A DNA stretch of 64,000 bases. It comes from a virus. Shown one piece after another: positions 1 through 64,000 of the stretch. Location: positions 32,001-96,000 of the IMG/VR virus record IMGVR_UViG_3300045988_184160; one strand, given 5' to 3'. How positions within the stretch are numbered: position 1 is the first letter of the stretch; the number at the start of each line of letters is the position of its first letter. A program made the position numbers and the translations under genes. A model generated the notes under the pieces. It was not told the DNA's origin and did no database searches. It saw nothing but the letters and a program-made list of their open reading frames with translations.

Positions 1-1
1 A

Positions 2-142
2 GGGGAAACACTAGTTAACATTCTCGCTAGTGAAGCATTGGATAAGATGCCTGCCTTTATGAAATCACTTAAAAAAGCACCCAACGGCAATGGGTTAATG
101 CTGCGCGTCGTCCCTGAGGAGCTTGTGGAAATACGGAAGTGA
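2..142 (+). CDS. 3' end of a CDS that starts upstream of the window (partial)
   Basis: Frame is open from the window edge to TGA at 140-142 (...LMLRVVPEELVEIRK*). No family recognised. Confidence 0.35.
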   Translation, partial: GETLVNILASEALDKMPAFMKSLKKAPNGNGLMLRVVPEELVEIRK

Positions 143-201
143 GGGGCGTTGTTTGATAGTTAAAAGAGTTTTTCAGTTTTATTATAAGGTGATATTTTCT
201 C

Positions 202-645
202 ATGAATAACTATCAGATGCCCCCCTACGGACAGCAGCAGATGGGGTGGATGTCAGGTATGGGGGGTGTCACCAACCCCCCACATGGGCAGCAATTTAAT
301 CAGGAATACCCACCACCCCAAGCACGCCAACGGTTCCCTCCTAAACAGGAAATTGTGGATTATATTCGGGGTAACCTGTTTGGGGATGAGCCTGTGACTG
401 TAAACTTGATTGAGCGTGACTGGGACAGGGATTATATTCCGCATTTTTGTTGCCTACCGTTTTTTGAGCACCGGTTGCAGAAGAATTTTTTCAGGATTGA
501 TATACCAGGGTGGGGTCCCTATAACGTGGATTTTTATATGCACCGTGGGTACCACCAGGTTTTTGGGTTCTGCAATACTTTAACGATTGTTGATGACACT
601 ATCCCCACCAGAGATACTGCTAGCGGGTATTCGACGTTTATGTAA
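202..645 (+). CDS. hypothetical protein with a Q/P/G-rich N-terminus
   Basis: 147-aa ORF with ATG start. N-terminal ~50 aa are low complexity (PPYGQQQMGW...PPPQARQ). Followed by a hairpin and T6. Confidence 0.55.
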   Translation: MNNYQMPPYGQQQMGWMSGMGGVTNPPHGQQFNQEYPPPQARQRFPPKQEIVDYIRGNLFGDEPVTVNLIERDWDRDYIPHFCCLPFFEHRLQKNFFRIDIPGWGPYNVDFYMHRGYHQVFGFCNTLTIVDDTIPTRDTASGYSTFM

Positions 646-648
646 AAT

Positions 649-702
649 TCCTTATAGTATGATAAAGACAACAAGTTCATTATTGTACTATAAGGATTTT
701 TT
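649..702 (+). terminator. stem-loop plus T-tract (terminator, possibly also an operator)
   Basis: Perfect 11-bp inverted repeat TCCTTATAGTA (649-659) / TACTATAAGGA (686-696), 26-nt loop, then TTTTTT at 697-702. Confidence 0.45.
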
Positions 703-704
703 AT

Positions 705-3209
705 ATGTCACCAGCAGGGTTTGGTTTAGGCGCTGTGCATGTCCCAGCAGAAGAGCCAGTAGAAGAGATTGAAGAGCAGGAAAAGATTACCCCCGCACCT
801 GTGGATGAGGACTCCCCCACAGATGTTGAGTCTGAAGAAGACACTGAGGTTCTAGGGGAAGAAACTCAAGACGAGGAAACCATCTCAGACGACGAGTCAG
901 AAGACGCCCCCAGCGACGACAGTGCACTCATAGAAACAAGGCTCACCAAAGAAGAGCTGCTAGAGAAACTAGCAGGAGAAGACGCCGAGCACATCGCCAG
1001 TAGCGACGGCGAAAAGCACACTGTGGCGCGAGAAGGAGAAGACCGGTTATACCTCGAAGACCTGTCCCCCGTTTTCGCTAGAGAAAAAAATGATGGGGAA
1101 TGGGAATACTATCGCCTGATCGAAGAAACGAACACTACGCCCCTTTCTTTCAAAGCCCAAAATAATTTGGTGCCCAGCAAAGAAGGGGAGCCAGTCAAGG
1201 AACGTGGCGAAGATGAAGCTGTTGCCTACACTGACGATAAGACGGGTGACTTCCTGTACCATGACGGGCGGCAGGTCTTCTATCTGGGGGATGAGGACAA
1301 CAAAACCCTAGTCACTTTCTCCACCGAAACCAGTATTAGTGTGCTACCCGAGGATACCGAATATCACACGGCCAAAGATTTCTTAGGTGAAGATTACTTA
1401 GCTCAAATCTCTAAATATCTGCAGGGGAAACAATCAGTTCTGTATAAGGACACTGACGGCAATATCCAAGAAACAAACACCGCTGCCGCCCGCGAGGAAG
1501 AAACACTCGCCACACCACCAGAAGGAACCAGTGCCAAGCCTACGACCTTAGAAAACGTAGAAGTCGCTAACGCCTACATCCGGCACGTGAACATGGATGA
1601 GGTGGGTATCCCGCCCATCAAAACGAAATCCAGGACAGCGGAATCGTTGGACGGGCTTAAAAACAGTATGCAGCAGAACGGGATGCTTGTCCCTATCCTA
1701 CTCGTTGAGTCTGACGCATATAGGGAAAACAAAAACATGGAAGAGGTTTTCTCTACTGGCCCGAAATACTGGCTGGTGGACGGTTTACGTCGCCTACACG
1801 CCCACAATATGTTGCACGGCAAGAAAGACTTCCTCGCAATCGTCCGAAGCTACGACGCGGATGTGGAGCACCTGCTGCCGCAGATCATTAGGCGTGTCCA
1901 AACCACCCGCCCCATGAACGTCCTTGAGAAATACGCGACCGCTAAAATACTGCTCGCCCAAGAAGGGCTTACCCTCGAAGCAGTGGAGTTCCTGTGCGAG
2001 CTGAGCATCGGCGACTACACGCGACTTCAAGCGATCCTAGAGGCACCCGAGAAACACTCGGAGGCTAGAGAGAAGCTTCTAGAGGGGAAGCTCGATAAGT
2101 CCGCTATAGCTGCAGCATATAACATTCTGGTGAAGCTGCAGAAAGAAGAAGAGCTTAGTGAACTGGATAAGAGCACGGGTGACACTGAGGAAGCTATAGA
2201 ACCTAAGAGTGATAGCGGTGACGAAGAAGAGGGTATGTCCTCTGTGGAGTCGCTAGAAAGCCTTGGTATGACATTCGCTGAGACCCCTGAGGATGTGAAG
2301 GCGTTCGATGATGCTGTGGAAGCATACCATAACGGGGCAGAGGAAGCCGAGTCAGACGATGAACCTGTAGACTCGCGTCACGCGAAACGAGACGAACTGC
2401 AGAAAGTTGGTGACCGTAAACTACTCGATCCAGCGCTCAAAGCTGAAGTGGTTGAACGTGACGGGCACCGGTGCCGTGGCTGCGGTGTTCACCTCACAGG
2501 GTTCTATGCGAGCGCGAACCGGGAAATCCACCACACCTTCCAGGTTGCTAACCAGCTTGAAGAGTCCCGTGACAGTATTGGTAAAGCGGACTATGTTTTC
2601 ACAACCGTTGATAGTAATGGTGAAACCATCAACCATGCTGGGCAGGAAGATATTCTTGTAACGTTCTGCAAGAACTGCCACTCCCTGACACACGTTCTGC
2701 ACTGCTCGGGCGGTAAGACCGGTATCTCCAAAGAAGAGTTCGAGAAATACGAGCCGTGGCAGAAGGAGCAGTTGAAGAAATGTCTCTACTTCTCGAAGAT
2801 CCTGCAGTACGCTCAAGACAAATCTGGGCGTAAGGGTAGGCAGCAGTACACGAACCACGCTTTCTGGCAGACTGTGAGTGAAAACAAGGCTGTGGATGAT
2901 GCCTTGTTGAGCAAGCGTGAGGAGGCTTCTGCGGAGTCCGTGGAGACCCCAGCTGAGGAGCTGGAATCTGCTACGGTTGAGGCGGAGTTGGAAGCTGACA
3001 CCGACCTGTCAGTTGCGGTAGACGAATCAAATGTTGAAAATGAAGATTCTGAGGATGAAACCCAGTCAGACACTAGTGGACTAGTGGGCGAAGAATCACC
3101 CGAAGAAGACACTGAAACACTTGACCTAGACAATGACTTTACTGGCGAAAATGACGATAATACCGATAATGAAGAAGAAGATAATGGGGGCACCACCTCA
3201 TTGCTCTAA
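705..3209 (+). CDS. ParB/Srx-like nuclease domain + HNH endonuclease fusion protein with poly-acidic N- and C-terminal tails
   Basis: 834 aa. ParB-type motif ...GMLVPILLVE...YWLVDGLRRLHAH (DGLRR at nt 1779-1799). HNH-type Cys/His cluster ERDGHRCRGCGVHL...EIHHT...CKNCHSLTH (from about nt 2452). D/E-rich termini. Confidence 0.8.
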   Translation: MSPAGFGLGAVHVPAEEPVEEIEEQEKITPAPVDEDSPTDVESEEDTEVLGEETQDEETISDDESEDAPSDDSALIETRLTKEELLEKLAGEDAEHIASSDGEKHTVAREGEDRLYLEDLSPVFAREKNDGEWEYYRLIEETNTTPLSFKAQNNLVPSKEGEPVKERGEDEAVAYTDDKTGDFLYHDGRQVFYLGDEDNKTLVTFSTETSISVLPEDTEYHTAKDFLGEDYLAQISKYLQGKQSVLYKDTDGNIQETNTAAAREEETLATPPEGTSAKPTTLENVEVANAYIRHVNMDEVGIPPIKTKSRTAESLDGLKNSMQQNGMLVPILLVESDAYRENKNMEEVFSTGPKYWLVDGLRRLHAHNMLHGKKDFLAIVRSYDADVEHLLPQIIRRVQTTRPMNVLEKYATAKILLAQEGLTLEAVEFLCELSIGDYTRLQAILEAPEKHSEAREKLLEGKLDKSAIAAAYNILVKLQKEEELSELDKSTGDTEEAIEPKSDSGDEEEGMSSVESLESLGMTFAETPEDVKAFDDAVEAYHNGAEEAESDDEPVDSRHAKRDELQKVGDRKLLDPALKAEVVERDGHRCRGCGVHLTGFYASANREIHHTFQVANQLEESRDSIGKADYVFTTVDSNGETINHAGQEDILVTFCKNCHSLTHVLHCSGGKTGISKEEFEKYEPWQKEQLKKCLYFSKILQYAQDKSGRKGRQQYTNHAFWQTVSENKAVDDALLSKREEASAESVETPAEELESATVEAELEADTDLSVAVDESNVENEDSEDETQSDTSGLVGEESPEEDTETLDLDNDFTGENDDNTDNEEEDNGGTTSLL

Positions 3210-3229
3210 AGGGGTATAAAACCCTGGGG

Positions 3230-3279
3230 TAGCCGAGTATTCAACCCACATATTAGGTTGGGTGCTCGGCTATTTCTTT
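3230..3279 (+). terminator. rho-independent terminator candidate
   Basis: TAGCCGAG (3230-3237) pairs with CTCGGCTA (3265-3272). Inner CAACC/GGTTG pairing. Followed by TTTCTTT. Confidence 0.5.
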
Positions 3280-3413
3280 GCCTGCAATACACCTCTTTTC
3301 CTTACCAGCTTTGGTGAATAAACCTCCAAGAAATATTCATGGTTCACCGAACTAAATACACGCCTGACCATGAAACCCTTACAGTGGCTAAGAATAATGT
3401 TACGCACCCCAGT

Positions 3414-3441
3414 TTGCATATGCGAATAAAAATGCTATCCT
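3414..3441 (+). promoter_or_regulatory. sigma70-like promoter candidate
   Basis: TTGCAT (3414-3419), 16-nt spacer, then TGcTATCCT (extended -10, TATCCT at 3436-3441). Lies about 55 nt upstream of the ATG at 3496. Confidence 0.3.
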
Positions 3442-3495
3442 GTTCTTGTATTCATAAATTAGTGAACCGTTAGGAACTGGAAAAGAGGAAGAAAA

Positions 3496-3948
3496 ATGAG
3501 GGCAATTTTTAAGGCTATCAAGTTTGGTATGGGCGGTACTATTGTTACCGTTTTCGCCGCAATCGTGGGTTTCACCCAGGGTCTTAGCTTTGTGAGCATA
3601 TTCAATATGGGAATGGTGGGGACTACGGTATTCTGCGTAGGATACCTCGCTTACCGCATGTACCGTGCCGTGACTGGCGCGACCGCAGACGCTATCCGTT
3701 GGGCAACCGGAACCGACGGTGCACCCCGTACCAGCCGCAGCAGCTACTCCACCAAGCACGAAACCACCCACTACCATGACTACGACTACTCCGTCAGCAA
3801 GGACGACGAGCCCGTTGCGATCTGGGTGAACGCCGCAGATAACCGTGTTTTGGACGCGACCTTCTCTAGTGGGCACGGTAGCGCCGCGAAGAAGCGTGCC
3901 GATAATGCTCTGGCTTACGCACGTAGCCAGAACCGTTTCGCCTACTAG
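3496..3948 (+). CDS. small membrane protein (two predicted TM helices), function unknown
   Basis: 150 aa. GAGGA RBS at 3485-3489. N-terminal hydrophobic segments GGTIVTVFAAIVGF and MVGTTVFCVGYLAY. Confidence 0.55.
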   Translation: MRAIFKAIKFGMGGTIVTVFAAIVGFTQGLSFVSIFNMGMVGTTVFCVGYLAYRMYRAVTGATADAIRWATGTDGAPRTSRSSYSTKHETTHYHDYDYSVSKDDEPVAIWVNAADNRVLDATFSSGHGSAAKKRADNALAYARSQNRFAY

Positions 3949-4099
3949 TAGGTAGGGTCTGCCCGTCTTTATCGTTCCTGGGTTCTCTAACAACTGAATA
4001 CAAGCATGAGAGGTGCTGTTAAGAGTTTTTGTACTCTTAATGGCACCTTTTCCTATATCATGGAGAGGTGTAAATATTAAAGGGGTCTTTCTAAGAAAA

Positions 4100-5473
4100 A
4101 TGAGTGAAAAAACAACAGAAAAACCATTCCAGATATCCCGCCGGCAGGCATTTAAAACCGCTGTAGCCCTGTATTTAGGGGCTACTTTCAGCACCATAAC
4201 AACCACTATTGCGCGCGCCTACGACAAGGACGGCAACGACGCATATGACTGGATTCAGCCACTTAATACGCCTGGGGTGCCAAGGTCTTTTTCTCAGTCT
4301 AATAAGGGTAAAGAGAACGCCGAGAAAGTCCCTGACTATTACACTATTTCTCTCGGGTCTAACGGTATCAATGTTTTGTATGGTGGGCAGCCCTGTAGTG
4401 TTGGTTTAGCTGGTTGCACCACTTTCGCTTTCTATAACCTTTTCCTTAAAGCTGGTGTGATCGACGGGAAAATGCGTTACGCATCAACTGATGCAGGTGA
4501 AGACACCTACCATAAACGCTACATTCTCACAGATAAGCTAGTGACCTCAGAAGGGGCAGCCTTGTGGAACGCCCCAGCCGACCACTCCGACGGTAAAATT
4601 AAATACAAGGGCTGGGCGGATGGACAAGCTGGTATCGCTGCGGCGCTCAAAAGCGACCCGTCATCACTCGCTATAATCCACATCGAATCCCCCCTTGGGA
4701 TGCACTGGGTGTACGGTGAAGATGTTACAGACGACGGGAAAATCGTTATCGTGGACTCCGGGTGGGGGCACCACTTCCTGCCAGCGCCCTCATACTCTGT
4801 GGTCTACGGTGCCCACATGTACAGCATGGAGGGTAAGAAACGGTCAGACGTTGAGTCTTTCGCCAACATAGGCCCAGACGGTCAGCTCAGTGGCGGCGGC
4901 GGTGGTGGGGAGAATAAGGACAGCGACCCGAATGCTGGGGAGCATGACACAACCACTGCTGGGGAAAACGCTAAACCCATTGAAGAGCTAGACCTTGACG
5001 GGATGGAAGGACGTAAAGCCTACGAGCTGCGTGCTGAACGCCCCAACGATGGGCAACCCAATGACGGGCGCGGGTTCATTAGACCCGATGCTTTGGATGT
5101 CCCGAGGAAAGAACGGGACACCCTCGCTAGAATGAAAGAGGACCAGAAGGCTACTCGTGAAGGGGAGATAGATTCAGGGTTCCGGTCTATTGGCACATTG
5201 GCTGGTATCCTTGGGAGCCTATATGCTCTAGCTGTCATGCTGACGTATGTTTTCGACAAGAACGGCGGCGCGGGCATGACGTTCTCCGACCGGATAGCAC
5301 CCAGAAAATTCGTCAACCCAGAGGACGAAGAGCATGGCACAGGCAGGATGTTCAAGTTCGTGATCGTGGTGTTCATCATATCGGTTCTGCTGGTGACGGG
5401 TCTTCTGCCTAGTATCATGGGGAACATAGTGAATGTTTTGGGTGACATCTGGAAAAACATAGGAGGACGATAA
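4100..5473 (+). CDS. Tat-signal exported papain-fold cysteine peptidase candidate (CHAP/NlpC-like) with a C-terminal membrane anchor
   Basis: I moved the start to the ATG at 4100 (MSEKTTEK...). Twin-arginine motif SRRQAFK followed by a hydrophobic segment ending ARA. Cys motif AGCTTFAFYN, then later GMHWVYGEDVTDDGKIVIVDSGWG, which resembles CHAP Cys/His spacing. Two C-terminal TM segments. Confidence 0.55.
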   Translation: MSEKTTEKPFQISRRQAFKTAVALYLGATFSTITTTIARAYDKDGNDAYDWIQPLNTPGVPRSFSQSNKGKENAEKVPDYYTISLGSNGINVLYGGQPCSVGLAGCTTFAFYNLFLKAGVIDGKMRYASTDAGEDTYHKRYILTDKLVTSEGAALWNAPADHSDGKIKYKGWADGQAGIAAALKSDPSSLAIIHIESPLGMHWVYGEDVTDDGKIVIVDSGWGHHFLPAPSYSVVYGAHMYSMEGKKRSDVESFANIGPDGQLSGGGGGGENKDSDPNAGEHDTTTAGENAKPIEELDLDGMEGRKAYELRAERPNDGQPNDGRGFIRPDALDVPRKERDTLARMKEDQKATREGEIDSGFRSIGTLAGILGSLYALAVMLTYVFDKNGGAGMTFSDRIAPRKFVNPEDEEHGTGRMFKFVIVVFIISVLLVTGLLPSIMGNIVNVLGDIWKNIGGR

Positions 5474-5477
5474 GAGC

Positions 5478-5936
5478 ATGAGAGAAGGAAGAACAGAGCA
5501 TATCCTGTTGACTGTGGGTACACACGGCTGGGTTATCCTGCAGAACGAGGCAGTTGCCCGCACGCACGCTGGTGTACCAGCTGAAGGTAGGAAGCGTATC
5601 AGTAGCCGTGGGGATGCCTTGGACGCGCTCTGTGAGGGGCTGGGGGTGTTCCCGTCCCTCATGCTGCCCGAGTACGGGGAGGACGGGGAGAGGATCAGGT
5701 ACACTCTCACCCTTGAAACAAAGTACAGTATCGTTGAGAAGAATCTGTCTCGCACACCGGATAAGGCTAGTAGTGATGAGAGTAAATATTTGAGAATCAA
5801 AGACCTTAAAGACAGGTGCGACGCACTGGTTATCACAAACACGACCGCTTCACCGTTCGCAGACGTTTACCTTGCGTCCACCCCCAAGGCAGAGAAGCCC
5901 ATATCAGCAGCAGATTACCTATCTGAGTTAGGGTAA
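5478..5936 (+). CDS. hypothetical protein
   Basis: 152-aa ORF. AGGAGG at 5461-5466. Tightly packed with its neighbours. Confidence 0.55.
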   Translation: MREGRTEHILLTVGTHGWVILQNEAVARTHAGVPAEGRKRISSRGDALDALCEGLGVFPSLMLPEYGEDGERIRYTLTLETKYSIVEKNLSRTPDKASSDESKYLRIKDLKDRCDALVITNTTASPFADVYLASTPKAEKPISAADYLSELG

Positions 5937-5943
5937 GGTTATC

Positions 5944-6630
5944 GTGGATTTTTTTGCTTTCGCTGTTGACCCTGAGAAGCTTGGTGACACTCTAGCGCGC
6001 ATGGGTGACCTTGGTAGGGAGGAGTACCGGAACCGCGTGTTTGTTGGCGGTAAGAGTGGTGCTCCTGCTACGGATAGTCAGGATGTTACACATGTTTTGG
6101 AGATTCTGATGCTTGCTACGCAGCGGGGGTCTTCTTTGTCTAAGAACCTGAATATTCTTGCGTATTCTCATCGGGCTAAGGAGAATGATCGTAAGAATCA
6201 GCATAAGGTGGACCAGAAAACTTTCTACATCAACAATTCTGAGAAGAGCGAAGACGGGGAACCGCTCTACGACGCATTCACCCAGCACACCCTACCCTCA
6301 CACGTCCTATCCACCAGTGAAGGCGGGTACGAAGAAGTGGAAATGTCCAGCACCACCAGAGCAGCCGTGCGGTGGGTACTAGACAACAGGCGCAGACTAT
6401 TCCTGGAACACGGTGTTGATGTGGTGCGCGCCCTCTCAGTTATGGGCGAAAACGAAGATGCACAGAACAACCTGCGGGTTGTGTGCTGCAGCGACCAGGA
6501 GTTCCGTGAAATCCTGGATGATATTAGGAAACTATCAGCAGTCAGGTGCCTCAACATGTCCGTAACCGACCTGTTCAAATCCCATGTGAACGACCTGTTC
6601 CTCCACGAGAGGGGGCTGACCTGCGCATGA
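5944..6630 (+). CDS. hypothetical protein
   Basis: 228-aa ORF with GTG start. Its stop overlaps the next start (ATGA at 6627). Confidence 0.5.
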   Translation: MDFFAFAVDPEKLGDTLARMGDLGREEYRNRVFVGGKSGAPATDSQDVTHVLEILMLATQRGSSLSKNLNILAYSHRAKENDRKNQHKVDQKTFYINNSEKSEDGEPLYDAFTQHTLPSHVLSTSEGGYEEVEMSSTTRAAVRWVLDNRRRLFLEHGVDVVRALSVMGENEDAQNNLRVVCCSDQEFREILDDIRKLSAVRCLNMSVTDLFKSHVNDLFLHERGLTCA

Positions 6631-7682
6631 CAACCAAACTACCGTCACCACGGAAGATAGTGCAGAAAACCCCTGTCGTTCGGGATATTAACTACTTGAG
6701 TAAGCCGCGTAACCTAGACGAGGACGATAAAAAGTACGCCCAGAAATATTTGACGAAGATAATTATTTGGTGTCTTGCTATTATCGCCGTACTCAGTGTG
6801 GCATCGTTGATGCTTTTCACCAGCATCAACGATGACGCGAAAATCGACAAAGAAACACAGAAAGAACTACTGCAAAACCCCACCGCAACCACCACCCCAT
6901 CATACGACCGAGCATCCGCATACCCATCCGTCGCATCCAACGGATCAACCTACACCGTGCCTGACGTGTCCAACAAACCATACGTGGACAAGTCCAGTAT
7001 CACCACCCACGGGTTCACCCTCTACAAGGCAGGGGAGAAAAAAGACTCCCTCATCTCCGAGAGGCTAACACGGTCACTCATCCAAAAATACGGTGACGCA
7101 ATGCCAAGCGCCGCATCAGTCGCAGCATTCCCTATCGTCGGTGAAGACACCACTAACTCCGCTTACCTCATGTTCGACCCGCAGAAACAGTTCGTGTTCT
7201 CCATCAAAGAAACCCCCGATTCAGTGGAAGACAACTACTACACCGCCACCACAGGCGCAGAACAAGACTACCAACGCTGGGTAGACATCTACAAGACATC
7301 CCACGAAGTAGTAGACATCCTCAGGGACACCCCCACAGGGCTCATCAGCGACCACACCCAAGCAACTAACCTAGACGCACTGCAAGCCAACACGGGCACC
7401 ACGGTTGTGATGATCCTAGACCCCAACAAAACCACTGTAGGGGACAAAAAACAAGCCCTAGAGGTGGCACGGAAACTAGCTGCACAAATCAAGCCACGCA
7501 AAGACTTCGATATTGAAATCCGGTGGGCGACCAGCAGGGACGAATGGGTAAAAACCAAAGCCCACAAAATCAGCAAAAACGAACACTTAGGCGTTGATGA
7601 AACCCTCCGCAGGCTAACACCAGCCCTGCAGGGCGATACGATCACCATCACCACAACCCCCAAAACTGTCCGCACCCAATAA
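6627..7682 (+). CDS. membrane-anchored protein (single N-terminal TM), function unknown
   Basis: Start trimmed to the ATG at 6627, which overlaps the upstream stop. TM segment IIIWCLAIIAVLSVASLMLFTSI, then a T/S/P-rich ectodomain. Confidence 0.55.
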   Translation: MTTKLPSPRKIVQKTPVVRDINYLSKPRNLDEDDKKYAQKYLTKIIIWCLAIIAVLSVASLMLFTSINDDAKIDKETQKELLQNPTATTTPSYDRASAYPSVASNGSTYTVPDVSNKPYVDKSSITTHGFTLYKAGEKKDSLISERLTRSLIQKYGDAMPSAASVAAFPIVGEDTTNSAYLMFDPQKQFVFSIKETPDSVEDNYYTATTGAEQDYQRWVDIYKTSHEVVDILRDTPTGLISDHTQATNLDALQANTGTTVVMILDPNKTTVGDKKQALEVARKLAAQIKPRKDFDIEIRWATSRDEWVKTKAHKISKNEHLGVDETLRRLTPALQGDTITITTTPKTVRTQ

Positions 7683-7772
7683 AAGTTATGACGAAACAAT
7701 TTGCGGACACCAACCCGCGACGTGTAACCTTGAAGAGCAATGTCACCACGGTAGCGAAAACCAGCCACCACA

Positions 7773-9611
7773 ATGGTGACAAGCAAATCAAGAACCACGA
7801 AAGAAAGAACCATGAACCAAGAAAACAGCCCAGGAACAGCACTAGCAAACGCGAAATTTCGTGCCCTTAACGCGCGTTTAAACGCCGCCGAGAAGGCGAA
7901 GGAATACTTGTTGGAGCGTCCCACGGACAAGAAGCGCACCTTCTTTGAGGAATATTCCAACTGCGGCATCCCTCAAGCTAAACTTGCGAACGACCCTAAA
8001 GCTTCCATGCTGGTCTATATCCCAAAAATTGTTCTTAACCCCGAATGGTTCAAGAAACCTGTTGTGGAGATGCAGGATAACTACGACAACCTGTCACTTG
8101 CGGCGTATCTTCTGCATAAGGTCACTGATCCTGAGAAGCAAGTCAAAGGTAAAAACGGTAAGAAATTCCCTGCGAAGGTAGCTAATATCCGCTGCACAGC
8201 GCACACAAAAAAGGAAAAGCTGCATAAGATTTTTGCAGATTTCAAAGCTGAGGGGATAGATCTAGGGTATCCCGAAGATTTTGAGGGTTGTCTAGTCTGC
8301 GAGGAGGGCAAGAAGCTTCAAAAAACTTTCTGGGGTACGGTAGATGACACTGGCGTGGTTTATTCCGACCCGAAGGTTTACCCGTATCTAGAGCAGTGGA
8401 CAGCTGAATTTGTCATGAATAAGCTCAACGGTGAAGAGCTTGACCTTAAAAACCCTGAACAAAAGGGCGCGTTGCACAGTTATATAGGTGCCAAGATTAA
8501 AGGGGTAGATCCTAATCTAATCAAGACTCTTGGAAATGCGCATGGCGGTTCAGTTCGCCCCATTAAGAGTGCTAAAACATCAGAAGGTTTCCCAGCTTCC
8601 CGCTTCGTCGTCCCAGTTTTCGTGATTACGGCAAAGCAGGAAAAAGTCACTAGGAAGAGCGCAGCGGGTCTTGAGCGCACCTTCATTGAAGACGTCCCTG
8701 TCTATAATGAGGATGGGACCCCCGCCGTTCAGCTGATGTTCCTTGATTTAACCGGCAAATTCTTGATTAATAATTTCGTCAAGAAGTACGCTAAAACTGT
8801 TGCTAGTGAGTCATCCTCAATGAACCAAGAAACCGAGGCTGATTTCATCATCGGGAAAGCCTATAGGCATGCTCTTGAGCGCGGAGATAGTGAGGAAGAA
8901 GCGAAGGAATACTCGAACAAGATTTGGGAACTTAAGAAGACGCTCCCTAATTCTTTTGGGGTTATTTCGCATAGTTCAGTCTCAGATAATGGAGTGGAAT
9001 TTAAAGAAGGATACACCTTTGATCGCCATAACTGGGATAGGGAATTAGATGATGTTTCTGGTTTCAATAACCCAGAGATCGTGAAGATCCGCGAATACTG
9101 CAACCATATTGCAGAAAATTTCTCTATACCTGGCGATGAGAGCGGCAAGACTTGGGCGCTGACCGGTAATATTGTGCAGATGCTTGTGAATGACGCAAAT
9201 CTTAAGCATTACAATGAGATCAAACAGCTCATTAAGCCTGTTGTGGATTATTGGGAAAAGCACCATCTTGAGGTTATTCAGAAGAATCGCGCATCTTATG
9301 GTGCTGGCTCTACTGTTGTGGAGCCTGAACCTAGGAAGGGTGTCATGTTCTCTGCTCGTCGCCAGAATGTGGAGGAGTCTAGCGCCCCTGCCCCTGAGGT
9401 TACCGAAGCCCAGTGGCTACCTCTTGAGCCTCCGGTTCCCGCGACACCAGCTGCCCCTGTTATTCAGGCGCAACCCGAGCCTGCAGCAGTGGCTTCTGCT
9501 AGTGTGCAACCTGTACAGCAGGTGGAAGACCCGATCCCTGCCGCCCAGAGTAACCCAGTAAGTAAACCTGAAACCACCAAAAAATCAGGTGAAGACCCTT
9601 TCCCCTTTTAA
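7773..9611 (+). CDS. hypothetical 612-aa protein with a P/A-rich linker and an SSB-like acidic C-terminal tip
   Basis: Long ORF; an alternative start is the ATG at 7812. C-terminus ...PEPAAVASASVQPVQQVEDPIPAAQ...GEDPFPF*. Confidence 0.6.
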   Translation: MVTSKSRTTKERTMNQENSPGTALANAKFRALNARLNAAEKAKEYLLERPTDKKRTFFEEYSNCGIPQAKLANDPKASMLVYIPKIVLNPEWFKKPVVEMQDNYDNLSLAAYLLHKVTDPEKQVKGKNGKKFPAKVANIRCTAHTKKEKLHKIFADFKAEGIDLGYPEDFEGCLVCEEGKKLQKTFWGTVDDTGVVYSDPKVYPYLEQWTAEFVMNKLNGEELDLKNPEQKGALHSYIGAKIKGVDPNLIKTLGNAHGGSVRPIKSAKTSEGFPASRFVVPVFVITAKQEKVTRKSAAGLERTFIEDVPVYNEDGTPAVQLMFLDLTGKFLINNFVKKYAKTVASESSSMNQETEADFIIGKAYRHALERGDSEEEAKEYSNKIWELKKTLPNSFGVISHSSVSDNGVEFKEGYTFDRHNWDRELDDVSGFNNPEIVKIREYCNHIAENFSIPGDESGKTWALTGNIVQMLVNDANLKHYNEIKQLIKPVVDYWEKHHLEVIQKNRASYGAGSTVVEPEPRKGVMFSARRQNVEESSAPAPEVTEAQWLPLEPPVPATPAAPVIQAQPEPAAVASASVQPVQQVEDPIPAAQSNPVSKPETTKKSGEDPFPF

Positions 9612-9659
9612 CAAGTAAACCCCAATAAACAACCCCGTGGGGCAGAACATGAAACCGTA

Positions 9660-11265
9660 TCAAATAAGGCTGTATAACTTACGTTTGTAAGCCGTGTTTC
9701 CTTGTTTGTGTGCCGCCTTACTGGTCTCCGGGGTGCCGTGTGCACCCCGGTCCGCTAGTACGGTGGTCACCAAGTAAGTTGCTTGTACCCTAGCGGGGCG
9801 AGGAGGAAGAATCACCCCCTTAATATTGTGGTGGTTCTTCCTTTTTGGTGTTGCTGTGTGTTTAGTCCTGTCGCGACTGGGATATTTCAGAGAAGCCCGC
9901 GCGGGCGGGGTTTTCAAGGCAACCTGTGGTTGGAGTTTACGGTTCTTAGCACGGGTTTTCCTAGCTTTCTCAACCTTGGGCACAGCACGGGCAGCGATAT
10001 TCGCGGCTGCGTTCACATCCCTGTCCATTACACCATGCATCGGGCAGTCCGAGACTCTATGAGTAGGATGCGCAACACGAGAATCGCAAGCATGACACAC
10101 CTGTGAGGTGTTTGCCGCGTTTACCGATACAACCCACCCGCCGTTCTGTGACACATAATGGGTAAGCCAGTTAATGAGTTCACCGCGATTCCACCGCCCA
10201 TTCTGCATTGTATTAGTGACCCAGCTGAGGTCTTCCACCGCAACAACCGCGTTACCCCACAGGTGAGATAAATCAGCTATCTCCTGGGCGGCTATAATGG
10301 CTAGTTCCCGTTTCTTACGGGAACTAGCTCCACCGCGAAGCTAGTTCCCGTTTCTTACGGGAACTAGCTTCGCGGTGGAGCTGTGCTTCATCCAGTGCTG
10401 ACATCCGGGCTTGTCTCTGGTAGAGGAGACTGTCTGCTTTCTTTTTAAGGAATCGTACCTGTTTCTCAGAAGCTCTGACACTGTTCCAGAGTGAATGAAC
10501 ACGCTGAGCAAGCGTGCCTTGGTAGACTATCTGCCCTGTCTTAGTGTTGCGAACGACGACGGTGGCGTAGTTATTAATACCAGCATCCACACCGATAACG
10601 TAATCACCTGAGAACTGGACGACAGGGTTATCTGTTGCTACTGTGAAGATGAATACGGGCTGGTTATTCTCGACTTTCACCAAAGGTAGGGTTACTTTTC
10701 CCTCCGGGAAACGGGTGTTATCAAAGCTGAAAATCAGTCTGTACCGTTCACCTTGGATAACCATCTTAAGAACGATTTCCCCATCAGCAAAAGGGTTGTT
10801 CTCAATCACAGCATATTGCTTGTCTACGGCACCAAGGTTAATGTAATCCTCGCCATATGACGGCGCAGATGCATCCACAGTGCGTTTCCAGCCTTGAGAA
10901 ATATATTTAGATGAGGAGCCGTTTACGGCTTTGACACGCTCCTGCCATGAACGATACTCAGTAACTACGCGATGTCTAACTAGCCACTCTTTACGTGATT
11001 TGCCTGTCCTCCCAGTTGCTAGGAAGTCAGGCATGGTCACACCTGCCCGACGACCCGCAACGGCAGGTTGGGTGACGGTAACCTGGGACAGTTCAGACCC
11101 TAAGGTGGTGTCGTTACGAACCACGTAGGTGGCGTAAGCAGAGATACCCTGAACCTCAGAGACAAGCTTAGCTAAAACAGGGGTGCTATCCAGTAGTTCA
11201 CCGTTCAGATTCAGGACGTGAGAAGGGTGCGCCACGAAAGCCTTATAGGTCCGATTCTTAGCCAA
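9660..11265 (-). pseudogene. tnpB: tnpB (RuvC-like RNA-guided nuclease family), interrupted by a 40-nt insertion that causes a frameshift and stop
   Basis: Two ORFs, 10324-11265 and 9660-10238. RuvC-I IGVDAGINN, RuvC-II AVEDLSWV, Zn-finger/RuvC-III CHACDSRV...CPMHGVMDRDVNAAANIA. Translating across the gap restores ...SSRKKRELAIIAAQEIADLSHLWGNAVVAVEDL once 40 nt are removed. Confidence 0.85.
10300..10380. repeat. quasi-palindromic duplication inside tnpB
   Basis: 29-nt direct repeat GCTAGTTCCCGTTTCTTACGGGAACTAGC at 10300-10328 and 10340-10368. CTCCACCGCGAAG (10328-10340) is the reverse complement of CTTCGCGGTGGAG (10368-10380). Together, 10328-10380 forms a perfect 23-bp stem with a 7-nt loop. 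Confidence 0.9.
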
Positions 11266-11281
11266 CGCACCCCACCTTTCC

Positions 11282-11902
11282 TTACTTATCGTCTAGTTTC
11301 TTGGACACATCATCAATGAGTTTACGCTGCTGCTCCCAGCCCCTCAAACGGTAAAACTTGCCGCTAAAGGACGCGAGAAGCGCCATGAAATCCTCCATCA
11401 GAACCGCGTGGGGCTCACGGGTTTCAGGGCTATCCAGGACAGTCACCTCAGCACCATAAGCTGTAAGAAGCTCCGTCAAATAGGTGAAACCAAACCTAGT
11501 GAGCCTAGCCTGATTGGTCACAAATACCCTGACTTTACCCTCCTCAGACTTTACGTCCCTGATGAGAGCTTTAAGACCTTTACGTTTCTCGTTAAGACCA
11601 GAGGCTTTATCTTGAAAAACCTTGTCCGGCTCACCATAAGCCGCCTTCAGCTTCTCCAACTGAGTTTCAATGAGGACATCATCACCGTTAGAAGACCTTA
11701 CATAGAAAAAAGTCTTACCAGCATCAGGCTCAAGCCCCAGCATCTCCCTCTTGAAATCTTCAAGCTCAGACGGGTAGAAAACCTTTTCCCCCGTAATTGA
11801 TACATGGTAACCCAACTTACCGCGCTGACACCAGGCCCTAACAGTAGAAGGCGATATACCTAGAAACTTAGCAGCTTGCCCTACTCTTAGATAATCCTTC
11901 AA
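11282..11902 (-). CDS. tnpA: IS607-type serine recombinase transposase (MerR-like HTH + resolvase catalytic domain)
   Basis: 206 aa. N-terminal HTH YLRVGQAAKFLGISPSTVRAWCQRGKL. Catalytic-Ser region FFYVRSSNGDD. Resolvase-like core ...VFVTNQARLTRFGF. Confidence 0.88.
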   Translation of the reverse strand: MKDYLRVGQAAKFLGISPSTVRAWCQRGKLGYHVSITGEKVFYPSELEDFKREMLGLEPDAGKTFFYVRSSNGDDVLIETQLEKLKAAYGEPDKVFQDKASGLNEKRKGLKALIRDVKSEEGKVRVFVTNQARLTRFGFTYLTELLTAYGAEVTVLDSPETREPHAVLMEDFMALLASFSGKFYRLRGWEQQRKLIDDVSKKLDDK

Positions 11903-12040
11903 GACAACCCCCTGTATAAGTAATGCATTGCATACTATCTATATTATAATATATAAATATTACTAACAAAATCTACAACAGCTGTCCACCCTTATCGGGT
12001 GGCTTGTTCTGCTACTACTCAAGAACAATAGAATCGCACA

Positions 12041-12829
12041 GTGCAAATAATGTCCACGATAGATAAATTCACACAAAAAACAGTTTTCAGGCCCGAGCAG
12101 GATTATTTCTACCGTCTACCCCCACCAGTTTTCTCTGATGATGTTGCGGTTTTCATGGGCGGTGTCCTGCAGCATAAGGACGACCTCACCGCTTATGACC
12201 GTGAGCTTCTTCGAGGGTACCAGCCGGATAGTGAGCCTGATGAGCCGGTTTTGACGATTGTGAAGGACGGTGACGGGTATTTGTGGTCTTTACTGAAAAT
12301 CTTGATGGTTCCGGTGTTGTCCACGCTACTGTTTCCCGCGTTGAGGTGGGTTGGGGTGGATTTGACTGTTGGTCCGCTTCTGTGGGTCCTGTCGCTGTGT
12401 TTCATCTGGGTTGTGACTGGGTTGTATGCTCTATGGTTTTTGCAGGGGTATACGCAGAAGCATCTTGCGTCGCTTTATGTTTATTCTGTGGCTGAGGATG
12501 CGGAGGTTATGGAGCGCCGGCGGTTCCTTATTGGTGAGTGTGAGCGGTTGAGTAAGGAAATTGAGGGGTTGGAGTATCAGCGGGATAAGGTTCTTGAGGT
12601 GCGTAAGGCTGAGTTGGAGGCTTTGCCTATTAGTGTGGTGACTGTTGGTTCTCGCGTGGTGAGTAGGGACGCGGCGGTTGCTGATGTTGTGGGTGAGATT
12701 GGGCGTGTTGGTGCTGAGATTGAGGTTTTGAGGGGTAGGTTGTCGGGGTTGCAGGATTCGTTGGCGTATTCTGCTTTGGCGTTTTTGTCGTCTGATGAGG
12801 GGAGCCGTAGAGCGTATCTTGCGAAGTGA
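12041..12829 (+). CDS. membrane protein with a C-terminal coiled coil, function unknown
   Basis: 262 aa; GTG at 12041 or ATG at 12050. Three hydrophobic segments (LKILMVPVLSTLLFPAL, LLWVLSLCFIWVVTGLYALWFL). Heptad-like ERLSKEIEGLEYQRDKVLEVRKAELE. Strongly G+T-rich. Confidence 0.55.
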   Translation: MQIMSTIDKFTQKTVFRPEQDYFYRLPPPVFSDDVAVFMGGVLQHKDDLTAYDRELLRGYQPDSEPDEPVLTIVKDGDGYLWSLLKILMVPVLSTLLFPALRWVGVDLTVGPLLWVLSLCFIWVVTGLYALWFLQGYTQKHLASLYVYSVAEDAEVMERRRFLIGECERLSKEIEGLEYQRDKVLEVRKAELEALPISVVTVGSRVVSRDAAVADVVGEIGRVGAEIEVLRGRLSGLQDSLAYSALAFLSSDEGSRRAYLAK

Positions 12830-12843
12830 GTTAGCGACCTTTT

Positions 12844-12887
12844 GGGGTGTCACCAGTGTTTATTCATGGTGGCACCCCTTATTTTAT
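12844..12887 (+). terminator. rho-independent terminator
   Basis: 12-bp stem GGGGTGTCACCA (12844-12855) / TGGTGGCACCCC (12867-12878) with one G-U pair, 11-nt loop, then TTATTTTAT. Confidence 0.75.
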
Positions 12888-12906
12888 GTGCTGGCGACGA
12901 AAGCAT

Positions 12907-12934
12907 TTGCAAAACAGGAAGAACCTAATATAGA
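12907..12934 (+). promoter_or_regulatory. sigma70-like promoter candidate
   Basis: TTGCAA (12907-12912), 16-nt spacer, TATAGA (12929-12934). Lies about 45 nt upstream of the ATG at 12980; TAGGAG RBS at 12963-12968. Confidence 0.35.
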
Positions 12935-12979
12935 CTCTAGAATAAATGACAGGAAAACTAGGTAGGAGTCTATAAGCGC

Positions 12980-14074
12980 ATGAGTACATACTCAAAAATC
13001 AGGTGTATACGCCTCGAAAATTTTATGGGGTACCCCGACCAGATAATAGACTTCAAAAGTAAACCTATCCTGCACATCACGGGTGACAACGGCACCGGAA
13101 AATCAAGTGTCATACGCGCCCTAGAAGTTGCTTTCTGTGGGCGGCATAGTAGACACAAGAATAAGCTGATCCGCAAAGGGCAGACGAAAACAACTATCAC
13201 CCTCACCCTAGAAGACGGCACCCATGTAGAATACCTTCGTCAAGCAAGCGAACTAGCCCGCAAAGGCAGAACAGCCGCCTTGAAAGGTACCGAATCCTAC
13301 ACGATCTACCGCTACCTAAACAAGGATGGTGGGGTGGTGACCTTTGAGGGGGACACCACCCCAGACCCCACAGGTGTTACGAAGGAAATTCTGTTCACCA
13401 CACGGGACGGTGACACTCTCATCCCCGTAACGGGCATACCCCTAGAGGTAGAGAAAATCACGGGGTTCCTTTTCTCGTCACTCAACGACCAGGATGTTCC
13501 GTTGAATGTGGGCACAAGGAACGATCCCACGTTCTTGGTTGAAACCGCTGGTAGAGACAACTATAAGACAATGATGCTCCTCGGTGGGGGCGCTACCGTC
13601 ATAGAGGCCCAACAGAACATTCATGAGAGGATCCTCAAACAGAGGCGCGAAGATAAGGACGCGACCTCCAAACTTGAGTTTCTGTACGGGAACATCACCG
13701 AAGGCAGCATCCTATCAGATGAGGTGCCCAGCAAGCTCAACGACCTCATAACCAAGTTAGAGGCCCAGCAGGCGAACTATGAGCAGGTGAAAAGGTTAGA
13801 AGCCGCACTGAGGAAGATCGTCTCAATCAAGGTGCCGCCGAAACCACCGGAGCTGCCAGATATTGAGTCCCTGAAAATGGTTCTACGGCTCAAGAAGGCA
13901 GTGGAAACACTCATGCACTGGGAAGCGCAGGTGGAAGCCCGCACCCAGAACATGGTGGCAGAAAAACAGCGGATGCAAGGAATCCAGGACGCCATGAGAC
14001 AAGCAGGGGTACACGCCCTAGACTGCTGGAACTGCGGGGCGACAAACACTCTCAGCCTCACACAACACGCCTAG
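12980..14074 (+). CDS. Rad50/SbcC-like SMC-family ATPase, N-terminal half (Walker A head lobe + coiled coil + CxxC hook)
   Basis: 364 aa. N-terminus IRCIRLENFMGY...ILHITGDNGTGKSSVIRALEVAF (Walker A at nt 13082-13105). Long heptad region. CWNC at nt 14034-14045, 9 residues before the stop. Confidence 0.75.
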   Translation: MSTYSKIRCIRLENFMGYPDQIIDFKSKPILHITGDNGTGKSSVIRALEVAFCGRHSRHKNKLIRKGQTKTTITLTLEDGTHVEYLRQASELARKGRTAALKGTESYTIYRYLNKDGGVVTFEGDTTPDPTGVTKEILFTTRDGDTLIPVTGIPLEVEKITGFLFSSLNDQDVPLNVGTRNDPTFLVETAGRDNYKTMMLLGGGATVIEAQQNIHERILKQRREDKDATSKLEFLYGNITEGSILSDEVPSKLNDLITKLEAQQANYEQVKRLEAALRKIVSIKVPPKPPELPDIESLKMVLRLKKAVETLMHWEAQVEARTQNMVAEKQRMQGIQDAMRQAGVHALDCWNCGATNTLSLTQHA

Positions 14075-14095
14075 AAAAACATTGAGACAACGAGT

Positions 14096-15259
14096 ATGAA
14101 ACACAGAGAACATAAAACATTCAACGGGTCAGCCCTCATATTCGGTGACCTGCACCTATTCGTGAAACAAGACCACCGCCGCCCCACAGGGTTAAGCTCA
14201 CACAAAGACTACAACGCCAACAGTAGGCACAACATGCGGATGGTTCTGCGGCAGATCGAAGAGTTCCAAGGCGCGCACCCTGGGGAGCCTCTGATGGTGT
14301 TCTTCCTCGGGGACCTGTTCGGTGTGGATCAGCACGTGCTGACCGATAACACGCAGAGGTCAGAGGCAGCAGAGTTCCTGTCCACCATCAAGAACCTTAC
14401 GGGGCACCCCGCTCAGATGGTGTGGGGTAACCACGACCGCAGTTCACAGCAGGTCTCCGAGTCTGATCTTTTCATGCAGCTTGGGTTACTGGAAAACCCG
14501 TCGTGGGTTGATTTCACTGATGCTGACGGTAATATTCATTGGCGCTGGCACCTAGTGAACAATAACGACTATGAGCAGCCTATCCCCACGGTCAGGCACG
14601 GGGCACCGTCCGACATGGGCACCAAACCTGATGGTGGTAAGGCGCGCCGGAAAACCCTGCCTACGGTTGAGCATGTGGCGAACGGTGTGCTTGGGCATAA
14701 CCATTATTATGCGGGTGAGGATATGCGCCCGCATCCTGGGGGTGGCTGTATTGATTTGACGACTCTCGAATCTTTCAAGGATGTTATCGCTGTTATTTAT
14801 GGGGATACGCATGAGCCGTCTAGTGACGGGTTCTACCCGTACACCTTGAACTCTGCTGGTGCTGGGCATGAGCGTTACGCTATGGGGCTTGGTTCACCTG
14901 CACGTACTTCACGAGCACAGGATTATGAGGATGCTTATGTGATGTGGTTCTTGTCCCCTGCTGTGTCGGGTGGTGAACGGTTTGATTTTGAGGTTCACCG
15001 GTTTGGTGCGCGCCCTGCGTCTGAGGTTTTCCTTCCTGAGGAGAGGACTTTGCTTAGGGATGTGGGTGGCGTGGTTCGTGAGGCTACGGATGATGAGCGT
15101 CGGACGATGCGGGGTATTCTGCAGGGTTTGAACGGGAAAACGTTTGATGGGGAAAATATTTCTTCTGCGATAGACGAGGTTCTAGCCGACGACCTGCTAG
15201 CTGCGCGAGTAGCTAAAGCCCACATACAAGCAGTACGGGACACCCACGCCGCCGGATAA
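14096..15259 (+). CDS. Mre11/SbcD-type calcineurin-like metallophosphoesterase (nuclease)
   Basis: 387 aa. Ordered motifs FGDLHLF, FLGDLFGVD, WGNHDR, LGHNH, YGDTHEP. Confidence 0.8.
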   Translation: MKHREHKTFNGSALIFGDLHLFVKQDHRRPTGLSSHKDYNANSRHNMRMVLRQIEEFQGAHPGEPLMVFFLGDLFGVDQHVLTDNTQRSEAAEFLSTIKNLTGHPAQMVWGNHDRSSQQVSESDLFMQLGLLENPSWVDFTDADGNIHWRWHLVNNNDYEQPIPTVRHGAPSDMGTKPDGGKARRKTLPTVEHVANGVLGHNHYYAGEDMRPHPGGGCIDLTTLESFKDVIAVIYGDTHEPSSDGFYPYTLNSAGAGHERYAMGLGSPARTSRAQDYEDAYVMWFLSPAVSGGERFDFEVHRFGARPASEVFLPEERTLLRDVGGVVREATDDERRTMRGILQGLNGKTFDGENISSAIDEVLADDLLAARVAKAHIQAVRDTHAAG

Positions 15260-15310
15260 ACCAATAAGTTTTACATAAAAACCTTTTGAACGGAAGAAGA
15301 AGAAGAGAAA

Positions 15311-16015
15311 ATGACCCCAGGAAACACAGGACAGGACATCCTGAAAGAATACGCCGCCACCCAAGCGAAGCTCAAAGAAATCGAACGTGAACGCGACCTC
15401 GCGGCACGGGACTTGGAACGAGCTAAGGCTGAGCTGCAGCAGATCGACCAGGAAATGAGGGATGCTAAAAACTACTCCCCCCTCGATGACATGCAGGAAA
15501 GAGGCGGGGCAGAGGCTTACCTAGCTTTCGTTATAAACTGGGTATCCCGCATGGAAGAAGCAACCCGCGAATCCATCACAGAAGCTAACCAGATCCTCGA
15601 AGCCTACAGGAGCGGTAACCTGACCGCGCTGAACGAGCTGCTGGGGGTTGAGGCGTCTGGCGAGATACCTGTTGAAGGACCGAGCGTTGAGGTTGCTGAC
15701 GGCACCGTACCAGCTGTGAAGTTTGAGGATGTTGCACCTGCTGGGTACAGTGCACCGGAAGAGCCTGTTTCCCCTGCCGTGGTTGCGGTGGAGGAGCCAG
15801 TAGCAGCGAAGCCGGAGCCCAGCCAAGCCGCGAGCGCACCCGCCCTCAACTGGGGAAACAGCAAAAACGACAGCACCAGCAACAACCATAACGGCACCCA
15901 AGACCCTTGGGAAAACTCAAATAACAACGGGTGGGGGTCTAACCTCTTTAATGACGGGGAAATGGGTGACCCAAGCGGATTCTTCTCCGAAGGGAATGAG
16001 CAGAACCATGAATAA
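15311..16015 (+). CDS. coiled-coil protein with a low-complexity tail, function unknown
   Basis: 234 aa. N-terminal heptads (KLKEIERERDLAARDLERAKAELQQIDQEMRD). N/S/G/W-rich C-terminus. Overlaps the next start (ATGAATAA). Confidence 0.5.
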   Translation: MTPGNTGQDILKEYAATQAKLKEIERERDLAARDLERAKAELQQIDQEMRDAKNYSPLDDMQERGGAEAYLAFVINWVSRMEEATRESITEANQILEAYRSGNLTALNELLGVEASGEIPVEGPSVEVADGTVPAVKFEDVAPAGYSAPEEPVSPAVVAVEEPVAAKPEPSQAASAPALNWGNSKNDSTSNNHNGTQDPWENSNNNGWGSNLFNDGEMGDPSGFFSEGNEQNHE

Positions 16016-16934
16016 CACACTCAGCAGGGAACTAACAACCACCCTCAACAACCTACGCGCCACCCAAGCAGCATACGCCGAGAAACTAAACACCCACCAC
16101 ACCAACATCAGCACCTACAAGCAAATCCAACGGGACAGGGCATACAAGCGTGAAGTGACCCGTGTACTCAGTGCAGCGAAGCAGGGGCTTCACAAGGTGC
16201 AGGAGCAGACGGGGGTTGAGGTACGGGAGTTCGTGACCGATGTTATCAATAAAGCTATCCAGAACCTCTTCCCCAAAGAGAACCTGCGCATCTCCATTGT
16301 TGCCAACGACGAGAAACCAACCAAAACCAGGGCACGCAAGACCAGTAGCACACCCGCGATGGTTTACAAGCGACTAGATCTTGAGGTTGCTGGCACTGAC
16401 GGTGAGCCTATGAATGTCGCTATCCAGGTTGGTTCTGGGTTGCAGGACCTTATTTCTTTCCTGTACCGTGTCGCCTTGATTTCTGTGTCGTCGGGCAGGA
16501 AGCTTCTTGTGAGTGACGAGCTGCTGCACGGTTTGGCGGTTGATCGTTTCAAAGATATTGTGGGTATCCTGGATTTGTTCACTGAGGAAGGTTTTCAGTT
16601 CATCATCATTGAGCACGGGCTGGACCCGTCTCTGTGGGGTGGTAACGCCCGTGTCCTTGAGACGGTCAGGTCTAATGGGTGCTCAAGTTTGGTTGATGTG
16701 ACTGGGGAGTATTCGGGTGGCAACAGGGTTCTTGAAGAGCTCAAAGAATCTGTTGAGAATGCAGTGAAACAGGCTAAGGAGGCGCATGAAGCTAACCCCG
16801 TTGAAGATTCTGAGCCACTAGAAACTATAACCACCACAACTAAACCCGATAAGCAAGCAAAAACAAAGGCAGATAAAGAAAACCCTGCTCAAGAAGAATT
16901 AAACATGGCACCACCCAACATGTTTCAAGACTAA
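16008..16934 (+). CDS. Rad50/SbcC-like ATPase, C-terminal half (coiled coil + signature / Walker B / H-loop lobe)
   Basis: Start trimmed to the ATG at 16008. N-terminal ~90 aa are heptad-like. Then QVGSGLQDLISF (signature-like), RKLLVSDELLHGL (Walker B/D-loop) and FIIIEHG (H-loop). Confidence 0.65.
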   Translation: MNNTLSRELTTTLNNLRATQAAYAEKLNTHHTNISTYKQIQRDRAYKREVTRVLSAAKQGLHKVQEQTGVEVREFVTDVINKAIQNLFPKENLRISIVANDEKPTKTRARKTSSTPAMVYKRLDLEVAGTDGEPMNVAIQVGSGLQDLISFLYRVALISVSSGRKLLVSDELLHGLAVDRFKDIVGILDLFTEEGFQFIIIEHGLDPSLWGGNARVLETVRSNGCSSLVDVTGEYSGGNRVLEELKESVENAVKQAKEAHEANPVEDSEPLETITTTTKPDKQAKTKADKENPAQEELNMAPPNMFQD

Positions 16935-16938
16935 AAAA

Positions 16939-16993
16939 TATTCGGTTCACCAGTAAAAGCGGAAGTTATACTACTAGTGAACCGAGTATTTTT
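16939..16993 (+). terminator. rho-independent terminator
   Basis: 16-nt arms TATTCGGTTCACCAGT (16939-16954) / ACTAGTGAACCGAGTA (16973-16988) with 2 mismatches, then TTTTT. Confidence 0.6.
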
Positions 16994-17026
16994 ATGCCCA
17001 AAAAACAGGGAAGGGAAGGACACAGA

Positions 17027-19009
17027 ATGCCGCAACTCAAAGACACCCTAAAAAAGGCGCTGGGAGGTGAGCTCCTAGAAGGTGAAGATGGGATGAACTA
17101 CGGGGCTTACTCCCCTAACGGTGTGCGAGCAATAATTATTCTGAAAGACCTCATTTTCATTGACTACCACAGGGGGTACCCTGGGAACCACACTATCAAA
17201 GAAGTAGCGGGATGGTCACCAGCTGCTTGGCGTCTCAACCCTTCCCAAGTGATGCTTGAGCTACCCAAAGGGAACGCGCTACCTAATGGTGCAGCGTATG
17301 ATCCAGTGGAGCGTTACTACTACCAGAACACTGGTGAAGAGAAAATGATTGTTGCCGCACCCCAGTCGGACGGTGTACTATGCGATTTTCTGGACAGGGA
17401 ACCTGTGGGTTCATCCTATTCTAAGCTGCTGAGGCTCTTGACAGATTACAAGAATTTCTTCACTCTCGAAGAAATACTAGTTGACGAAAACCTAGGCATC
17501 AACATCAATGATTATAAGCGCCCCGAGGGGAGCAGGCTACGCAGGATAGGTTACGTTTCTCGGGACGCCTACAATTCTGGTATCGACAATGAAACGCTGG
17601 GGAACATGCTCACTCAATACCGCAAAGAATCCGAGCAAGTTACCCCTTATGAGTCACTGTTCTCAGATTTTTTCACTGATAAGTCATGGGAAGCGAGTAA
17701 CCCCCGCGCCACGGATCAGCAGGTTTACAATACGGAGGGTGAAGGTGAGTGGTTCAGGAAACATATTTTAGCCCCTAAACACTACTCGTCCGATATTGTT
17801 GGTGGTAAGCTATACAAGCATTTCCTGGAAGCCACCAAAACCCTGAGTGCAAAGCACGGTGGGTCTAATGCATCAGCTGACGTGTCCCCTGAGCAGGTGC
17901 AGGTCTTGGAGACGTATGCCTCCGCTATCCAGAAGGACACCAAGGTTTACGGTGAGGTTGAAGAGCTATTCACCGTGCTTCAACGAGACTCCCAAAACAA
18001 CGGTGAGTCAGAGGTCAAGCACCTGTACGCCACCCATGTCCTCAACGTCCTAACCGGTGGGAACCACGGGCGACTGTCCCCTAAATACGCTAACACACCC
18101 ATACCGATGCTCAGGTGGGCTGTCGAACAATGCTTAGGCAGGGAATACTATGCCACCCAAAACCAGGGAAACAACGACACCGCGAAACTGCAAGAAAAAT
18201 ACGGTGCCCTAGATCAAACCTACAGCCAGTTAGGTTTATACAACCCAGCCGACGCTGATAAAAATGGTGCTAGCTTCCCCAGCCTCAACGAAAACCCCGC
18301 GATCCTCAAAGCAGAAAAAGAGAAAACCGGTATCCTGCACACCGTGATCTTTGAAGCACTCTACGGGGGTATTATCCTGATCGTTGAAGACGCACGGCAG
18401 AAAGGGGTGCAGGTCCAAGCAACAGACATCATAGCGGAAGCCCACCCGTCCCAGTTCGTCCCAGCATACGAGTCGTTCCTGAAACGAATCAGCAACGTGT
18501 GGGACGACCCCACCAACCTAATCATCAACCAGCTCAACGAGGCACTGCGGGGTATCATCACCCCAGCGGAAGCACGAGAAGTTGCGGGTATCCTGAAACG
18601 TCTACCTGAAGATGTCCAAGTATACCTGAAAGACCGCGTATCCATAGAAATGGATGGCAATAAACTCCCTTACATTGACAGGTTGGAACCCTTTAAGAAC
18701 CATGAAACATGGGCTACTTTCAAAGAATATAACTACGGTGAGACAACACCTAAAAACCCTGCAACGCAGGGCATCCCACCAGCTGAAACACTCGCTTACT
18801 TATCCCCTGGGATGATTCTCGCTAGGGCGGCAATGAAAACATCCCCCAGTGAGGTATACAACAAGTCCAATATTGGGCGCTGGGTGGATGAGTCAGCGGT
18901 TGGGAGCGAAGAGAAAACCAAGCGGATCCGCAAGATAGGGGAACTTATAAATAAAGGAATCCAGCTACGCCAAGGAAACTATGCAGCCAACACAGGGGAG
19001 GGGCAGTAA
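17027..19009 (+). CDS. hypothetical protein (660 aa)
   Basis: Start moved to the ATG at 17027 (GGAAGGA RBS), because the ATG at 16994 abuts the terminator T-tract. No family recognised. Confidence 0.55.
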   Translation: MPQLKDTLKKALGGELLEGEDGMNYGAYSPNGVRAIIILKDLIFIDYHRGYPGNHTIKEVAGWSPAAWRLNPSQVMLELPKGNALPNGAAYDPVERYYYQNTGEEKMIVAAPQSDGVLCDFLDREPVGSSYSKLLRLLTDYKNFFTLEEILVDENLGININDYKRPEGSRLRRIGYVSRDAYNSGIDNETLGNMLTQYRKESEQVTPYESLFSDFFTDKSWEASNPRATDQQVYNTEGEGEWFRKHILAPKHYSSDIVGGKLYKHFLEATKTLSAKHGGSNASADVSPEQVQVLETYASAIQKDTKVYGEVEELFTVLQRDSQNNGESEVKHLYATHVLNVLTGGNHGRLSPKYANTPIPMLRWAVEQCLGREYYATQNQGNNDTAKLQEKYGALDQTYSQLGLYNPADADKNGASFPSLNENPAILKAEKEKTGILHTVIFEALYGGIILIVEDARQKGVQVQATDIIAEAHPSQFVPAYESFLKRISNVWDDPTNLIINQLNEALRGIITPAEAREVAGILKRLPEDVQVYLKDRVSIEMDGNKLPYIDRLEPFKNHETWATFKEYNYGETTPKNPATQGIPPAETLAYLSPGMILARAAMKTSPSEVYNKSNIGRWVDESAVGSEEKTKRIRKIGELINKGIQLRQGNYAANTGEGQ

Positions 19010-19015
19010 ACAGGC

Positions 19016-22000
19016 ATGAGTGAAAACAACACAAACGAGAACCTGCGGAAACTAGGTGTGAACCTGATCCAGCAGGCGCTACAAGAAGACAAGCTAAAGG
19101 ATCCCAACAACACTGCGCTCTCCCCGAACAATGTGCGTGGCATAGAGTTCCTTGGTGCTGACGGCATCAAAATCGTTGAGCACGTGAGCGGCGGATACTC
19201 AAAATCAATAAGCTCAGCAATGGACGATTTTGACTTGAACGCAACCAACGCACTCACCAAAGAGGACATACGAAGCATCTTCGGTAGCAGGAAATACGGC
19301 AACCTGGAATACGTGCACGTCGCCGACAACATGCAGATCATGGGTGCCACAGGGAAACCAGCTGCAGCAGGTATAGCGGCAGTACTGAAAACCATCACCA
19401 GCAGCAACGGCGCGCCTTGGTACGGGCGGCTCCACCAAATAAACGGTGAAGAAATCCCCGACACCGCAGGGTGGGAGAACCACAAGTCCCTAGAACCTGA
19501 AGCATACGCCTTCGACGCGAAAAGCCAGCTCGGGAAAAAACTCAACATAGAAACCACACCAGCACCCGAAACTGAGACTACCGTACCCGAAGCAGAGAAA
19601 CCAGAACAAGAAAAAACACCCCAAGAACTCGAAGTAGAACAACGAGTCGCAAAGATCAATAAGCATTTCAAAACCCAGATTAATGGGGCGATCAAGTTTC
19701 TTCTTCAAAAATATAAGATGATGTTCGCGTCAGGGTTTGATTTGGTCCAGCCCGCAGGCGTCCCGTTCCCAGATGATACGGGAACGGTCATTCTGCGCAC
19801 TATTAAAGACGGGAAGCTCACCTATGCAGGTGATGATCCTGTTGCAAAAGGATACTTCCGTGAAATAGAGAAACTATATGAGAATATCACTGACGCATCA
19901 GGTATCAAAGTAGCAAAAGCACGTAGTCATCATGAAATCATTAACCTAGCCATTCAAGGGGTAGACGTTGATCCAAACACTAAACTGGGAATCCCAGGTA
20001 GAAACCTTCGTGTCACACTCCCCTACAAAATGCTGGAATATGCATACGGTACACAAGGGGCTATCTCACAAACCCGCACACTGACAGATGAAGAGAGGAT
20101 AAAATACACCCCCTCAAGCATTAATGCTTGGGAAGAATACAGTACCCATGTAATCAGGAAAGACCTAAATACTCTTTTCTCATCCCTAGGTTACACTGCA
20201 CTTGTAAACGAAAAGATGCAGGATGTCTATGATGATAACCGCCGCAGTACAAGGAAAGAAAAAGATAAAGCTAGCAAGATTATTTCCACACATATTGAAA
20301 CCCTGAAATGTATGTTAGCTAGCACAATTATCATCCCAATCTTCCAGCAGATAGACAACGAAACTATCGCTGTTAAAGCACGTGTGCTTGATAACTACAC
20401 GGACTGGTCTAAGATCCGACAAGATCAGATTCGGCGAGCTATAAAAGACACGGATGTTGAGCTTGATAACAGTGACGTGAAATCGTATCCACCTGTGTAC
20501 GATGGGGAGTCTTTTAGTGAGTACCGTATAGACCTGAATACAACGCTTGCTAATGCTGAACCAGTGTTTGCTTATAAGGCTCTGCAGCTGCTCCTCGCGA
20601 AGGGGGAGAAGCTGACGTTTGAGAACGCCCCTTTAGGTGTTGATACAGACGGGAATATTGTCCGAAACGGAACACATTTCAGTTTAAGCACCTACCTTTC
20701 CCATCTTGTGCTTGCAGCTTCCCGTTCAGGTAAAGGCGTGTGGACTTCCAATATTCTTGCTGCCTGCATCATCTCTGGACGCCCAATATTTTACCTAGAT
20801 AATAAACCAGATATTGGTGATAAAGTAGCTGACGCATCAAAAATCAACGGATCGCCAACTGCTTTCGTTGTAAACGGGGGTAATCTAAACCCGCAAAGCC
20901 GTGACTCTGGGACACATTTCTTTGGGAACTGGAATGATGCTAACAGCTGGATTAACACCGATCATATCCCTAGCTATTTAAGAAGCCTCAACATAGATAC
21001 GAGGACTTACAACGGTACTGTGGGAACGCTCGTATATCTCCGTGGCATGCTTCTTTTCCTTGGAATCATTGCTGCCCGTATCGTCTACGGGCAGGGTGAA
21101 GTATATGAGAAGCTTGGCGGTAAAACAGGCATCGTTGGCGTGTTCGATGAGATGGCCATTTTCTCTAAAGAGTTCCTTGCCCTATTGAAAGAACTCGGGA
21201 AGAAATACCCAAACCTCAAATATTGGCAGGCATACCAGCAAGATCCGAACATTGAAGGCACCAAACCCCCAGCTGAGAGCTATTGGTCTTACCTGCTAGT
21301 GAAAGCCATTAGTGAAACAGCGACTAGAATATTCAATCTGAATAACGCGGGTGGACAGAACGGAGAGAATAGGGTCAGTGATATATTCATCATCTCACAG
21401 GACTTTTTTGCCCTATCAGATGGTGGAAATAGTACGCCTGGGGAAAGGGCTGAGATTGCTAGGCGTCCTGGGCAAATTTCCAGCGTCAGCATGAACGCTA
21501 CTGACAAAAAAGGGAACACGGGTGCGTTGATCCCAATTCATCAAGACATTATTTTTAATATGCTAATGGCTCTTGGAGGAGACGCCTACCTTGGTGTGCA
21601 TAATGAGGTGAACCATCTTGGGCACAAGAATCCAAACGGGAAAACTAGTAACTACATTAATACACAAGCTCGATACTTTGGACGAATAGCACCATATCCT
21701 GTTGATGGGGTCAGGGAAACTAGGGCTGCTATCAGCTCAGAGGATCAGAAAATGACGCTCTATAAGCCTGGGCTTCTAGTAGCAGATTCTAGTGTGGAAA
21801 ATGGCGAAGGCTATAACGCGAAATACACTTATTTCTTAGATAACCTCTCTTCCTATGTTAAAGCTGCTGGCGCGGATCTGCCAGATATTATTAGCCGGAA
21901 TGAAGATCCTATTAGGAAAGGTACTTTCCACCGTGCTACTGCATTGAGTGAGTACCTAGAAATGGCGGGTGTCAGCAGGGAAGAAACAGCTAAAAGACTG

Positions 22001-23569
22001 TCAAAATCTGGTAACATCGCCCAGTTTGTTGTTGAAGCCTTAGGTTACAAGGGTACTTGGCGTGATTTCCTCCTAGATTTCCGTCCACAATGGATTTTTA
22101 GTGCGGAAGACATTATAAATGCGCTCGACTCAAACGATGCGATAACCCTACCTGTCTCATACACTGTTGATGGTGCAACCACCAAAGCAGAACTTATTAA
22201 GGAGATCAGGACTCTTCACCCTGACTTTTTTGGTGACGAGAACAGTGGTTTCGGTTCATCTGCTTCTGGTGAGGGGTCTGAGGTAGATGGTGGTATGGTG
22301 TATATCGCTGGTTATGGGATGTCCCAGGATGGTGTGAAAGTTGGGGGTTCCACTAATCCTGTGGGTATTGAGGATACCGAGCTCTCCGAGGACATGGAGG
22401 AGCCCGAAAATAGCAACTACGGCGATAATGATATAGAAGACGTATCATACACCAAACCAGACCATGAACCAGAGGAAGACACGGCAGAAGAACCAGAGGT
22501 TCATGCTGAAACCATACCGGAAGAGCCGATAGTGGAAGATATTGCCGCACCCATCTACGAGAACGCCAAGAACAGCATCAACGCCGATCCTGACGAGTGG
22601 GAAACCGCCAACCAACCCAGCGAGGAATACACGGAGACCGCGCCTCTGGAACCTGTACCCCAGTATTCGGACGGCTCAACAACCGACGAGTACGGGGACA
22701 GGGTTTTTGGTGCATCCACTCGCGCCCCAGAAGGGTATGCTGGCTCTGATACTGATTACCGCGAACGGGCTCAGCAGTCCCAGTCTTTCAAGAATCCGCC
22801 TAAGCACTCTAAAGGGTTTGACCTGCCGCCTATGGGGTTCGACCCGTACAGCATTGAGTCTTTCGACAAAGTGTATGACACGGTTACTGACGCTATTATT
22901 CGTGCCGCACTGGGTAAGAATAGTCAGGGTATTATCGCCTTGTCCATTAAAGATGGGGATGTGATCGTGAACGGGCTCCAAGTGCAGGTGAACACTCAAC
23001 CTGGTGACCTGATGTCGATGCAGGATTCTTTACGGAACCAGCTCACGACTGGGAAAATTGGTGGGCTTATCAACTGGAAGAAGCTCATTACATACATGCG
23101 CTCGGTTGAGGCTTTGGAGTTCTCCGATCTTCCTGATGCTAGGGCGGCTGCTAAAGCAATGCTCAAGGATAAGGATATTTCGGTTGAGCATTTCTTTACC
23201 CGCGTGAGGTCTCTGCAGCTTTTGACGCTGGTTACGAAGACTTACACGAGGCAGGATTATCGGGAGCAGCTTGAGTCTACACCGCAGTTCTATAACCGGA
23301 CCGCTTTTGAGAGGGTTGAGAAGAAGTTCCGGGAGGGTACACTCTTTGGTGCTTCGAAGAGTTTCGCTTATGCGCGTGATCGTTTCAGGCGTAAGGGCGG
23401 AATAAATAAGGTTGTTGGTGTGGGTGCTGGTGCTTTTGGCGCTTTACTGAGGTCTGTTGCTGCGGCTTCTAGGCTGTCGAAAGGGACTGCTAATTTGGGT
23501 GCGCGTATTGCTGTCGCCAATAGGATGGATCGGAGGTCTAGGAGTTATTCTGAGGGGCGTGATATTTAG
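19016..23569 (+). CDS. giant (1517-aa) protein with a central FtsK/SpoIIIE/TraB- or T4CP-like P-loop NTPase module
   Basis: PLGVDTDGNIV...SHLVLAASRSGKGVWTSNIL (Walker A at nt 20726-20740). GIVGVFDEMAIF (Walker B at nt 21139-21150). Acidic low-complexity region at aa ~1100-1250. Hydrophobic VVGVGAGAFGALLRSVAAA near the C-terminus. Confidence 0.6.
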   Translation: MSENNTNENLRKLGVNLIQQALQEDKLKDPNNTALSPNNVRGIEFLGADGIKIVEHVSGGYSKSISSAMDDFDLNATNALTKEDIRSIFGSRKYGNLEYVHVADNMQIMGATGKPAAAGIAAVLKTITSSNGAPWYGRLHQINGEEIPDTAGWENHKSLEPEAYAFDAKSQLGKKLNIETTPAPETETTVPEAEKPEQEKTPQELEVEQRVAKINKHFKTQINGAIKFLLQKYKMMFASGFDLVQPAGVPFPDDTGTVILRTIKDGKLTYAGDDPVAKGYFREIEKLYENITDASGIKVAKARSHHEIINLAIQGVDVDPNTKLGIPGRNLRVTLPYKMLEYAYGTQGAISQTRTLTDEERIKYTPSSINAWEEYSTHVIRKDLNTLFSSLGYTALVNEKMQDVYDDNRRSTRKEKDKASKIISTHIETLKCMLASTIIIPIFQQIDNETIAVKARVLDNYTDWSKIRQDQIRRAIKDTDVELDNSDVKSYPPVYDGESFSEYRIDLNTTLANAEPVFAYKALQLLLAKGEKLTFENAPLGVDTDGNIVRNGTHFSLSTYLSHLVLAASRSGKGVWTSNILAACIISGRPIFYLDNKPDIGDKVADASKINGSPTAFVVNGGNLNPQSRDSGTHFFGNWNDANSWINTDHIPSYLRSLNIDTRTYNGTVGTLVYLRGMLLFLGIIAARIVYGQGEVYEKLGGKTGIVGVFDEMAIFSKEFLALLKELGKKYPNLKYWQAYQQDPNIEGTKPPAESYWSYLLVKAISETATRIFNLNNAGGQNGENRVSDIFIISQDFFALSDGGNSTPGERAEIARRPGQISSVSMNATDKKGNTGALIPIHQDIIFNMLMALGGDAYLGVHNEVNHLGHKNPNGKTSNYINTQARYFGRIAPYPVDGVRETRAAISSEDQKMTLYKPGLLVADSSVENGEGYNAKYTYFLDNLSSYVKAAGADLPDIISRNEDPIRKGTFHRATALSEYLEMAGVSREETAKRLSKSGNIAQFVVEALGYKGTWRDFLLDFRPQWIFSAEDIINALDSNDAITLPVSYTVDGATTKAELIKEIRTLHPDFFGDENSGFGSSASGEGSEVDGGMVYIAGYGMSQDGVKVGGSTNPVGIEDTELSEDMEEPENSNYGDNDIEDVSYTKPDHEPEEDTAEEPEVHAETIPEEPIVEDIAAPIYENAKNSINADPDEWETANQPSEEYTETAPLEPVPQYSDGSTTDEYGDRVFGASTRAPEGYAGSDTDYRERAQQSQSFKNPPKHSKGFDLPPMGFDPYSIESFDKVYDTVTDAIIRAALGKNSQGIIALSIKDGDVIVNGLQVQVNTQPGDLMSMQDSLRNQLTTGKIGGLINWKKLITYMRSVEALEFSDLPDARAAAKAMLKDKDISVEHFFTRVRSLQLLTLVTKTYTRQDYREQLESTPQFYNRTAFERVEKKFREGTLFGASKSFAYARDRFRRKGGINKVVGVGAGAFGALLRSVAAASRLSKGTANLGARIAVANRMDRRSRSYSEGRDI

Positions 23570-23589
23570 GCTTCTTGGCTTTTTTGGAT

Positions 23590-23621
23590 GGGGTTTACCT
23601 ATTTGGTAGGCCCCATTTTTT
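23590..23621 (+). terminator. rho-independent terminator
   Basis: 10-bp stem GGGGTTTACC / GGTAGGCCCC (two G-U pairs), 5-nt loop, then ATTTTTT. Confidence 0.6.
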
Positions 23622-23630
23622 ATGCTGCCT

Positions 23631-23690
23631 GGTTTTTTGGTGGGGTTTTGGGTGTGGTGTTTTTGTTTTATGGGTGTGGTGGGGTTTGTT
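23631..23690 (+). repeat. 60-nt tract composed almost entirely of G and T
   Basis: 59 of 60 positions are G or T; the one exception is the A at 23670. Intergenic, directly after the terminator. Confidence 0.95.
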
Positions 23691-23869
23691 ACCCAATATA
23701 ACTGTCCCCCTAAGTTGGGGGTAACATTATGATACTACTACTTTGTTTTAGTGTTCCTGGGACGCCCCACAACCGCACGAACACGGTGCCCAGCCAAAAA
23801 AGAACAATAAACACGCCCCACCCAGTAAAATATAAACTATATAACACACCAAAAAAGGGGGACACGAAA

Positions 23870-24622
23870 ATGGAAGAAAAAAACGAAAAAAAACAAACCT
23901 ACACCATACTCAAAATACGGGAACTAATCACCCAAATACCCCACACCCCCAACAACCAGAACACCCTAAAACGCCTCGAAACCATCCAACAATTCATCCT
24001 TAATAACACCATAAAAGGATCCCTATCCTCAGCAGATGAAGTAGCAAAAACCCTATTCCAAAACCCAGAAACACCCATCACAGAAATACTGCTCAGCAAC
24101 AAAACCACCCTCACCAGAGACAACTTTTACAAGGCAATCGGTAGGTATGACAAGCATTTCATCCGCGCCGCAGGCGGAAACTTTATCGAAAGCTTCATCT
24201 CCGCACACCAAAAATCAGTACAAGGAGACCCCGAAGCTTTCAAAAACATCGACAGGGTAATAAGCTCACTACCCCAAATGTTTAGGCCCGACAAAGAAGA
24301 CTTCGCACCAGAATCACTGAAACACCTGTTTTACGAGGTTCCCACCAACCCCAATCTGACACTGGAAGACTGTGTGCCGGAGCTTCTTTTCTTTGCCAAG
24401 CACAGCAAAATGATGCTAACCGCTGTCGCAGAGGGCCTAAATCAGGAGAAAATGATGTATATTTACCGGCTACTGCGCGGGGTAAATGTGCCTGAAAAGA
24501 GAACTACCACTGGTGAACGCCTTGAATTTAGTGATGAAGAGGTGGGTACGGCGCGTAGAATCATTAGTCGTTACGCAGAGAATAACGCGGATAAGGAGAT
24601 TGAGGAACTTAATGGACGCTAA
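23870..24622 (+). CDS. hypothetical protein (250 aa)
   Basis: Start trimmed to the ATG at 23870, with an AAGGGGGA RBS 8 nt upstream. The 5' third is extremely A+C-rich. Confidence 0.55.
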   Translation: MEEKNEKKQTYTILKIRELITQIPHTPNNQNTLKRLETIQQFILNNTIKGSLSSADEVAKTLFQNPETPITEILLSNKTTLTRDNFYKAIGRYDKHFIRAAGGNFIESFISAHQKSVQGDPEAFKNIDRVISSLPQMFRPDKEDFAPESLKHLFYEVPTNPNLTLEDCVPELLFFAKHSKMMLTAVAEGLNQEKMMYIYRLLRGVNVPEKRTTTGERLEFSDEEVGTARRIISRYAENNADKEIEELNGR

Positions 24623-25703
24623 ACGATATATTGACGCGGGGGATATTACGCTAGAGAGCGATAAAGATTACCTTTTCTGGTGCACAGTTAAAGCTTATTT
24701 AGGTACGAAATCGGTTGATTTTTTCAGTAAAAATAATGGGCTTGATAATGCACCAAATAGTGTGATTCTTGAGGTGAGCCAAGAAGTTTCTGACCCTAAC
24801 ATTATTTTTCTTTTAGAAGACGCACCCAATAATTACTTACCACACCTTTATCTAAGTGAAATACAGGACAGGAACCGTGCGGGGGAGGATATTCCGGTAG
24901 GTTTCTCTGATTACCTCTTCCAGGAATACACCTCCACCTACAGGTGGCTAATGGCGCGGGCGGCAGGTAATCACCTACTAGGCGACGATTCTGCCTATAA
25001 CCTGAAAATTATTCTCGACGAAGATAAGGATGTTGCACAGATTCTAAGGATGTACCTTATTTCTGGCGCAAAGAATCTGCATATTAACCTTGAAGATGAC
25101 AGCTCCGCGAATATTGCTTTGCACCTACTTATGGCTGGCGAGTTCACTAAAGGCGACTGGGTTTCACCTGCCCAGAAGAAGGAATATATGAAGGAAAACC
25201 TGCGGGTTCCTGGGTTTTATCAGGTGGTTGAGCGGCATTCTAGGGACGGTGAGCTGCTGTCCAAGCCTTTGTCACGGCTTCTGGTTTATGTTGATTCCCT
25301 TGAGAACACTGGGTTTTCGGGGCTGGTTATTGATGAGCCGTTTAGTTTAGCTGAGCGTCGCCGCATGTTTAGCAAGGCTGACTCTGATGTTCAGCATCTT
25401 TATAGGGGTCTTCTTGAGCCGTCGGATACCTATCGTAGGGTGTCGTTTTCTTTTGTGGACACTGGGGTTTTGGGGTGCATGAATGTGCTTGAGGATCGTT
25501 ATATGTTGAGTAGATTGGAGGGTTCTGCTGAGCGTAGGGTGTCTTGTGTGGGTGCTGATGGGGGGCTTGTTGAAGTAGTGGATAGTTTTTCTGCTTCTGA
25601 GTTTGTGTATTGGTGCTTGAGGGAGCGGGATTCTTCGTTGGATTTGTCGTCTTTGAGTTCTTCGGCGTGGGATCGACTGAATGGTGGCATTATTAAGGGG
25701 TAA
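24612..25703 (+). CDS. hypothetical protein (363 aa)
   Basis: Start trimmed to the ATG at 24612, which overlaps the upstream stop by 11 nt. The 3' third is G+T-rich. Confidence 0.55.
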   Translation: MDAKRYIDAGDITLESDKDYLFWCTVKAYLGTKSVDFFSKNNGLDNAPNSVILEVSQEVSDPNIIFLLEDAPNNYLPHLYLSEIQDRNRAGEDIPVGFSDYLFQEYTSTYRWLMARAAGNHLLGDDSAYNLKIILDEDKDVAQILRMYLISGAKNLHINLEDDSSANIALHLLMAGEFTKGDWVSPAQKKEYMKENLRVPGFYQVVERHSRDGELLSKPLSRLLVYVDSLENTGFSGLVIDEPFSLAERRRMFSKADSDVQHLYRGLLEPSDTYRRVSFSFVDTGVLGCMNVLEDRYMLSRLEGSAERRVSCVGADGGLVEVVDSFSASEFVYWCLRERDSSLDLSSLSSSAWDRLNGGIIKG

Positions 25704-25969
25704 TGATGTCATTACTGGGGCACATGATTGCATAATCCTAGCTAGGTGACTGCATTTTCAGGAATAATGGTGGCATATTCACATGGTATGCCACCATTTT
25801 TATAGGTTGATGATGTCATTACCAACTTCCTTGATGTCATATTTGGATAGCATGATGTCATTTTTTACTATCAACACCATCACTCTAGGCACCTCTTGAT
25901 GTCACAATAACAGCCCATGATGTCATAATAAGCGGGTGATGGTATCATTTTAGAGTCCAATGATGTCAT
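25704..25969 (+). promoter_or_regulatory. array of eight TGATGTCAT boxes (iteron/operator/centromere-like)
   Basis: Exact TGATGTCAT at 25704, 25811, 25832, 25853, 25918 and 25961. TGATGTCAC at 25897. Variant TGATGGTATCAT at 25937. Spacings are 21, 21, 44, 21, 19 and 24 bp. The array ends 22 nt before the helicase ATG. Confidence 0.8.
25766..25803 (+). terminator. rho-independent terminator
   Basis: Perfect 12-bp stem AATGGTGGCATA (25766-25777) / TATGCCACCATT (25787-25798), 9-nt loop, then TTTAT. Confidence 0.7.
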
Positions 25970-25991
25970 TTTAGAGCTAGAGAAGGGCAAA

Positions 25992-28079
25992 ATGACCCAC
26001 CAGAACACCACTGCACCGCAATCCGCACTGCTCGCGTTAGGTCAATACCGCCCAAAAAACCAAGAAAACGAAATATTCGAAACACTAAAACGTGAAGGAT
26101 ACGACCTCACCGAACTACAACCAGCCGTCGAACAAGACGGAAACAAACTCGTCATCACCTGCGCAGGCTCCGGTAAAACCACAATGCTCTGCATCAACAT
26201 CCTCAACGACCTCAAAAACGGCGAATACCAAACCCAAGCAACCACCAAAAACGGGATACCCATCACCCAAACAACCAAAGTATGGGTAGGAACCTTCTCA
26301 GCATCAGGCGCAAAATCACTCAAAAACTCCCTCAACAACTACGCCCGCATGCTAGACATCAACAACAGCAGAGACAACATCACCATCTCAACCCTGCACG
26401 CAGAATTTAAAAAAGTCATCGAAGAAGCAGGAGACCAGCTCCTCGGACGAGAAGGCACCAGCCTTAACATGATCGACGACCAAACCAACGAAAAAATCCT
26501 AAAGAAAGTCCTCACCAAAAAACACGAAATACACCTACAACAAGAAGACTTCAAAAAACTCTACACCGCCCTCATGTACACGCGGGCATCCCTTAAACCC
26601 GACAAAAAATACTCCCACGAAGGGTACAGGGTACTCAAAGACAAAGAAACCCCTGAAACAATCGAAGCGATCCTGGACAACTGGGCGCAAGCAAGAGAAC
26701 ACTGGAACGACGTGGGCGGGTACGACTTTGAGGACTTGCAGGACATCCTCTACGTGCGGCTTGCATACCCCGAGAGTTTCCCAGAATACGACTGGCAGAA
26801 AGCAATCAGTGGACGCTACACCCGCATCTTCATGGACGAATTTCAGGACACCAGTGACAAGCAGCTGTACATTTTGAAGCACTACGCAACCGACCCTGGG
26901 TTCAAGAAAATCGTTGCTGTGGGTGACGACGACCAGATGATTTACTCTTGGCGTGGCTCCTCCACAACGGTTATCACCAAGGACTTCAAAGAGCATTTCA
27001 ACCCCACCGTGGTTGCGCTCTCCAAAAACCGCAGGTGCGCTCGCGGTGTCCTCATGCCCGTTATCCCCTCAATCGAGAGGAACACGGATCGGTACGAGAA
27101 ACTGATTACCAGTGATATTGAGGGCGGCAGGACAGAGCTCGCAGGGTACAGCTCATTCGACGCTATGGGGCAAGACCTGATCCGCCGAGCCCAAGCAGAT
27201 GTGAGGGTTGGGCGTAGCGTCGCTGTGCTCTGCAGGGATAACCGGAGCGGTATCATACCAGCCTTGTTTTTCCAGTCTGCTATCAGTAGCAAAGGTACGG
27301 GCGTGAATTTCAGGATTTCTGGTTTCGGCATGTCCCTCGCATCTAGGACGGGTAAGGACGCGATATCTGTTTTGTCACTTATCGACCAGACGGGGGAAGA
27401 GCTGTACCGCCCATTGTCGAACCTTGTTGGTGGTTACATGCGTTCCCCTGAGGTGGGTGCGGTGGTTGATCGGTGCCGTGAGACTGGGCAGACTGTTTGG
27501 GAGCTCATGGATTCTGAGCCTGCGGGGTTCAAGTACACTGCTCTTAAACTGTACGGCAAGCTCCTGCCTTTACGGGAAGCTAAAGAGAAAAGCTCTTCTG
27601 ACACTGATTTTGCGCTCGCTATCTGTGACTATTTCATGCACGACATTTGGGGTAGCGCCACCAGTGACAAGCAGTTGCAGCTGCAGGCTTTATGCCAGGC
27701 TTTGAAGTCTCTTATCGCGGCTTCGGGTAGCTACCGTGAGGCGGTTAAAACATTGTATGGGCTTGGGTCTGATATTCGTGAGAGGGTGGATAACCTTGGT
27801 GCCCCGATTAGTGTAGCTACTGTCCATGATTTCAAGGGTAAGGAAGCAGATTCGGTTTATTTGTGGGATGATACGCTGGGTGTTTTCCCGAAGGATGATG
27901 CTTTGGAGCTTGAAGAAGAGAGGCGTCTGCACTATATTGCGTGCACCCGTGCTAGGGATAATCTGGTGATTATGTACCGTGACGGTGAGGGTTTCGGGCC
28001 TGGGCGTTTTGTGCGTGAGATGGATTTATCTCTCATGGAGCGGCGTGACCGTGACGTTAGTGGTTTAACGTTGCTCTAG
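25992..28079 (+). CDS. UvrD/Rep/PcrA-like superfamily 1 DNA helicase
   Basis: 695 aa. Ordered SF1 motifs ITCAGSGKTT (I), FMDEFQDTS (II), VGDDDQMIYSWRGS (III), LSKNRRC (IV), TVHDFKGKEADSVYL (V), RRLHYIACTRARDNLVI (VI). Confidence 0.85.
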   Translation: MTHQNTTAPQSALLALGQYRPKNQENEIFETLKREGYDLTELQPAVEQDGNKLVITCAGSGKTTMLCINILNDLKNGEYQTQATTKNGIPITQTTKVWVGTFSASGAKSLKNSLNNYARMLDINNSRDNITISTLHAEFKKVIEEAGDQLLGREGTSLNMIDDQTNEKILKKVLTKKHEIHLQQEDFKKLYTALMYTRASLKPDKKYSHEGYRVLKDKETPETIEAILDNWAQAREHWNDVGGYDFEDLQDILYVRLAYPESFPEYDWQKAISGRYTRIFMDEFQDTSDKQLYILKHYATDPGFKKIVAVGDDDQMIYSWRGSSTTVITKDFKEHFNPTVVALSKNRRCARGVLMPVIPSIERNTDRYEKLITSDIEGGRTELAGYSSFDAMGQDLIRRAQADVRVGRSVAVLCRDNRSGIIPALFFQSAISSKGTGVNFRISGFGMSLASRTGKDAISVLSLIDQTGEELYRPLSNLVGGYMRSPEVGAVVDRCRETGQTVWELMDSEPAGFKYTALKLYGKLLPLREAKEKSSSDTDFALAICDYFMHDIWGSATSDKQLQLQALCQALKSLIAASGSYREAVKTLYGLGSDIRERVDNLGAPISVATVHDFKGKEADSVYLWDDTLGVFPKDDALELEEERRLHYIACTRARDNLVIMYRDGEGFGPGRFVREMDLSLMERRDRDVSGLTLL

Positions 28080-28127
28080 CTATACTTTTTTCTACTAGCA
28101 GTATTTTTGTTGAGAATTTAAGGACTG

Positions 28128-29966
28128 GTGAGCACAATTTTGGAAGAAGAATACCCAGATTATGAGGATGAGTACGTATATGATGACTACCCAGATGATT
28201 ATGATGAAGAAGAAGAAGAGGAATACGACAGCGCCAATGAAGAAGCGCCAGGCGCAACAGCCTTCATCCAACAGCAAAACCATGTAGCATCAGCAGACAA
28301 AAAATACTCTTCACCCAAACCAGAAGAACACGACTTCCCGCCCCTAAAAGGCACAGACATCGTTTCCCGAATCCTCGACAAAACCGAGACAGGGAAAGCG
28401 CTCGTCATCTTCGACCCCGACATTGATGGTGCCATAGCTGGGCTATTCTTCTGCTGGGAACTACATAAACGCGGCATCACGTTCAAAACCTACGTTAACC
28501 CTGGGCGTGAACACGGGTTCCTACTCGGGGAGAAAGAAGCTAAAACACTCGCAGGCGGCACAGTGTTCGCGGGGGATTTCACGGTAACACGTGAACAGGT
28601 GAAAATGCTCACCAGCAACAATGTTTCCATCGTGTGTATCGACCACCACGAGTTTGAGGCTGGGGCTAAGGACACTGCGTTCATTCACTACACTGACGGG
28701 GAACCAGTCGTGGGTGGCACCCCACCAGAGGGGTGCACTGCTGAGGGTGTGGTAGTGAACACCCAGTATGAGTGGGAGCCGGAAGGTAACCGGTTCCAGT
28801 CCGGGGCGGGCGCGGTGTGGGAGGTACTAAGGAGGATCAGCCCAACCATGTATGACACATCCGACGCTAAAGCACTCGTCGGGTGGACTCTGCTCTCAGA
28901 TATCCGTGACATATCCGCACCTGCAGCGAAGATTTTCCTGTGGGAGCTTTTCAACCAGCCATACGATGGGTGGCTCAAAAAGTATGCGGATATCCTTCCC
29001 CGTAACCCTTTCGAGCCTTTCGGGGTGCCCCGCGCTTCTAGGCAGTGGGTGGACTATAGCCTGTCACCTAAAATAAACTCCCTGTTCAGGTTCGGGTTGG
29101 AACGTGAAGCTGTCGCATTCACACTAGGGGGCTTGTACCCTTATGCTGATGCGCAAAAAGACCAGCGTAAACTAGTTGACCTTCTGCAGGAGATCGCGCA
29201 TGTGAAAGATTACGGTGCGTTGACTGTGGTGGCTATCCCCAGGTTCCACCCTAAGATTCCGTCTGATGTGAGGAAACACATCTCAAACTTTGTGGGGCTT
29301 GTAGCATCAAACCACACGGAGAAAGGTAAAGGGTGCCTCGGTTTCGTGTATGACGGGTTCGGTAACGAGTTGGAGGACGGCACCCCTTACCACCAGTTAG
29401 ATGGGGTGGGGCGCGCATCGTTCCGTTCAAACATCACAGGCTACCCGTACCGCGAGAATTTCAGAGGACAGGGGGTTGATGCTAGGGGGCATAGTATGGC
29501 TTTCGGTATCAAAAACCTGAAACCATCTAATGATTTGTTTGAGAACCTGAACAGTATTTGCGTGGAAGCTAAAACCAAGTACCCAAATATTCTGAAAGTA
29601 AAAGTTCTCAAAACCCTAGACTGGGATACCCTACGTGACATAGCCGAACACAACGACTACTCCCCCACAAAAGACCAGATCCTAGTGAAATACAACCCGT
29701 GGGCAAACACTGAGGAGGAAGTGCTAATACCCGCAGATGATGCATCCAAGTTCCATGCGGAACACAACATTCTGCACCGCTACGATGATGGTGAATCATC
29801 CTCCAAGATGCCGTGGGTAACTGAGGATCAGTCCGAGAAATTCATTAAATACCGTGTGGAAGGGATTCAGATTCTTTCCTACGGTGAGAAGTATTCACCA
29901 GTGGACAGGTTCTTACAGGTCTTCACTGTAAAAAACACTCTCGGGGTAACCTGCAAGGACTTTTAG
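28128..29966 (+). CDS. DHH/DHHA1-family phosphoesterase (RecJ/NrnA-like) with a hyper-acidic Tyr-rich N-terminal extension
   Basis: 612 aa, GTG start. Motifs FDPDIDGAIAG, FAGDFT, CIDHHE (DHH at nt 28641-28649), and later GHSMAFG (DHHA1-like). N-terminus EEEYPDYEDEYVYDDYPDDYDEEEEEEYD. Confidence 0.75.
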   Translation: MSTILEEEYPDYEDEYVYDDYPDDYDEEEEEEYDSANEEAPGATAFIQQQNHVASADKKYSSPKPEEHDFPPLKGTDIVSRILDKTETGKALVIFDPDIDGAIAGLFFCWELHKRGITFKTYVNPGREHGFLLGEKEAKTLAGGTVFAGDFTVTREQVKMLTSNNVSIVCIDHHEFEAGAKDTAFIHYTDGEPVVGGTPPEGCTAEGVVVNTQYEWEPEGNRFQSGAGAVWEVLRRISPTMYDTSDAKALVGWTLLSDIRDISAPAAKIFLWELFNQPYDGWLKKYADILPRNPFEPFGVPRASRQWVDYSLSPKINSLFRFGLEREAVAFTLGGLYPYADAQKDQRKLVDLLQEIAHVKDYGALTVVAIPRFHPKIPSDVRKHISNFVGLVASNHTEKGKGCLGFVYDGFGNELEDGTPYHQLDGVGRASFRSNITGYPYRENFRGQGVDARGHSMAFGIKNLKPSNDLFENLNSICVEAKTKYPNILKVKVLKTLDWDTLRDIAEHNDYSPTKDQILVKYNPWANTEEEVLIPADDASKFHAEHNILHRYDDGESSSKMPWVTEDQSEKFIKYRVEGIQILSYGEKYSPVDRFLQVFTVKNTLGVTCKDF

Positions 29967-30075
29967 GTACCGGAGCACCATAAAACCAGTCCAGATTAGG
30001 GTTTCGTTACCAAAAATATGGTATCCTTTGAATACTAGTGAACCTTCGTAAAGAAAACAGGAAAAGCAGGTAAAA

Positions 30076-31512
30076 TTGTCTAACTTTATTAACCGAGGAC
30101 CGTTTAAAGGTATCCGTGGTACCGCCCGCGCAGACGGCACTTTCCTCCTAGAAGAAGTCGGTGTTTCTATCGACATCGGCAACTCTGAAACTAAGGCTGT
30201 TGTTGTTCTTCAGACGATTGATGGGCCTATAAAGCCTATTTATATCCCCATTACGCTGCCCAATACTTTCATTCGTGAATCCACTATCCCACTCGGTGAT
30301 GAGGTCTTCCCGGATGAAAATAATGAAGAGGTGCGTTCGTGGCGTTTCTATCCTTGTGGTGTCTACACTGCAAAGAACGGACAAGAAATAGATCTATCCC
30401 AAGAAAATAATCAATACGGCAAGCAGGCGTACTGGGATGCTGGGCTTAACGTCGAGATCAACGAATCATCGGGCAACGGGACAGCTCTCCCTGCAGGGAG
30501 TTTCACCCCGAAGGTAAACACTATGACCACCGTACTAACCCTTAACCTTGTTTTCGGTGAAGTGTACCGCCGTATTAGCAAAAAATTCGGGGTCTCTATT
30601 GAGAATTTTGATATTGTCTTCGCTAAAGTGGGCGCAATGTTGCCTCCCAAGGAGTTTAGGGATGAGGAGACTCCCAACAGTGGGCAGATGCTCCTCAAGA
30701 AGATGATCCTGTCAGTCAAAAACATTGAGTTTGCGTACCCACAGATCAGTAAACCAATTATTCTTAAAGACGGTATCAATAGTTTAGATATCAAGCGAGA
30801 AGGATACCCAGGTTTCTACTATACCCTGTTTGAAAGAATGGGTAAGGGGGTTTCTAAGCAGCGCAAGTTCTACTTTGAAGAGGACAAAAAGACTGGACAG
30901 AGAAGCAGTATCCTCCTCAGGCGTTTGTGTGTAATCATCGACGTTGGAAGTGGAACCTCTGATATCCTCATTTTCAAGGACGGTAAAATCACAGGTAGTC
31001 GCGGTACCGTTCCTTATGGTGCTAAAAATGTTGCTCTACATGTGCAGGGTAAGCTTGGGCTTGATGCGGTCTCCGAAGAGGACGTTAAAAACGGTTACGT
31101 GACTATGGGCAACGACCATAATATTGATATTAGTGCCGCAATTAATGATGGACGCCGAGTTGTTGCTGGGAAGATCATGTCTAAACTCTCGGATATTATC
31201 ACAAGCTCCGGTTTCAGTCTTGATAATGTTGCCTCTGTCCTAGTGATTGGTGGAGGGGCGATGACTTTTGAATCTTCCCGAGCTTATGAGGAGTCCACCC
31301 CTCACAGTGGTGAAGTGAAGGTGAAGATTCTCCCCATTAGCAAGTTCTTCAAGACAGAGTTCTCCCAAGTCGCGCAATATGCTAAGGTTCTAGACCTTCC
31401 TCTAGAGTCCTACCAGGATTCCGGGGTTCGTCCAACCGACCCGCGTATGATGAATGTTTGTGGCATGGCTTTCATCCTGCATCATCGCATCACCACTGAG
31501 AGCACAGAGTAA
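30076..31512 (+). CDS. actin-like ATPase of the ParM/Alp family
   Basis: 478 aa, TTG start. Phosphate-1 SIDIGNSETKAVVV (nt ~30169). Phosphate-2 VIIDVGSGTSDILIF. Adenosine motif VLVIGGGA. Confidence 0.75.
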   Translation: MSNFINRGPFKGIRGTARADGTFLLEEVGVSIDIGNSETKAVVVLQTIDGPIKPIYIPITLPNTFIRESTIPLGDEVFPDENNEEVRSWRFYPCGVYTAKNGQEIDLSQENNQYGKQAYWDAGLNVEINESSGNGTALPAGSFTPKVNTMTTVLTLNLVFGEVYRRISKKFGVSIENFDIVFAKVGAMLPPKEFRDEETPNSGQMLLKKMILSVKNIEFAYPQISKPIILKDGINSLDIKREGYPGFYYTLFERMGKGVSKQRKFYFEEDKKTGQRSSILLRRLCVIIDVGSGTSDILIFKDGKITGSRGTVPYGAKNVALHVQGKLGLDAVSEEDVKNGYVTMGNDHNIDISAAINDGRRVVAGKIMSKLSDIITSSGFSLDNVASVLVIGGGAMTFESSRAYEESTPHSGEVKVKILPISKFFKTEFSQVAQYAKVLDLPLESYQDSGVRPTDPRMMNVCGMAFILHHRITTESTE

Positions 31513-31531
31513 TAATAGTGGGAACATGATC

Positions 31532-31572
31532 GGGGTGCACTATATCCAGCATATAGGGCACCCCTATCTTTC
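31532..31572 (+). terminator. rho-independent terminator
   Basis: 14-nt arms GGGGTGCACTATAT (31532-31545) / ATATAGGGCACCCC (31551-31564) with 1 mismatch, 5-nt loop, then TATCTTTCC. Confidence 0.6.
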
Positions 31573-31621
31573 CGTAGGGAGAACCTGCACACATTTTGGG
31601 TATTGAACATAGTAGGGGAAC

Positions 31622-33352
31622 GTGAATAACAGTCATTACATTGGGTGGGTTTCAAAAGGTTTTTACGAGAGCTACCGGAACCATTATGAAGCTATCAAAA
31701 CTTTCTTACTTAATGAGGCTAGTATTGAACTGAACATCATTGACGACAGCGTTTTAAGCTCAGTGGCGCGCACTACTATACTCAGCCTTGACTCTGACAC
31801 GGTTCTAGTGGTTTTCACCGATGCAGAAAAAGCAGATGGGCGGCAGATTTACGGCAACTCCCTATACAAAAGCCAAATCTTTTACTCCGTCCCCTCCAAC
31901 GAGAGTGACGGCATACCAGCCCTAGTAAAAATTATTCACGGGCTTGTGAACAGCGCTCGCGTGAATGTGGAAGATATAGAGAATCTTTTTGAGGTTCATA
32001 CTCTAAAATCCGTTAAGGCCCACGAACAGGAAATCGCGGAGGAACTGGAAAGATACCAGCGGGCGCTCGAAGCCTACCAAGGAATTGAACCTAAAGGGTT
32101 CCGTGCAGGTTCAGCAGATAGCAGCCCCAACGGTGGTGCTAGTGGCGATAGTTTCAAAGCTTTCAATGAGCAGCAGGCCCAGATTAACGAGCTTCAAGAA
32201 AAAAATGAGGAACTTCTCAAACAATTAGATGCCCGAAATATTGAGCTTCAAGACGCACAAAACCAATTAACTAGCGCTAAACATGTGATCAACCGTGGCG
32301 CACGCCTAATCGAAGAGTACCAGACAATCAAAAAGCAGAACGAACAGTACGGGGATGCTGCGAGTGAGGTTGCTCTCATGCTAGATAATGCGAACCAAAA
32401 AGCCGAAACGCTAAGTTCAGTGAATAAGACCCTAACGGAACAGCTCACTAAAGCCGAAGAAGAGCGTGACCGCCTGTCTAGGACGCTAGAAGAATACAGA
32501 AGCGCAGCTTACCTACCTGTTGGTGACCTTGGGGCTCCCCTCCCTAGGGTAGTCTCAAAGAACTTGGGGAAGATCCCTTTCCCCAATATTACGTTCTTCG
32601 GTGTGGGAGACAGCAGCTCAATAGAGATGGGGTACAAGGTTTTACAGACCGATGTTTTGGGGTATGCAGAAGCCACTAAAACATATGAGCTGGACGCTCC
32701 GCTTCTTATTGATCTTAGCAGGGTGTCAAACGCCGCGTACCGGTTCAATTGCCGCCCTTCGAAAGGTTCCGCTAGTTGGCTCACAAGTCATGGTGCGGCA
32801 CCGTTACGTGAGGTGGATGACCTAGCGATTCCTCAGGGAAGGGTTGAAAGCGGGTTGTCTGTTTATGTCCCCGCAACAGAGAACGGGGGTATGCTGCAAG
32901 AGTTTGAGATGTTCAACATTGACTGGTTGCAGAAATTCACGTTCCTGAACCACCAAGTGGAGAACGGCACATATGGGCGTGTGGTTGTTTTCCTGGGGGA
33001 TTTAACGAGTCCTTTCGGGGCTTCGATGCTACGTGACCTGATTGACATGGGTAACTACCCGCGTATCTATATTTCGGGGAGCCAGATCTCTTTGAACAGC
33101 ATGGAGAAGCTGACAAGGAAAATTGTTGCTGATAGCAGCATAGATCCCGTCAATAGCTGGCCTAGCTATTTCACGGAAAAAGATATTCTTAATAACTATG
33201 ACGCATTCGGCACTGGTATCGCGCAGCTTGATATCGAGCAGGTTGTTGCTGACACATATATGGGCAGGAAAGTTAAAAGCATATTCCCTGCCCGCAAATA
33301 CCTGAACCGTTACTATGCGATAAATTATATCGAAGCACCAACCATCCACTAG
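31622..33352 (+). CDS. hypothetical 576-aa protein with a central coiled coil
   Basis: GTG start after a GTAGGGGAA RBS. Central heptad region (QINELQEKNEELLKQLDARNIELQDAQNQL...LTKAEEERDRLSRTLEE). Confidence 0.55.
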   Translation: MNNSHYIGWVSKGFYESYRNHYEAIKTFLLNEASIELNIIDDSVLSSVARTTILSLDSDTVLVVFTDAEKADGRQIYGNSLYKSQIFYSVPSNESDGIPALVKIIHGLVNSARVNVEDIENLFEVHTLKSVKAHEQEIAEELERYQRALEAYQGIEPKGFRAGSADSSPNGGASGDSFKAFNEQQAQINELQEKNEELLKQLDARNIELQDAQNQLTSAKHVINRGARLIEEYQTIKKQNEQYGDAASEVALMLDNANQKAETLSSVNKTLTEQLTKAEEERDRLSRTLEEYRSAAYLPVGDLGAPLPRVVSKNLGKIPFPNITFFGVGDSSSIEMGYKVLQTDVLGYAEATKTYELDAPLLIDLSRVSNAAYRFNCRPSKGSASWLTSHGAAPLREVDDLAIPQGRVESGLSVYVPATENGGMLQEFEMFNIDWLQKFTFLNHQVENGTYGRVVVFLGDLTSPFGASMLRDLIDMGNYPRIYISGSQISLNSMEKLTRKIVADSSIDPVNSWPSYFTEKDILNNYDAFGTGIAQLDIEQVVADTYMGRKVKSIFPARKYLNRYYAINYIEAPTIH

Positions 33353-33371
33353 ATAAGGAGGAAAACCGATC

Positions 33372-33875
33372 ATGTCACCAGAACCAAGCAAGAAACAAAC
33401 AAAACATAAAGCAGCGACCGTCCGCATCCCAGAGGATCTTCACGACCTTTTCCAATCGCTCACAGACGCGAGGGTGTTCAACAAGGTTGTTGTGGGGCTA
33501 CTACACATGTATGAGCAGCACCCAGAGGTGCAAGAGTACCTAGTGAACACGTCTGCTAAAGATGAGGAAGCAGCGCAGAGAAGTCTTAAACGTCTCATGC
33601 GGGTTATTAACGCCCCCATGCTTGCAGAGAACGGTCGTGACGCCCCTGATACTGCTGCAACTAACGCTGGTGGTGTTGCGGGTAGTGATGTGATGAATGT
33701 ACTTGCAGATTTACAGGCGCAAATAGCGACCTTGAAACAGGATACTAGCACCTCACCTGCCCTCGGTGCGCCTACCTCAATACCTGCGCCTGAGGCTCGG
33801 CATGATGAATATGCAACGTCCCAGGAAGAAGAGGGTAGTCTGACTGACGATCAAGTAGATGATCTGTTGGGATAA
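33372..33875 (+). CDS. ribbon-helix-helix (CopG/ParR-like) DNA-binding protein candidate with an acidic C-terminal tail
   Basis: 167 aa, strong TAAGGAGG RBS. N-terminal pattern KHKAATVRIPEDLHDLFQSL fits an RHH beta-strand followed by helix. C-terminus EEEGSLTDDQVDDLLG. Confidence 0.5.
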   Translation: MSPEPSKKQTKHKAATVRIPEDLHDLFQSLTDARVFNKVVVGLLHMYEQHPEVQEYLVNTSAKDEEAAQRSLKRLMRVINAPMLAENGRDAPDTAATNAGGVAGSDVMNVLADLQAQIATLKQDTSTSPALGAPTSIPAPEARHDEYATSQEEEGSLTDDQVDDLLG

Positions 33876-33927
33876 TTAGAATAGTAGTATTTAGAGGAAA
33901 ATATTGTGAGGATAGGTGAACTGGTAA

Positions 33928-35745
33928 ATGGCTAGGCAACGAGGCGGAAATAATAATGTGCAGCGGAGAGCACCGCAACCAGTAACACAGCAGAGGAACG
34001 CGGGTCCTGTTGGTGCCCCATCGCCTGCAGGTGCGGGTTCGGTGCGTCACCCCCAGCAGCCCCCAATGAGGCAGGCACAGCAGCAGGCTAACACGTCGAA
34101 TAATCAACCACCACAGCCCATGCCGCAACCAGTCCAGCAGGGGCACCCTTCACCCTACCCTCAGGCACCCCAGAACGAGGAAACAACCCCGCCCGCGCCA
34201 CAAAAAACTAGTGAAGAAACCCCCACGAGTGAAGGCACCCTAGATGATGAAATAACCAGTGTCTACGACCACCTAGACCAAGAAGCTGAAGAGAATATCG
34301 AAGACGACGACTACGAGCTCACCGAAAAACCTAAAAGGTCACTCAGCCGGCGTCTCTTCATCGGTGGTAGTGTACTCGGGGGACTCGCTGCAACTGGTGC
34401 AGCAGTGTGGCATTTCTGGGCGCAAGACTATGTTGCCCCAGTAACTAATGACATCCCGGACGAGTACTCGGCGTCCGCTGCGTTGCTCAGGTTCCAGGAC
34501 GCACTGAACAGTAACAGCACCGAGAAAATCTTCAGCAACGGGTACTTCGTGTGGGAGAACAAGTACGCGCAACGTTCATCCTACCAGCAGAAACTACTCG
34601 AAACACTACTGTCAAAGGTGAAATACACTATCCCCGAGGTTGATGAGGTAACCACAAAAGGGCGGCTCACAGGGCGTAAAATCAGGGCTGACCTAACACA
34701 CCCCGAAGACACTGTTGAGCTTGAGGTTCCCGCGTTAGAGCAGTACGTGTTTGATGAACTGGAAATCAAGAACGCCTACTCTGATGTGGCCACTAAAATC
34801 ACCGAAAAAACCGGTGATAAGACCAGCATCCCAGCGTTGAAAGCAGCTGACTCATATTATTCTTCCATTGACGTTTTCTGTTACCTTCTCACGAAGAAAC
34901 TAGAGAAAAACTACCTGAAAGAAACGCATCGGGAATGGTCCCCTAAATTCGTTGAGGTTGAGAACAAGAAATCCCCGACGGGTTCATCATGGAAAGTGTC
35001 GCCTGAGGAGGAGCAGAGGATCAACGACCTGCTGTTTGGGAAGGCATTCCTGAAAGCGATCATGAACTTCTCCTCAGCGCATATGAAAGCCCCCATCCCC
35101 CAAGAGTGGAGCGGGTTCTTCAACTCTGAGGAAGGTGTAGAGCCTCTAACACTACCGCCTGGGTTCACGTCCGTGTACTGGGCTGGTGCGCACAGGCTCT
35201 TGGAGGTGCTACCGGATTCCTACAAGAATCGTAAAGAGACCGTTCTACCTATCCTCCCGCCCTCCGGTAAGGGCACCAAAGAAGAACCTTACGGCGTGAA
35301 CACTAGGTTCGCGTCAACATTCTTCGCTGGTGACAAGAAAATCCCTATGGCTGCTGAGATCATTGACATCAAAACCGGTGAGGATGCCGCAAAATATTTC
35401 GTGTCTGTGGATGACCGGAACAAGGGCATGTACCACTACTCGAAGCGTGAGTACGTGTACATGCGGCTGCGGGTCACGAACATTGGTGGGGAGAAAGCGA
35501 CCATCAAGGACGATTTCACGCTCATTGAGAAGGGCGGCACGATCAGGAACGCCCCCGGTACCGTGTACGGACTTAAGCCGTTTATTGACCTTGAGCCTTC
35601 CGCCTCAGGGTTCATTGACGTGTGGAGCGGTTCTGATTCTTTGCAGGATGATTTCTTCGCTTGGGGTAAGTCAAACCCAAGTAAAGACGGTTATTTGTAC
35701 TTAACGAAGTCCCGCCCAACGGTAAACTTAGGTAATAACGAATAA
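33928..35745 (+). CDS. single-pass membrane protein with a Q/P-rich cytoplasmic N-terminus and a large ectodomain
   Basis: 605 aa. About 130 aa of Q/P-rich low complexity, then SRRLFIGGSVLGGLAATGAAVWHFW (Tat-like/TM segment). Confidence 0.55.
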   Translation: MARQRGGNNNVQRRAPQPVTQQRNAGPVGAPSPAGAGSVRHPQQPPMRQAQQQANTSNNQPPQPMPQPVQQGHPSPYPQAPQNEETTPPAPQKTSEETPTSEGTLDDEITSVYDHLDQEAEENIEDDDYELTEKPKRSLSRRLFIGGSVLGGLAATGAAVWHFWAQDYVAPVTNDIPDEYSASAALLRFQDALNSNSTEKIFSNGYFVWENKYAQRSSYQQKLLETLLSKVKYTIPEVDEVTTKGRLTGRKIRADLTHPEDTVELEVPALEQYVFDELEIKNAYSDVATKITEKTGDKTSIPALKAADSYYSSIDVFCYLLTKKLEKNYLKETHREWSPKFVEVENKKSPTGSSWKVSPEEEQRINDLLFGKAFLKAIMNFSSAHMKAPIPQEWSGFFNSEEGVEPLTLPPGFTSVYWAGAHRLLEVLPDSYKNRKETVLPILPPSGKGTKEEPYGVNTRFASTFFAGDKKIPMAAEIIDIKTGEDAAKYFVSVDDRNKGMYHYSKREYVYMRLRVTNIGGEKATIKDDFTLIEKGGTIRNAPGTVYGLKPFIDLEPSASGFIDVWSGSDSLQDDFFAWGKSNPSKDGYLYLTKSRPTVNLGNNE

Positions 35746-35757
35746 ATAGAAAACCTT

Positions 35758-35784
35758 GGTGAATTAATATTCACCTGTTTTCTT
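35758..35784 (+). terminator. rho-independent terminator
   Basis: GGTGAAT (35758-35764), loop TAAT, ATTCACC (35769-35775), then TGTTTTCTT. Confidence 0.55.
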
Positions 35785-35821
35785 GGTGGGCGATTAGTTT
35801 TAGGAGACACAAATTAGTATT

Positions 35822-36700
35822 TTGAATGATTTATCAACACCAGTTGTTCTGTCTGGGCTAGAGTCAGCTGTTCTGCAGTCAGCTAATGTTTTGTCCGTTA
35901 TTAGAACGGAAACTGTGTCTAAGGATGAGGCTGCTTCTATCCTAGCTTCATGGAGTGAACTGAACCGTTGCGCCGAGCAGGCTGGGATACAGGGTTGTTT
36001 CAGGCATGTTTCTAAGGCCCTAGTGAATAAGGGCACTAGGGAAGTTTTCTTTGAGTGCACCGACGCCGCAGGTGACGGTTTCGATATTACAAGTGTCCTC
36101 CCTGACGGCATGCCCCTGTTTGAGTACGCGGCACCTGAGCAGCTGGGGGTTACGCTACCTCCGCCTCCCACCCGTAAACCTGAGCCACCTAACACTGTGT
36201 TTAACGGAAACATGGGTTCCTCTGAAACGGGTGGCTCGGACGTGTATGTTGATGACTGGGGCAGCGACGATAGTGAGCGCACAGAAATAATCCCAGAAGA
36301 CTATGATCCTGATGCGGGTGCGGTCACCATCACCCTCCCCCAGTACGGTCCCACTGTTCAACCGCAACATATTTTCCCTGGGCAGACCCTCACCGTGCGA
36401 CGTGGAAGCGGGGCAACCCTTGACGGGTCAACTATCCTGATCAACCCACTCTTCAAGGACGGTAAAGAAATCTCCCGCCGGCTATCCAGGTCCCATGCGG
36501 AGCTCATCATGGACGAAAGCGGCACCCTTTACATCAAGCCACTCAAAACAGCTAACGGCACCGCGCTTGAACAAAAAACAGGTGACTACACTACCCGCCA
36601 GGAGCTAGACCCCCACACCCTCCACAAGATTGACCTGCCAGCAGTTGTTATGCTGGGGAAAGCTATCAAAATGGAAATAACACAAGGTGAGGGCAGATAG
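35822..36700 (+). CDS. FHA-domain protein
   Basis: 292 aa, TTG start. C-terminal FHA signature TLTVRRGSG...SRSHAELIMDESGTLYIKPLKTANGTAL (G-R, S-x-x-H and N-G elements in order). Confidence 0.7.
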   Translation: MNDLSTPVVLSGLESAVLQSANVLSVIRTETVSKDEAASILASWSELNRCAEQAGIQGCFRHVSKALVNKGTREVFFECTDAAGDGFDITSVLPDGMPLFEYAAPEQLGVTLPPPPTRKPEPPNTVFNGNMGSSETGGSDVYVDDWGSDDSERTEIIPEDYDPDAGAVTITLPQYGPTVQPQHIFPGQTLTVRRGSGATLDGSTILINPLFKDGKEISRRLSRSHAELIMDESGTLYIKPLKTANGTALEQKTGDYTTRQELDPHTLHKIDLPAVVMLGKAIKMEITQGEGR

Positions 36701-37755
36701 TGGATCAGGAAAAAAGGAACCTCAAATATGAGACTGGGAGCGTCACCCATAAGAACAGCAAAACAGGGAAACTCACCAACGAAGACTCTTTTTGGGTTGC
36801 CCAAATCAGTGTCCCAAGTGAAAACCCCAGTGAGCGTGTAACTGGCGCTATTCTCTGCGTCTGCGACGGTGTTGGCGGCATAAAAGCAGGTGACTACGCC
36901 TCCCAAGCCGCTATCCGGTTTATCCGTGGGTGGTTCAGCAACGGGCAAAGCAGAAAAATTGATGAGCAGGCGCTCGCAGAGCTGATAAATAAAACACACC
37001 TGCACGTGCAGGAAGCAACAGGGAAGCAGGGGGCAGCGACATGCTCCCTGCTTACGCTCATCGGTGGTGAATGGATATCAGCCCATGTTGGAGACACTAG
37101 GATATACCGTAACTCCCAGAAAATCACTAACGACCACACTGTTCTAGCTGAGCGGGACGTTAAACTTGTCCCAATCCTAGGGGATGCTACGGATCCACAG
37201 AAGCTCTGGGTATCCCACCAGAAGACGGAAACATTCGGTGGGGAGCATTCCGAAATGCCTGCCACTAGCCTAGTGAAGGCGAGTGATAAAGCGCTTTGCC
37301 GTGACGCGCACCTCTGGTTACGGAATGGGCAGCAGCCACCCACCATACCCAGCATCATGCACGTTTATTCTGCTGACACGAAATTCCGTGACGACCAGAA
37401 AGTCATGGTTATGGTGAACAATGTGCTGTCCCTCCGCCCATTCAACAACTACAGGGCTGCCCTCAGGAAGCAGGCTTCAACACTCACTGTCGCTTTAGGG
37501 TCACCGCAGATAGAGAAAATTGAGCCAGAGATCCATAAAGGAACCTACCGTGACGGCGATTTCTTCCTCATCGGATCCGACGGTTTCTGGCATCACCTCG
37601 AAAAAATAAGTGGGTGGGACGATCTTCTGCAGAACACCCCAGATATTAAGAAAACATTAACTGAAATGGCTCACTATTTCCGTGAGCTCAAAGAGAAAGA
37701 CGACATGACAGCCGCACTAGTCCGCTGCCGAAAGAACACTGAGGGGGCGGCATAA
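36700..37755 (+). CDS. PP2C-family Ser/Thr protein phosphatase
   Basis: 351 aa. GTG overlaps the upstream stop (TAGTG). Motifs ILCVCDGVGGIKAGDYASQ, AHVGDTRIY, FFLIGSDGFW, KDDMTAALV. Confidence 0.8.
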   Translation: MDQEKRNLKYETGSVTHKNSKTGKLTNEDSFWVAQISVPSENPSERVTGAILCVCDGVGGIKAGDYASQAAIRFIRGWFSNGQSRKIDEQALAELINKTHLHVQEATGKQGAATCSLLTLIGGEWISAHVGDTRIYRNSQKITNDHTVLAERDVKLVPILGDATDPQKLWVSHQKTETFGGEHSEMPATSLVKASDKALCRDAHLWLRNGQQPPTIPSIMHVYSADTKFRDDQKVMVMVNNVLSLRPFNNYRAALRKQASTLTVALGSPQIEKIEPEIHKGTYRDGDFFLIGSDGFWHHLEKISGWDDLLQNTPDIKKTLTEMAHYFRELKEKDDMTAALVRCRKNTEGAA

Positions 37756-37758
37756 GAT

Positions 37759-40071
37759 TTGGGTAACATCAACAATAACGGCAACCAAAAGTTCAGGCAT
37801 ATACGGCAGGAGTACACCCATAAAATAGGTGATGCCCTGAACATTGCTAATAAGAATCTCAGGGTCAAAAAAATCCTGTCTGACGGGTCCTCAGGTATGG
37901 CTAACGTCTACCTTGTGGAAGGGATGGATGAGCTCACCAAGAATAACGTCGAATATGTGGTGAAACAAGCTCTTTCACCCGCGCTTTTCAGGAACGCTGT
38001 TCCCCCTGCTGATTACGCGCGCCTGAAGGAAGAGCATAAAGGGCTAGTTCGTGAAGCTACACTGATGCAGACTCTTCGGGGTATACCGAACATCCCAACG
38101 TGTATCGGTACCCGCAATAATGAGACTGAGAAGACCTCTTACATTCTCATGGACTACATTGAGGGTGTTTCCCTCAGTGAATATGTGCGGAGCACCCCAA
38201 ACGGGTGTCTCACTGAGAAAGAAGCTGTTTCTTTGACAAAGAAGATAGCTGACGCGGTTGGTAAGCTCCACGCTAACGGCATCTGCTACAGGGATCTTAA
38301 GCCGGAGAACATTATTATCTCCAAAGTCGGTTCGGAGCCGTTCATTATCGACTTCGGTATATCTGGCAACATGGGTACGACTGATATAACCCCAGGTGGC
38401 ACTAAGGGTTACTATGATGCCTACCAGATGCAGCGGAATGAGCAGACTGGTAAAGTGTTGTACCCGCTCACTGAGAAATACGATATTTTCGCGCTCGGCG
38501 CGGTGTTGGCTTTCATGCTCACGGGTATCAAGCCTGCTCAGTCAACTATTAACGTGTGGTCTTTTGATGTTTTCACTCCTGTGAACCGTAAAACCACGGC
38601 ACCCCGTGAGGTGACTTTCACGGTTTACCAGCAGGTGACCCAAAAAGAAGGTGAGCTGTATTTCAAGAGCAACGGTAACCCGCAGTATATTCAGCGATCC
38701 CCGCACCTTCCACAAACATTCCACCCGCGAGGTGGTGAGCAGTCCAGGTGGGATGAGAGGCAGGACGAGAAATACGCTAACAAGAAGCTACTTTCCAGGG
38801 AAATCATGCAGCCTACCAGCTGCACCAACCCAGACACAGGTGAACTAGAGTACTATGTCCGCACCATCGAAAAATGGGAGGTTTACGGGCTCCCCGAGGT
38901 GCTAGGTGCTGCGTGCACCTCCATGAAAACCCCTCATGTGGATGAGCGCACCGATCTGCCAGAGAAAAAAGACCTCATCTACCGGGAAGAAGGCTCGCAG
39001 TCCAACAAAAAATTTGAGCACACCGTAGAATACTATGCTGTGCTTGAACCTCAGCAGCCCTACCTGACAGGCCCGCATACGGTCCTGAACGCTACACACC
39101 CGAACCCCGCTGTTTCGCAGGGGATAGAGTACGTTATCGGGCGGGCGACGCACCCCAACCTGGATGAGCGGTACAAGGACATATCGGATCTCCTAGTAGA
39201 CCTTGACCAGTACGAGCTGATGGGTGGCGAATACGCCCAGAAGCAGGGTAAAAGGCTGCTCGGTGTTATCGGTGTGCTCCTGCTGGGGATAGGGTCTATC
39301 ACCGGTGGGATCATTGCGCAACAGAACGAGAACAACCAGCAGAACAAAATGTGCTCAGACCTAGCGAATAAAGCGAAAATCTCCGCTAACGTGGATGATT
39401 ATGTGGCTGCCCTAGACAGCTGCCCAACGGCTAAACCCGACATTTATAGGGGTCTCATTGATTCCATAGCGTCTGATGGGTCATTCACGAAGAATGAGGA
39501 AACCCAGCTGGTGAACGTTATTTCCAGTAGGAAAGAAACCCTAGCGAAGGAAGAAGGGTACGGGGCGTTAGCTTTCGACATCGGCAAACTGTACCTGCTC
39601 TACTATTCCACTGGGAAACTTGACGACGGGACCCTGGACAAGGACGGTATGGTGCGCTCCGCTTCCTGGTTCAAAGAAGCTAAAGACGCTGGGTACGACC
39701 CTGACGGCGCGGCAACAGCATACGGTGGTATCGCTGAGTTCCAGAAGACCGTGAACACTCGCGTGCAGGAAGGCACCGACAAAACCATTTTCCGCGCCTA
39801 CTGGGATAACCTGCAGAAGATTGACCGTAACCTGCCCGCGACAGGGAAAATGACTCTCTACGCGGCGCGTGTTGACCTGATCAACTCTTATGCGCATCAC
39901 CTTCATTCTGATGGTGTCCCGAAAGAAGATTTGGAGCGGGCACGCACTGAGATTGAGGCGTATATCGCTGAGAACAAGCCTTCCGGTAAGAAGCAGGAGG
40001 AGCTGTATAGGTACATGGTGTCCCAAATCCCCGCGATGCAGGATGCTATCAGGACAGGTTATGAAGGGTAA
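37759..40071 (+). CDS. Hanks-type Ser/Thr protein kinase with a TM helix and a ~250-aa extracytoplasmic C-terminal domain
   Basis: 770 aa. GSSGMANVY, VVKQ, catalytic loop YRDLKPENIIIS (nt 38287-38310), IIDFGIS (DFG at nt 38350-38358), GTKGYYDAY. TM segment LLGVIGVLLLGIGSITGGIIA. Confidence 0.88.
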   Translation: MGNINNNGNQKFRHIRQEYTHKIGDALNIANKNLRVKKILSDGSSGMANVYLVEGMDELTKNNVEYVVKQALSPALFRNAVPPADYARLKEEHKGLVREATLMQTLRGIPNIPTCIGTRNNETEKTSYILMDYIEGVSLSEYVRSTPNGCLTEKEAVSLTKKIADAVGKLHANGICYRDLKPENIIISKVGSEPFIIDFGISGNMGTTDITPGGTKGYYDAYQMQRNEQTGKVLYPLTEKYDIFALGAVLAFMLTGIKPAQSTINVWSFDVFTPVNRKTTAPREVTFTVYQQVTQKEGELYFKSNGNPQYIQRSPHLPQTFHPRGGEQSRWDERQDEKYANKKLLSREIMQPTSCTNPDTGELEYYVRTIEKWEVYGLPEVLGAACTSMKTPHVDERTDLPEKKDLIYREEGSQSNKKFEHTVEYYAVLEPQQPYLTGPHTVLNATHPNPAVSQGIEYVIGRATHPNLDERYKDISDLLVDLDQYELMGGEYAQKQGKRLLGVIGVLLLGIGSITGGIIAQQNENNQQNKMCSDLANKAKISANVDDYVAALDSCPTAKPDIYRGLIDSIASDGSFTKNEETQLVNVISSRKETLAKEEGYGALAFDIGKLYLLYYSTGKLDDGTLDKDGMVRSASWFKEAKDAGYDPDGAATAYGGIAEFQKTVNTRVQEGTDKTIFRAYWDNLQKIDRNLPATGKMTLYAARVDLINSYAHHLHSDGVPKEDLERARTEIEAYIAENKPSGKKQEELYRYMVSQIPAMQDAIRTGYEG

Positions 40072-40086
40072 GAGGGGCTGCGAATA

Positions 40087-40539
40087 ATGATTAGTTTATC
40101 CACCATCCTCATAGTTCTAGGTGTGGCTTTGATCCTCCTAGCCGTCGTACTTTTCGTTGTCTGGGACCTATTCAGCACGTTCCTTTTCTATTCGGTGTCT
40201 ACGCGGCGCAGGAAATCTAAGCGGATATCGTCTGTGTTTGATGAGGCGCGGCAGAGCACTACCCTGCTGAACGGCATATGGAACGCCCCATCCAACACAA
40301 CAACGACAACCCCGCCGCCACCGTCCCCTGAGGTACTGGGTGGGGTGAGTCAAGAGCATGAATCATCGAGTGATCCTCTGTTTGAGGTGGACTGGTCTTC
40401 CGAGGAAGAAGACACTGGGAACACTGTTGTGCTGCCCGCGCTGATCGGGGTGATAGATGAGCAGAACAATCCAATATCTATGCTCGAAAAACCACATATA
40501 ATATATGTAAGCGATGAAGAAACAAACATCCGAGCCTAA
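40087..40539 (+). CDS. small membrane protein (N-terminal TM), function unknown
   Basis: 150 aa, AAGAGGGG RBS. TM segment ILIVLGVALILLAVVLFVVW. T/P-rich linker and acidic C-terminal half. Confidence 0.55.
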   Translation: MISLSTILIVLGVALILLAVVLFVVWDLFSTFLFYSVSTRRRKSKRISSVFDEARQSTTLLNGIWNAPSNTTTTTPPPPSPEVLGGVSQEHESSSDPLFEVDWSSEEEDTGNTVVLPALIGVIDEQNNPISMLEKPHIIYVSDEETNIRA

Positions 40540-40555
40540 AATGGAGTAACCATAA

Positions 40556-43500
40556 ATGTCTACAACTAAAAAGGTGGCTACTGCTGCCGCTGTCGCACTT
40601 GTAGCGACACAGGGTGTTACTGCGCATGCTGACGATAAGAAACCGGATCAGGGGAACAAGCCAGCAGCAACCCAGGCACCGAAGCAGACCAACGATAAGA
40701 ACGACAAAAAAGAAGAGAAGAAGAAGGACCAGGAAACCCCGAAGCCTGCTGTGAAAGCGAAAGTTGCGCAGCAGGTCAAAATCACGCCTGTGGGTGCGGG
40801 GTATGATGCGGATGGTGCCGCTTGGTATGGTCCTAACACGCCGTTGAAGGTGGCGTTATCGTCATCGGACGGTAACCCTATCGGTAACGCCCGTGTGACC
40901 GCGCAGAAGGTCAGCTCTTCTGGTAACCCTGTTGGGGGTCAGGTAGAGGTTTTCCGTGGCGCTGTACCGGACACCGCGAAGGAGTTCACGCTACCGGACA
41001 TGTCTTTGAAATCTGGTGAGCGTGTCGCCGTGACGGTTGCCCCAGAGAACAGGCAACCCGCGCAGACCATACTAGGTTTTGATAGTGAAGCACCCGAAGC
41101 GCCGTCGATGACACTGATTACTAGTGGCGGCGTGACTCACGGTGACACCACGTTCTTCCAGCAGGAAGATGTTCAGCTCAGGCTGGCGCGGTTCGCTGAT
41201 GAAGGTGCTGGCGTGAAAACCGTTTCCCTTGAGCGGTCTGACGATAACGGGAAAACCTGGAAAGAGTACCGCACAGTGAACGGCGCGGAGAACAACCGTG
41301 GCACTGAATGGCATATTCAAGACAGCGGCACCTACAGGTTCCGTGTCGTGGATAACCTAGGTAACAGCAAAGCCTACGGGCTTCACGACCTGTACGACGG
41401 TATCCAGGACAAGATCGAGGTGAAAGCCACCAGCAAACCTGGTGCAGTTGATTTCGGCGTGAACGGGCAGAAGCCGCATGACGGATGGTACAAGGATGCC
41501 GCTGTGGTGGATGTGACCGTGAAATCCACTGGTTTCTGGAACTCTTCACGTATCACCGTGAACGGTCAGGAAGCAGTGGGAAACAAGATTGGGTCTGGTG
41601 ACCGCACTGAGAAGTACACTATTGACCTGTCGAAATTCCCCAAACCTGGTGATGGTACCTACAATATTGATGTTCACACGCTGAACATGTTCCAACGGGA
41701 TACCATCTCCCATAAGGTGAAAGCTGACTTTGAGGCACCAACCGCTAAACTATGGTTGGAAAGCGACAACGGCAACCTTGAGAACGGCACCTGGTACACG
41801 CCCAAAGCACCCGTTTTCGGTATTGACGCCAACGATGAAGCCTCAGGTGTTAAGTCTGTCACCTTGACTTATGAGGATTTCGGGGGGAACAAGAAAACCC
41901 TCAACATCCCAGTCGGTGAACGCTCCGTAAAACTTGACTCTTCAGGGCGTAACTTCACTCTCACCGTTGAAGACAACGCGGGGCACGTAACAACCACCCC
42001 GCTAGGTGGTAACGTCGCTAGCGTGGACTACGACACCCAAGCACCCACCATCGGTAACGTCACCGACCCTAAAACCGTTGACTACAGTGGCGCGAAATGG
42101 CTAACCAGCCGTGATGGGGCACTGGGTTTCAGTATCCCAGACAACGACCTGAGCCGTGTAGATGCGCACATTAACGGGCAGAAAGTGCAGGTTGGGCGTG
42201 ACGGTGACAGGTTCACTATTGATCTAGCGCAAGCTAACATCCTGAACGGAAAAATCGAGCTATCCGTCACCGCAACCGACAAGGCTGGTAACAGCACCGA
42301 CCTGCACAGGGTATGGATGGTGGACAGTGAAGCACCCTCAGAGATCCGTGCAGACGTACACGGTGACGTGCAGGTAACCCCCTGGGGTGCTTACGCGAAA
42401 ACCATGCCCACCATGCAGGTCACGGCGGTGGATAACGGGTCTGGTGTGGCTAAGTATCAGCTGCTTGACGGGTCTGGTAACGTCACCGCAGAATCAGGGA
42501 ACGGTTTCTTCACATCCATCCCAGCGGGCACCACACAGGTCCGGGTGATTGATAACGTCGGGCACCCGACCCTCGTGCCGTTGTCGAAGATCACCCCGTT
42601 CAGCCAGGCACCAGTTATCGACCCGAACGCCCCAGCAGTGAAAATTAACCGCCCTGAGGCGCAGCACAACAACTGGTACGCTAACGATTTCACCCTGTCT
42701 GCTGACGCGACGGATAACGCATCGTTGAAGTCCGCGCAACTGTATGTGAATGGTGTGCTCGTGTCCCAGTTTGATGCTAGGGACGCCGCTAAGTCCGCTA
42801 ACCTGTCTGTGGACACCAGCAAACTTGGGGAACCTAAAGACGGGAAGTACAGTGTCCGCGTCGTCGCAACCGACGCTGCGGGTAACGTCACTGAATCAAC
42901 TGACGAGTTCAATATTGACCGTGTGAATCCTGAGGTTGTTTCGTTTAATTTCGACACGACAGGGACTCAGCCTGCTACTGCTTCTGAGGATTACGGTGTT
43001 TTCGTTTCGTCTTCAACTGGTGTGAACATTATTGCCCGCGACCCTGGGGCTTCCTCTGGGGTGCGTAGCATCACCTACACGCTCCGTAACGCTGATGGTT
43101 CAATTAACCGTCAGGAGACCGTGAACGCTGTGGGCGGGTCAGCGTATGTGACGTTCCCAGCCGATTTCAAGGGTTACGTTGATGCTGTCGCCACGGATAA
43201 TGTGGGGCGTAAATCCTCTAGTGTCCACCCTTACGGTATTGTGTCTGAGACATCTAACTGGCATGCGAACACTGCGAAGGTTGCTATCAGCACACCTGAA
43301 ACGTCCATGTCTGATGCGCAGGGCACACCACTGTATGATCGTGCGACCACCGCAACCTACAACATCAGTTCGCCTGTCGCTGGCATTAAGAAGGTCACCT
43401 ACGGCATTGGGTCTAAAACCCTTGGCGAGTTGAGCCCCGAGCAGCTGCAGGTCACCTCACGGGACAAGAACCTTGTCACAGGCGCGACTGGCACATTCAA

Positions 43501-45448
43501 TGTTGGTGACGAAGGCAACGGGCAGAAGCTTTGGGTCAGGGTTGTTGATAATGTTGGGCACGAGTCGTTCACTGAGAAGAACGTTTCTGTGGACACCACG
43601 GCACCTAAAATCAATGTCGAATACAGCGACGCAGGTAACCCTGTGATGCGTGATGGTGTCGCCTACTACAAGAACGGTCGCACCGCGAAAATCCGTATCG
43701 TTGAGAAGAACTTCGACCCGAACAAAGTTAGTGTGCGCGGCGCAACCCTCAATGGCTCATGGGTGAACACCGGTAATGACACGTGGGAGAACACTGCGAC
43801 CTTCAACGAGGACGGCACCTACGAATGGTCTGTTGATTTCACTGACAGGGCAGGGCATGCGGCGCAACCTTACAACTCAGGTAAGTTCATTGTGGACAAG
43901 ACCGCGCCCGTGGTGAACGTGGACTGGTCCGACAACAACGGAACACCTGACGGCTGGTACCGCACCAACCGGTCCGCGACCGTCACAGTGAAAGACGCCC
44001 ACTTCGACCCGTCAGGCGCTAAGTTCGACGGGAACGGGCGTATCTCAGCCTTCACCAAGCAAGGCGACACTTGGGTTGCGACCGTGACTTGGGATGAGAA
44101 GTACGATGGTGACCGCGAGTTCAACCTGTCCGCAACCGATATCGCAGGCAACCCGTCAGCAACCTATAACTCCGGCAAGTTCAAGGCTGACACCACACCC
44201 CCGAACGTGAAGATTGAGGGTGTGCAGAACGGTGTTATCTACAAGGAGAAGGTAGCGCCACGGATTGTTGTTGATGAGAAAAACATTGACCTCAGCAAGT
44301 CCACTGTGGTGGTGAAGAGCCGTAGCAGGGGCGAACTGAAGCTTGAGGGCGCGCTACAGCCTGGTAAGTCCACCCTATCCTTGCAGGGTATGGGTGACGG
44401 TAAGGACTGGGACGACCTGTACACGGTTGAAGCTAAAATCGTGGACAAGTCGGGGCAGACCACCACACAGGAATCCCAGTACATTGTGAACCGTTACGGG
44501 TCACAGTTCGATTTCAAGGATTTCAACTTCAAGGGCAAGTATGTCAAACAGTTGAAGAACGACATTGTTATTACCCAGACCTCCGTGGAGCGTATCGACC
44601 CGAAGAAGATACGCCCGCACGTACTGAGGGACGGCGCTAACATCCCTGTACCCTCCGACGCTTACAATGTGAAGGAGTCCGGTGGTGACAAGTCGAACTG
44701 GACGTACACGATCACCATCTCAAAGGACCTGTACAATTCCCATGACGGGGCGTACAGCACCCGTTTGACCTCCACCACCGAGACCGGTAAAGAGGAGAAC
44801 ACGTTCAAGCAGGAGCACCTGTTCGGTATTGACAACACTGCACCAGATATCCTGATCTCCGGTGTTGTTGAGCGCGGCTCATATCATGCCCCTGAGGGGT
44901 CTAAGAAGGTCACCGTCCAGGTGCATGAGCTGTCGGGTGTGGATAAGATCAGTATCAAGCTCAACGGCAAAGAGGTTGAGTCTGAGCATACTGAGGGTAC
45001 GGACGAGTGGTCTGTCATTGTCCCAGCTTCTTCAAACGCCCAGGATTTGGATGTTGAGGTTGTGGACATGGCAGGGAACCGTTCTTCCGAACATGTGGGC
45101 GAGTTCCATGTGACAGCTGACCTTGTGGAGGCTATCGTGAACTCAAACTGGATCCAGTACGTGCTGTGGGCTTTGGCTATTGTTTCCGTTGTTGGTCTCC
45201 CGATCCTGTGGCTCTGGCTGCGTAGGAAGAAGAAGGAGAAGGAGATGCGGGAGTCCACCCGTGAAGCGTTGAAGGCTGGCGCGTTCCTGTCTACGACGGG
45301 TGCACGTGGCACTGGTTCTCAGGGTGCTTCTGCTGGTGCTAAGGATGATGGTTCAGCATATGACGACACTGTTGTTGATGCTAGCGGGGATTCTGAGGCT
45401 ACAACTGTTGTCGGTGATAGTGACGGCACCACGGTTGTGCCTGAGTAG
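40556..45448 (+). CDS. 1630-aa cell-surface protein: signal peptide, ~11-12 Ig-like repeat modules, C-terminal TM anchor
   Basis: Signal MSTTKKVATAAAVALVATQGVTAHA. Recurrent module starts D-x-x-A-P (DSEAPEAP, DFEAPTAK, DTQAPTIG, DTTAPKIN, DKTAPVVN, DTTPPNVK, DNTAPDIL). Recurrent module ends D-x-[AV]-G-[NH] (VDNLGNS, EDNAGHV, TDKAGNS, IDNVGHP, TDAAGNV, VDNVGHE, TDRAGHA, TDIAGNP, VDMAGNR). TM segment WALAIVSVVGLPILWLWL followed by RRKKKEKE. No LPXTG motif seen. Confidence 0.8.
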   Translation: MSTTKKVATAAAVALVATQGVTAHADDKKPDQGNKPAATQAPKQTNDKNDKKEEKKKDQETPKPAVKAKVAQQVKITPVGAGYDADGAAWYGPNTPLKVALSSSDGNPIGNARVTAQKVSSSGNPVGGQVEVFRGAVPDTAKEFTLPDMSLKSGERVAVTVAPENRQPAQTILGFDSEAPEAPSMTLITSGGVTHGDTTFFQQEDVQLRLARFADEGAGVKTVSLERSDDNGKTWKEYRTVNGAENNRGTEWHIQDSGTYRFRVVDNLGNSKAYGLHDLYDGIQDKIEVKATSKPGAVDFGVNGQKPHDGWYKDAAVVDVTVKSTGFWNSSRITVNGQEAVGNKIGSGDRTEKYTIDLSKFPKPGDGTYNIDVHTLNMFQRDTISHKVKADFEAPTAKLWLESDNGNLENGTWYTPKAPVFGIDANDEASGVKSVTLTYEDFGGNKKTLNIPVGERSVKLDSSGRNFTLTVEDNAGHVTTTPLGGNVASVDYDTQAPTIGNVTDPKTVDYSGAKWLTSRDGALGFSIPDNDLSRVDAHINGQKVQVGRDGDRFTIDLAQANILNGKIELSVTATDKAGNSTDLHRVWMVDSEAPSEIRADVHGDVQVTPWGAYAKTMPTMQVTAVDNGSGVAKYQLLDGSGNVTAESGNGFFTSIPAGTTQVRVIDNVGHPTLVPLSKITPFSQAPVIDPNAPAVKINRPEAQHNNWYANDFTLSADATDNASLKSAQLYVNGVLVSQFDARDAAKSANLSVDTSKLGEPKDGKYSVRVVATDAAGNVTESTDEFNIDRVNPEVVSFNFDTTGTQPATASEDYGVFVSSSTGVNIIARDPGASSGVRSITYTLRNADGSINRQETVNAVGGSAYVTFPADFKGYVDAVATDNVGRKSSSVHPYGIVSETSNWHANTAKVAISTPETSMSDAQGTPLYDRATTATYNISSPVAGIKKVTYGIGSKTLGELSPEQLQVTSRDKNLVTGATGTFNVGDEGNGQKLWVRVVDNVGHESFTEKNVSVDTTAPKINVEYSDAGNPVMRDGVAYYKNGRTAKIRIVEKNFDPNKVSVRGATLNGSWVNTGNDTWENTATFNEDGTYEWSVDFTDRAGHAAQPYNSGKFIVDKTAPVVNVDWSDNNGTPDGWYRTNRSATVTVKDAHFDPSGAKFDGNGRISAFTKQGDTWVATVTWDEKYDGDREFNLSATDIAGNPSATYNSGKFKADTTPPNVKIEGVQNGVIYKEKVAPRIVVDEKNIDLSKSTVVVKSRSRGELKLEGALQPGKSTLSLQGMGDGKDWDDLYTVEAKIVDKSGQTTTQESQYIVNRYGSQFDFKDFNFKGKYVKQLKNDIVITQTSVERIDPKKIRPHVLRDGANIPVPSDAYNVKESGGDKSNWTYTITISKDLYNSHDGAYSTRLTSTTETGKEENTFKQEHLFGIDNTAPDILISGVVERGSYHAPEGSKKVTVQVHELSGVDKISIKLNGKEVESEHTEGTDEWSVIVPASSNAQDLDVEVVDMAGNRSSEHVGEFHVTADLVEAIVNSNWIQYVLWALAIVSVVGLPILWLWLRRKKKEKEMRESTREALKAGAFLSTTGARGTGSQGASAGAKDDGSAYDDTVVDASGDSEATTVVGDSDGTTVVPE

Positions 45449-45470
45449 GGGCCTTACGGGCTGCTGATCG

Positions 45471-45509
45471 TAGGGGGTGGCGCTTTGCGTGTCACCCCCT
45501 ATTTCTTTA
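45471..45509 (+). terminator. rho-independent terminator
   Basis: Perfect 9-bp stem TAGGGGGTG (45471-45479) / CACCCCCTA (45493-45501), 13-nt loop, then TTTCTTTAT. Confidence 0.6.
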
Positions 45510-45616
45510 TGGTTTTTTCAATATTTATTCATAAAATAATTTGTTCTTCCGGTTTTAACGGAATGTTAGAATTGGTAGTAAGGAAGAATCTCGTCAATGA
45601 TTTGGAGTTGAATTTT

Positions 45617-46093
45617 ATGGTTTTACAGCAATATGGTAATCCGCCTGCTAAGGCTGGTTGGGAGCCTTTTGGCGGGGACAGGTATTATGTGTCTCATGTG
45701 GTGGTGACTTTACCTGAAAAGACTGGTGGGGATTATAAATGTGATTTTCATTTGATTCCTGCGACGACTTTGAAGGGTAAAAATCTTGGGCGTATTGTCC
45801 AGTCTGTGACTTATACTGCGGAGAAGTATAGGGAGAAAGTTTCGGATGATAAGTGGAGGGCTAATAAGGTTACTCATGCTTTTCCTGTGGTGACTGATTT
45901 CGGGTCTGGTGCGGGTAATAAGAATGAGAAGAAGTGTATTTTTTTTGGGTTTTCTGTGCGGGGTAATGATTGTTTTGTGAGGACTGTTAATAGGGGTTTG
46001 GTGGCTTTTTCGGAGTCGTTGTTGGATGTTGATCAGGCGGCTGATTATGGGTTGCCTATTGGAGAGTATTTGACGGGGCGTGGTGTTAGATAA
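45617..46093 (+). CDS. hypothetical protein (158 aa)
   Basis: Start trimmed to the ATG at 45617 (GGAG 9 nt upstream), because the ORF-track start lies inside the terminator. G+T-rich throughout. Confidence 0.5.
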   Translation: MVLQQYGNPPAKAGWEPFGGDRYYVSHVVVTLPEKTGGDYKCDFHLIPATTLKGKNLGRIVQSVTYTAEKYREKVSDDKWRANKVTHAFPVVTDFGSGAGNKNEKKCIFFGFSVRGNDCFVRTVNRGLVAFSESLLDVDQAADYGLPIGEYLTGRGVR

Positions 46094-46108
46094 CTTGGGT
46101 GCTATATG

Positions 46109-46142
46109 TCCCCAGTGGCTTTCGAGCTGCTGGGGATTTTTT
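46109..46142 (+). terminator. rho-independent terminator
   Basis: TCCCCAG..GC / GC..CTGGGGA stem (46109-46136), then TTTTTT. Confidence 0.65.
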
Positions 46143-46171
46143 GTGTCTACATCTCACCTAACTTGTTGGTT

Positions 46172-46200
46172 TTGATAATTATTGAAACATGGTCTACAAT
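46172..46200 (+). promoter_or_regulatory. near-consensus sigma70-type promoter
   Basis: TTGATA (46172-46177), exactly 17 nt spacer, TACAAT (46195-46200). Lies about 40 nt upstream of the ATG at 46239. Confidence 0.6.
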
Positions 46201-46238
46201 CTTATATAGGAGATAACAACCCGAAAGGACATAAGACC

Positions 46239-47000
46239 ATGAACAGCCCCCGACCGAACCGCATAAAATACATCCTCAACCCCCACGTATGTGACATGCT
46301 CACCGACATGTACGGTACCCAGCAGAACTGTGAAAAAGAGCTGGGACTATCACATGGAACCATTAGCAAATGGCGTCACGGCACCGCCAGCCCCGAAGGA
46401 GACCACCTAAAAGCTCTCATAGCCCTCACAGGCTACCCAGAAGCCGGTATCCGCCTCCCGGCAACAGAAGACCCAGAAAACGCCCCACAGGCCCCCTACA
46501 GCCCCTCTGAGGGGGAAACCAGCATCCCCCTTGCAATCATCAACGACAGCACCCTCACCTGGGAACAACGCGCCGCATACGCAAAACACCTCTCCCTCCC
46601 CGCCACCCGCAAAAACGACTTCCCCGCATTCCGAGAACTCCCCTACCACCCCAGCATCAAACCCATCAAAAAGAACACGCTCTACAAAAAACTCGACCAC
46701 ACCAAATACGCGGAAAACCCAACCCTCACCATCCCCAACGAAATCATCAACAGCACCACCCTCGACCTCGAATCAATCGGGATGCTCATCTACCTCATCG
46801 CCAACCCACCCACCAACGAAGGCAAAATCAGGGAAAAACTCGTAGAAGCAAGCCCCGCAGCATACAAAGTCGTCAACCGCATCAGCCAGAAACTCATCGC
46901 AGCAGGAGAAATCACTGAACGCCGCACACGCGATGAACACAGGGGTAACCGCTTCGGTTCCCTCGTGTGGGAAGTCACTCGTGTAGCACAAGAAGGCTAG
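46239..47000 (+). CDS. XRE-type HTH + C-terminal winged-helix (replisome-organiser/DnaD-like) protein candidate
   Basis: Start trimmed to the ATG at 46239 (AAAGGA RBS). HTH EKELGLSHGTISKWRHG. C-terminal LDLESIGMLIYLIANPP...KVVNRISQKLIAAGEITERR. Confidence 0.55.
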   Translation: MNSPRPNRIKYILNPHVCDMLTDMYGTQQNCEKELGLSHGTISKWRHGTASPEGDHLKALIALTGYPEAGIRLPATEDPENAPQAPYSPSEGETSIPLAIINDSTLTWEQRAAYAKHLSLPATRKNDFPAFRELPYHPSIKPIKKNTLYKKLDHTKYAENPTLTIPNEIINSTTLDLESIGMLIYLIANPPTNEGKIREKLVEASPAAYKVVNRISQKLIAAGEITERRTRDEHRGNRFGSLVWEVTRVAQEG

Positions 47001-47001
47001 C

Positions 47002-47370
47002 ATGGCTTGGCAGTTACTCAATATTGCGGTGGAGGTGACACACCTCGACAAGGAGCTTGATATTCCGGTACCCAATGGAGCGAAAAGTATTTTGCTTTGC
47101 CTAGCATCCCATGCGGACAAGCAGGGGGTGTGCTTCCCGTCCTATCGAACCTTCCGTAAATGGGGTACTGCCACATGGACTCGGACAACCATCAAGCGGA
47201 ATCTCAAGATGCTAGCGGATCATGGGCTGCTTGAGGTGTCCCCTAGACGTGATAGGTCTGGGCGGAATACGTCGAGCCTTTATAGGCTAAATGTTCCTCG
47301 TTTGAGGGAGTTGGCGGAGGTGTGTGGAGCAGGTGGAGAGGAGGATACGGAAGGAGAATTTGGGGAGTAG
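47002..47370 (+). CDS. winged-helix DNA-binding protein of the plasmid/phage replication-initiator-associated type
   Basis: 122 aa. GAKSILLCLASHADKQGVCFPSYRTFRKWGTATWTRTTIKRNLKMLADHGLLEV...SSLYRLN matches the common 'HTH, cfPS..., Y.l' pattern of Rep-associated wHTH proteins. Sits immediately upstream of the iterons. Confidence 0.55.
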   Translation: MAWQLLNIAVEVTHLDKELDIPVPNGAKSILLCLASHADKQGVCFPSYRTFRKWGTATWTRTTIKRNLKMLADHGLLEVSPRRDRSGRNTSSLYRLNVPRLRELAEVCGAGGEEDTEGEFGE

Positions 47371-47377
47371 CTCATAG

Positions 47378-47446
47378 GGGGGGTACGTCCCATGATGGGA
47401 CGGGGGTACGTCCCATGATGGGACGGGGGTACGTCCCATGATGGGA
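47378..47446 (+). repeat. three perfect tandem 23-bp iterons
   Basis: GGGGGTACGTCCCATGATGGGAC x3 (47378-47400, 47401-47423, 47424-47446). Each contains a 7-bp inverted repeat GTCCCAT-G-ATGGGAC. Confidence 0.95.
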
Positions 47447-47727
47447 CGTCTTTAATCTTTAAAAGGAATCTTTAGAAGGAACCTAGCTTGGCTCTTGGTC
47501 TACTTTTACTCTTCATTGCAATTAATTTTTCTTTTTTTGATTTTTGATCTACCTTCTTCTTAATTTCAATTTTACTCTTCTAAAATATTAGGATTACCTA
47601 ATTTTTAATTTAGCATATACTATATATATAAATTTCTAATTTTTTGATTTTGAGAAAGTTTTAAAATATATATAATTATATAAGAGATTTTTGAAAAAAT
47701 TAAGAAAAATTTTCAAAAATTAGAGAG
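47447..47727 (+). promoter_or_regulatory. AT-rich region adjacent to the iterons (candidate DNA-unwinding element of a replication origin)
   Basis: About 280 bp of very low G+C in a replicon that looks otherwise balanced in G+C by eye. T-runs, TATATATATA, short direct repeats (AATCTTTA x2, TTTTACTCTTC x2, TTTTGATTTT x2). Confidence 0.55.
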
Positions 47728-47763
47728 ATGAAAAAACGAAAAAACAAAAATGGAAGGAGAAAA

Positions 47764-48294
47764 ATGAAACCCGAAACATGCAAAAAACTCTGGGAAACAC
47801 TAGGAAAAACAGACAAAGCACGACAAAACAAATACACGCCACTAACCCAAGAAGAAGCTGAACAATGGTCAAACTACCTACACAACATCCCAGACGACCC
47901 TAAAAATAACAACCACTACATCCAGCTCATAGTCAGCACGATTCTCAGCAAAGAACTCCTAGTCATACCAACACTGGGGCACCTCAAAACAGCTTGGGAA
48001 GAAATCTCTCAAAAAATCAACATAGCACTAGATCATATGGGCAAAATTGAAGAGAGGATTCAAAGGATACTCAACGACCAAGAGACTATGGAGAATGAGA
48101 TGCGTCAAGCACTTGTGAACTCGTATCTAGCTCATTATGAGTCTCTACCTGAGGAAGTGAAGAAGATGTACCCAAAGAGGGACTTTTCAGAATTTTTAGA
48201 AGGAGGAAAAACCCATGAAGTAGCTAGGAAACGGGGAGAAAGGGTAAATTCACCGCTTGGTGATTGGCGTAGTATGATGGTTATCCCTGAGTGA
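47764..48294 (+). CDS. hypothetical protein (176 aa)
   Basis: Start trimmed to the ATG at 47764, after a GGAAGGAG RBS. Confidence 0.5.
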   Translation: MKPETCKKLWETLGKTDKARQNKYTPLTQEEAEQWSNYLHNIPDDPKNNNHYIQLIVSTILSKELLVIPTLGHLKTAWEEISQKINIALDHMGKIEERIQRILNDQETMENEMRQALVNSYLAHYESLPEEVKKMYPKRDFSEFLEGGKTHEVARKRGERVNSPLGDWRSMMVIPE

Positions 48295-48310
48295 AAGGAA
48301 GATAGGAAGT

Positions 48311-48736
48311 ATGAAACTGAGAATTAAAGAGCTAAGCTCTGGATGCATCCCTCAGAGGGCACATGCTGAAGATGCTGGTGCTGACTTAGTATCGAAAGAA
48401 GACGTTGTTATCCCTGCTGGTGGTAGAACTTTAGTGGGAACTGGTATCGCTATTGAGACACCTGAGGGTATGGTTTCTCTCGTGTGTTCCCGCTCTGGGT
48501 TAGCTGCTAAACATGGTGTTCATGTGCTGAATGGGCCTGGAGTGGTTGACCCTGGGTACACTGGTGAAGTTTTTGTGAACCTCCACAATTCTGGGTGTGA
48601 AGATTTTCATATTCAGGCTGGTGATCGTGTCGCTCAGCTACTCTTAGTGCCCGTGGTCTATCCTGAGTTTAAGGTTTCTGATTCACTTGGTTCTAGCGAC
48701 CGTGGTGAATCAGGGCACGGTTCCACTGGATTATAA
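48311..48736 (+). CDS. dut: dUTP diphosphatase (trimeric dUTPase)
   Basis: 141 aa with all five ordered motifs: AGADL, SRSGLA, GVVDPGYTGEV, DRVAQLL, RGESGHGSTG. Confidence 0.93.
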   Translation: MKLRIKELSSGCIPQRAHAEDAGADLVSKEDVVIPAGGRTLVGTGIAIETPEGMVSLVCSRSGLAAKHGVHVLNGPGVVDPGYTGEVFVNLHNSGCEDFHIQAGDRVAQLLLVPVVYPEFKVSDSLGSSDRGESGHGSTGL

Positions 48737-48764
48737 TTTTTTGAGAAGAAAGGAAGAGAATAAT

Positions 48765-49451
48765 ATGAGCTTCGATATCGCGTCCGCTACCTTAGTGGGG
48801 AACGTTACTAAGGACCCTGAGGTTAGGTACACGCCTAACGGAAAGATGGTAGTTAATTTCACTGTTGCCATGACTCGGAAGAAAAAAGACGAGGCGGGGC
48901 AGTGGGTTGATAAGGGAAAACCGCTGTTTAAGGCTTGCACGGCTTGGGGAGTAGTTGCTGAGGCTGTGGTTAATAACATCAAAAAGGGCGACCCTGTTAT
49001 TGTGCTTGGGCACTATGAGGACAGCTCTTATGAGATTGAGGTTAAAGACTCTCAGGGTAACCCAGTGATTGATCTTGAGACTCGCACCCCTATTATGAAG
49101 CGGGTCTCTGCGGATCGAGTCATCGTTGATACCGTGGGTCATGATCTGCGTTGGGGTACTGCTAGGTTTGAACGTCGTTCTGCATCTCAGGGTTATGCTA
49201 GTGGTGCGGGTGCTCCCGCTTATCAGGGGCAGGGCCCGCAGGGTGGCTCACCTGCCGCTGGGTGGGGTGGGGGTAATTACCCTGCTGCGGGGGCTGCGCA
49301 GCCTCCTCAGGGCGCGTATGGGGGTGTGTCGGGTGGACATCACCCGAGTGAAGGTTTCCCTCCTAAGCCGAGCGCACAGGGCTTCTCGCAAGGGAACCTG
49401 CAGGGTGGTTACCCCGTGTCGGAGCCGCTTGAGGAAGAGCCTCCGTTCTAA
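48765..49451 (+). CDS. ssb: single-stranded DNA-binding protein
   Basis: Start trimmed to the ATG at 48765. OB-fold N-terminus ATLVGNVTKDPEVRYTPNGKMVVNFTVA. G/Q/P/A-rich linker. Acidic tip EPLEEEPPF*. Confidence 0.88.
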   Translation: MSFDIASATLVGNVTKDPEVRYTPNGKMVVNFTVAMTRKKKDEAGQWVDKGKPLFKACTAWGVVAEAVVNNIKKGDPVIVLGHYEDSSYEIEVKDSQGNPVIDLETRTPIMKRVSADRVIVDTVGHDLRWGTARFERRSASQGYASGAGAPAYQGQGPQGGSPAAGWGGGNYPAAGAAQPPQGAYGGVSGGHHPSEGFPPKPSAQGFSQGNLQGGYPVSEPLEEEPPF

Positions 49452-49497
49452 AAACAACCCTGAAAAACGTAGAAACCCAATAAACCGAAAGAACGAA

Positions 49498-49950
49498 ATG
49501 AACCACGTAAAAACCAGCTACGATGCTTTCAAATATCTAGTGGATTCCCGTAGCACCATCCTGAAAATCAGTACACCCAACTGTTTCCAATGCAAAATGG
49601 CTACCCGATGGGCTGAGGATCACGGGTTCCATGATGGTGTTGATTATGTTGAGGTGAACCTAGGTGACCTTGATAAGCCTGATGAAGCGCTCGCATACCT
49701 ACGTCAAGTAGTAAGTGACGCATTCGGTGTACCAGTAGATAAAATCCCAACTGCTGCACCTTGGTTTATTAACTTGAGGAATGTCCCCAAAACAGACATT
49801 AGCGAGGACAATGAAATGGTGAGTGAACCTCCCGTTATCGACTTCGACAGCCCCGCTTTGCAGCTGTTCGGGTACCAGCCCTCAAACCTTCCGACCCTGT
49901 TCAGTGGGACACTCCCCGCACGGGAGCAGGAGATGCGCCTCGTAGCATAG
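49498..49950 (+). CDS. NrdH/glutaredoxin-like thioredoxin-fold protein with a C-terminal extension
   Basis: Start trimmed to the ATG at 49498. ILKISTPNCFQCKMATRWAEDHGF has the CxxC context typical of NrdH-type redoxins. Confidence 0.55.
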   Translation: MNHVKTSYDAFKYLVDSRSTILKISTPNCFQCKMATRWAEDHGFHDGVDYVEVNLGDLDKPDEALAYLRQVVSDAFGVPVDKIPTAAPWFINLRNVPKTDISEDNEMVSEPPVIDFDSPALQLFGYQPSNLPTLFSGTLPAREQEMRLVA

Positions 49951-49978
49951 AAACCCCAATGCTGAAAAACAAAAATTG

Positions 49979-50012
49979 GTCTACCATAGTGGCGTGTGGT
50001 AGACTCTTTTTT
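49979..50012 (+). terminator. rho-independent terminator
   Basis: GTCTACCA (49979-49986) / TGGTAGAC (49997-50004), 10-nt loop, then TCTTTTTT. Confidence 0.7.
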
Positions 50013-50070
50013 GTTTACAAAACAAGGAAAAAACACGTAAACCGAACCACAGAAACAAGCAAAAGAAATC

Positions 50071-51000
50071 ATGGCAAAAACACTCAACCAATACCTGCGG
50101 CTCGACCCGCCCACGCAGACACAGAAAGCACTCATCGTCGGGCTGCAACCCACCCAAAAGAAAAACCGCAACGGGTGGGACATTATCTGCCTTATCACAG
50201 ACCCGGAAACCGGTCAGAAAAAGGTAGAGAAATTCCAGGCCCCAGACCACCAAAAAATTAATGGTCACACGATCCTCGCGAACCTCCTCCCCCAAGACGA
50301 CATCAACATCACCGCCAACGAACAAGGCATACACATCAGTGGTGGCGTGAAAACAACTGGTGTGGAAATCACGTACACAACCTACCGTGGGCGGAAAATC
50401 CTGTTCACCGCCGAGAAAACAGGTGAAGAGGAAACCCTGTACGGGGTGGACGCGGCGAAAGTTTTCCTTGAATCCTACGCATATTTCGGGTTTAACGGGT
50501 CATTGCCTTACATGGTTGGGGCGTATGCGATCTGCGGTAATAGTGCTGACCGGCTCGTTGAGATTATCCACAGCGTGGATATTATGCGTGACACGTACAG
50601 TCCTGAGTATTCGACGGGGTTCGGTTCCCTTGACGGCATTAACTATTATCCTGTGGATAGTGGCACCCTCAAGGTTGAGAGCCTACGAGCTGTTGCCAGT
50701 GGGGAGAAAAAAGAAGAAATTTTTACGGGGTTCAATATGTCCCCCACGTCCACCCCCGTACCTGCTATGGTGGTTCTAGAAGACAACAGCACATACCGCA
50801 CAGAGACCCCAGATTGGGGTGAAGAGCACGTCGTGTTCAATAGCGCTGGGGTTACCCACAGTGTTTTCACCACCCCAGAGGTGAGCGCACTCTACAAGGG
50901 TGTCCTTCCAGCGCTACCGATGCTCCGTAAAGACTGTGTGATTGTGACTGGTGAGCAGGATGGTGTGAAAACCCTGTTGAGGGTATTCACGCAGGACTAA
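50071..51000 (+). CDS. hypothetical protein (309 aa)
   Basis: Long ORF with ATG start. No family recognised. Confidence 0.55.
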   Translation: MAKTLNQYLRLDPPTQTQKALIVGLQPTQKKNRNGWDIICLITDPETGQKKVEKFQAPDHQKINGHTILANLLPQDDINITANEQGIHISGGVKTTGVEITYTTYRGRKILFTAEKTGEEETLYGVDAAKVFLESYAYFGFNGSLPYMVGAYAICGNSADRLVEIIHSVDIMRDTYSPEYSTGFGSLDGINYYPVDSGTLKVESLRAVASGEKKEEIFTGFNMSPTSTPVPAMVVLEDNSTYRTETPDWGEEHVVFNSAGVTHSVFTTPEVSALYKGVLPALPMLRKDCVIVTGEQDGVKTLLRVFTQD

Positions 51001-51026
51001 AAAGAAAATTTGTTAGGGGCATTTAA

Positions 51027-51215
51027 ATGGCTTTAGATCTTCTCTTCGCGAGCGCCGCAGGGTATTTCGGTTTCGTGATCATCCCACTGTTCGCTGGGGT
51101 GTTCCTCATGGGTGCCGCGTGTAGCGCCTACCTCGGGATTAAGATCATGCAGTTGTTCCGTTGGGCTTTCGGGTCCGGTGGAGGGTACGTGGAGGTTCCT
51201 CATGGTGGGCGCTAA
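51027..51215 (+). CDS. small membrane protein (62 aa)
   Basis: Hydrophobic core FASAAGYFGFVIIPLFAGVFLMGAACSAYLG. Overlaps the next start. Confidence 0.45.
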   Translation: MALDLLFASAAGYFGFVIIPLFAGVFLMGAACSAYLGIKIMQLFRWAFGSGGGYVEVPHGGR

Positions 51216-51579
51216 GAAAGTTTTCACGAATGAGGGACGCCATGCTAGGCCCGTGATATCGAGGTATGTGAAGGGGCTGAAATTCGATCCTGCCCGCCGC
51301 GATATTGATTATGTCGCTGGGTGGCTGGAATACGCCACAGCGCACGGGTACCCTCTTGAGGAGCGTGACCGAAAGAATAATTTCACTGCGCCTTACCTTG
51401 AGTACCTGCTCTCGATTGGTACTGTCCCCGACTACCATGTGAGGCGACGTATCAGACACGGTAGCCCTCTCACTGTGCCGACTCTACGGTACGCGGAACG
51501 GCTTGGGTACTGCCACCTGCGTGACCTACCAGGCGGTGCTGTCCTAGTGGTGGAGACAGGGAACGTTTACTGCCCGTGA
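51202..51579 (+). CDS. hypothetical protein (125 aa)
   Basis: Start trimmed to the ATG at 51202, with GGAGG 6 nt upstream. Confidence 0.5.
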   Translation: MVGAKKVFTNEGRHARPVISRYVKGLKFDPARRDIDYVAGWLEYATAHGYPLEERDRKNNFTAPYLEYLLSIGTVPDYHVRRRIRHGSPLTVPTLRYAERLGYCHLRDLPGGAVLVVETGNVYCP

Positions 51580-51648
51580 CGGGTGGTGTTACAACGTAAA
51601 ACGTGAAAGAACACCCCCTCCACCATACCCTGGATGTGATAAACAAAA

Positions 51649-52692
51649 ATGGCTACCGTGAAAACCGTAGAAGACCTAGTTCAAGCTGAAGGCGCGAAGC
51701 TTTTCAGGACCCTAGCAGAAACAAGTAACCCAGGTATTAGGGGGACTCTATGGTACTCGGTTTACGACATCGGTAACATCCCCGAGTGGGAGGATGCACT
51801 GGAATATGAGCTTGCCCAAGGGCTGGACAGGAAATATGCTGTTCACGGGGTGAGGAATGAGCGTTACGGTGTGCTGAACAGGGGCACGGTTTGGGGGGTG
51901 AACACCCGCGACGTTGACGTGAAACAGTTTGCCCTAGACAGCTTAGGTAAACCCATTTACAAGAAAAAAAGCACGAACGGCACTGTCGCGTCGAAGCTTA
52001 TAGTGGCGAACCAGAAGGTAAGCGTTGAAGATATTGAGCTTAAAGACGTGGAACTGCCGCAAGGTAGTGTGTGGGTTAGGGCAGAAAAAGTCCTTGACAT
52101 TAAGCTTGAGGATTTAGGGAGAGACCGGAAACAAGGGTTCGCCCCAGGAGTCGTTGAATACAACCGCAGAATATACAACGTCTACGCTATCCCGAAAGAC
52201 AACCTGCGACCAGTACCCCGCGCCGCGCTTGTCCTCAGTAAACGCAGAATGCAGAACTACGGGGGATGGAAAATAAATTCTTTCAGCATGGGTCCACTGT
52301 ATCTTCAGGTCATTAAATACAAGCCTGGGGCACGGTACGAATCGACAAACGTTCTGATGATCAAAGACACAACAGACTTCGATAAGGAAATGCGGGAGTA
52401 CATCGGGTTCCTTCACGAATCCCAGAACGTCATACCCGACGTTTTCAGTGAAGACTACATGGGGAGTGACGGTGTGCGGTTCTTCATTAAACATATGGAA
52501 CCAACCCTCACCATGTTAGACGACCCAGGTGCGGACGATAACATAGAGATAGACCATGTTGGGGGGCTGGAAGAAGGCAGTGCCGCAGCGGACATGCTCG
52601 CGTCGATACTCTCCAAACAGAAACAGCAGGAAACCCCGAAACTGCCACCAAGCCACGGTGAAGACGGTAGATTCGTGAGTAGGGGCAGGTAA
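51649..52692 (+). CDS. hypothetical protein (347 aa)
   Basis: Long ORF with ATG start. No family recognised. Confidence 0.55.
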   Translation: MATVKTVEDLVQAEGAKLFRTLAETSNPGIRGTLWYSVYDIGNIPEWEDALEYELAQGLDRKYAVHGVRNERYGVLNRGTVWGVNTRDVDVKQFALDSLGKPIYKKKSTNGTVASKLIVANQKVSVEDIELKDVELPQGSVWVRAEKVLDIKLEDLGRDRKQGFAPGVVEYNRRIYNVYAIPKDNLRPVPRAALVLSKRRMQNYGGWKINSFSMGPLYLQVIKYKPGARYESTNVLMIKDTTDFDKEMREYIGFLHESQNVIPDVFSEDYMGSDGVRFFIKHMEPTLTMLDDPGADDNIEIDHVGGLEEGSAAADMLASILSKQKQQETPKLPPSHGEDGRFVSRGR

Positions 52693-52715
52693 GGGATAAG
52701 AGTAGGAAAGGGCGG

Positions 52716-53138
52716 GTGAAACACCGCATGTCAGAGGTGTTCTGGGTAGAGCCACGCGAAGATGCTGGTGCCGCATCGTTATCCCCAGTGCGCGGGCTAT
52801 ACCAACCCAACCCGTACTTGGGGCTGAGAATCATGGTGCGCGGCAACACTCACCAAGTGGACAACAGGATAGCCTCAGAAGCGCTCTTCAACTCCCTGTT
52901 CTCCCACGGGTACGTGTACACGCCCGTGACTATCACCCACCTCAGAAGAATCCGCCCACTAGCTGGTGCCGAACGGTACAGCGTGTCCGACCAGCACGGT
53001 GTGAGAGAAATAAACGTTAGTGAATATAACACTATTCTCACCCAAGAAAAACAAGCCCTGAATAGTATCTGCATCCCAAACCATGAGCATATTAACGGGC
53101 ACCAGGTCATAAACCACATGTTTGTCCACAAAATATGA
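52716..53138 (+). CDS. hypothetical protein (140 aa)
   Basis: GTG start after AGGAAAGGG; an alternative start is the ATG at 52728. Confidence 0.4.
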   Translation: MKHRMSEVFWVEPREDAGAASLSPVRGLYQPNPYLGLRIMVRGNTHQVDNRIASEALFNSLFSHGYVYTPVTITHLRRIRPLAGAERYSVSDQHGVREINVSEYNTILTQEKQALNSICIPNHEHINGHQVINHMFVHKI

Positions 53139-53183
53139 CAAGCAAATGAAACAGCCCGCAGTGCATAGGCTATTATTGTATTT

Positions 53184-54482
53184 ATGCGAAATACACGATT
53201 CACCTACAACTGGCTAAGAGACTGCAAATGGTATTACCATTCGCTGAAAATAGCTTCACTGTACCGGATGGTGGATTTGGGGTACCTTCTGGACGCCCAT
53301 GTGTTCACGGTGGATTACAATGTTCGTCGTCTGCTTGTGGATAGTGGGTATGTTAGGGTCAGTGATGACGGCAGGTTTGAGGTGTCGGCTGGGCTGCTTT
53401 TTGAGCATATTGTGTCCTGCTCGTCGTTGAGTAGTGATTACCGTGAAATAGTTTCTGTCTATGAGGGTAAGGGTTTTGTTCCTGTTGAGTCTGAGGTGCT
53501 TTGGGGTTCTGATGATTTCATTGTCCTCCTGTACCTTCACCTGTCTCTGCAGGAATGCACTGAATCTCTCGACAGGTTGAGTGGGTTCTTCACTAAACGG
53601 ATCGGTGACGACAGTATCAACGAGTCCGGTAAGCTGGGTGCAAAATACAGGGACGGCATGAGCATGGTTGTGTTGCAGGAGGCGACCCAGGCGTCCGTGC
53701 AGGCTGTGACTGCGACACCACCGAAGTATATGACTGTGAGAACCGTTGAACGTGGGGCTGCCGCCCCTACTGCACCCGCTGGGTATGAGCTGCTGGGTGT
53801 CCATGACCTCCCCCATAGTGTGCAGTACTGGTACCATAATGCGCCTGACTCTACGGACACCACGTTCACCCACACCCCGCCCGTGCTTTGGGGTTCCACA
53901 GCGGAGGGGCAGCTGTCGATGTCCATGCTGTACAGTGGGTTGTGCGGGTACCTGCTCCCTGGGGGTGTGGTGCATAAGGTGCTGGATGATGAAGGGTATA
54001 CAGGTAACATTTCTGTTGTGCCTATCACGGGGTACCAGTCCACGAAAGGTAACCCAGTGGAGTTTTACCCTGTTGAAGACCTCACGCGGGAATACCCAGG
54101 AACTTTCCGCCAATATGAGAAGCATGACTGGTACGGTTCGCTGATGCGTCTAAAAGAGATCCAACCGGTTCCGGGGCATAAAATATCTGTTGACCTGTTC
54201 AGTTCCCTCATCACGGATTTCAGGTTATCCAGTAAGCCTTTCGAAACAGGGAGGCTACTCGATGGTGTTGTGACCCGAAGCAGATCGTTAGACTTCGCGC
54301 CGCACCCAGTGTCCACGAGGTACGATATGCGCACACTGGGAGACTCTTTCAACTACCTTTTCCCTAGTGTTATTGAGGGGCTACAGTCAGTAGCGGAACA
54401 AGTGGACCCTGCTAGTACCATCAACCACCAGAGCACTTTTCTAAGCAACCCGATAGGAGCACCAAAGAATGCCGCAGTATAG
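53184..54482 (+). CDS. hypothetical protein (432 aa)
   Basis: Long ORF. The 289-aa antisense ORF over it looks like a composition artefact. Confidence 0.55.
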   Translation: MRNTRFTYNWLRDCKWYYHSLKIASLYRMVDLGYLLDAHVFTVDYNVRRLLVDSGYVRVSDDGRFEVSAGLLFEHIVSCSSLSSDYREIVSVYEGKGFVPVESEVLWGSDDFIVLLYLHLSLQECTESLDRLSGFFTKRIGDDSINESGKLGAKYRDGMSMVVLQEATQASVQAVTATPPKYMTVRTVERGAAAPTAPAGYELLGVHDLPHSVQYWYHNAPDSTDTTFTHTPPVLWGSTAEGQLSMSMLYSGLCGYLLPGGVVHKVLDDEGYTGNISVVPITGYQSTKGNPVEFYPVEDLTREYPGTFRQYEKHDWYGSLMRLKEIQPVPGHKISVDLFSSLITDFRLSSKPFETGRLLDGVVTRSRSLDFAPHPVSTRYDMRTLGDSFNYLFPSVIEGLQSVAEQVDPASTINHQSTFLSNPIGAPKNAAV

Positions 54483-54924
54483 TGTAGAAGCTGAGACGCA
54501 GGAGGACGGGAGTATCCTCATCCCGTTCACTGTTGTGTCCGAAGACCCGCTAACCGTGGTGTTCCTATACCGGTCAAAAAACGGTGACGCAGACTGGGGG
54601 ATAAAACAGGTGTTCCCTAACGAAATCAGTGGCGCTGAATCCTACGATATTTTTGTGTGCACTATCCCTAACAGTCGATCCCAGACGGTGCTCCCGATCA
54701 GGCAGGAAATCCGTAAAACAACCCCGAAAGAGGGAAACAAAATCAAGCTCACCCTCGGGAACTCCATCTCACAACCCGACATTCCCACCGCAACCCAGAT
54801 CGTAGGACCAGCCGTCAAAGAAGCATTCTACGACGCTGAGGGGCTAGTGCAGACGAGCGGGTTCTCTCTATCGTCGAAGAGTACCGCAGCTAGGGTGGAG
54901 GAATATTTGAGGGAAAATCTCTAA
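54469..54924 (+). CDS. hypothetical protein (151 aa)
   Basis: AGGAG lies 9 nt upstream. Overlaps the upstream stop by 14 nt. Confidence 0.5.
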   Translation: MPQYSVEAETQEDGSILIPFTVVSEDPLTVVFLYRSKNGDADWGIKQVFPNEISGAESYDIFVCTIPNSRSQTVLPIRQEIRKTTPKEGNKIKLTLGNSISQPDIPTATQIVGPAVKEAFYDAEGLVQTSGFSLSSKSTAARVEEYLRENL

Positions 54925-54970
54925 CTAGTAGTAGTTGTTTTGTTGAGAGAAAAGGATTGGGGTTACCCGT

Positions 54971-57133
54971 ATGAGAAGCGAAACTGTTGTTTCACTGGGG
55001 CACAAGTTTACCGACAGGTACAAAAAATTCGTTGGTGAGCTCGTCAAAAAAGCTGTGCTAAACAAGACGGATATTAAGCTACCTACGATCTTCGACATTC
55101 TCACCCAGCCCGACGATTTCAATGTTGATGGGTTCACTAGCTACAGCATCTTCTGTGACCTCACCTACCGGTACATTTCCCTCATGTGGGGGATGGACAT
55201 ACCCAGGAACACGCTCATCAGCCGTGTCACAAAACATATCTACGAGAAAGAAAACAACGAATACCTCAACCACCTCTGCGACATCTACGGCAACCCCGAA
55301 AACCCAGAAGACGTAAAGATCATCCCCGACAGCAAAGAAAGCCCCGAACGGTTATTCACAGAAGCAGTGAACAACTGGGTCAAAGACCGTATACAAGCAG
55401 GAAACCTAGAAGACGCGCTCCCGTTCCTAGTCTTCGCCGAGCAATGCTGGATGTTCCACGGCGCGGGGTACTGGTACACCCCCAACAACAGGAAAAACGC
55501 CATATACCCCGGTAGGCACAAGCTGTACAAAACAGACCCGACCCGTATCATCGCACAGAACTTCTCAAAAACCAAAGCAGCGAAAGAACAAGCAGCCACA
55601 CCCACGAACGAGGAAGCCGTAAAACTTTTTCAGAAGATAATAACCGCGAACCTTAAAGACACCATCATCAAAACCAACAGGGTTAACGCAACCTACACCA
55701 TCACACCCAACGGGAAAGATGACAGGTACACGATAAAGTCCGCATCCTCAGACCTCAAAAAAAACAGTCTCGTGGAGCCGCCCGAGATCGTCCCGCACAT
55801 GGTGGTGCAGCAGCTCTTCAAACTATTGAAAGACACAGCAGAGAAAACACCTCTGCTCGTCACCCAAGACACACCCATGATGTCCACCCCGAAGCAGCGG
55901 GTACTATCATTCGACTACGCACTCCACGAAAGGTACCGGTCAGCAAGCCGGAAACCTATCGCACAAGCCCTGCAGGCTAGGGCGTACATGCCTGTGCTGG
56001 GTGCCCCACGGTACACGCTGGGTATGACGAGGGTGGATGCTTTCTCTATCACGGGGACACGTGTCCTCACGAGTGCTGAGCAGGAACACCCAGAAGAAGA
56101 TAATGTCGGGTACTGGGTTTCACCTGCGAGCGTTGATTTGAACGAGCTGGTGCTTGAGAGAATATCCGCTTGGGGTTTTGACCGCGCGAATAACCTGAGG
56201 CAACGGAACAAACCTGCCATGTGGCGTAGCTACCTTGATTTTTTCAGGAACGCCCACCACGAGAACTGCCGTGCAGTGGATGAAACGTACACGCCCGCGC
56301 AGCTACAGGGACTCATCAAATACCTATCTCGGGAAGAGAAAGTAGCTTTCCGATCCATGCTACCACCGGAAGCGATAGACTACGCCCGTGTACTAACCCA
56401 TGATATTTTCAATGTTTTTGAGAAGATCGAGATTCCTGAGGCTGAAACAGCGGTGGCTGCTCGAAAGAATTTCGCTACGATGCTCAGGGGCGGGATCTAT
56501 AAGGTCACTTTCTTGAACCAGAGCGATAAACTGAACTCCGTGTTCTGCACCTTGAACTGGAATATCCTGGATTTCCTGTGTGGTGGGCGCAGGATGTACC
56601 GTGAACCATCGTATTTCCGTGTGCTGGCGACTAAGATCCGGGATAACACGGACCAGTTCAGTAATGACAGCTGGTTCGTTTCTCAGGGTGGGGAGCTGAT
56701 GGGTAGCGGCGTGGTTCCTGATGGTAGGACTATTGAGTATTTAAAGGATTGCTACGATCTTCGGTTGTCTAGTCCGGAGTTGACGCTAGATAAGTTTTGG
56801 GCGCGGGTTAACAAGAACTCGGTGGTGTATGAGGTGTCTTTGAGGGTTTTCAAGGATTTACTTCGTGTCGCCGAGGTTGATGGGGAGCTGAACGGTCCAG
56901 CTGATTTACTGTATCTTGTATCTCAGGTTGAGCATTGTGGATTTACGTATTCTCATGGCGCGTCGTTGTATTCTGTGGAGGATCGGGAGAGGGAGCTTGT
57001 GGGTTCTGATGTGGTGACGGTTCGGAATGTTTTTGCGCCTCCTTTTTCTTCGAGGAATAATGCTTTTGTTCAGGTGAGTGCTCGTAAAGTGGTTGATGTT
57101 GTGAGGGTGGCTAAACCACCTAGCATTCCTTAA
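54971..57133 (+). CDS. hypothetical protein (720 aa)
   Basis: Long ORF. No NTPase, polymerase or nuclease motif recognised by eye. Confidence 0.55.
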   Translation: MRSETVVSLGHKFTDRYKKFVGELVKKAVLNKTDIKLPTIFDILTQPDDFNVDGFTSYSIFCDLTYRYISLMWGMDIPRNTLISRVTKHIYEKENNEYLNHLCDIYGNPENPEDVKIIPDSKESPERLFTEAVNNWVKDRIQAGNLEDALPFLVFAEQCWMFHGAGYWYTPNNRKNAIYPGRHKLYKTDPTRIIAQNFSKTKAAKEQAATPTNEEAVKLFQKIITANLKDTIIKTNRVNATYTITPNGKDDRYTIKSASSDLKKNSLVEPPEIVPHMVVQQLFKLLKDTAEKTPLLVTQDTPMMSTPKQRVLSFDYALHERYRSASRKPIAQALQARAYMPVLGAPRYTLGMTRVDAFSITGTRVLTSAEQEHPEEDNVGYWVSPASVDLNELVLERISAWGFDRANNLRQRNKPAMWRSYLDFFRNAHHENCRAVDETYTPAQLQGLIKYLSREEKVAFRSMLPPEAIDYARVLTHDIFNVFEKIEIPEAETAVAARKNFATMLRGGIYKVTFLNQSDKLNSVFCTLNWNILDFLCGGRRMYREPSYFRVLATKIRDNTDQFSNDSWFVSQGGELMGSGVVPDGRTIEYLKDCYDLRLSSPELTLDKFWARVNKNSVVYEVSLRVFKDLLRVAEVDGELNGPADLLYLVSQVEHCGFTYSHGASLYSVEDRERELVGSDVVTVRNVFAPPFSSRNNAFVQVSARKVVDVVRVAKPPSIP

Positions 57134-57151
57134 ATACTCTTATTTGTTCTT

Positions 57152-57187
57152 ATGTGGCGTATCTATTAAAAAATAGGTACGCCACAT
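57152..57187 (+). terminator. strong stem-loop (terminator candidate, weak T-tract)
   Basis: 16-nt arms ATGTGGCGTATCTATT (57152-57167) / AATAGGTACGCCACAT (57172-57187) with 1 mismatch, loop AAAA. Confidence 0.55.
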
Positions 57188-57294
57188 TTGTCATTTCAGG
57201 AACAAAAACACCGGTATTATTACTTTTAAAGTAAAAATACCCACATAAACAACCATAGGAAAACAAAAACACCCCAGGAGGTGAAGACAAAACA

Positions 57295-57777
57295 ATGTAC
57301 GACGAAGAAGAAAACGAAGAAACGGGTAACAGCAACCCATCACCATTCGACCGTCATAGACGAGGAATACGACCCAGGCCCGACGACAGAGAAGAATCCC
57401 CCTTCAGCAGGGGGCGGACCTCCCGAGGGCGACCACAACCCTGGGGCGACGATGAAGACACCGACTTCCCACCAAGGCACAGGGGAATGCAGAGAGGAAG
57501 ACCAGGGCGAAACCCCTACGAAGAACGTGAGGAATACGACCCCAGAAGCCGATTCCAAAATAATCGTGGATTCAACCCGCGACACGACCCAGACCCAAGA
57601 AACCCCTGGGAAAGCGCACAGGAAGAAGACCCCGCCAGTGAAGAAACAGACATTAGGGAAAACACGGTAGTCCCAATGTCAAAACCGAACAACACAAAAG
57701 AAGTAGAGCAAAAAGAAATGAAAAAATCAATCGGGTTATACGCAAAACTAGTGCGCATCCTCGGTGGGGAAATGTGA
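57295..57777 (+). CDS. R/D/E/P-rich, probably intrinsically disordered protein with a short hydrophobic C-terminal helix
   Basis: 160 aa, GGAGG at 57277-57281. Composition RHRRGIRPRPDDREESPFSRGRTSRGRPQPWGDDEDTDFPPRHRG... ending IGLYAKLVRILGGEM. Confidence 0.45.
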   Translation: MYDEEENEETGNSNPSPFDRHRRGIRPRPDDREESPFSRGRTSRGRPQPWGDDEDTDFPPRHRGMQRGRPGRNPYEEREEYDPRSRFQNNRGFNPRHDPDPRNPWESAQEEDPASEETDIRENTVVPMSKPNNTKEVEQKEMKKSIGLYAKLVRILGGEM

Positions 57778-57846
57778 AACCCATCCCCAAAAAATAATAT
57801 AAGATAAAACAAGAACACAGCATAAAGCCCCTCGGAAGAAAACCGA

Positions 57847-59175
57847 ATGTACACACTCTTACCAGAAAAACAGCACAACAGGCTTCAACAGATCGAGCAA
57901 GAATACGAAGCGGGTAGATTACACAGGTACCCGCCGCACATTATCGAGAAAATACGGAAAACATATCTCGACAAATGCGACAAACATATTCGCTCACTCA
58001 CCACACCAACCCTAGTAGCGGATATAAACATACTGCAGAAAGTATCTGACGAAGCCACAGCTGTTGTGAAGCGGCTACAAGGGCACCTGCCTGAGGGGTT
58101 CACCCCGTTCCCCCAGAACGGTGGGGCGCTCCGAGTATCATTCTGGGCAAGTAAAGACGGTAAAGAAATCAGGTGGCGTGTCAGACCAAACTCCAAGACA
58201 GGGCTAAAAACCCAAGGCGCACAACTGAACACAGACCTGTGCGTCAAAACAGGTAAAGGCAAAGTCGCCTCAAAGAAAATATGGGGAGAAGCACTCAGAG
58301 CCGCCGCCACCCAACTATGGGAGCTGTCAATCGGGCAGTTCGCGGCACACAACTGTGCGGCAGTGAACCAGCTACTCACGGAAGCCACCACGCGGGCTGG
58401 TGCACCATACACTCTTTCAGTGGTGCCAGAAATTTTCGCTACACCCAAAAACGTGGGGTTGTTCGAAGACATCTCAATGAGCGGTGTGGTGATCGCGGTC
58501 AGCAACCAGAAAATCCTGTCCCTCCCTGCAGAATACGACGCTCAGAACGTGGAGAGTCTGAGAGAGGGCGTGGATATCCTAGAGGACGCTATCAGGGATA
58601 TAAAGCGTCAAGAAGGTAAAGCCCCAGAGGTGCGGGTGCGGCAGCTGACTATCAAGAAGAACATGTTGAAAGCGCACCTGAAAACCCTAGCTGGTGATGT
58701 TGCTTCCACTGAGTCTGCTGCGGAAGCTCGGGAGGAACTAGTGTCCGCATACGTGGACATTCTCAAGAAAACTCCCTCCCCCATATCGCTCATCAACACG
58801 CGGGGAGAAACACGCAAAAAACTTGTTGCCCTCACCGACCTGCCAGAGGATCATGTTCGGCAAGCAAGGACACTATTAGCGGACTCCACAGACAAGACCA
58901 TCAAAGCAGTGTACCAGTCCACGAAACCACCCATCCGTTCAGTCCTCGTGGAAGGAACCACCAGTGCTGGCGAACCGTGGATCGGGTCTGTGGGATACAC
59001 GGAGACAGACGGTGTGTGTGGTTTTGAAGAGAGAATCCCCGCAGTACACAAGAACCTGTGGGTCCGGCTCCCCGAAATTGATGTGGTTGCGGAAGCCCAG
59101 AAAATCTGGGAGGCAAGCGAGAACCGTAGTGAAGAGGCCCGTAAACGTTTCGGGTATGAGACGCAGGGAAAGTAG
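57847..59175 (+). CDS. hypothetical protein (442 aa)
   Basis: Long ORF with ATG start. No family recognised. Confidence 0.55.
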   Translation: MYTLLPEKQHNRLQQIEQEYEAGRLHRYPPHIIEKIRKTYLDKCDKHIRSLTTPTLVADINILQKVSDEATAVVKRLQGHLPEGFTPFPQNGGALRVSFWASKDGKEIRWRVRPNSKTGLKTQGAQLNTDLCVKTGKGKVASKKIWGEALRAAATQLWELSIGQFAAHNCAAVNQLLTEATTRAGAPYTLSVVPEIFATPKNVGLFEDISMSGVVIAVSNQKILSLPAEYDAQNVESLREGVDILEDAIRDIKRQEGKAPEVRVRQLTIKKNMLKAHLKTLAGDVASTESAAEAREELVSAYVDILKKTPSPISLINTRGETRKKLVALTDLPEDHVRQARTLLADSTDKTIKAVYQSTKPPIRSVLVEGTTSAGEPWIGSVGYTETDGVCGFEERIPAVHKNLWVRLPEIDVVAEAQKIWEASENRSEEARKRFGYETQGK

Positions 59176-59182
59176 GTAGGAC

Positions 59183-60031
59183 ATGGCTGGTTTTGGTTTA
59201 GGAACAGGAAGCAGTGACAGCAGCTCGGGTGGTGAGAACAGGGGTGTGCCCTCCCGTCCCCTGCCGAAGCCTGTTGGGCAAGAAGAGATCCGTGACGGGG
59301 TGACACTACCGATGGGTGAGGTCATGCCTGACTATAAGCACGGTGATGACGGCTACACGTCCTGGGGTAGTGAATGGGGGGAGCCTCACGAAAATGTTGT
59401 GCCTGATGAGGATGAAGAAGAAAACCTTTTCACGCGCAGAAAAAAGAAGGAACGCAGCCCTGACGGTGAACCAGTTGAGAGTGGAGTGAAAAAAGCATGG
59501 GCGAAGATCGTCCGTAACAGCCTTGGGAAGCTTTTAGCGCTCGGGTGTCTCCTCGCTGCTGTAATTCTTCTCGTGCTTGTTGTGGTTTCCAATAACCAGA
59601 ACCACGACTCCGCTACACCAACACCAGAAACTAAAACCTCCACATCCTCCGCAGACACCAACACCGAAACCAGTGCCGAAGAAACCCAGAAACCCAGCGG
59701 AGACAGCAACCACGACTGGCAAAAAATAGACCCGCCCGAAGTGAAAGACACCTACAAGGCGCGCGGCATGGTTGAAGAACGAGAAGTATACAAGGACCCT
59801 AACACCCAGACCGTCGTATACGCCCTCAAAATGTCCCTCGTGAAAGAAGGCGACTCAAGCAACGCCCTCACCACACGGTTCTACACCACCAAAAGCGGGT
59901 GGGACGAAGCGGTAGTGGGGAACCTCTACTCGGTTACCTACAGTGGTGACGACAAAGGGAACCTTGTGATCGTTTCCATCGACAAATACAAGGCACCAGC
60001 TAAGAACAGCGGGAAGGAGGAGAAACACTAG
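59183..60031 (+). CDS. single-pass membrane protein, function unknown
   Basis: 282 aa. TM segment LLALGCLLAAVILLVLVVVS, then a T/S/E-rich linker and a C-terminal globular part. Confidence 0.55.
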   Translation: MAGFGLGTGSSDSSSGGENRGVPSRPLPKPVGQEEIRDGVTLPMGEVMPDYKHGDDGYTSWGSEWGEPHENVVPDEDEEENLFTRRKKKERSPDGEPVESGVKKAWAKIVRNSLGKLLALGCLLAAVILLVLVVVSNNQNHDSATPTPETKTSTSSADTNTETSAEETQKPSGDSNHDWQKIDPPEVKDTYKARGMVEEREVYKDPNTQTVVYALKMSLVKEGDSSNALTTRFYTTKSGWDEAVVGNLYSVTYSGDDKGNLVIVSIDKYKAPAKNSGKEEKH

Positions 60032-61020
60032 TGGGTGAGTACTCAGAGATAGTTGACGAAAACATTGACCTGCAACCCACAGCAGGCAGTGAGGACGCGC
60101 CACCAAGTAAGACAAGAATAAAATCTTGCATCCTCCCACCAGAGGAAGAAGTGCACCTCACTGAGCACCCCTACAATCAGCTCGCAGTGCAGGAGCTCTA
60201 CACCACTGTTGTCCTCCCAGGTATCCATGATAGGATGCGCGGCGCTAAATCAGGTGACCTTGCGCTTGTCCGCATGAAAAACGTGTCAGATGAGCCTATT
60301 ACCGTGCTTAACCCCAAGAACTATGTGGAGGGTGAGAAAGCTTCAACTCTCGGGAAATGGGAGCTGCAGGAGGTGATGCGTGAACTCGTGGGGGAGGAGG
60401 ATGCACAGAAAATCTCGTCGCTGCGGGTGTTGCGGGACTCGAAAACCCGTGTCCATGAGGTGGTGGAACCAGGGGCGGAAGTTGTCATGTCCAAATTCGC
60501 TATGGCCGTGTCCCTGTTCGTCTACTCTCGGATGACCGCAACCTACGGTGGGCATATTGCGGCAGACAACCGTAGCACGTTAGCGGAAGGGTCACGGTTC
60601 TGCGTGAAATTCACCCAGTCAGGTGCCGCTAAACCCAACAAGCGTGAAGAGGATGCCCCGAACTTCCTGAACAGCAGCATCGACTCGTCTGCTTTCTGGG
60701 TGGGGCGGTCAATGGGGCAAAGGTATAAGACGATTCATAACGGGGGGATGGTGGATGTGTCACTCAACGCTAAAGACCACTCACTGGAAATGACGTGGCT
60801 AGCGTTCAACGCCTCACCAGATACCCCGTACAAGTACACGCGGCATAAAGAGAACGTGAAATGGGTGGATGTGGCTTACGACTACGGGCTTGTTGATCGT
60901 TTCACTCACTTCTACGCTGGGGCGGGTGCGGCAGTGAAAAAAACTGTGCAACATACACGCACCTCCGTGATGGAAACAAAAGTGCACCCCGACTACTGGG
61001 GGCTAAGTGACGCCTTCTAA
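60031..61020 (+). CDS. hypothetical protein (329 aa)
   Basis: GTG overlaps the upstream stop (TAGTG). GGAGGAG RBS. Confidence 0.55.
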   Translation: MGEYSEIVDENIDLQPTAGSEDAPPSKTRIKSCILPPEEEVHLTEHPYNQLAVQELYTTVVLPGIHDRMRGAKSGDLALVRMKNVSDEPITVLNPKNYVEGEKASTLGKWELQEVMRELVGEEDAQKISSLRVLRDSKTRVHEVVEPGAEVVMSKFAMAVSLFVYSRMTATYGGHIAADNRSTLAEGSRFCVKFTQSGAAKPNKREEDAPNFLNSSIDSSAFWVGRSMGQRYKTIHNGGMVDVSLNAKDHSLEMTWLAFNASPDTPYKYTRHKENVKWVDVAYDYGLVDRFTHFYAGAGAAVKKTVQHTRTSVMETKVHPDYWGLSDAF

Positions 61021-61088
61021 GAGGAAACCCTAATGGGGGCTGTTATGAACACAAATATTCGTCATATGAATGTGGTGGAGGGGAATCT

Positions 61089-62036
61089 ATGGAACCACAA
61101 ACAAAAACCGTTCCTTCTAACTCAGGTAAACGCCTGATACCTAAAATCAGTGCCGCTGGTGCTGGTGTAGCCCTAGTCCTCGGCGGGCTCATGGGGTCTG
61201 GGGTGGTCACCCCCGTTGTCTCACCTGACGGTGGCGGGGTCACTATCGGGCAGTCCGCTCACGCCGCAACGAACACTGACCCACTGGGTGGGTCTTCACG
61301 GCAGAAACCGTCCCCGAGCGAATCCAGTAAAACCAGCACCCCTAAAGATGACGAATCATCATCCGATGAGGGGCGTATTGACGTTGGTACAGCTGAATCT
61401 AGGAAGACTAAGAGTAGTAAGGATTTGAACGGGGCGACCCCCACTGTTGACCTGAATAAGGCTAAGCACACCACCTTGGGGCATATCCTCACAGATATTT
61501 TCAACTTTCTTGCCCCGTTAATGATCCTCTACATCCTTATCAGGTTGCCCCTGCAGATACTAGCTGACCTGATATACATACTGTTCCCTGATACTAGGCC
61601 GACACTGGCTGACCCGAACGAGGATGGGCAGGGCGCGAACCTCGCAAACGCTGGTCCTTCGTCAAGGAAACGCGCGTTCCTTGACCGGCAGTGGGTTAGT
61701 GACACCGCTGTTGACCTAGTGAAGAAATTCGGTGGCTCAACTCAGGCACTCAACCAGATGGGTGGTGGCGGACGCGGCTACGGCATGGGTAACCGAGGAG
61801 CCTTCGGTGGCTCATTCGGTGGGCAAAGCTATTCACAAGCCGCTCAACCTGACTACACGGCTGACGATAACGGCTCAGTTTCGATCCTCAAGGAATACAT
61901 CAAACGCATGACTGTTGTTTGCATCATGGTTGGTGCTTTCCTTGTTGTCCTGTCAAGCGCTGTGATTTTCAAGTTCGGGTACTACCTTGGTGATTTCATC
62001 GTCTTCGGATTCGGGAAGATCACTAATTCTTTCTAG
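61089..62036 (+). CDS. secreted/polytopic membrane protein, function unknown
   Basis: 315 aa. Signal-like ISAAGAGVALVLGGLMGSGVV...SAHA. S/T/K-rich spacer. Hydrophobic segments LAPLMILYILIRLPLQILADLIYILF and VVCIMVGAFLVVLSSAVIF. Gly-rich GGGRGYGMGNRGAFGGSFGG. Confidence 0.55.
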   Translation: MEPQTKTVPSNSGKRLIPKISAAGAGVALVLGGLMGSGVVTPVVSPDGGGVTIGQSAHAATNTDPLGGSSRQKPSPSESSKTSTPKDDESSSDEGRIDVGTAESRKTKSSKDLNGATPTVDLNKAKHTTLGHILTDIFNFLAPLMILYILIRLPLQILADLIYILFPDTRPTLADPNEDGQGANLANAGPSSRKRAFLDRQWVSDTAVDLVKKFGGSTQALNQMGGGGRGYGMGNRGAFGGSFGGQSYSQAAQPDYTADDNGSVSILKEYIKRMTVVCIMVGAFLVVLSSAVIFKFGYYLGDFIVFGFGKITNSF

Positions 62037-62072
62037 GGATAAACCGGTAACACTCAACTTAAGTAATTAACT

Positions 62073-62109
62073 GGGTTGGGCAGGTGAAAAAAGAGAACCT
62101 GCCCAACCC
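62073..62109 (+). terminator. perfect 13-bp stem-loop without a U-tract (terminator candidate)
   Basis: GGGTTGGGCAGGT (62073-62085) / ACCTGCCCAACCC (62097-62109), 11-nt loop, no T-run after it. Confidence 0.45.
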
Positions 62110-62159
62110 GCACCCAAAAATAAAATACGCAACATCACAAGAAAAGAGAAGAGGTGGAC

Positions 62160-62534
62160 ATGAGTAGCAATAAAAACAAAATCCCGTCATTTAAAGAATT
62201 TTTCAGACTCGTATCAGGCAGAGGTAAACAGCAGGCGGCACAAGGTGACCGCACACAGGGGCGGATCACTGAAATGGCGTCAACAGGGGTGAAATACCTA
62301 GACCAGGCATTCCGTGAAGCAGAGGAAAACAATCAAGAAGCACACAGGGTCTTCTTCCAATATGACCCGCAGGACATGCATCTTGCCACGGAAATAAACG
62401 CGAAAATTGAGGAGTTCTCTGAGGGTAAGTACGAAATAACCCGAGAAAACCTTGACGAACTCAACAACATACCAGGCGTCTACTCGGCGACGAAACGTAA
62501 AGGAATGGCAAGCAGAAGACGGAAAATCAGGTAG
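62160..62534 (+). CDS. hypothetical protein (124 aa)
   Basis: I prefer the ATG at 62160 (GAAGAGG 7-8 nt upstream) to the GTG at 62154. Confidence 0.45.
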   Translation: MSSNKNKIPSFKEFFRLVSGRGKQQAAQGDRTQGRITEMASTGVKYLDQAFREAEENNQEAHRVFFQYDPQDMHLATEINAKIEEFSEGKYEITRENLDELNNIPGVYSATKRKGMASRRRKIR

Positions 62535-62542
62535 GCACCAGA

Positions 62543-63094
62543 ATGAAAGTAAAACCAGGAAAACCACAAAAAACCGCCCGTGTGGGCAGAACCATAGCGC
62601 CCACACGACAAGACACGCGCCTCAGTCAAAGTGACTATGTGCAGTACCTCTCACAGAAACTAGGTATCCACAAGACACGTGTCAAAAACATACTTGACAG
62701 CTACCATGCCGTAGCCATGCGGGATATCCAAGAATACCAACAAGTGTACGTCTACAAAGACATCCTAGCCACCAACAAAAACGCCAACCCAGACAACAGT
62801 GGTGTGCTCAGCAGAACCTTCGCAGCGCAATGCGGTGACGCAGCCGCTAAGGCAGGCGTACTCGGGTCTGAAGCTAACCGTGTCGTCTCAGCCTACGTGG
62901 AAACCATCACTAAACAAGCATCCAGTGAGACAGGTGCGTGCGTTTTCAAAACATTCAACCTCAAAAAACAAGGGGGACAATACAGCATCAGCAAAACACC
63001 GCATATTGACCTCCCCAACAAAGGCAACGGAGTGGTGTTCTCCGCGAAAACCCTCAACAGCCGCGCAAGACACACAGGTCAGGGCAAGAGGTAG
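62543..63094 (+). CDS. possible DNABII (HU/IHF-like) DNA-binding protein with two HU-like helical segments
   Basis: 183 aa. DYVQYLSQKLGIHKTRVKNILDSYHAVAMRDI and LGSEANRVVSAYVETITKQASSETGACVFKTFNLK both follow the HU pattern (L-S-x3-A/V-x3-V/L-x-A/S-F/Y-V/x-E/x-T/x-I...G...V...F). Similarity is judged by eye only. Confidence 0.35.
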   Translation: MKVKPGKPQKTARVGRTIAPTRQDTRLSQSDYVQYLSQKLGIHKTRVKNILDSYHAVAMRDIQEYQQVYVYKDILATNKNANPDNSGVLSRTFAAQCGDAAAKAGVLGSEANRVVSAYVETITKQASSETGACVFKTFNLKKQGGQYSISKTPHIDLPNKGNGVVFSAKTLNSRARHTGQGKR

Positions 63095-63097
63095 GCT

Positions 63098-63919
63098 GTG
63101 GAAGGGAAAACTCACGTCATCGGCGGTATCAGTGCCGCACTCACAGGCACCCTGCTCTCCCAGAACGGTGTGACCGTCACACCACTGTGGGGTGGTGAAG
63201 GCATGTCACACACACTTACCGCTTTCGAGTACACGACAGCCTGCTTCACGGTGCTCGTATCAACCTACGTTTTCTCGATGGTGGGCGCAAAAATCCCAGA
63301 CCAAGACCATAACGCGCGGGCGATGCCGTACAGGGACCCGTTGGGGAAGCTCGTGTGGAGAGCCCTTCACCCTGGGAGCATGATACCCGCGCTCAAGAGG
63401 TTTGATGCGAAACACCGGTCATGGCAGACCCACAGCGACCTCACCCTGCTCGTGCTACTGGGGGCGAACATTGCGTTGTATTCGGGTCTGCTGCCGATAC
63501 CCGCGAACTCCCCCATTGGTGGGATATGGTCAATTATTTTCCTTGGGTTATCGCTCGGGGTTTTCTCACACTTGTTCCTTGACGCTATCACCAAGGAAGG
63601 TGTGTGGCTGGTGGTTTTCGGTGTTATCCCAAACAAGATATTCAGGGCGCGGGTGTTTCCTGAAAAGTTTCGGCTTGTCCCTAAAAGATCGAAATACTTC
63701 AAAACCGGTTCAGGGAAGAAAACCAGTAACGGTGTGGAAGGTAAAGACCATAAAGGCAGGACATGGGAAGACCTTGTTAACTCCCGCCTGTCGTTCTACA
63801 ACAACCTTGTGCTTGCCCTCATCATCTGCTCATGGGCTGTTTACCTGCTCACAGGGGAGAACCTGATTAACGGGGTCACAAAAATTTTGGCAGTAATGCG
63901 GGGGGAGGCTGTTCTATGA
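63098..63919 (+). CDS. YdjM/DUF457-like membrane-bound metal-dependent hydrolase
   Basis: 273 aa, GTG start. N-terminal GKTHVIGGISAAL, DQDH, HRSWQTHS and SHLFLDAITKEGV elements. Multiple TM segments. Confidence 0.6.
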   Translation: MEGKTHVIGGISAALTGTLLSQNGVTVTPLWGGEGMSHTLTAFEYTTACFTVLVSTYVFSMVGAKIPDQDHNARAMPYRDPLGKLVWRALHPGSMIPALKRFDAKHRSWQTHSDLTLLVLLGANIALYSGLLPIPANSPIGGIWSIIFLGLSLGVFSHLFLDAITKEGVWLVVFGVIPNKIFRARVFPEKFRLVPKRSKYFKTGSGKKTSNGVEGKDHKGRTWEDLVNSRLSFYNNLVLALIICSWAVYLLTGENLINGVTKILAVMRGEAVL

Positions 63920-64000
63920 GGTGCGTGAATTTCGCGCGACCACCCTAAGGGGAAAAGTTTAAGAGTTAAGTAAATAGTATCCGTGGTATAAGGCGCGGGT

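What the first reader, a model, noticed from the sequence alone, without database searches (positions are those of the whole stretch)
202..63919. Coding strand alternates between A+C-rich and G+T-rich patches inside single ORFs, often resetting at unit starts
Hand counts of G+T within the helicase ORF:
- 20/60 at 25992-26051
- 17/60 at 26041-26100
- 40/60 at 27841-27900
- 38/60 at 28017-28076

At the preceding operon boundary, G+T is 59/60 at 23631-23690 and 23/100 at 23761-23860.

By eye, the same A+C-rich 5' to G+T-rich 3' drift recurs in units 202->645, 12041->12829, 23870->25703, 25992->28079, 46239->47370, 47764->49451 and 50071->51000. Other ORFs (705-3209, 14096-15259, 17027-19009) switch several times internally.

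The bias is strong enough to shift amino-acid usage in the helicase: T/N/Q/K/P/H-rich in the N-terminal half, G/V/L/F/W/R-rich in the C-terminal half. It also opens long spurious ORFs in other frames. The IS607 insertion (9660-11902) looks compositionally uniform, so the pattern belongs to the host element.

All of these genes are on one strand, so segment inversion cannot explain it. A single replication origin would give one polarity switch, not dozens.

Possible causes (inference):
- patchy strand-specific C>T plus A>G deamination of exposed ssDNA during transcription, transfer or recombination-dependent replication
- mosaic recombination between lineages carrying opposite strand bias
- selection for G-poor, unstructured 5' mRNA
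Basis: partly seen in the sequence, partly recalled or inferred. Interest (0 to 1): 0.7.

Follow-up and report, generated by a model that had tools for sequence, protein, structure and literature searches.

The report
Operon-end strand-composition blocks in jumbo phage
In this uncultured ~250-kb phage-like element, the first ~0.3-0.8 kb after several promoter-type boundaries is written almost without G and T on the coding strand. The last ~0.5-1 kb before those boundaries is written almost without A and C, even inside single genes, and ongoing mutation does not seem to explain it.

Summary
All hand counts are exact. G+T in 200-nt windows varies 2.5 times more than chance, and third-codon-position skew exceeds synonymous-codon shuffles (z up to +15.8). 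In the helicase, third-position G+T climbs from about 5% to about 85%.

A three-state segmentation finds 19 blocks covering 14.7% of the window, and none in shuffled controls.

Anatomy:
- A+C-rich "heads" follow large intergenic gaps that carry terminator hairpins and, where recognisable, sigma-70-like promoters.
- G+T-rich "tails" precede these gaps.
- Tightly coupled cistrons do not reset the skew.

The window comes from a human-metagenome jumbo phage-like element. The blocks sit at the same positions in nine strains. They also appear in a sister lineage whose synonymous sites are saturated relative to the window. About ten more distant clade members and about twenty unrelated loci lack them.

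Recent, safely polarised changes erode the blocks (143 against 58), with equal per-site rates in both directions. No deaminase-like sequence context is seen. Steady strand-specific deamination, a decaying relic and mosaicism are therefore poor explanations.

The best reading is a position-specific fixation bias, probably selection on strand composition at transcription-unit ends. Its function is unknown. I found no description of this pattern in the literature searched.

The parts
6818..7856 (+). A+C-rich block (G+T 0.33) inside gene 6546-7682, running into the start of 7773-9611
   Evidence: HMM segmentation; profile
12247..12872 (+). G+T-rich tail (G+T 0.72; third positions 18-20 of 20 G/T) of gene 12041-12829. 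It ends at the terminator hairpin in the 12829|12980 gap.
23305..23761 (+). G+T-rich tail at the end of the 1517-aa gene. It includes the non-coding 59/60 G+T tract at 23631-23690, which lies after terminator hairpin 23586-23618.
23762..24124 (+). A+C-rich head: the leader and 5' part of gene 23870-24622. It abuts the preceding tail directly and is the strongest switch in the window (d = +1.02).
25201..25720 (+). G+T-rich tail of the two-gene unit 23870-25703 (third positions 15-19 of 20 G/T)
25988..26661 (+). A+C-rich head of the UvrD-type helicase gene (third positions 0-3 of 20 G/T over about 660 nt). The gene then climbs to 16-19 of 20 by its 3' end at 28079.
45161..46184 (+). G+T-rich tail spanning the end of the 1630-aa gene and all of 45485-46093. 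It runs through terminator 45470-45502 without resetting and ends after terminator 46108-46137.
46185..46941 (+). A+C-rich head of the HTH-regulator unit 46239-47370. It starts beside the sigma-70-like promoter TTGATA-17-TACAAT at 46172-46200.
47731..48028 (+). A+C-rich head of the unit 47764-49451 (unknown gene, dUTPase, SSB)
50017..50338 (+). A+C-rich head of gene 50071-51000, following terminator 49978-50005
55197..55766 (+). A+C-rich block that begins about 230 nt inside gene 54971-57133, so it is not at an intergenic boundary
56672..57167 (+). G+T-rich tail of gene 54971-57133. It ends within terminator hairpin 57152-57187.
57168..58012 (+). A+C-rich head of the unit starting at 57295. 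It abuts the preceding tail directly.
14920..15130 (+). Shorter G+T-rich block (G+T 0.71) near the end of gene 14096-15259, ahead of the 15259|15311 junction
16001..16131 (+). Short A+C-rich block (G+T 0.20) across the overlap of genes 15311-16015 and 15951-16934
19432..19677 (+). Internal A+C-rich block in the 1517-aa gene. Its right edge, and the internal switch at about 22403, coincide with the ends of a segment that is about 25% divergent in strain L032.
34048..34336 (+). A+C-rich block near the start of gene 33928-35745
53266..53524 (+). G+T-rich block (G+T 0.71) near the start of gene 53184-54482. This is a keto block at a gene's 5' end, an exception to the head/tail rule.
59589..59894 (+). 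A+C-rich block in the middle of gene 59183-60031, starting just after a stretch that encodes a hydrophobic (membrane-type) segment

Best explanation
The blocks are a lineage-specific compositional feature tied to transcription-unit ends. The sense strand is kept A+C-rich for about 0.3-0.8 kb downstream of promoter-type boundaries. It is kept G+T-rich for about 0.5-1 kb upstream of them.

Shown:
- The anatomy of the blocks.
- Their conservation at the same positions across lineages with saturated synonymous sites.
- The lack of a matching bias in present-day mutational input.

Inferred: the pattern is therefore held by a fixation bias. Eroding changes arise freely but fail to persist. The most likely bias is natural selection on the base alphabet of the single-stranded nucleic acid made there, either the mRNA ends or the DNA strand displaced during transcription.

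An A/C-only head cannot base-pair with itself, and a G/U-only tail can form only wobble pairs. The two alphabets are mutually complementary. Candidate functions are open 5' regions, control of R-loops, Rho action or termination, or generic head-tail pairing. Which of these applies is speculation.
For: Position tied to operon-type boundaries:
- The skew resets only at junctions with gaps of 45-90 nt or more that carry terminator hairpins, not at tightly coupled cistrons.
- A terminator without a following promoter (45470-45502) does not reset it. The head at 46185 starts beside a 10/12 sigma-70 match.

Nucleotide-level force:
- Third positions are far beyond synonymous shuffles, and positions 1, 2 and non-coding flanks follow.

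Persistence:
- All nine strains have the same block skew.
- The sister lineage (helicase 69% aa identity, GC 41%) has blocks at the same codon positions. Yet 4-fold sites are saturated: identity 0.331 against 0.266 expected by chance.

No matching mutation bias:
- Singleton changes are 143 eroding against 58 reinforcing (p = 2e-9), with equal per-site rates. They are spread over all strains. The sister lineage repeats this.
- Every neighbour context shifts alike.

Constraint-like signs:
- The three most extreme blocks show third-position divergence 2-8 times lower than adjacent mid-parts, with unchanged divergence at positions 1 and 2.
- Blocks carry relatively more rare variants.

Lineage specificity:
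- About ten distant clade members and about twenty unrelated loci have G+T SD of 0.032-0.050, against 0.066-0.103 in the window and sister lineages.
Against: - There is no clean population-genetic signature of selection. The eroding-to-reinforcing ratio does not fall with derived-allele frequency.
- Skew-changing variants are not depleted relative to skew-neutral transversions (68:24 against 444:144).
- The old-to-young variant ratio is lowered equally for skew-neutral changes.
- Power is low (13 strains), and divergence is strongly mosaic (0.003-0.28 per 300 nt).
- No function is demonstrated, and transcription starts are only predicted.
- Some blocks start inside ORFs (55197, 19432, 59589). 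One G+T-only tract lies beyond a terminator (23631-23690).
- Left and right amplitudes at a boundary are anticorrelated (r = -0.45). This dyad symmetry fits a DNA-level process at least as well as a transcript-level one.
- Selection for unstructured RNA alone would not predict G+U tails.
Confidence: 0.4

Rival explanations
1. Boundary-anchored, strand-specific ssDNA damage. The 3'-ended strands flanking each boundary are repeatedly single-stranded, either after 5'-to-3' resection of breaks or nicks, or through fixed fork convergence. They accumulate C>T and A>G, giving keto skew on the left and amino skew on the right. The process may act in rare bursts.
For: - Both pyrimidine and purine transitions shift in parallel, as in vertebrate mitochondrial ssDNA-time gradients (my knowledge).
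- The pattern is dyad-symmetric about boundaries: left/right r = -0.45, with direct keto-to-amino junctions.
- The length scale of 0.3-1 kb resembles resection tracts (inference).
- The element encodes a Rad50-like ATPase, a UvrD-type helicase, a RecJ-like DHH protein, an SSB and, upstream of the window, a metallophosphoesterase.
- Gradients that reset at fixed sites are known from APOBEC3-edited HIV DNA (PMC1635257).
Against: - Recent changes show no bias toward the skew. They are 143 eroding against 58 reinforcing, with equal per-site rates, in both lineages.
- A steady added-mutation model predicts up to about 1.9-fold higher third-position divergence in blocks. The observed values are equal or 2-8 times lower.
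- No clustered reinforcing bursts appear on any of nine terminal branches.
- There is no sequence-context signature.
- Distant relatives encode the helicase and DHH genes but lack the pattern.
- Block edges are often step-like rather than decaying.
Confidence: 0.15
2. DNA-level recombination function or biased conversion. The boundaries are recombination or replication-restart sites. Either selection favours G+T-rich 3' tails as good recombinase substrates, or heteroduplex repair there is biased. Both produce a fixation bias with dyad symmetry.
For: - It shares the fixation-bias evidence of the best explanation.
- It also accounts for the dyad symmetry.
- It accounts for the non-transcript exceptions: the G+T tract beyond a terminator at 23631-23690 and the internal switches.
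- RecA-family preference for GT-rich ssDNA is from my own knowledge and was not tested here.
Against: - No Chi-like or other oriented oligomer is enriched in the blocks.
- The base- and strand-specific repair rule needed for biased conversion is contrived.
- There is no direct evidence that the boundaries are break or exchange sites. Mosaic junctions seen against L032 (about 19700, 22400, 30000, 31500) mostly lie elsewhere.
- The reset depends on promoter-type gaps.
Confidence: 0.2
3. Mosaic ancestry. The blocks are segments imported from lineages whose coding strands carry opposite compositional bias.
For: - Strain divergence is highly mosaic.
- The internal switch points at about 19678 and 22403 coincide with the ends of a segment that is about 25% divergent in L032.
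Against: - The helicase shows a monotonic gradient.
- Blocks occupy the same codon positions in the sister lineage, without extra third-base identity there.
- No sampled relative has composition near 5% or 95% third-position G+T.
- Blocks align with operon-type boundaries.
Confidence: 0.05
4. Assembly or sequencing artefact.
For: The source is a metagenome assembly at about 8x coverage.
Against: - The same blocks occur in independent assemblies from different studies, at 90-100% identity and in a 67%-identical lineage.
- Conserved helicase motifs are encoded through both block types.
Confidence: 0.01

Closest known systems
Replication-associated strand asymmetry (leading-strand G+T excess; GC/AT skew)
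   Same: It uses the same variable (keto against amino excess), with GC skew and TA skew moving together.
   Different: Here there are dozens of polarity switches spaced 0.3-18 kb apart, with amplitude up to +/-0.45 overall and about +/-0.9 at third positions. The switches are tied to operon-type boundaries. Present-day substitutions do not reproduce the bias.
Vertebrate mitochondrial ssDNA-time gradients (third-position A>G and C>T rising with time spent single-stranded; my knowledge)
   Same: Both transition types shift together, and coding strands are strongly G-poor and A+C-rich.
   Different: Mitochondria have one gradient per genome, set by strand-displacement replication and driven by mutation. 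Here the sign alternates, resets at many sites and is not matched by the current mutation spectrum.
Twin gradients of APOBEC3 editing in HIV-1 DNA (PMC1635257)
   Same: Both show a saw-tooth that resets at fixed sites along one strand.
   Different: The HIV case has a single sign, a TC/CC context and C deamination only. It arises within one infection cycle. Here no context is seen, both strands are involved and the pattern is evolutionarily stable.
Saw-tooth skew N-domains of the human genome, and GC skew at the ends of human genes linked to R-loops (PMC3787257; N-domains from my knowledge)
   Same: Both are saw-tooth skew profiles, with skew concentrated at the 5' and 3' ends of transcription units.
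   Different: The scale is kb rather than Mb. The abrupt jumps go down rather than up. The 5' ends are G-poor rather than G-rich. The setting is a phage with unidirectional genes.
Reduced mRNA structure and codon 'ramp' near bacterial start codons
   Same: The heads are G-poor 5' regions that cannot fold.
   Different: The known effects span tens of nucleotides at every start codon. Here heads span 300-850 nt, occur only after promoter-type gaps, extend into non-coding leaders and are paired with G+U-rich tails.

Membership tests
Replication-driven strand skew | One polarity switch at the origin and one at the terminus per replicon | tested here: not met
   There are 15 keto-to-amino and 11 amino-to-keto switches above the shuffle maximum in 64 kb, and 19 HMM blocks.
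Replication-driven strand skew | The substitution spectrum is biased in the direction of the skew | tested here: not met
   Singletons are 143 eroding against 58 reinforcing, with per-site rates of 0.053 and 0.045. The sister lineage gives the same result.
Transcription-associated mutational asymmetry | Excess of G+T on the non-template (coding) strand across the transcribed region | tested here: not met
   The 5' parts of units are strongly A+C-rich on the coding strand, with third-position G+T of 0-15%. Only the distant relatives show a uniform mild G+T excess.
Enzymatic ssDNA deaminase footprint (APOBEC-like) | A preferred neighbour-base context (such as TC or CC), affecting C only | tested here: not met
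   T/(C+T) and G/(A+G) shift in all four preceding-base and following-base contexts, and purines shift as much as pyrimidines.
Start-codon-proximal structure avoidance / codon ramp | The effect occurs at every translated start and is limited to tens of nucleotides | tested here: not met
   There is no reset at 19 tightly coupled starts. The reset at 16 starts preceded by gaps of at least 90 nt lasts about 600-700 nt in the averaged profile.
Horizontally acquired compositional island / mosaic module | Step-like composition, absent from or different in relatives at the same position | tested here: not met
   The helicase gradient is graded, and blocks sit at the same codon positions in the sister lineage. 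The IS607 insertion is the one true island, and it is flat.
Selected compositional feature of transcription-unit ends (proposed here; not an established family) | Blocks begin at transcription starts and end at transcript 3' ends | tested here: inconclusive
   Blocks coincide with predicted terminators and with one strong sigma-70 match. There are exceptions at 23631-23690, 55197 and 19432, and no transcript data are available.
Selected compositional feature of transcription-unit ends (proposed here; not an established family) | Eroding variants are removed by selection (rarer or less often fixed than reinforcing ones) | tested here: inconclusive
   Long-term persistence despite symmetric input supports it. 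The frequency-spectrum and MK-type contrasts show no specific signal.

The most novel reading that the evidence does not exclude
A jumbo-phage lineage has evolved a previously undescribed compositional 'end code' for its operons. Selection keeps mRNA heads in an A/C alphabet and tails in a G/U alphabet across hundreds of nucleotides, overriding codon and even amino-acid choice. The purpose would be to control the behaviour of single-stranded RNA or DNA at transcription-unit ends, for example self-pairing-free ends, R-loop or Rho control, or generic head-tail pairing.
Probability: 0.3. Interest if true: 0.85.

Novelty: new variant of a known kind. Interest (0 to 1): 0.72.

Why it matters
Strand compositional skews are normally read as passive footprints of replication or transcription-linked mutation.

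Here a skew strong enough to drive third-position G+T from about 5% to about 90% inside one gene, and to shift amino-acid usage, is anchored to operon-type boundaries. It has been conserved over saturating divergence. It is not reproduced by the current mutational input.

If selection maintains it, synonymous sites over hundreds of nucleotides carry information about transcript or DNA-strand behaviour that was not known before. That would be relevant to phage gene expression, to codon-usage theory and to phage engineering by recoding.

If a recombination- or replication-linked process maintains it, the blocks would be a sequence-only map of break or initiation sites in an uncultured jumbo phage. 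Either way, it provides a simple statistic, the SD of G+T, for scanning viral databases for further cases.

Tried and rejected
Searches for close or annotated relatives:
- Megablast of 24 kb against plasmids and phages gave no match.
- tblastn of the helicase against GenBank phages gave nothing above 27% identity.
- The IS607 element had no match in plasmids, so the host stays unknown. No Neisseria DUS or Haemophilus USS was found.
- Most proteins have no Pfam or PHROG family. No deaminase or reverse transcriptase was seen.

Hypotheses tested and rejected:
- Chi-like or other oriented oligomers in blocks: none enriched.
- Blocks as inverted or direct repeats: none found.
- A specific tail-head RNA stem, such as an RNase III-type site: duplex energies are no better than tract-internal shuffles, with z from -1.0 to +0.8. 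The z = -2.85 of the whole-region fold reflects only the segregated composition.
- Palindrome or restriction-site avoidance as the cause: 6-mer palindromes are at 54% of expectation, but local skew explains only about 5% of that.
- Known RNA families and tRNAs: none found.
- Hypermutation hot zones: divergence in blocks is not raised.
- Reinforcing mutation bursts: none on nine terminal branches.

Inconclusive:
- Ts/tv, MK-type and frequency-spectrum tests for selection lacked power and were confounded by mosaic divergence.
- The apparent depletion of skew-changing transversions is probably inflated by highly divergent mosaic segments in the comparison class.
- Literature searches for this pattern found nothing relevant.
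Full report

Every hand count in the finding is exact. G+T content in 200-nt windows has SD 0.087, against 0.035 for a binomial. Keto skew (G+T-A-C)/N reaches +/-0.45 over 300-600 nt, and GC skew and TA skew move together while G+C and purine content barely change.

Synonymous codons were shuffled within each gene, keeping the protein. The third-position skew SD lies far outside 200 such shuffles:
- z = +15.8 for the helicase 25992-28079
- z = +12.4 for 54971-57133
- z = +11.3 for 19016-23569
- median z = +2.5 over 49 ORFs

In the helicase, third-position T/(C+T) rises from 0.03 to 0.82 and G/(A+G) from 0.12 to 0.89. Positions 1 and 2 follow.

A three-state HMM blocks: 12 A+C-rich and 7 G+T-rich, totalling 9,433 nt (14.7% of the window). 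It calls no block in ten triplet-shuffled controls. The drift claimed for 202-645 is weak, and the strongest blocks lie at 12-28 kb and 45-58 kb.

**2. What the element is.**

The window is part of a 157,880-bp metagenome contig. Identical helicase genes occur on 14 contigs, including human-associated samples. IMG/VR holds a 93%-identical 243-kb contig. It also holds a 263-kb contig of a sister lineage whose ends split the helicase gene, which suggests a circular assembly.

Almost all genes are on one strand. Recognisable products are:
- a Rad50/SMC-like ATPase
- a UvrD-type helicase
- a RecJ-like DHH protein
- an actin/MreB-like protein
- FHA, PP2C and Ser/Thr-kinase proteins
- an Ig-domain giant protein
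- HTH regulators
- dUTPase and SSB

Upstream of the window lie a metallophosphoesterase, an HU-like protein and a phage lysozyme. Nothing similar is in GenBank phages or PLSDB plasmids. I treat it as an uncultured jumbo phage-like element with an unknown host.

**3. Anatomy of the skew.**

The strongest keto-to-amino switches lie in the larger intergenic gaps:
- 12829|12980
- 23569|23870
- 25703|25992
- 28079|28128
- 46093|46239
- 47370|47764
- 49451|50071
- 57133|57295

Most of these gaps carry intrinsic-terminator-like hairpins. One (46172-46200) has a 10/12 sigma-70 match just before the head begins.

Averaged over genes, the skew drops from about +0.1 to -0.2 only at starts preceded by gaps of at least 90 nt, and it recovers over about 700 nt. 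Nineteen tightly coupled starts show no reset. A good terminator with no following promoter-type gap (45470-45502) does not reset the tail.

At codon resolution the blocks are often plateau-like. The unit 23870-25703 reads about 2/20, then about 11/20, then about 18/20 third-position G/T. The helicase has a 660-nt plateau at 0-3/20, followed by a climb to 16-19/20.

Left and right amplitudes at a boundary are anticorrelated: r = -0.45, against +0.24 at tight junctions and +0.12 at random positions. The pattern is therefore dyad-symmetric about boundaries.

There are exceptions:
- Blocks begin inside ORFs at 55197, 19432 and 59589.
- A keto block lies at a gene's 5' end (53266).
- A G+T-only tract lies beyond a terminator (23631-23690).

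**4. Comparative evidence.**

The skew profile is reproduced in syntenic position in a 96%-aa strain (r = 0.87). It is also reproduced in the sister lineage, which has helicase 69% aa identity and GC 41% against 50% (r = 0.68). At codon resolution the sister lineage's heads are somewhat shorter.

More distant members of the same clade (helicase 35-37% identity, contigs of 130-285 kb) show only a uniform mild G+T excess on the coding strand and no gradient. Their G+T SD is 0.036-0.050, like about twenty unrelated loci at 0.032-0.047. The sister lineage has 0.054-0.088 (0.066-0.077 on the longer loci) and the window lineage 0.080-0.103.

The trait therefore arose in the common ancestor of two lineages. 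Between those lineages, conserved 4-fold sites are essentially saturated: third-base identity is 0.331, against 0.266 expected from composition alone. Identity is no higher inside blocks. Yet the sister lineage is 69% A+C in the window's heads (baseline 41%) and 80% G+T in its tails (baseline 59%).

A relic of a past event would have decayed to roughly a quarter of its amplitude per lineage. That is a rough estimate of mine from these figures. The window still sits at about +/-0.7 at these sites. The force has therefore acted in both lineages, at the same places, long after they split.

**5. Is it a mutation bias?**

A metagenome scan yielded nine strains of the window lineage (3.6-10% apart) and four of the sister lineage. 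All nine have the same block skew.

Changes private to one strain are safely polarised. In blocks with |skew| > 0.2 there are 143 eroding and 58 reinforcing changes (binomial p = 2e-9). Per-site rates are 0.053 and 0.045, and the changes are spread over all strains. With |skew| > 0.3 the counts are 63 and 14. The sister lineage gives 120 against 83, with rates of 0.048 and 0.056.

At a mutation-bias equilibrium the two counts must be equal. The reinforcing per-site rate would need to be 2-4 times the eroding one. It is not.

Further points against a mutational cause:
- No neighbour-base context is visible.
- Third-position divergence is not raised in blocks. In the three most extreme blocks it is 2-8 times lower than in adjacent mid-parts of the same units, with unchanged first and second positions.
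- No clustered reinforcing burst is seen on any terminal branch.

Neither is a model in which boundaries are hypermutation hot zones.

**6. Is it selection?**

Persistence despite symmetric input implies that eroding changes are preferentially lost. That means a fixation bias: selection, or less plausibly biased gene conversion.

Direct population-genetic support is weak:
- The eroding-to-reinforcing ratio is flat across derived-allele counts.
- Skew-changing variants are not depleted relative to skew-neutral transversions at 4-fold sites.
- The deficit of older variants in blocks is shared by skew-neutral changes.

Only 13 strains are available, and divergence varies a hundred-fold along the genome because of mosaic recombination. 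These tests therefore have little power. A scaled selection coefficient near 2 lies at the edge of the confidence interval. I rank selection first, but with a confidence of only 0.4.

**7. What might be selected?**

The association with promoter-type gaps and terminators points to transcription units. An A/C alphabet cannot self-pair, and a G/U alphabet forms only wobble pairs. The two alphabets are mutually complementary.

However, tails and the following heads show no sequence-specific complementarity. An unstructured 5' region alone does not explain the tails or the 0.3-0.8 kb length.

Other ideas tested:
- Palindrome avoidance is strong in this element (6-mers at 54% of expectation), but it is nearly independent of the skew.
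- No Chi-like oriented motif is enriched.
- The dyad symmetry, the tract beyond a terminator and the intragenic blocks keep a DNA-level reading alive. In that reading, recombination or replication-restart sites have G+T-rich 3'-ended strands.

The function remains open.

**8. Mosaicism.**

Two internal switch points (about 19678 and 22403) coincide with the ends of a segment that is about 25% divergent in strain L032. Module exchange therefore contributes some edges. It cannot explain the graded, boundary-anchored, cross-lineage-conserved blocks.

**9. Comparison with known phenomena and novelty.**

The variable is the familiar keto/amino skew of replication and transcription asymmetries. Saw-tooth or gradient patterns are known from mitochondrial genomes, human N-domains (both from my knowledge) and APOBEC3-edited HIV DNA (PMC1635257). 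End-of-gene GC skew is linked to R-loops in human genes (PMC3787257).

None of these matches here. The differences are in scale, sign, alternation, lack of context and, above all, the mismatch with the current substitution spectrum. Five full-text searches found no description of such operon-scale blocks in phages. I file it as a new variant of a known kind of feature (strand compositional asymmetry). There is a fair chance that it reflects a new selected property of transcription-unit ends.

**10. Verdict.**

Interest is 0.72.

Noticed in passing
window 25704-25972: The gap before the helicase gene holds about nine copies of a TGATGTCAT-like motif, often spaced 21 or 43 nt apart. This looks like an array of protein-binding sites (operator or iteron-like). 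The skew is neutral across it.
   Followed up: partly
window 47379-47760: Three perfect tandem 23-mers (GGGGGTACGTCCCATGATGGGAC) each hold a 7-bp palindrome. A ~300-nt stretch at 28% G+C follows, lying just after two HTH-protein genes. The layout is origin- or operator-like. The 243-kb IMG/VR contig of the 93%-identical strain ends exactly at these repeats.
   Followed up: partly
window 9660-11902: The IS607-type insertion (serine recombinase plus a split TnpB-like ORF, on the minus strand) is absent from the 93%-identical strain, so it is recent. Three more TnpB/OrfB_IS605-type genes lie just outside the window (L057 12125-13357 and 14523-15650; L059 1-122).
   Followed up: partly
whole window: Palindromic 6-mers are at 54% and 4-mers at 72% of shuffle expectation. 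This is stronger than in relatives (65-79% for 6-mers) and is almost independent of the skew blocks. It suggests heavy restriction-avoidance pressure.
   Followed up: partly
L033 6660-8015; L034 5630-7920; L035 6370-8010: Distant clade members carry a gene-free 1.3-2.3 kb stretch that is strongly depleted of C on the coding strand (keto skew +0.3, G+C 22-35%). It lies where the window has its 300-nt 23569|23870 boundary. It could be an ancestral non-coding element, or the precursor of the tail/head arrangement.
   Followed up: no
window 19800-22500 and 30000-31500 (against L032): Strain-to-strain divergence is highly mosaic, from 0.3% to 28% per 300 nt. Sharply bounded segments are about 25% divergent inside otherwise 4-10% divergent genomes.
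   Followed up: partly
window 23703-23725: The hairpin TGTCCCCCTAAGTTGGGGGTAAC lies between the tail and the head. It is unique in the window but is conserved, with one substitution, in the 69%-aa sister lineage. It is probably a functional element of that boundary.
   Followed up: partly
window 30076-31512 and 35822-40071: An actin/MreB-like protein lies near an FHA-domain protein, a PP2C phosphatase and a Ser/Thr kinase. The actin-like, PP2C and kinase genes are conserved in the sister lineage, and the actin-like gene also in distant clade members. This is an unusual signalling and cytoskeletal set for a phage-like element.
   Followed up: no
window 5944-6630: The ORF called here has a third-position skew SD of 0.48, negatively correlated with positions 1 and 2. 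A keto-to-amino switch lies at about 6164. The reading frame or gene call in this region is probably wrong.
   Followed up: no

What the first reader, a model, noticed from the sequence alone, without database searches (positions are those of the whole stretch)
12980..16934. Rad50/SbcC-like ATPase split just after its CxxC hook, with the Mre11/SbcD gene in the gap
ORF 12980-14074 carries the Walker-A head lobe, a coiled coil and CWNC 9 residues before its stop. ORF 16008-16934 carries a coiled coil followed by signature-like GSGLQ, Walker B LLVSDE and H-loop IIIEH.

Between them lie a complete calcineurin-type nuclease gene (14096-15259) and a 234-aa coiled-coil ORF (15311-16015). All four are tightly spaced on one strand.

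In canonical Rad50/SbcC the zinc hook sits at the apex of a single polypeptide, and the nuclease gene is adjacent to the ATPase gene, not nested in it. Here the ATPase head would have to assemble from two polypeptides, with the hook at a free C-terminus.

It could equally be a recombination/repair module or a defence-type SMC-nuclease module.
Basis: partly seen in the sequence, partly recalled or inferred. Interest (0 to 1): 0.65.

Follow-up and report, generated by a model that had tools for sequence, protein, structure and literature searches.

The report
Phage Rad50/SbcC split at its hook
A large phage encodes its Rad50/SbcC-type DNA-end-processing ATPase as two separate proteins, cut just after the zinc-hook motif, and the same split recurs in about 150 related protein clusters, including Bacillus phages where the halves carry unrelated names.

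Summary
Four co-oriented, tightly packed genes encode:
- A (12980-14074): Rad50/SbcC N-lobe, heptad arm, CWNC 12 aa before the stop.
- B (14096-15259): SbcD/Mre11-type metallophosphoesterase.
- C (15311-16015): coiled-coil protein with a disordered tail.
- D (16008-16934): N-terminal coil plus an ABC C-lobe with signature, Walker B, D-loop and H-loop.

It is not a frameshift or assembly artefact. Relatives at about 50% identity, on 243-263 kb IMG/VR viral contigs, keep the same four genes and lengths.

A profile search of 1.84 billion proteins listed 148 relatives outside the window's own clade. Of these, 146 are 350-501 aa and end in CxxC (usually CxNCG). Every relative read on a contig that extends past A has a B-like gene next. 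C-like, usually a beta-clamp gene, and D-like follow where the contig reaches.

Bacillus prophage phBC6A51 and phages vB_BboS-125 and 0305phi8-36 have the same split. Their halves are annotated 'exonuclease SbcC' and 'chromosome segregation ATPase'.

The most likely function is the phage's SbcCD/Mre11-Rad50 recombination and end-processing complex, with the ATPase head assembled in trans.

Head assembly was not shown structurally: the AlphaFold model was unusable. I found no paper describing the split.

Verdict: new variant of a known kind.

The parts
12980..14074 (+). A: N-terminal half of a Rad50/SbcC-type ABC ATPase. It has the Walker A lobe, a three-segment heptad arm, and a C-terminal CWNCG hook-like motif 12 aa before the stop.
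   Evidence: Pfam AAA_23 4e-14. phrog_77 SbcC-like 9.7e-13. PDB Rad50 N-lobe. All close homologues are 364 aa. Family of 146 representatives ending in CxxC.
13082..13105 (+). Walker A / P-loop GDNGTGKS (A aa 35-42).
   Evidence: G, N, G and K are invariant in a 40-sequence family alignment.
13592..14005 (+). Arm of A: heptad-repeat helices at aa 205-241, 251-283 and 298-342, separated by Gly/Pro-rich breaks.
   Evidence: Heptad scan against shuffles. Helices H204-240, H248-281 and H295-341 in the AF2 model, which is low confidence.
14024..14035 (+). CWNC (A aa 349-352), the putative zinc-hook motif at a nearly free C-terminus.
   Evidence: CWNCGATN is invariant at 49% identity. Both Cys are invariant in the wider family, and 132 of 146 members have G after the second Cys.
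14096..15259 (+). B: SbcD/Mre11-type calcineurin-like nuclease. The predicted C-terminal helices (aa about 332-385) sit where the Rad50-binding domain of Mre11 lies.
   Evidence: Motifs I-V are invariant. Family profile against the PDB: SbcD 7dog 1e-3, T. maritima Mre11, MPE, P. furiosus Mre11. Foldseek hits are only metallophosphoesterases, including SbcD 7yzp_A. The orthologue in L010 has Pfam Metallophos 1.2e-13 and phrog_100 SbcD-like 3.9e-10.
15311..16015 (+). C: accessory coiled-coil protein. Helices at aa 8-58 and 67-116, a disordered acidic/Pro/Asn-rich linker, and a conserved C-terminal aromatic peptide (WGSNLF...SGFFSEG).
   Evidence: Heptad scan. Conserved between clades, with the motif E.GN...A.ELLG. 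C-like ORFs lie in the same position in relatives.
16008..16934 (+). D: C-terminal half of the ATPase. N-terminal coil (aa about 1-87), then an ABC C-lobe, then a clade-specific disordered tail ending in PPNMFQ.
   Evidence: Homologues are all 306-309 aa and stand alone. D-family HMM hits 223-259 aa proteins downstream of A-like genes at 1e-39 to 1e-114. hhalign to 0305phi8-36 gp5, E 3.3e-4 over 134 columns. PDB matches are ABC C-lobes only.
16431..16445 (+). Signature-like motif GSGLQ (D aa 142-146).
   Evidence: Q140, G142 and G144 are invariant across both clades. It aligns with RGGG(I/V) of gp5 and BC1855.
16503..16520 (+). Walker B LLVSDE (D aa 166-171), followed by the D-loop GL.
   Evidence: D170 and E171 are invariant. 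It aligns to Walker B of UvrA.
16602..16616 (+). H-loop IIIEH (D aa 199-203).
   Evidence: Aligns to the H-loop of UvrA. The His is Tyr in the IMG/VR subfamily.

Best explanation
This is the SbcCD/Mre11-Rad50-type DNA-end-processing and recombination complex of a roughly 250 kb phage, in a form where the Rad50/SbcC ATPase is made from separate polypeptides.

Proposed mechanism:
1. A supplies the Walker A lobe and the ascending arm, and ends in a CxxCG knuckle.
2. D supplies a short descending coil and the signature, Walker B, D-loop and H-loop lobe.
3. A and D pair through an antiparallel coiled coil at the base of the arm and form one ABC head.
4. Two heads engage around ATP.
5. A dimer of the SbcD/Mre11-like nuclease B docks on the heads and coil base through its C-terminal helices.
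6. Two A tips are joined by one Zn ion bound by 2 x CxxC.
7. C is a conserved accessory subunit. It probably packs its two helices against the distal, otherwise unpaired, part of the A arm, and carries a flexible tail with a short aromatic docking peptide.

Shown here: the domain content of each protein, conservation of the split, of the lengths, of the terminal CxxC and of the gene order, and nearest-family assignments.

Inferred: A-D pairing, Zn-mediated dimerisation, B docking, the role of C, and the biological role in phage replication and recombination.
For: Domain identity:
- A: AAA_23 4e-14, phrog_77 SbcC-like 9.7e-13, NCBIfam Rad50 3e-13 (below the family cut-off), PDB Rad50.
- B-family profile: SbcD/Mre11 are the top PDB hits. 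Orthologues hit Metallophos 1e-13 and phrog_100 SbcD-like 3.9e-10.
- D: canonical order and spacing of signature, Walker B, D-loop and H-loop, all invariant.
- D chain of homology: D family to 0305phi8-36 gp5 and BC1855 (HMM 1e-5 to 3e-3, hhalign 3.3e-4). BC1855 then matches phrog_77 positions 870-935 of 967 at 9.4e-8. A-like proteins match positions 297-631 or 298-780 of the same profile.

The split is real and old:
- A homologues are all 364 aa. D homologues are 306-309 aa, apart from one 230 aa fragment. B homologues are 387-388 aa.
- Gene order is the same on independent contigs from different samples.
- 146 of 148 family representatives are 350-501 aa and have CxxC within 4-27 aa of the C-terminus.
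- No fused relative appears among the best 150 hits.

Co-inheritance:
- A, B, C, (beta-clamp), D in that order in IMG/VR contigs of 41-232 kb (seven of nine exceed 118 kb) and in Logan contigs.
- Bacillus (pro)phages carry the same parts.

Context: the neighbours are a UvrD-family helicase and a RecJ-like exonuclease, and in relatives dUTPase, Toprim and a beta-clamp. Iyer et al. 2021 (PMC7824862) report SbcC/SbcD as nearly universal core recombination genes of jumbo phages.

From my own knowledge: Rad50 catalytic heads have long been reconstituted in vitro from separately expressed N and C halves, so assembly in trans is physically plausible.
Against: - No structural proof. AF2 of a fused A+D with a shallow alignment gave mean pLDDT 38.7 and pTM 0.26, and no complex prediction was possible.
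- D itself is not recognised by any Rad50, SMC or SbcC profile. The link is transitive, through weak matches.
- The coils do not match in length. The arm of A is about 140 aa and the N-terminal coil of D is 40-87 aa, so simple A:D antiparallel pairing cannot cover the arm.
- The H-loop His is Tyr in a whole subfamily.
- 44 of 146 tails carry two or more extra Cys or His. Some members may therefore form an intramolecular Zn knuckle rather than an intermolecular hook.
- The function was not tested.
Confidence: 0.77

Rival explanations
1. This is a defence or counter-defence SMC-nuclease module, Lamassu-like or otherwise conflict-related, and not the phage's recombination machinery.
For: The best PADLOC hit of A is LmuB, 3.8e-14, over aa 6-341. 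Lamassu is thought to derive from SbcCD (PMC12663957). The window carries other conflict-type genes: an FHA/PP2C/kinase set and an IS607-like element.
Against: - The partner is a complete SbcD/Mre11-type nuclease with all catalytic motifs, not a LmuA-type effector or LmuC.
- B, C and D have no PADLOC hit that would assign them to a system.
- The module is syntenic and conserved across deeply diverged phages, next to replication genes (beta-clamp, dUTPase, Toprim, UvrD). It is not in a variable island.
- LmuB similarity is expected for any SbcC relative.
Confidence: 0.08
2. A and D are functionally independent. A would be a half-ABC or RecF-like DNA-binding protein with a C-terminal zinc knuckle, and D a separate small ATPase-like protein, with no shared head.
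For: D is unrecognisable to Rad50/SMC profiles. The coil lengths do not match. The subset with CxxC...HxH tails looks like an intramolecular Zn site.
Against: - A has Walker A but no signature, Walker B or H-loop. D has exactly those and no Walker A. Neither alone can be an ABC ATPase.
- The two are always co-encoded in the same order.
- The two Bacillus halves map to complementary parts of one SbcC profile.
Confidence: 0.06
3. The split is a sequencing, assembly or frameshift artefact, or a recent pseudogenisation of a conventional sbcD-sbcC pair.
For: None was found.
Against: - The stop after the hook, and the separate start of D, are kept in relatives at 85-96% and at about 50% identity, from independent samples and assemblers.
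- The same is true in 146 family representatives and in finished Bacillus phage genomes.
- All catalytic motifs are invariant.
- There is no split-intein signature at A's C-terminus or D's N-terminus.
Confidence: 0.01

Closest known systems
SbcCD / Mre11-Rad50 (E. coli SbcC-SbcD, T4 gp46-gp47, archaeal Rad50-Mre11)
   Same: An ABC ATPase with a Walker A N-lobe and a signature/Walker B/H-loop C-lobe. Coiled-coil arm. CxxC(G) motif at the far end of the arm. Adjacent calcineurin-type nuclease with all Mre11 motifs and a C-terminal helical tail. Located among phage replication and recombination genes.
   Different: - The ATPase is at least two polypeptides, cut 4-27 aa after the CxxC, so the hook sits at a free C-terminus and the arm cannot be an intramolecular hairpin.
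- The arm is short (about 140 aa) and broken by Pro/Gly.
- An extra conserved coiled-coil subunit, C, is present.
- D is too diverged for Rad50/SMC profiles.
Bacillus prophage phBC6A51 BC1852/BC1853-54/BC1855/BC1857; Bacillus phage vB_BboS-125 gp32/gp34/gp35; Bacillus phage 0305phi8-36 gp8/gp7/gp6/gp5
   Same: The same split. The N-half ends in CPLC or CPTC 8-17 aa before the stop. Small helical ORFs follow, then a 211-236 aa C-lobe protein. An SbcD-type nuclease lies in the same cluster in phBC6A51 and 0305phi8-36 (not identified in the vB_BboS-125 stretch read). The A-family HMM hits these at 1e-19 to 1e-28. The D-family HMM hits BC1855 and gp5 at 1e-5 to 3e-3.
   Different: - The position of the nuclease differs: after D in phBC6A51, fused to the N-terminus of A in 0305phi8-36.
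- Arms are longer (A parts of 430-518 aa).
- C-lobes are canonical (RGGG, LDEVG, ITH).
- The records name the halves 'exonuclease SbcC' or 'DNA repair exo subunit 2' and 'chromosome segregation ATPase'. None of the records or papers I read notes that they are two halves of one ATPase.
Lamassu LmuB (SMC-like, CxxC family)
   Same: Short-armed SbcC-derived ABC ATPase. Best PADLOC match of A, 3.8e-14.
   Different: LmuB is a single polypeptide that works with LmuA effectors and LmuC. Here the partner is a full SbcD-type nuclease and the context is replication, not a defence island.

Membership tests
Rad50/SbcC (CxxC-type SMC-like ABC ATPases) | N-terminal ABC lobe with Walker A | tested here: met
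   A: GDNGTGKS. AAA_23 4e-14, SMC_N, phrog_77 9.7e-13, PDB Rad50 N-lobes 3e-5 with the profile.
Rad50/SbcC (CxxC-type SMC-like ABC ATPases) | C-terminal ABC lobe with signature, Walker B, D-loop and H-loop | tested here: met
   Present on D, in canonical order and invariant. By sequence only generic ABC C-lobes match (UvrA, 0.004). The link to the SbcC C-lobe is transitive, via gp5 and BC1855 to phrog_77 positions 870-935 at 9.4e-8.
Rad50/SbcC (CxxC-type SMC-like ABC ATPases) | Both lobes on one polypeptide, joined by an intramolecular antiparallel coiled coil | tested here: not met
   A and D are separate genes in every relative read on a contig that reaches D, and the representatives listed are all half-length. 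No fused form appears among the best 150 representatives.
Rad50/SbcC (CxxC-type SMC-like ABC ATPases) | CxxC zinc hook at the apex of the coiled coil, mediating dimerisation | tested here: inconclusive
   The CxxC(G) motif is invariant at the distal end of the arm. It lies at a free C-terminus. Zn binding and dimerisation cannot be tested here.
Rad50/SbcC (CxxC-type SMC-like ABC ATPases) | The two lobes fold into one ATPase head | tested here: inconclusive
   The AF2 model of fused A+D had mean pLDDT 38.7 and is unusable. No multimer prediction was available.
Mre11/SbcD nucleases (calcineurin-like phosphoesterases) | Phosphoesterase motifs I-V with their metal ligands | tested here: met
   GDxH, GD, GNHD, GH and G(D/H)xH are invariant in 9 diverse sequences.
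Mre11/SbcD nucleases (calcineurin-like phosphoesterases) | Closer to Mre11/SbcD than to other metallophosphoesterases | tested here: met
   Family profile against the PDB: the 11 best hits are all SbcD, Mre11 or MPE, best 1e-3. phrog_100 SbcD-like 3.9e-10 for the L010 orthologue. The scores are weak. Foldseek on a model with pLDDT 59 cannot separate Mre11 from 5'-nucleotidase or LpxH.
Mre11/SbcD nucleases (calcineurin-like phosphoesterases) | C-terminal helix-loop-helix that binds the Rad50 coiled-coil base | not testable with these tools
   Conserved predicted helices lie at aa 332-385. Binding was not assessed.
Lamassu (LmuA-LmuB-LmuC) | LmuA effector and LmuC encoded next to LmuB | tested here: not met
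   No LmuA or LmuC hit for B, C, D or the neighbours.

The most novel reading that the evidence does not exclude
The ATPase may be split three ways, colinear with a canonical Rad50. A would be the N-lobe, the ascending arm and the hook. The two helices of C (aa 8-58 and 67-116) would be the distal descending coil, pairing with A segments 298-342 and 251-283. D would be the proximal descending coil plus the C-lobe.

The gene order A, (B), C, D and the three-plus-three heptad segments fit this. So do the small helical ORFs that lie between the two halves in the Bacillus phages.

The disordered tail of C, ending in a conserved aromatic peptide, and the sliding-clamp gene sitting between C and D in most relatives, would then tether the complex to the phage beta-clamp.

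That would be an SMC-like arm built from non-covalent pieces, with a hook that needs only one strand.
Probability: 0.25. Interest if true: 0.72.

Novelty: new variant of a known kind. Interest (0 to 1): 0.55.

Why it matters
How the coiled coil and zinc hook of Rad50 communicate with the ATPase head and the Mre11 nuclease is still debated. Nature has here run the experiment of cutting the polypeptide right after the hook, and kept the result in about 150 diverged protein clusters from phage and metagenomic contigs. Three consequences follow.

1. Covalent continuity through the apex is dispensable for whatever these complexes do. A hook at a free C-terminus is sufficient, or the CxxC does something else.
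2. The system is small (364 + 308 aa), naturally two-piece, and so directly testable. Cultivable relatives exist in Bacillus.
3. Annotation can be corrected. The halves are currently called 'exonuclease SbcC', 'chromosome segregation ATPase' or 'hypothetical'. PHROGs v4 splits them into unrelated families (phrog_16465 and probably phrog_1499, versus phrog_15167). Surveys of SbcCD in phages will therefore miscount them.

Tried and rejected
- **DNA and protein BLAST against GenBank phages.** The locus and B and D against 50,697 records gave no match. Other A-family members (P0024, P0045) also gave none.
- **Word-seeded protein searches.** Searches with A, D and B reached only the window's own clade. 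The exhaustive profile search was needed to see the family.
- **Structure of fused A+D.** An unpaired alignment was accepted, but the model was unusable (pLDDT 38.7) and I did not search with it.
- **hhalign of the D family against single sequences.** E. coli SbcC and T4 gp46 gave nothing. This is uninformative, because single-sequence templates have little power.
- **B profile from close homologues against the PDB.** Nothing. It worked only after adding distant family members.
- **GTDB genomes.** The window clade is absent.
- **Split-intein or 'fractured gene' explanation.** Rejected. Only 12 aa follow the CxxC, D starts directly with its coil, and in the window no homing endonuclease lies between the halves.
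- **Family alignment A9 for locus finding.** Too diverse.
- **Literature.** No paper holds 'split Rad50/SbcC' or similar phrases. The ABC-ATPase classification of Krishnan et al. 2020 is not held, so I could not check whether it mentions the split.
- **Promoter and terminator scan.** No promoter-like site. The only + strand terminator-like hit inside the operon (16431) lies in D's coding sequence, over the signature motif, so no transcriptional break is evident.

Full report
**1. What is in the sequence**

Window 12980-16934 holds four + strand ORFs: A 12980-14074 (364 aa), B 14096-15259 (387 aa), C 15311-16015 (234 aa) and D 16008-16934 (308 aa).
- An in-frame ATG at 15951 also exists for D, but homologues start at MNNTLS, which is 16008.
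- The gaps are 21 nt and 51 nt. The ATG of D overlaps the last codons of C.
- No promoter-like site lies in the region. The one + strand terminator-like hit inside the operon (16431) lies within D's coding sequence.

A:
- Walker A is GDNGTGKS.
- It matches AAA_23 (4e-14), SMC_N, PHROG SbcC-like phrog_77 (9.7e-13), archaeal Rad50 NCBIfam models (3e-13, N-lobe only, far below the family cut-offs) and PDB Rad50 N-lobes.
- A crude heptad scan finds three segments above the 99th percentile of shuffles: aa 205-241, 251-283 and 298-342.
- CWNC is at aa 349-352.

D:
- It carries QVGSGLQ, LLVSDE, a GL D-loop and IIIEHG in the canonical ABC order.
- It hits no Pfam, PHROG, PADLOC or NCBIfam family. Its only PDB sequence matches are ABC C-lobes (UvrA Walker B to H-loop, E 0.004-0.02).

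B has all five calcineurin-type motifs but no Pfam hit on its own. C has no family.

**2. It is not an artefact**
- A's homologues in a 5.8-billion-protein collection are three clusters, all exactly 364 aa, at 96%, 85% and 49% identity.
- D's thirteen clusters are 306-309 aa, apart from one 230 aa fragment. B's two clusters are 387 and 388 aa.
- Contigs from independent samples carry the same four genes in the same order with syntenic flanks. These include 254 kb and 111 kb ENA scaffolds and IMG/VR contigs of 243 and 263 kb.
- CWNCGATN and every ATPase and nuclease motif are invariant.
- C diverges fastest, at about 30% identity. It keeps its N-terminal helices, an E.GN...A.ELLG element and a C-terminal aromatic peptide.

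**3. The split defines a large family**

An exhaustive profile search of 1.84 billion representative proteins with the A alignment gave 175 hits at E <= 1e-10.
- Of the 148 listed representatives outside the window's clade, 146 are 350-501 aa (median 399).
- All 146 have CxxC 4-27 residues (median 11) from the C-terminus, and 132 have G after the second Cys. The consensus is C-x-N-C-G, like the CPxCG knuckle of Rad50 and SbcC hooks.
- No fused, full-length Rad50-like protein is among them.

Gene neighbourhoods of diverse members were read in 9 IMG/VR contigs of 41-232 kb (seven above 118 kb), Logan contigs up to 237 kb, and MAG bins of Lachnospiraceae, Oscillospiraceae and Mogibacterium.
- HMMs built from the window's proteins and their relatives show the order: A-like (380-422 aa), B-like Metallophos (339-360 aa), C-like (175-315 aa), a protein of about 380-407 aa, then D-like (223-259 aa).
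- The protein of about 380-407 aa is a beta sliding-clamp homologue: PDB 1vpk 1.4e-3, 8dt6, and phrog_947 'processivity factor' 6.9e-5.
- The window's clade lacks the clamp gene between C and D, and none was detected in the 64 kb window.

**4. Cultured precedents that were never joined up**

tblastn of family members against GenBank phages hit only Bacillus phages.
- B. cereus prophage phBC6A51: BC1852, 'Exonuclease SbcC', 518 aa, ends ...GGVCPLCESPMSFDHSH. BC1853 (100 aa) and BC1854 (77 aa) are small helical proteins. BC1855, 'Chromosome segregation ATPases', 211 aa, has an N-terminal coil, RGGGV, LFLDEVG and ILITHS. BC1857 is 'Exonuclease SbcD'.
- Phage vB_BboS-125 has the same set in gp32, gp34 and gp35.
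- Jumbo phage 0305phi8-36: gp8 (769 aa) is a Metallophos domain fused to an A-like half that ends in CPTC. It is followed by gp7 (92 aa coil), gp6, and gp5 (236 aa C-lobe).
- The A-family HMM hits these at 1e-19 to 1e-28. The D-family HMM hits BC1855 and gp5 at 1e-5 to 3e-3, and hhalign gives 3.3e-4 over 134 columns.
- BC1852 and an IMG/VR A-like protein match positions 298-780 and 297-631 of the 967-position PHROG SbcC profile. BC1855 matches positions 870-935 (9.4e-8) of that same profile. The two halves are therefore complementary parts of one SbcC.
- PHROGs files the halves in unrelated families: phrog_16465 'exonuclease' and phrog_15167 'ATPase'.

The nuclease gene's position varies, so 'nuclease in the gap' is lineage-specific. 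What is constant is A, then at least one small helical ORF, then D.

**5. The nuclease**
- A nine-sequence B-family alignment keeps GDxH, GD, GNHD, GH and G(D/H)xH invariant.
- Its profile's best PDB matches are S. aureus SbcD (1e-3), T. maritima Mre11/SbcD, MPE and P. furiosus Mre11.
- The AF2 model of B has mean pLDDT 59 and pTM 0.62. It finds only metallophosphoesterases by Foldseek, E. coli SbcD 7yzp_A among them. It cannot discriminate within the superfamily.
- Conserved predicted helices at aa 332-385 lie where Mre11 has its Rad50-binding helix-loop-helix. That correspondence is inference.

**6. Mechanism**

Shown:
- A has Walker A and none of the C-lobe motifs. D has the C-lobe motifs and no Walker A.
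- Each carries coil next to its lobe.
- They are always co-encoded with an SbcD-type nuclease and a coiled-coil protein.

Inferred:
- A and D pair through an antiparallel coil to make one ABC head.
- Heads dimerise on ATP.
- A B dimer docks on the heads.
- Two A C-termini share a Zn through 2 x CxxC.

From my own knowledge, Rad50 heads have been reconstituted from separate N and C fragments in vitro, so assembly in trans is plausible.

Open problem: A's arm (about 140 aa in three segments) is longer than D's coil (40-87 aa). The two heptad helices of C (51 and 50 aa) could cover A's two distal segments. That would make the system a three-way split colinear with a canonical Rad50. This is the 'novel case', and it is untested.

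Also open: 44 of 146 tails have two or more extra Cys or His after the CxxC. In some members the site could be an intramolecular knuckle.

**7. Function and rivals**

The context is replication and recombination.
- In the window the neighbours are a UvrD-family helicase, a RecJ-like DHH exonuclease and an actin-like partition protein.
- In relatives they are dUTPase, Toprim, a beta-clamp and UvrD.
- Iyer et al. 2021 describe SbcC/SbcD as practically universal core recombination proteins of jumbo phages, and do not mention a split form (PMC7824862).

A Lamassu-like defence reading rests only on A's similarity to LmuB. That similarity is expected for any SbcC relative (PMC12663957). It lacks LmuA and LmuC and a defence-island context. 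Artefact and pseudogene readings are excluded by the conservation.

**8. Novelty**

The kind of system (SbcCD/MR) is known. The split-at-the-hook architecture, its breadth and the extra subunit are not described in anything I could search.

I rate this a new variant of a known kind, of moderate to good interest to the Rad50/SMC field.

Noticed in passing
window 9660-11902 (- strand): An IS607-family element lies between the 612 aa gene (7773-9611) and the 262 aa gene (12041-12829). TnpA (11282-11902) has MerR-type HTH plus Resolvase, 3e-17. TnpB appears broken into two ORFs, 10324-11265 and 9660-10238; the second has the Cas12f1-like TNB domain, 7e-14. The relative whose A protein is 96% identical (L005) has the two flanking genes adjacent, so the insertion looks recent.
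   Followed up: partly
L001:11089-11179 (also L002-L004): In the clade at about 50% identity, the B reading frame is open and conserved at the protein level from 11089 (…GSVIVFGDLHLF…). There is no ATG, GTG or TTG before catalytic motif I. The likely start is ATT at 11107, 8 nt after an AGGTGG Shine-Dalgarno. Gene callers started at a downstream Met and lost motif I. A relative (L019, P0018) has a 388 aa ORF with a canonical start.
   Followed up: partly
L009:10117-11268, L010:10899-12041, L040:11002-12225, L044:10803-11972, L020:12959-14152: A divergent beta sliding-clamp homologue (PDB 1vpk 1.4e-3, phrog_947 6.9e-5) is encoded between the C-like and D-like genes in most relatives. It is absent from that position, and from the whole 64 kb window, in this clade. 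C ends in a conserved aromatic peptide (SGFFSEG here; GGSFSWDN or GGEFNFGD elsewhere) and D ends in PPNMFQ. These may be clamp-docking or partner-docking motifs, which is speculation.
   Followed up: partly
L009-L017 D-like proteins (e.g. L010:12090-12773): The H-loop histidine of the ABC C-lobe is tyrosine (FQF[IV]M[IV]EYG) in the whole IMG/VR subfamily. The window clade has His (IIIEHG) and the Bacillus phages have canonical I/V-THS/Q. This could mean altered or weak ATP hydrolysis.
   Followed up: no
L006:4978-7287 (Bacillus phage 0305phi8-36 gp8): gp8, annotated 'DNA repair exo subunit 2', is a natural fusion of the Mre11/SbcD-type nuclease (Metallophos, aa 10-240) to the N-half of the split SbcC (AAA_23 from aa 343, CPTC 17 aa before the stop). 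gp5, annotated 'chromosome segregation ATPase', is the missing C-half.
   Followed up: yes
window 25992-31512 and 35822-45448: The window also carries a UvrD-family helicase (25992-28079), a RecJ-like DHH protein (28128-29966) and an actin/ParM-like partition protein (30076-31512). Further on are an FHA protein, a PP2C phosphatase and a Ser/Thr kinase in a row (35822-40071), and then a 1630 aa protein with bacterial Ig-like domains (40556-45448).
   Followed up: partly
window 16994-23569: Two large ORFs directly downstream of D (671 aa and 1517 aa) have no family match. They are syntenic in all relatives of the clade (658-661 aa and 1516-1525 aa; fused into 1925 aa in L004). The 1517 aa protein contains a P-loop-like AASRSGKG.
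   Followed up: no
L023:7989-8853 and 14290-14968 (Mogibacterium MAG, 236 kb contig): The A-like and D-like genes are each broken into two overlapping ORFs in different frames. This is probably frameshift error in that assembly, not biology.
   Followed up: no
window 31622-33352: A 576 aa ORF weakly matches the coiled-coil part of the PHROG SbcC profile (phrog_77 positions 658-792, E 1e-3). It has no Pfam hit and no visible ATPase motifs were reported. It is probably just a coiled-coil protein.
   Followed up: no
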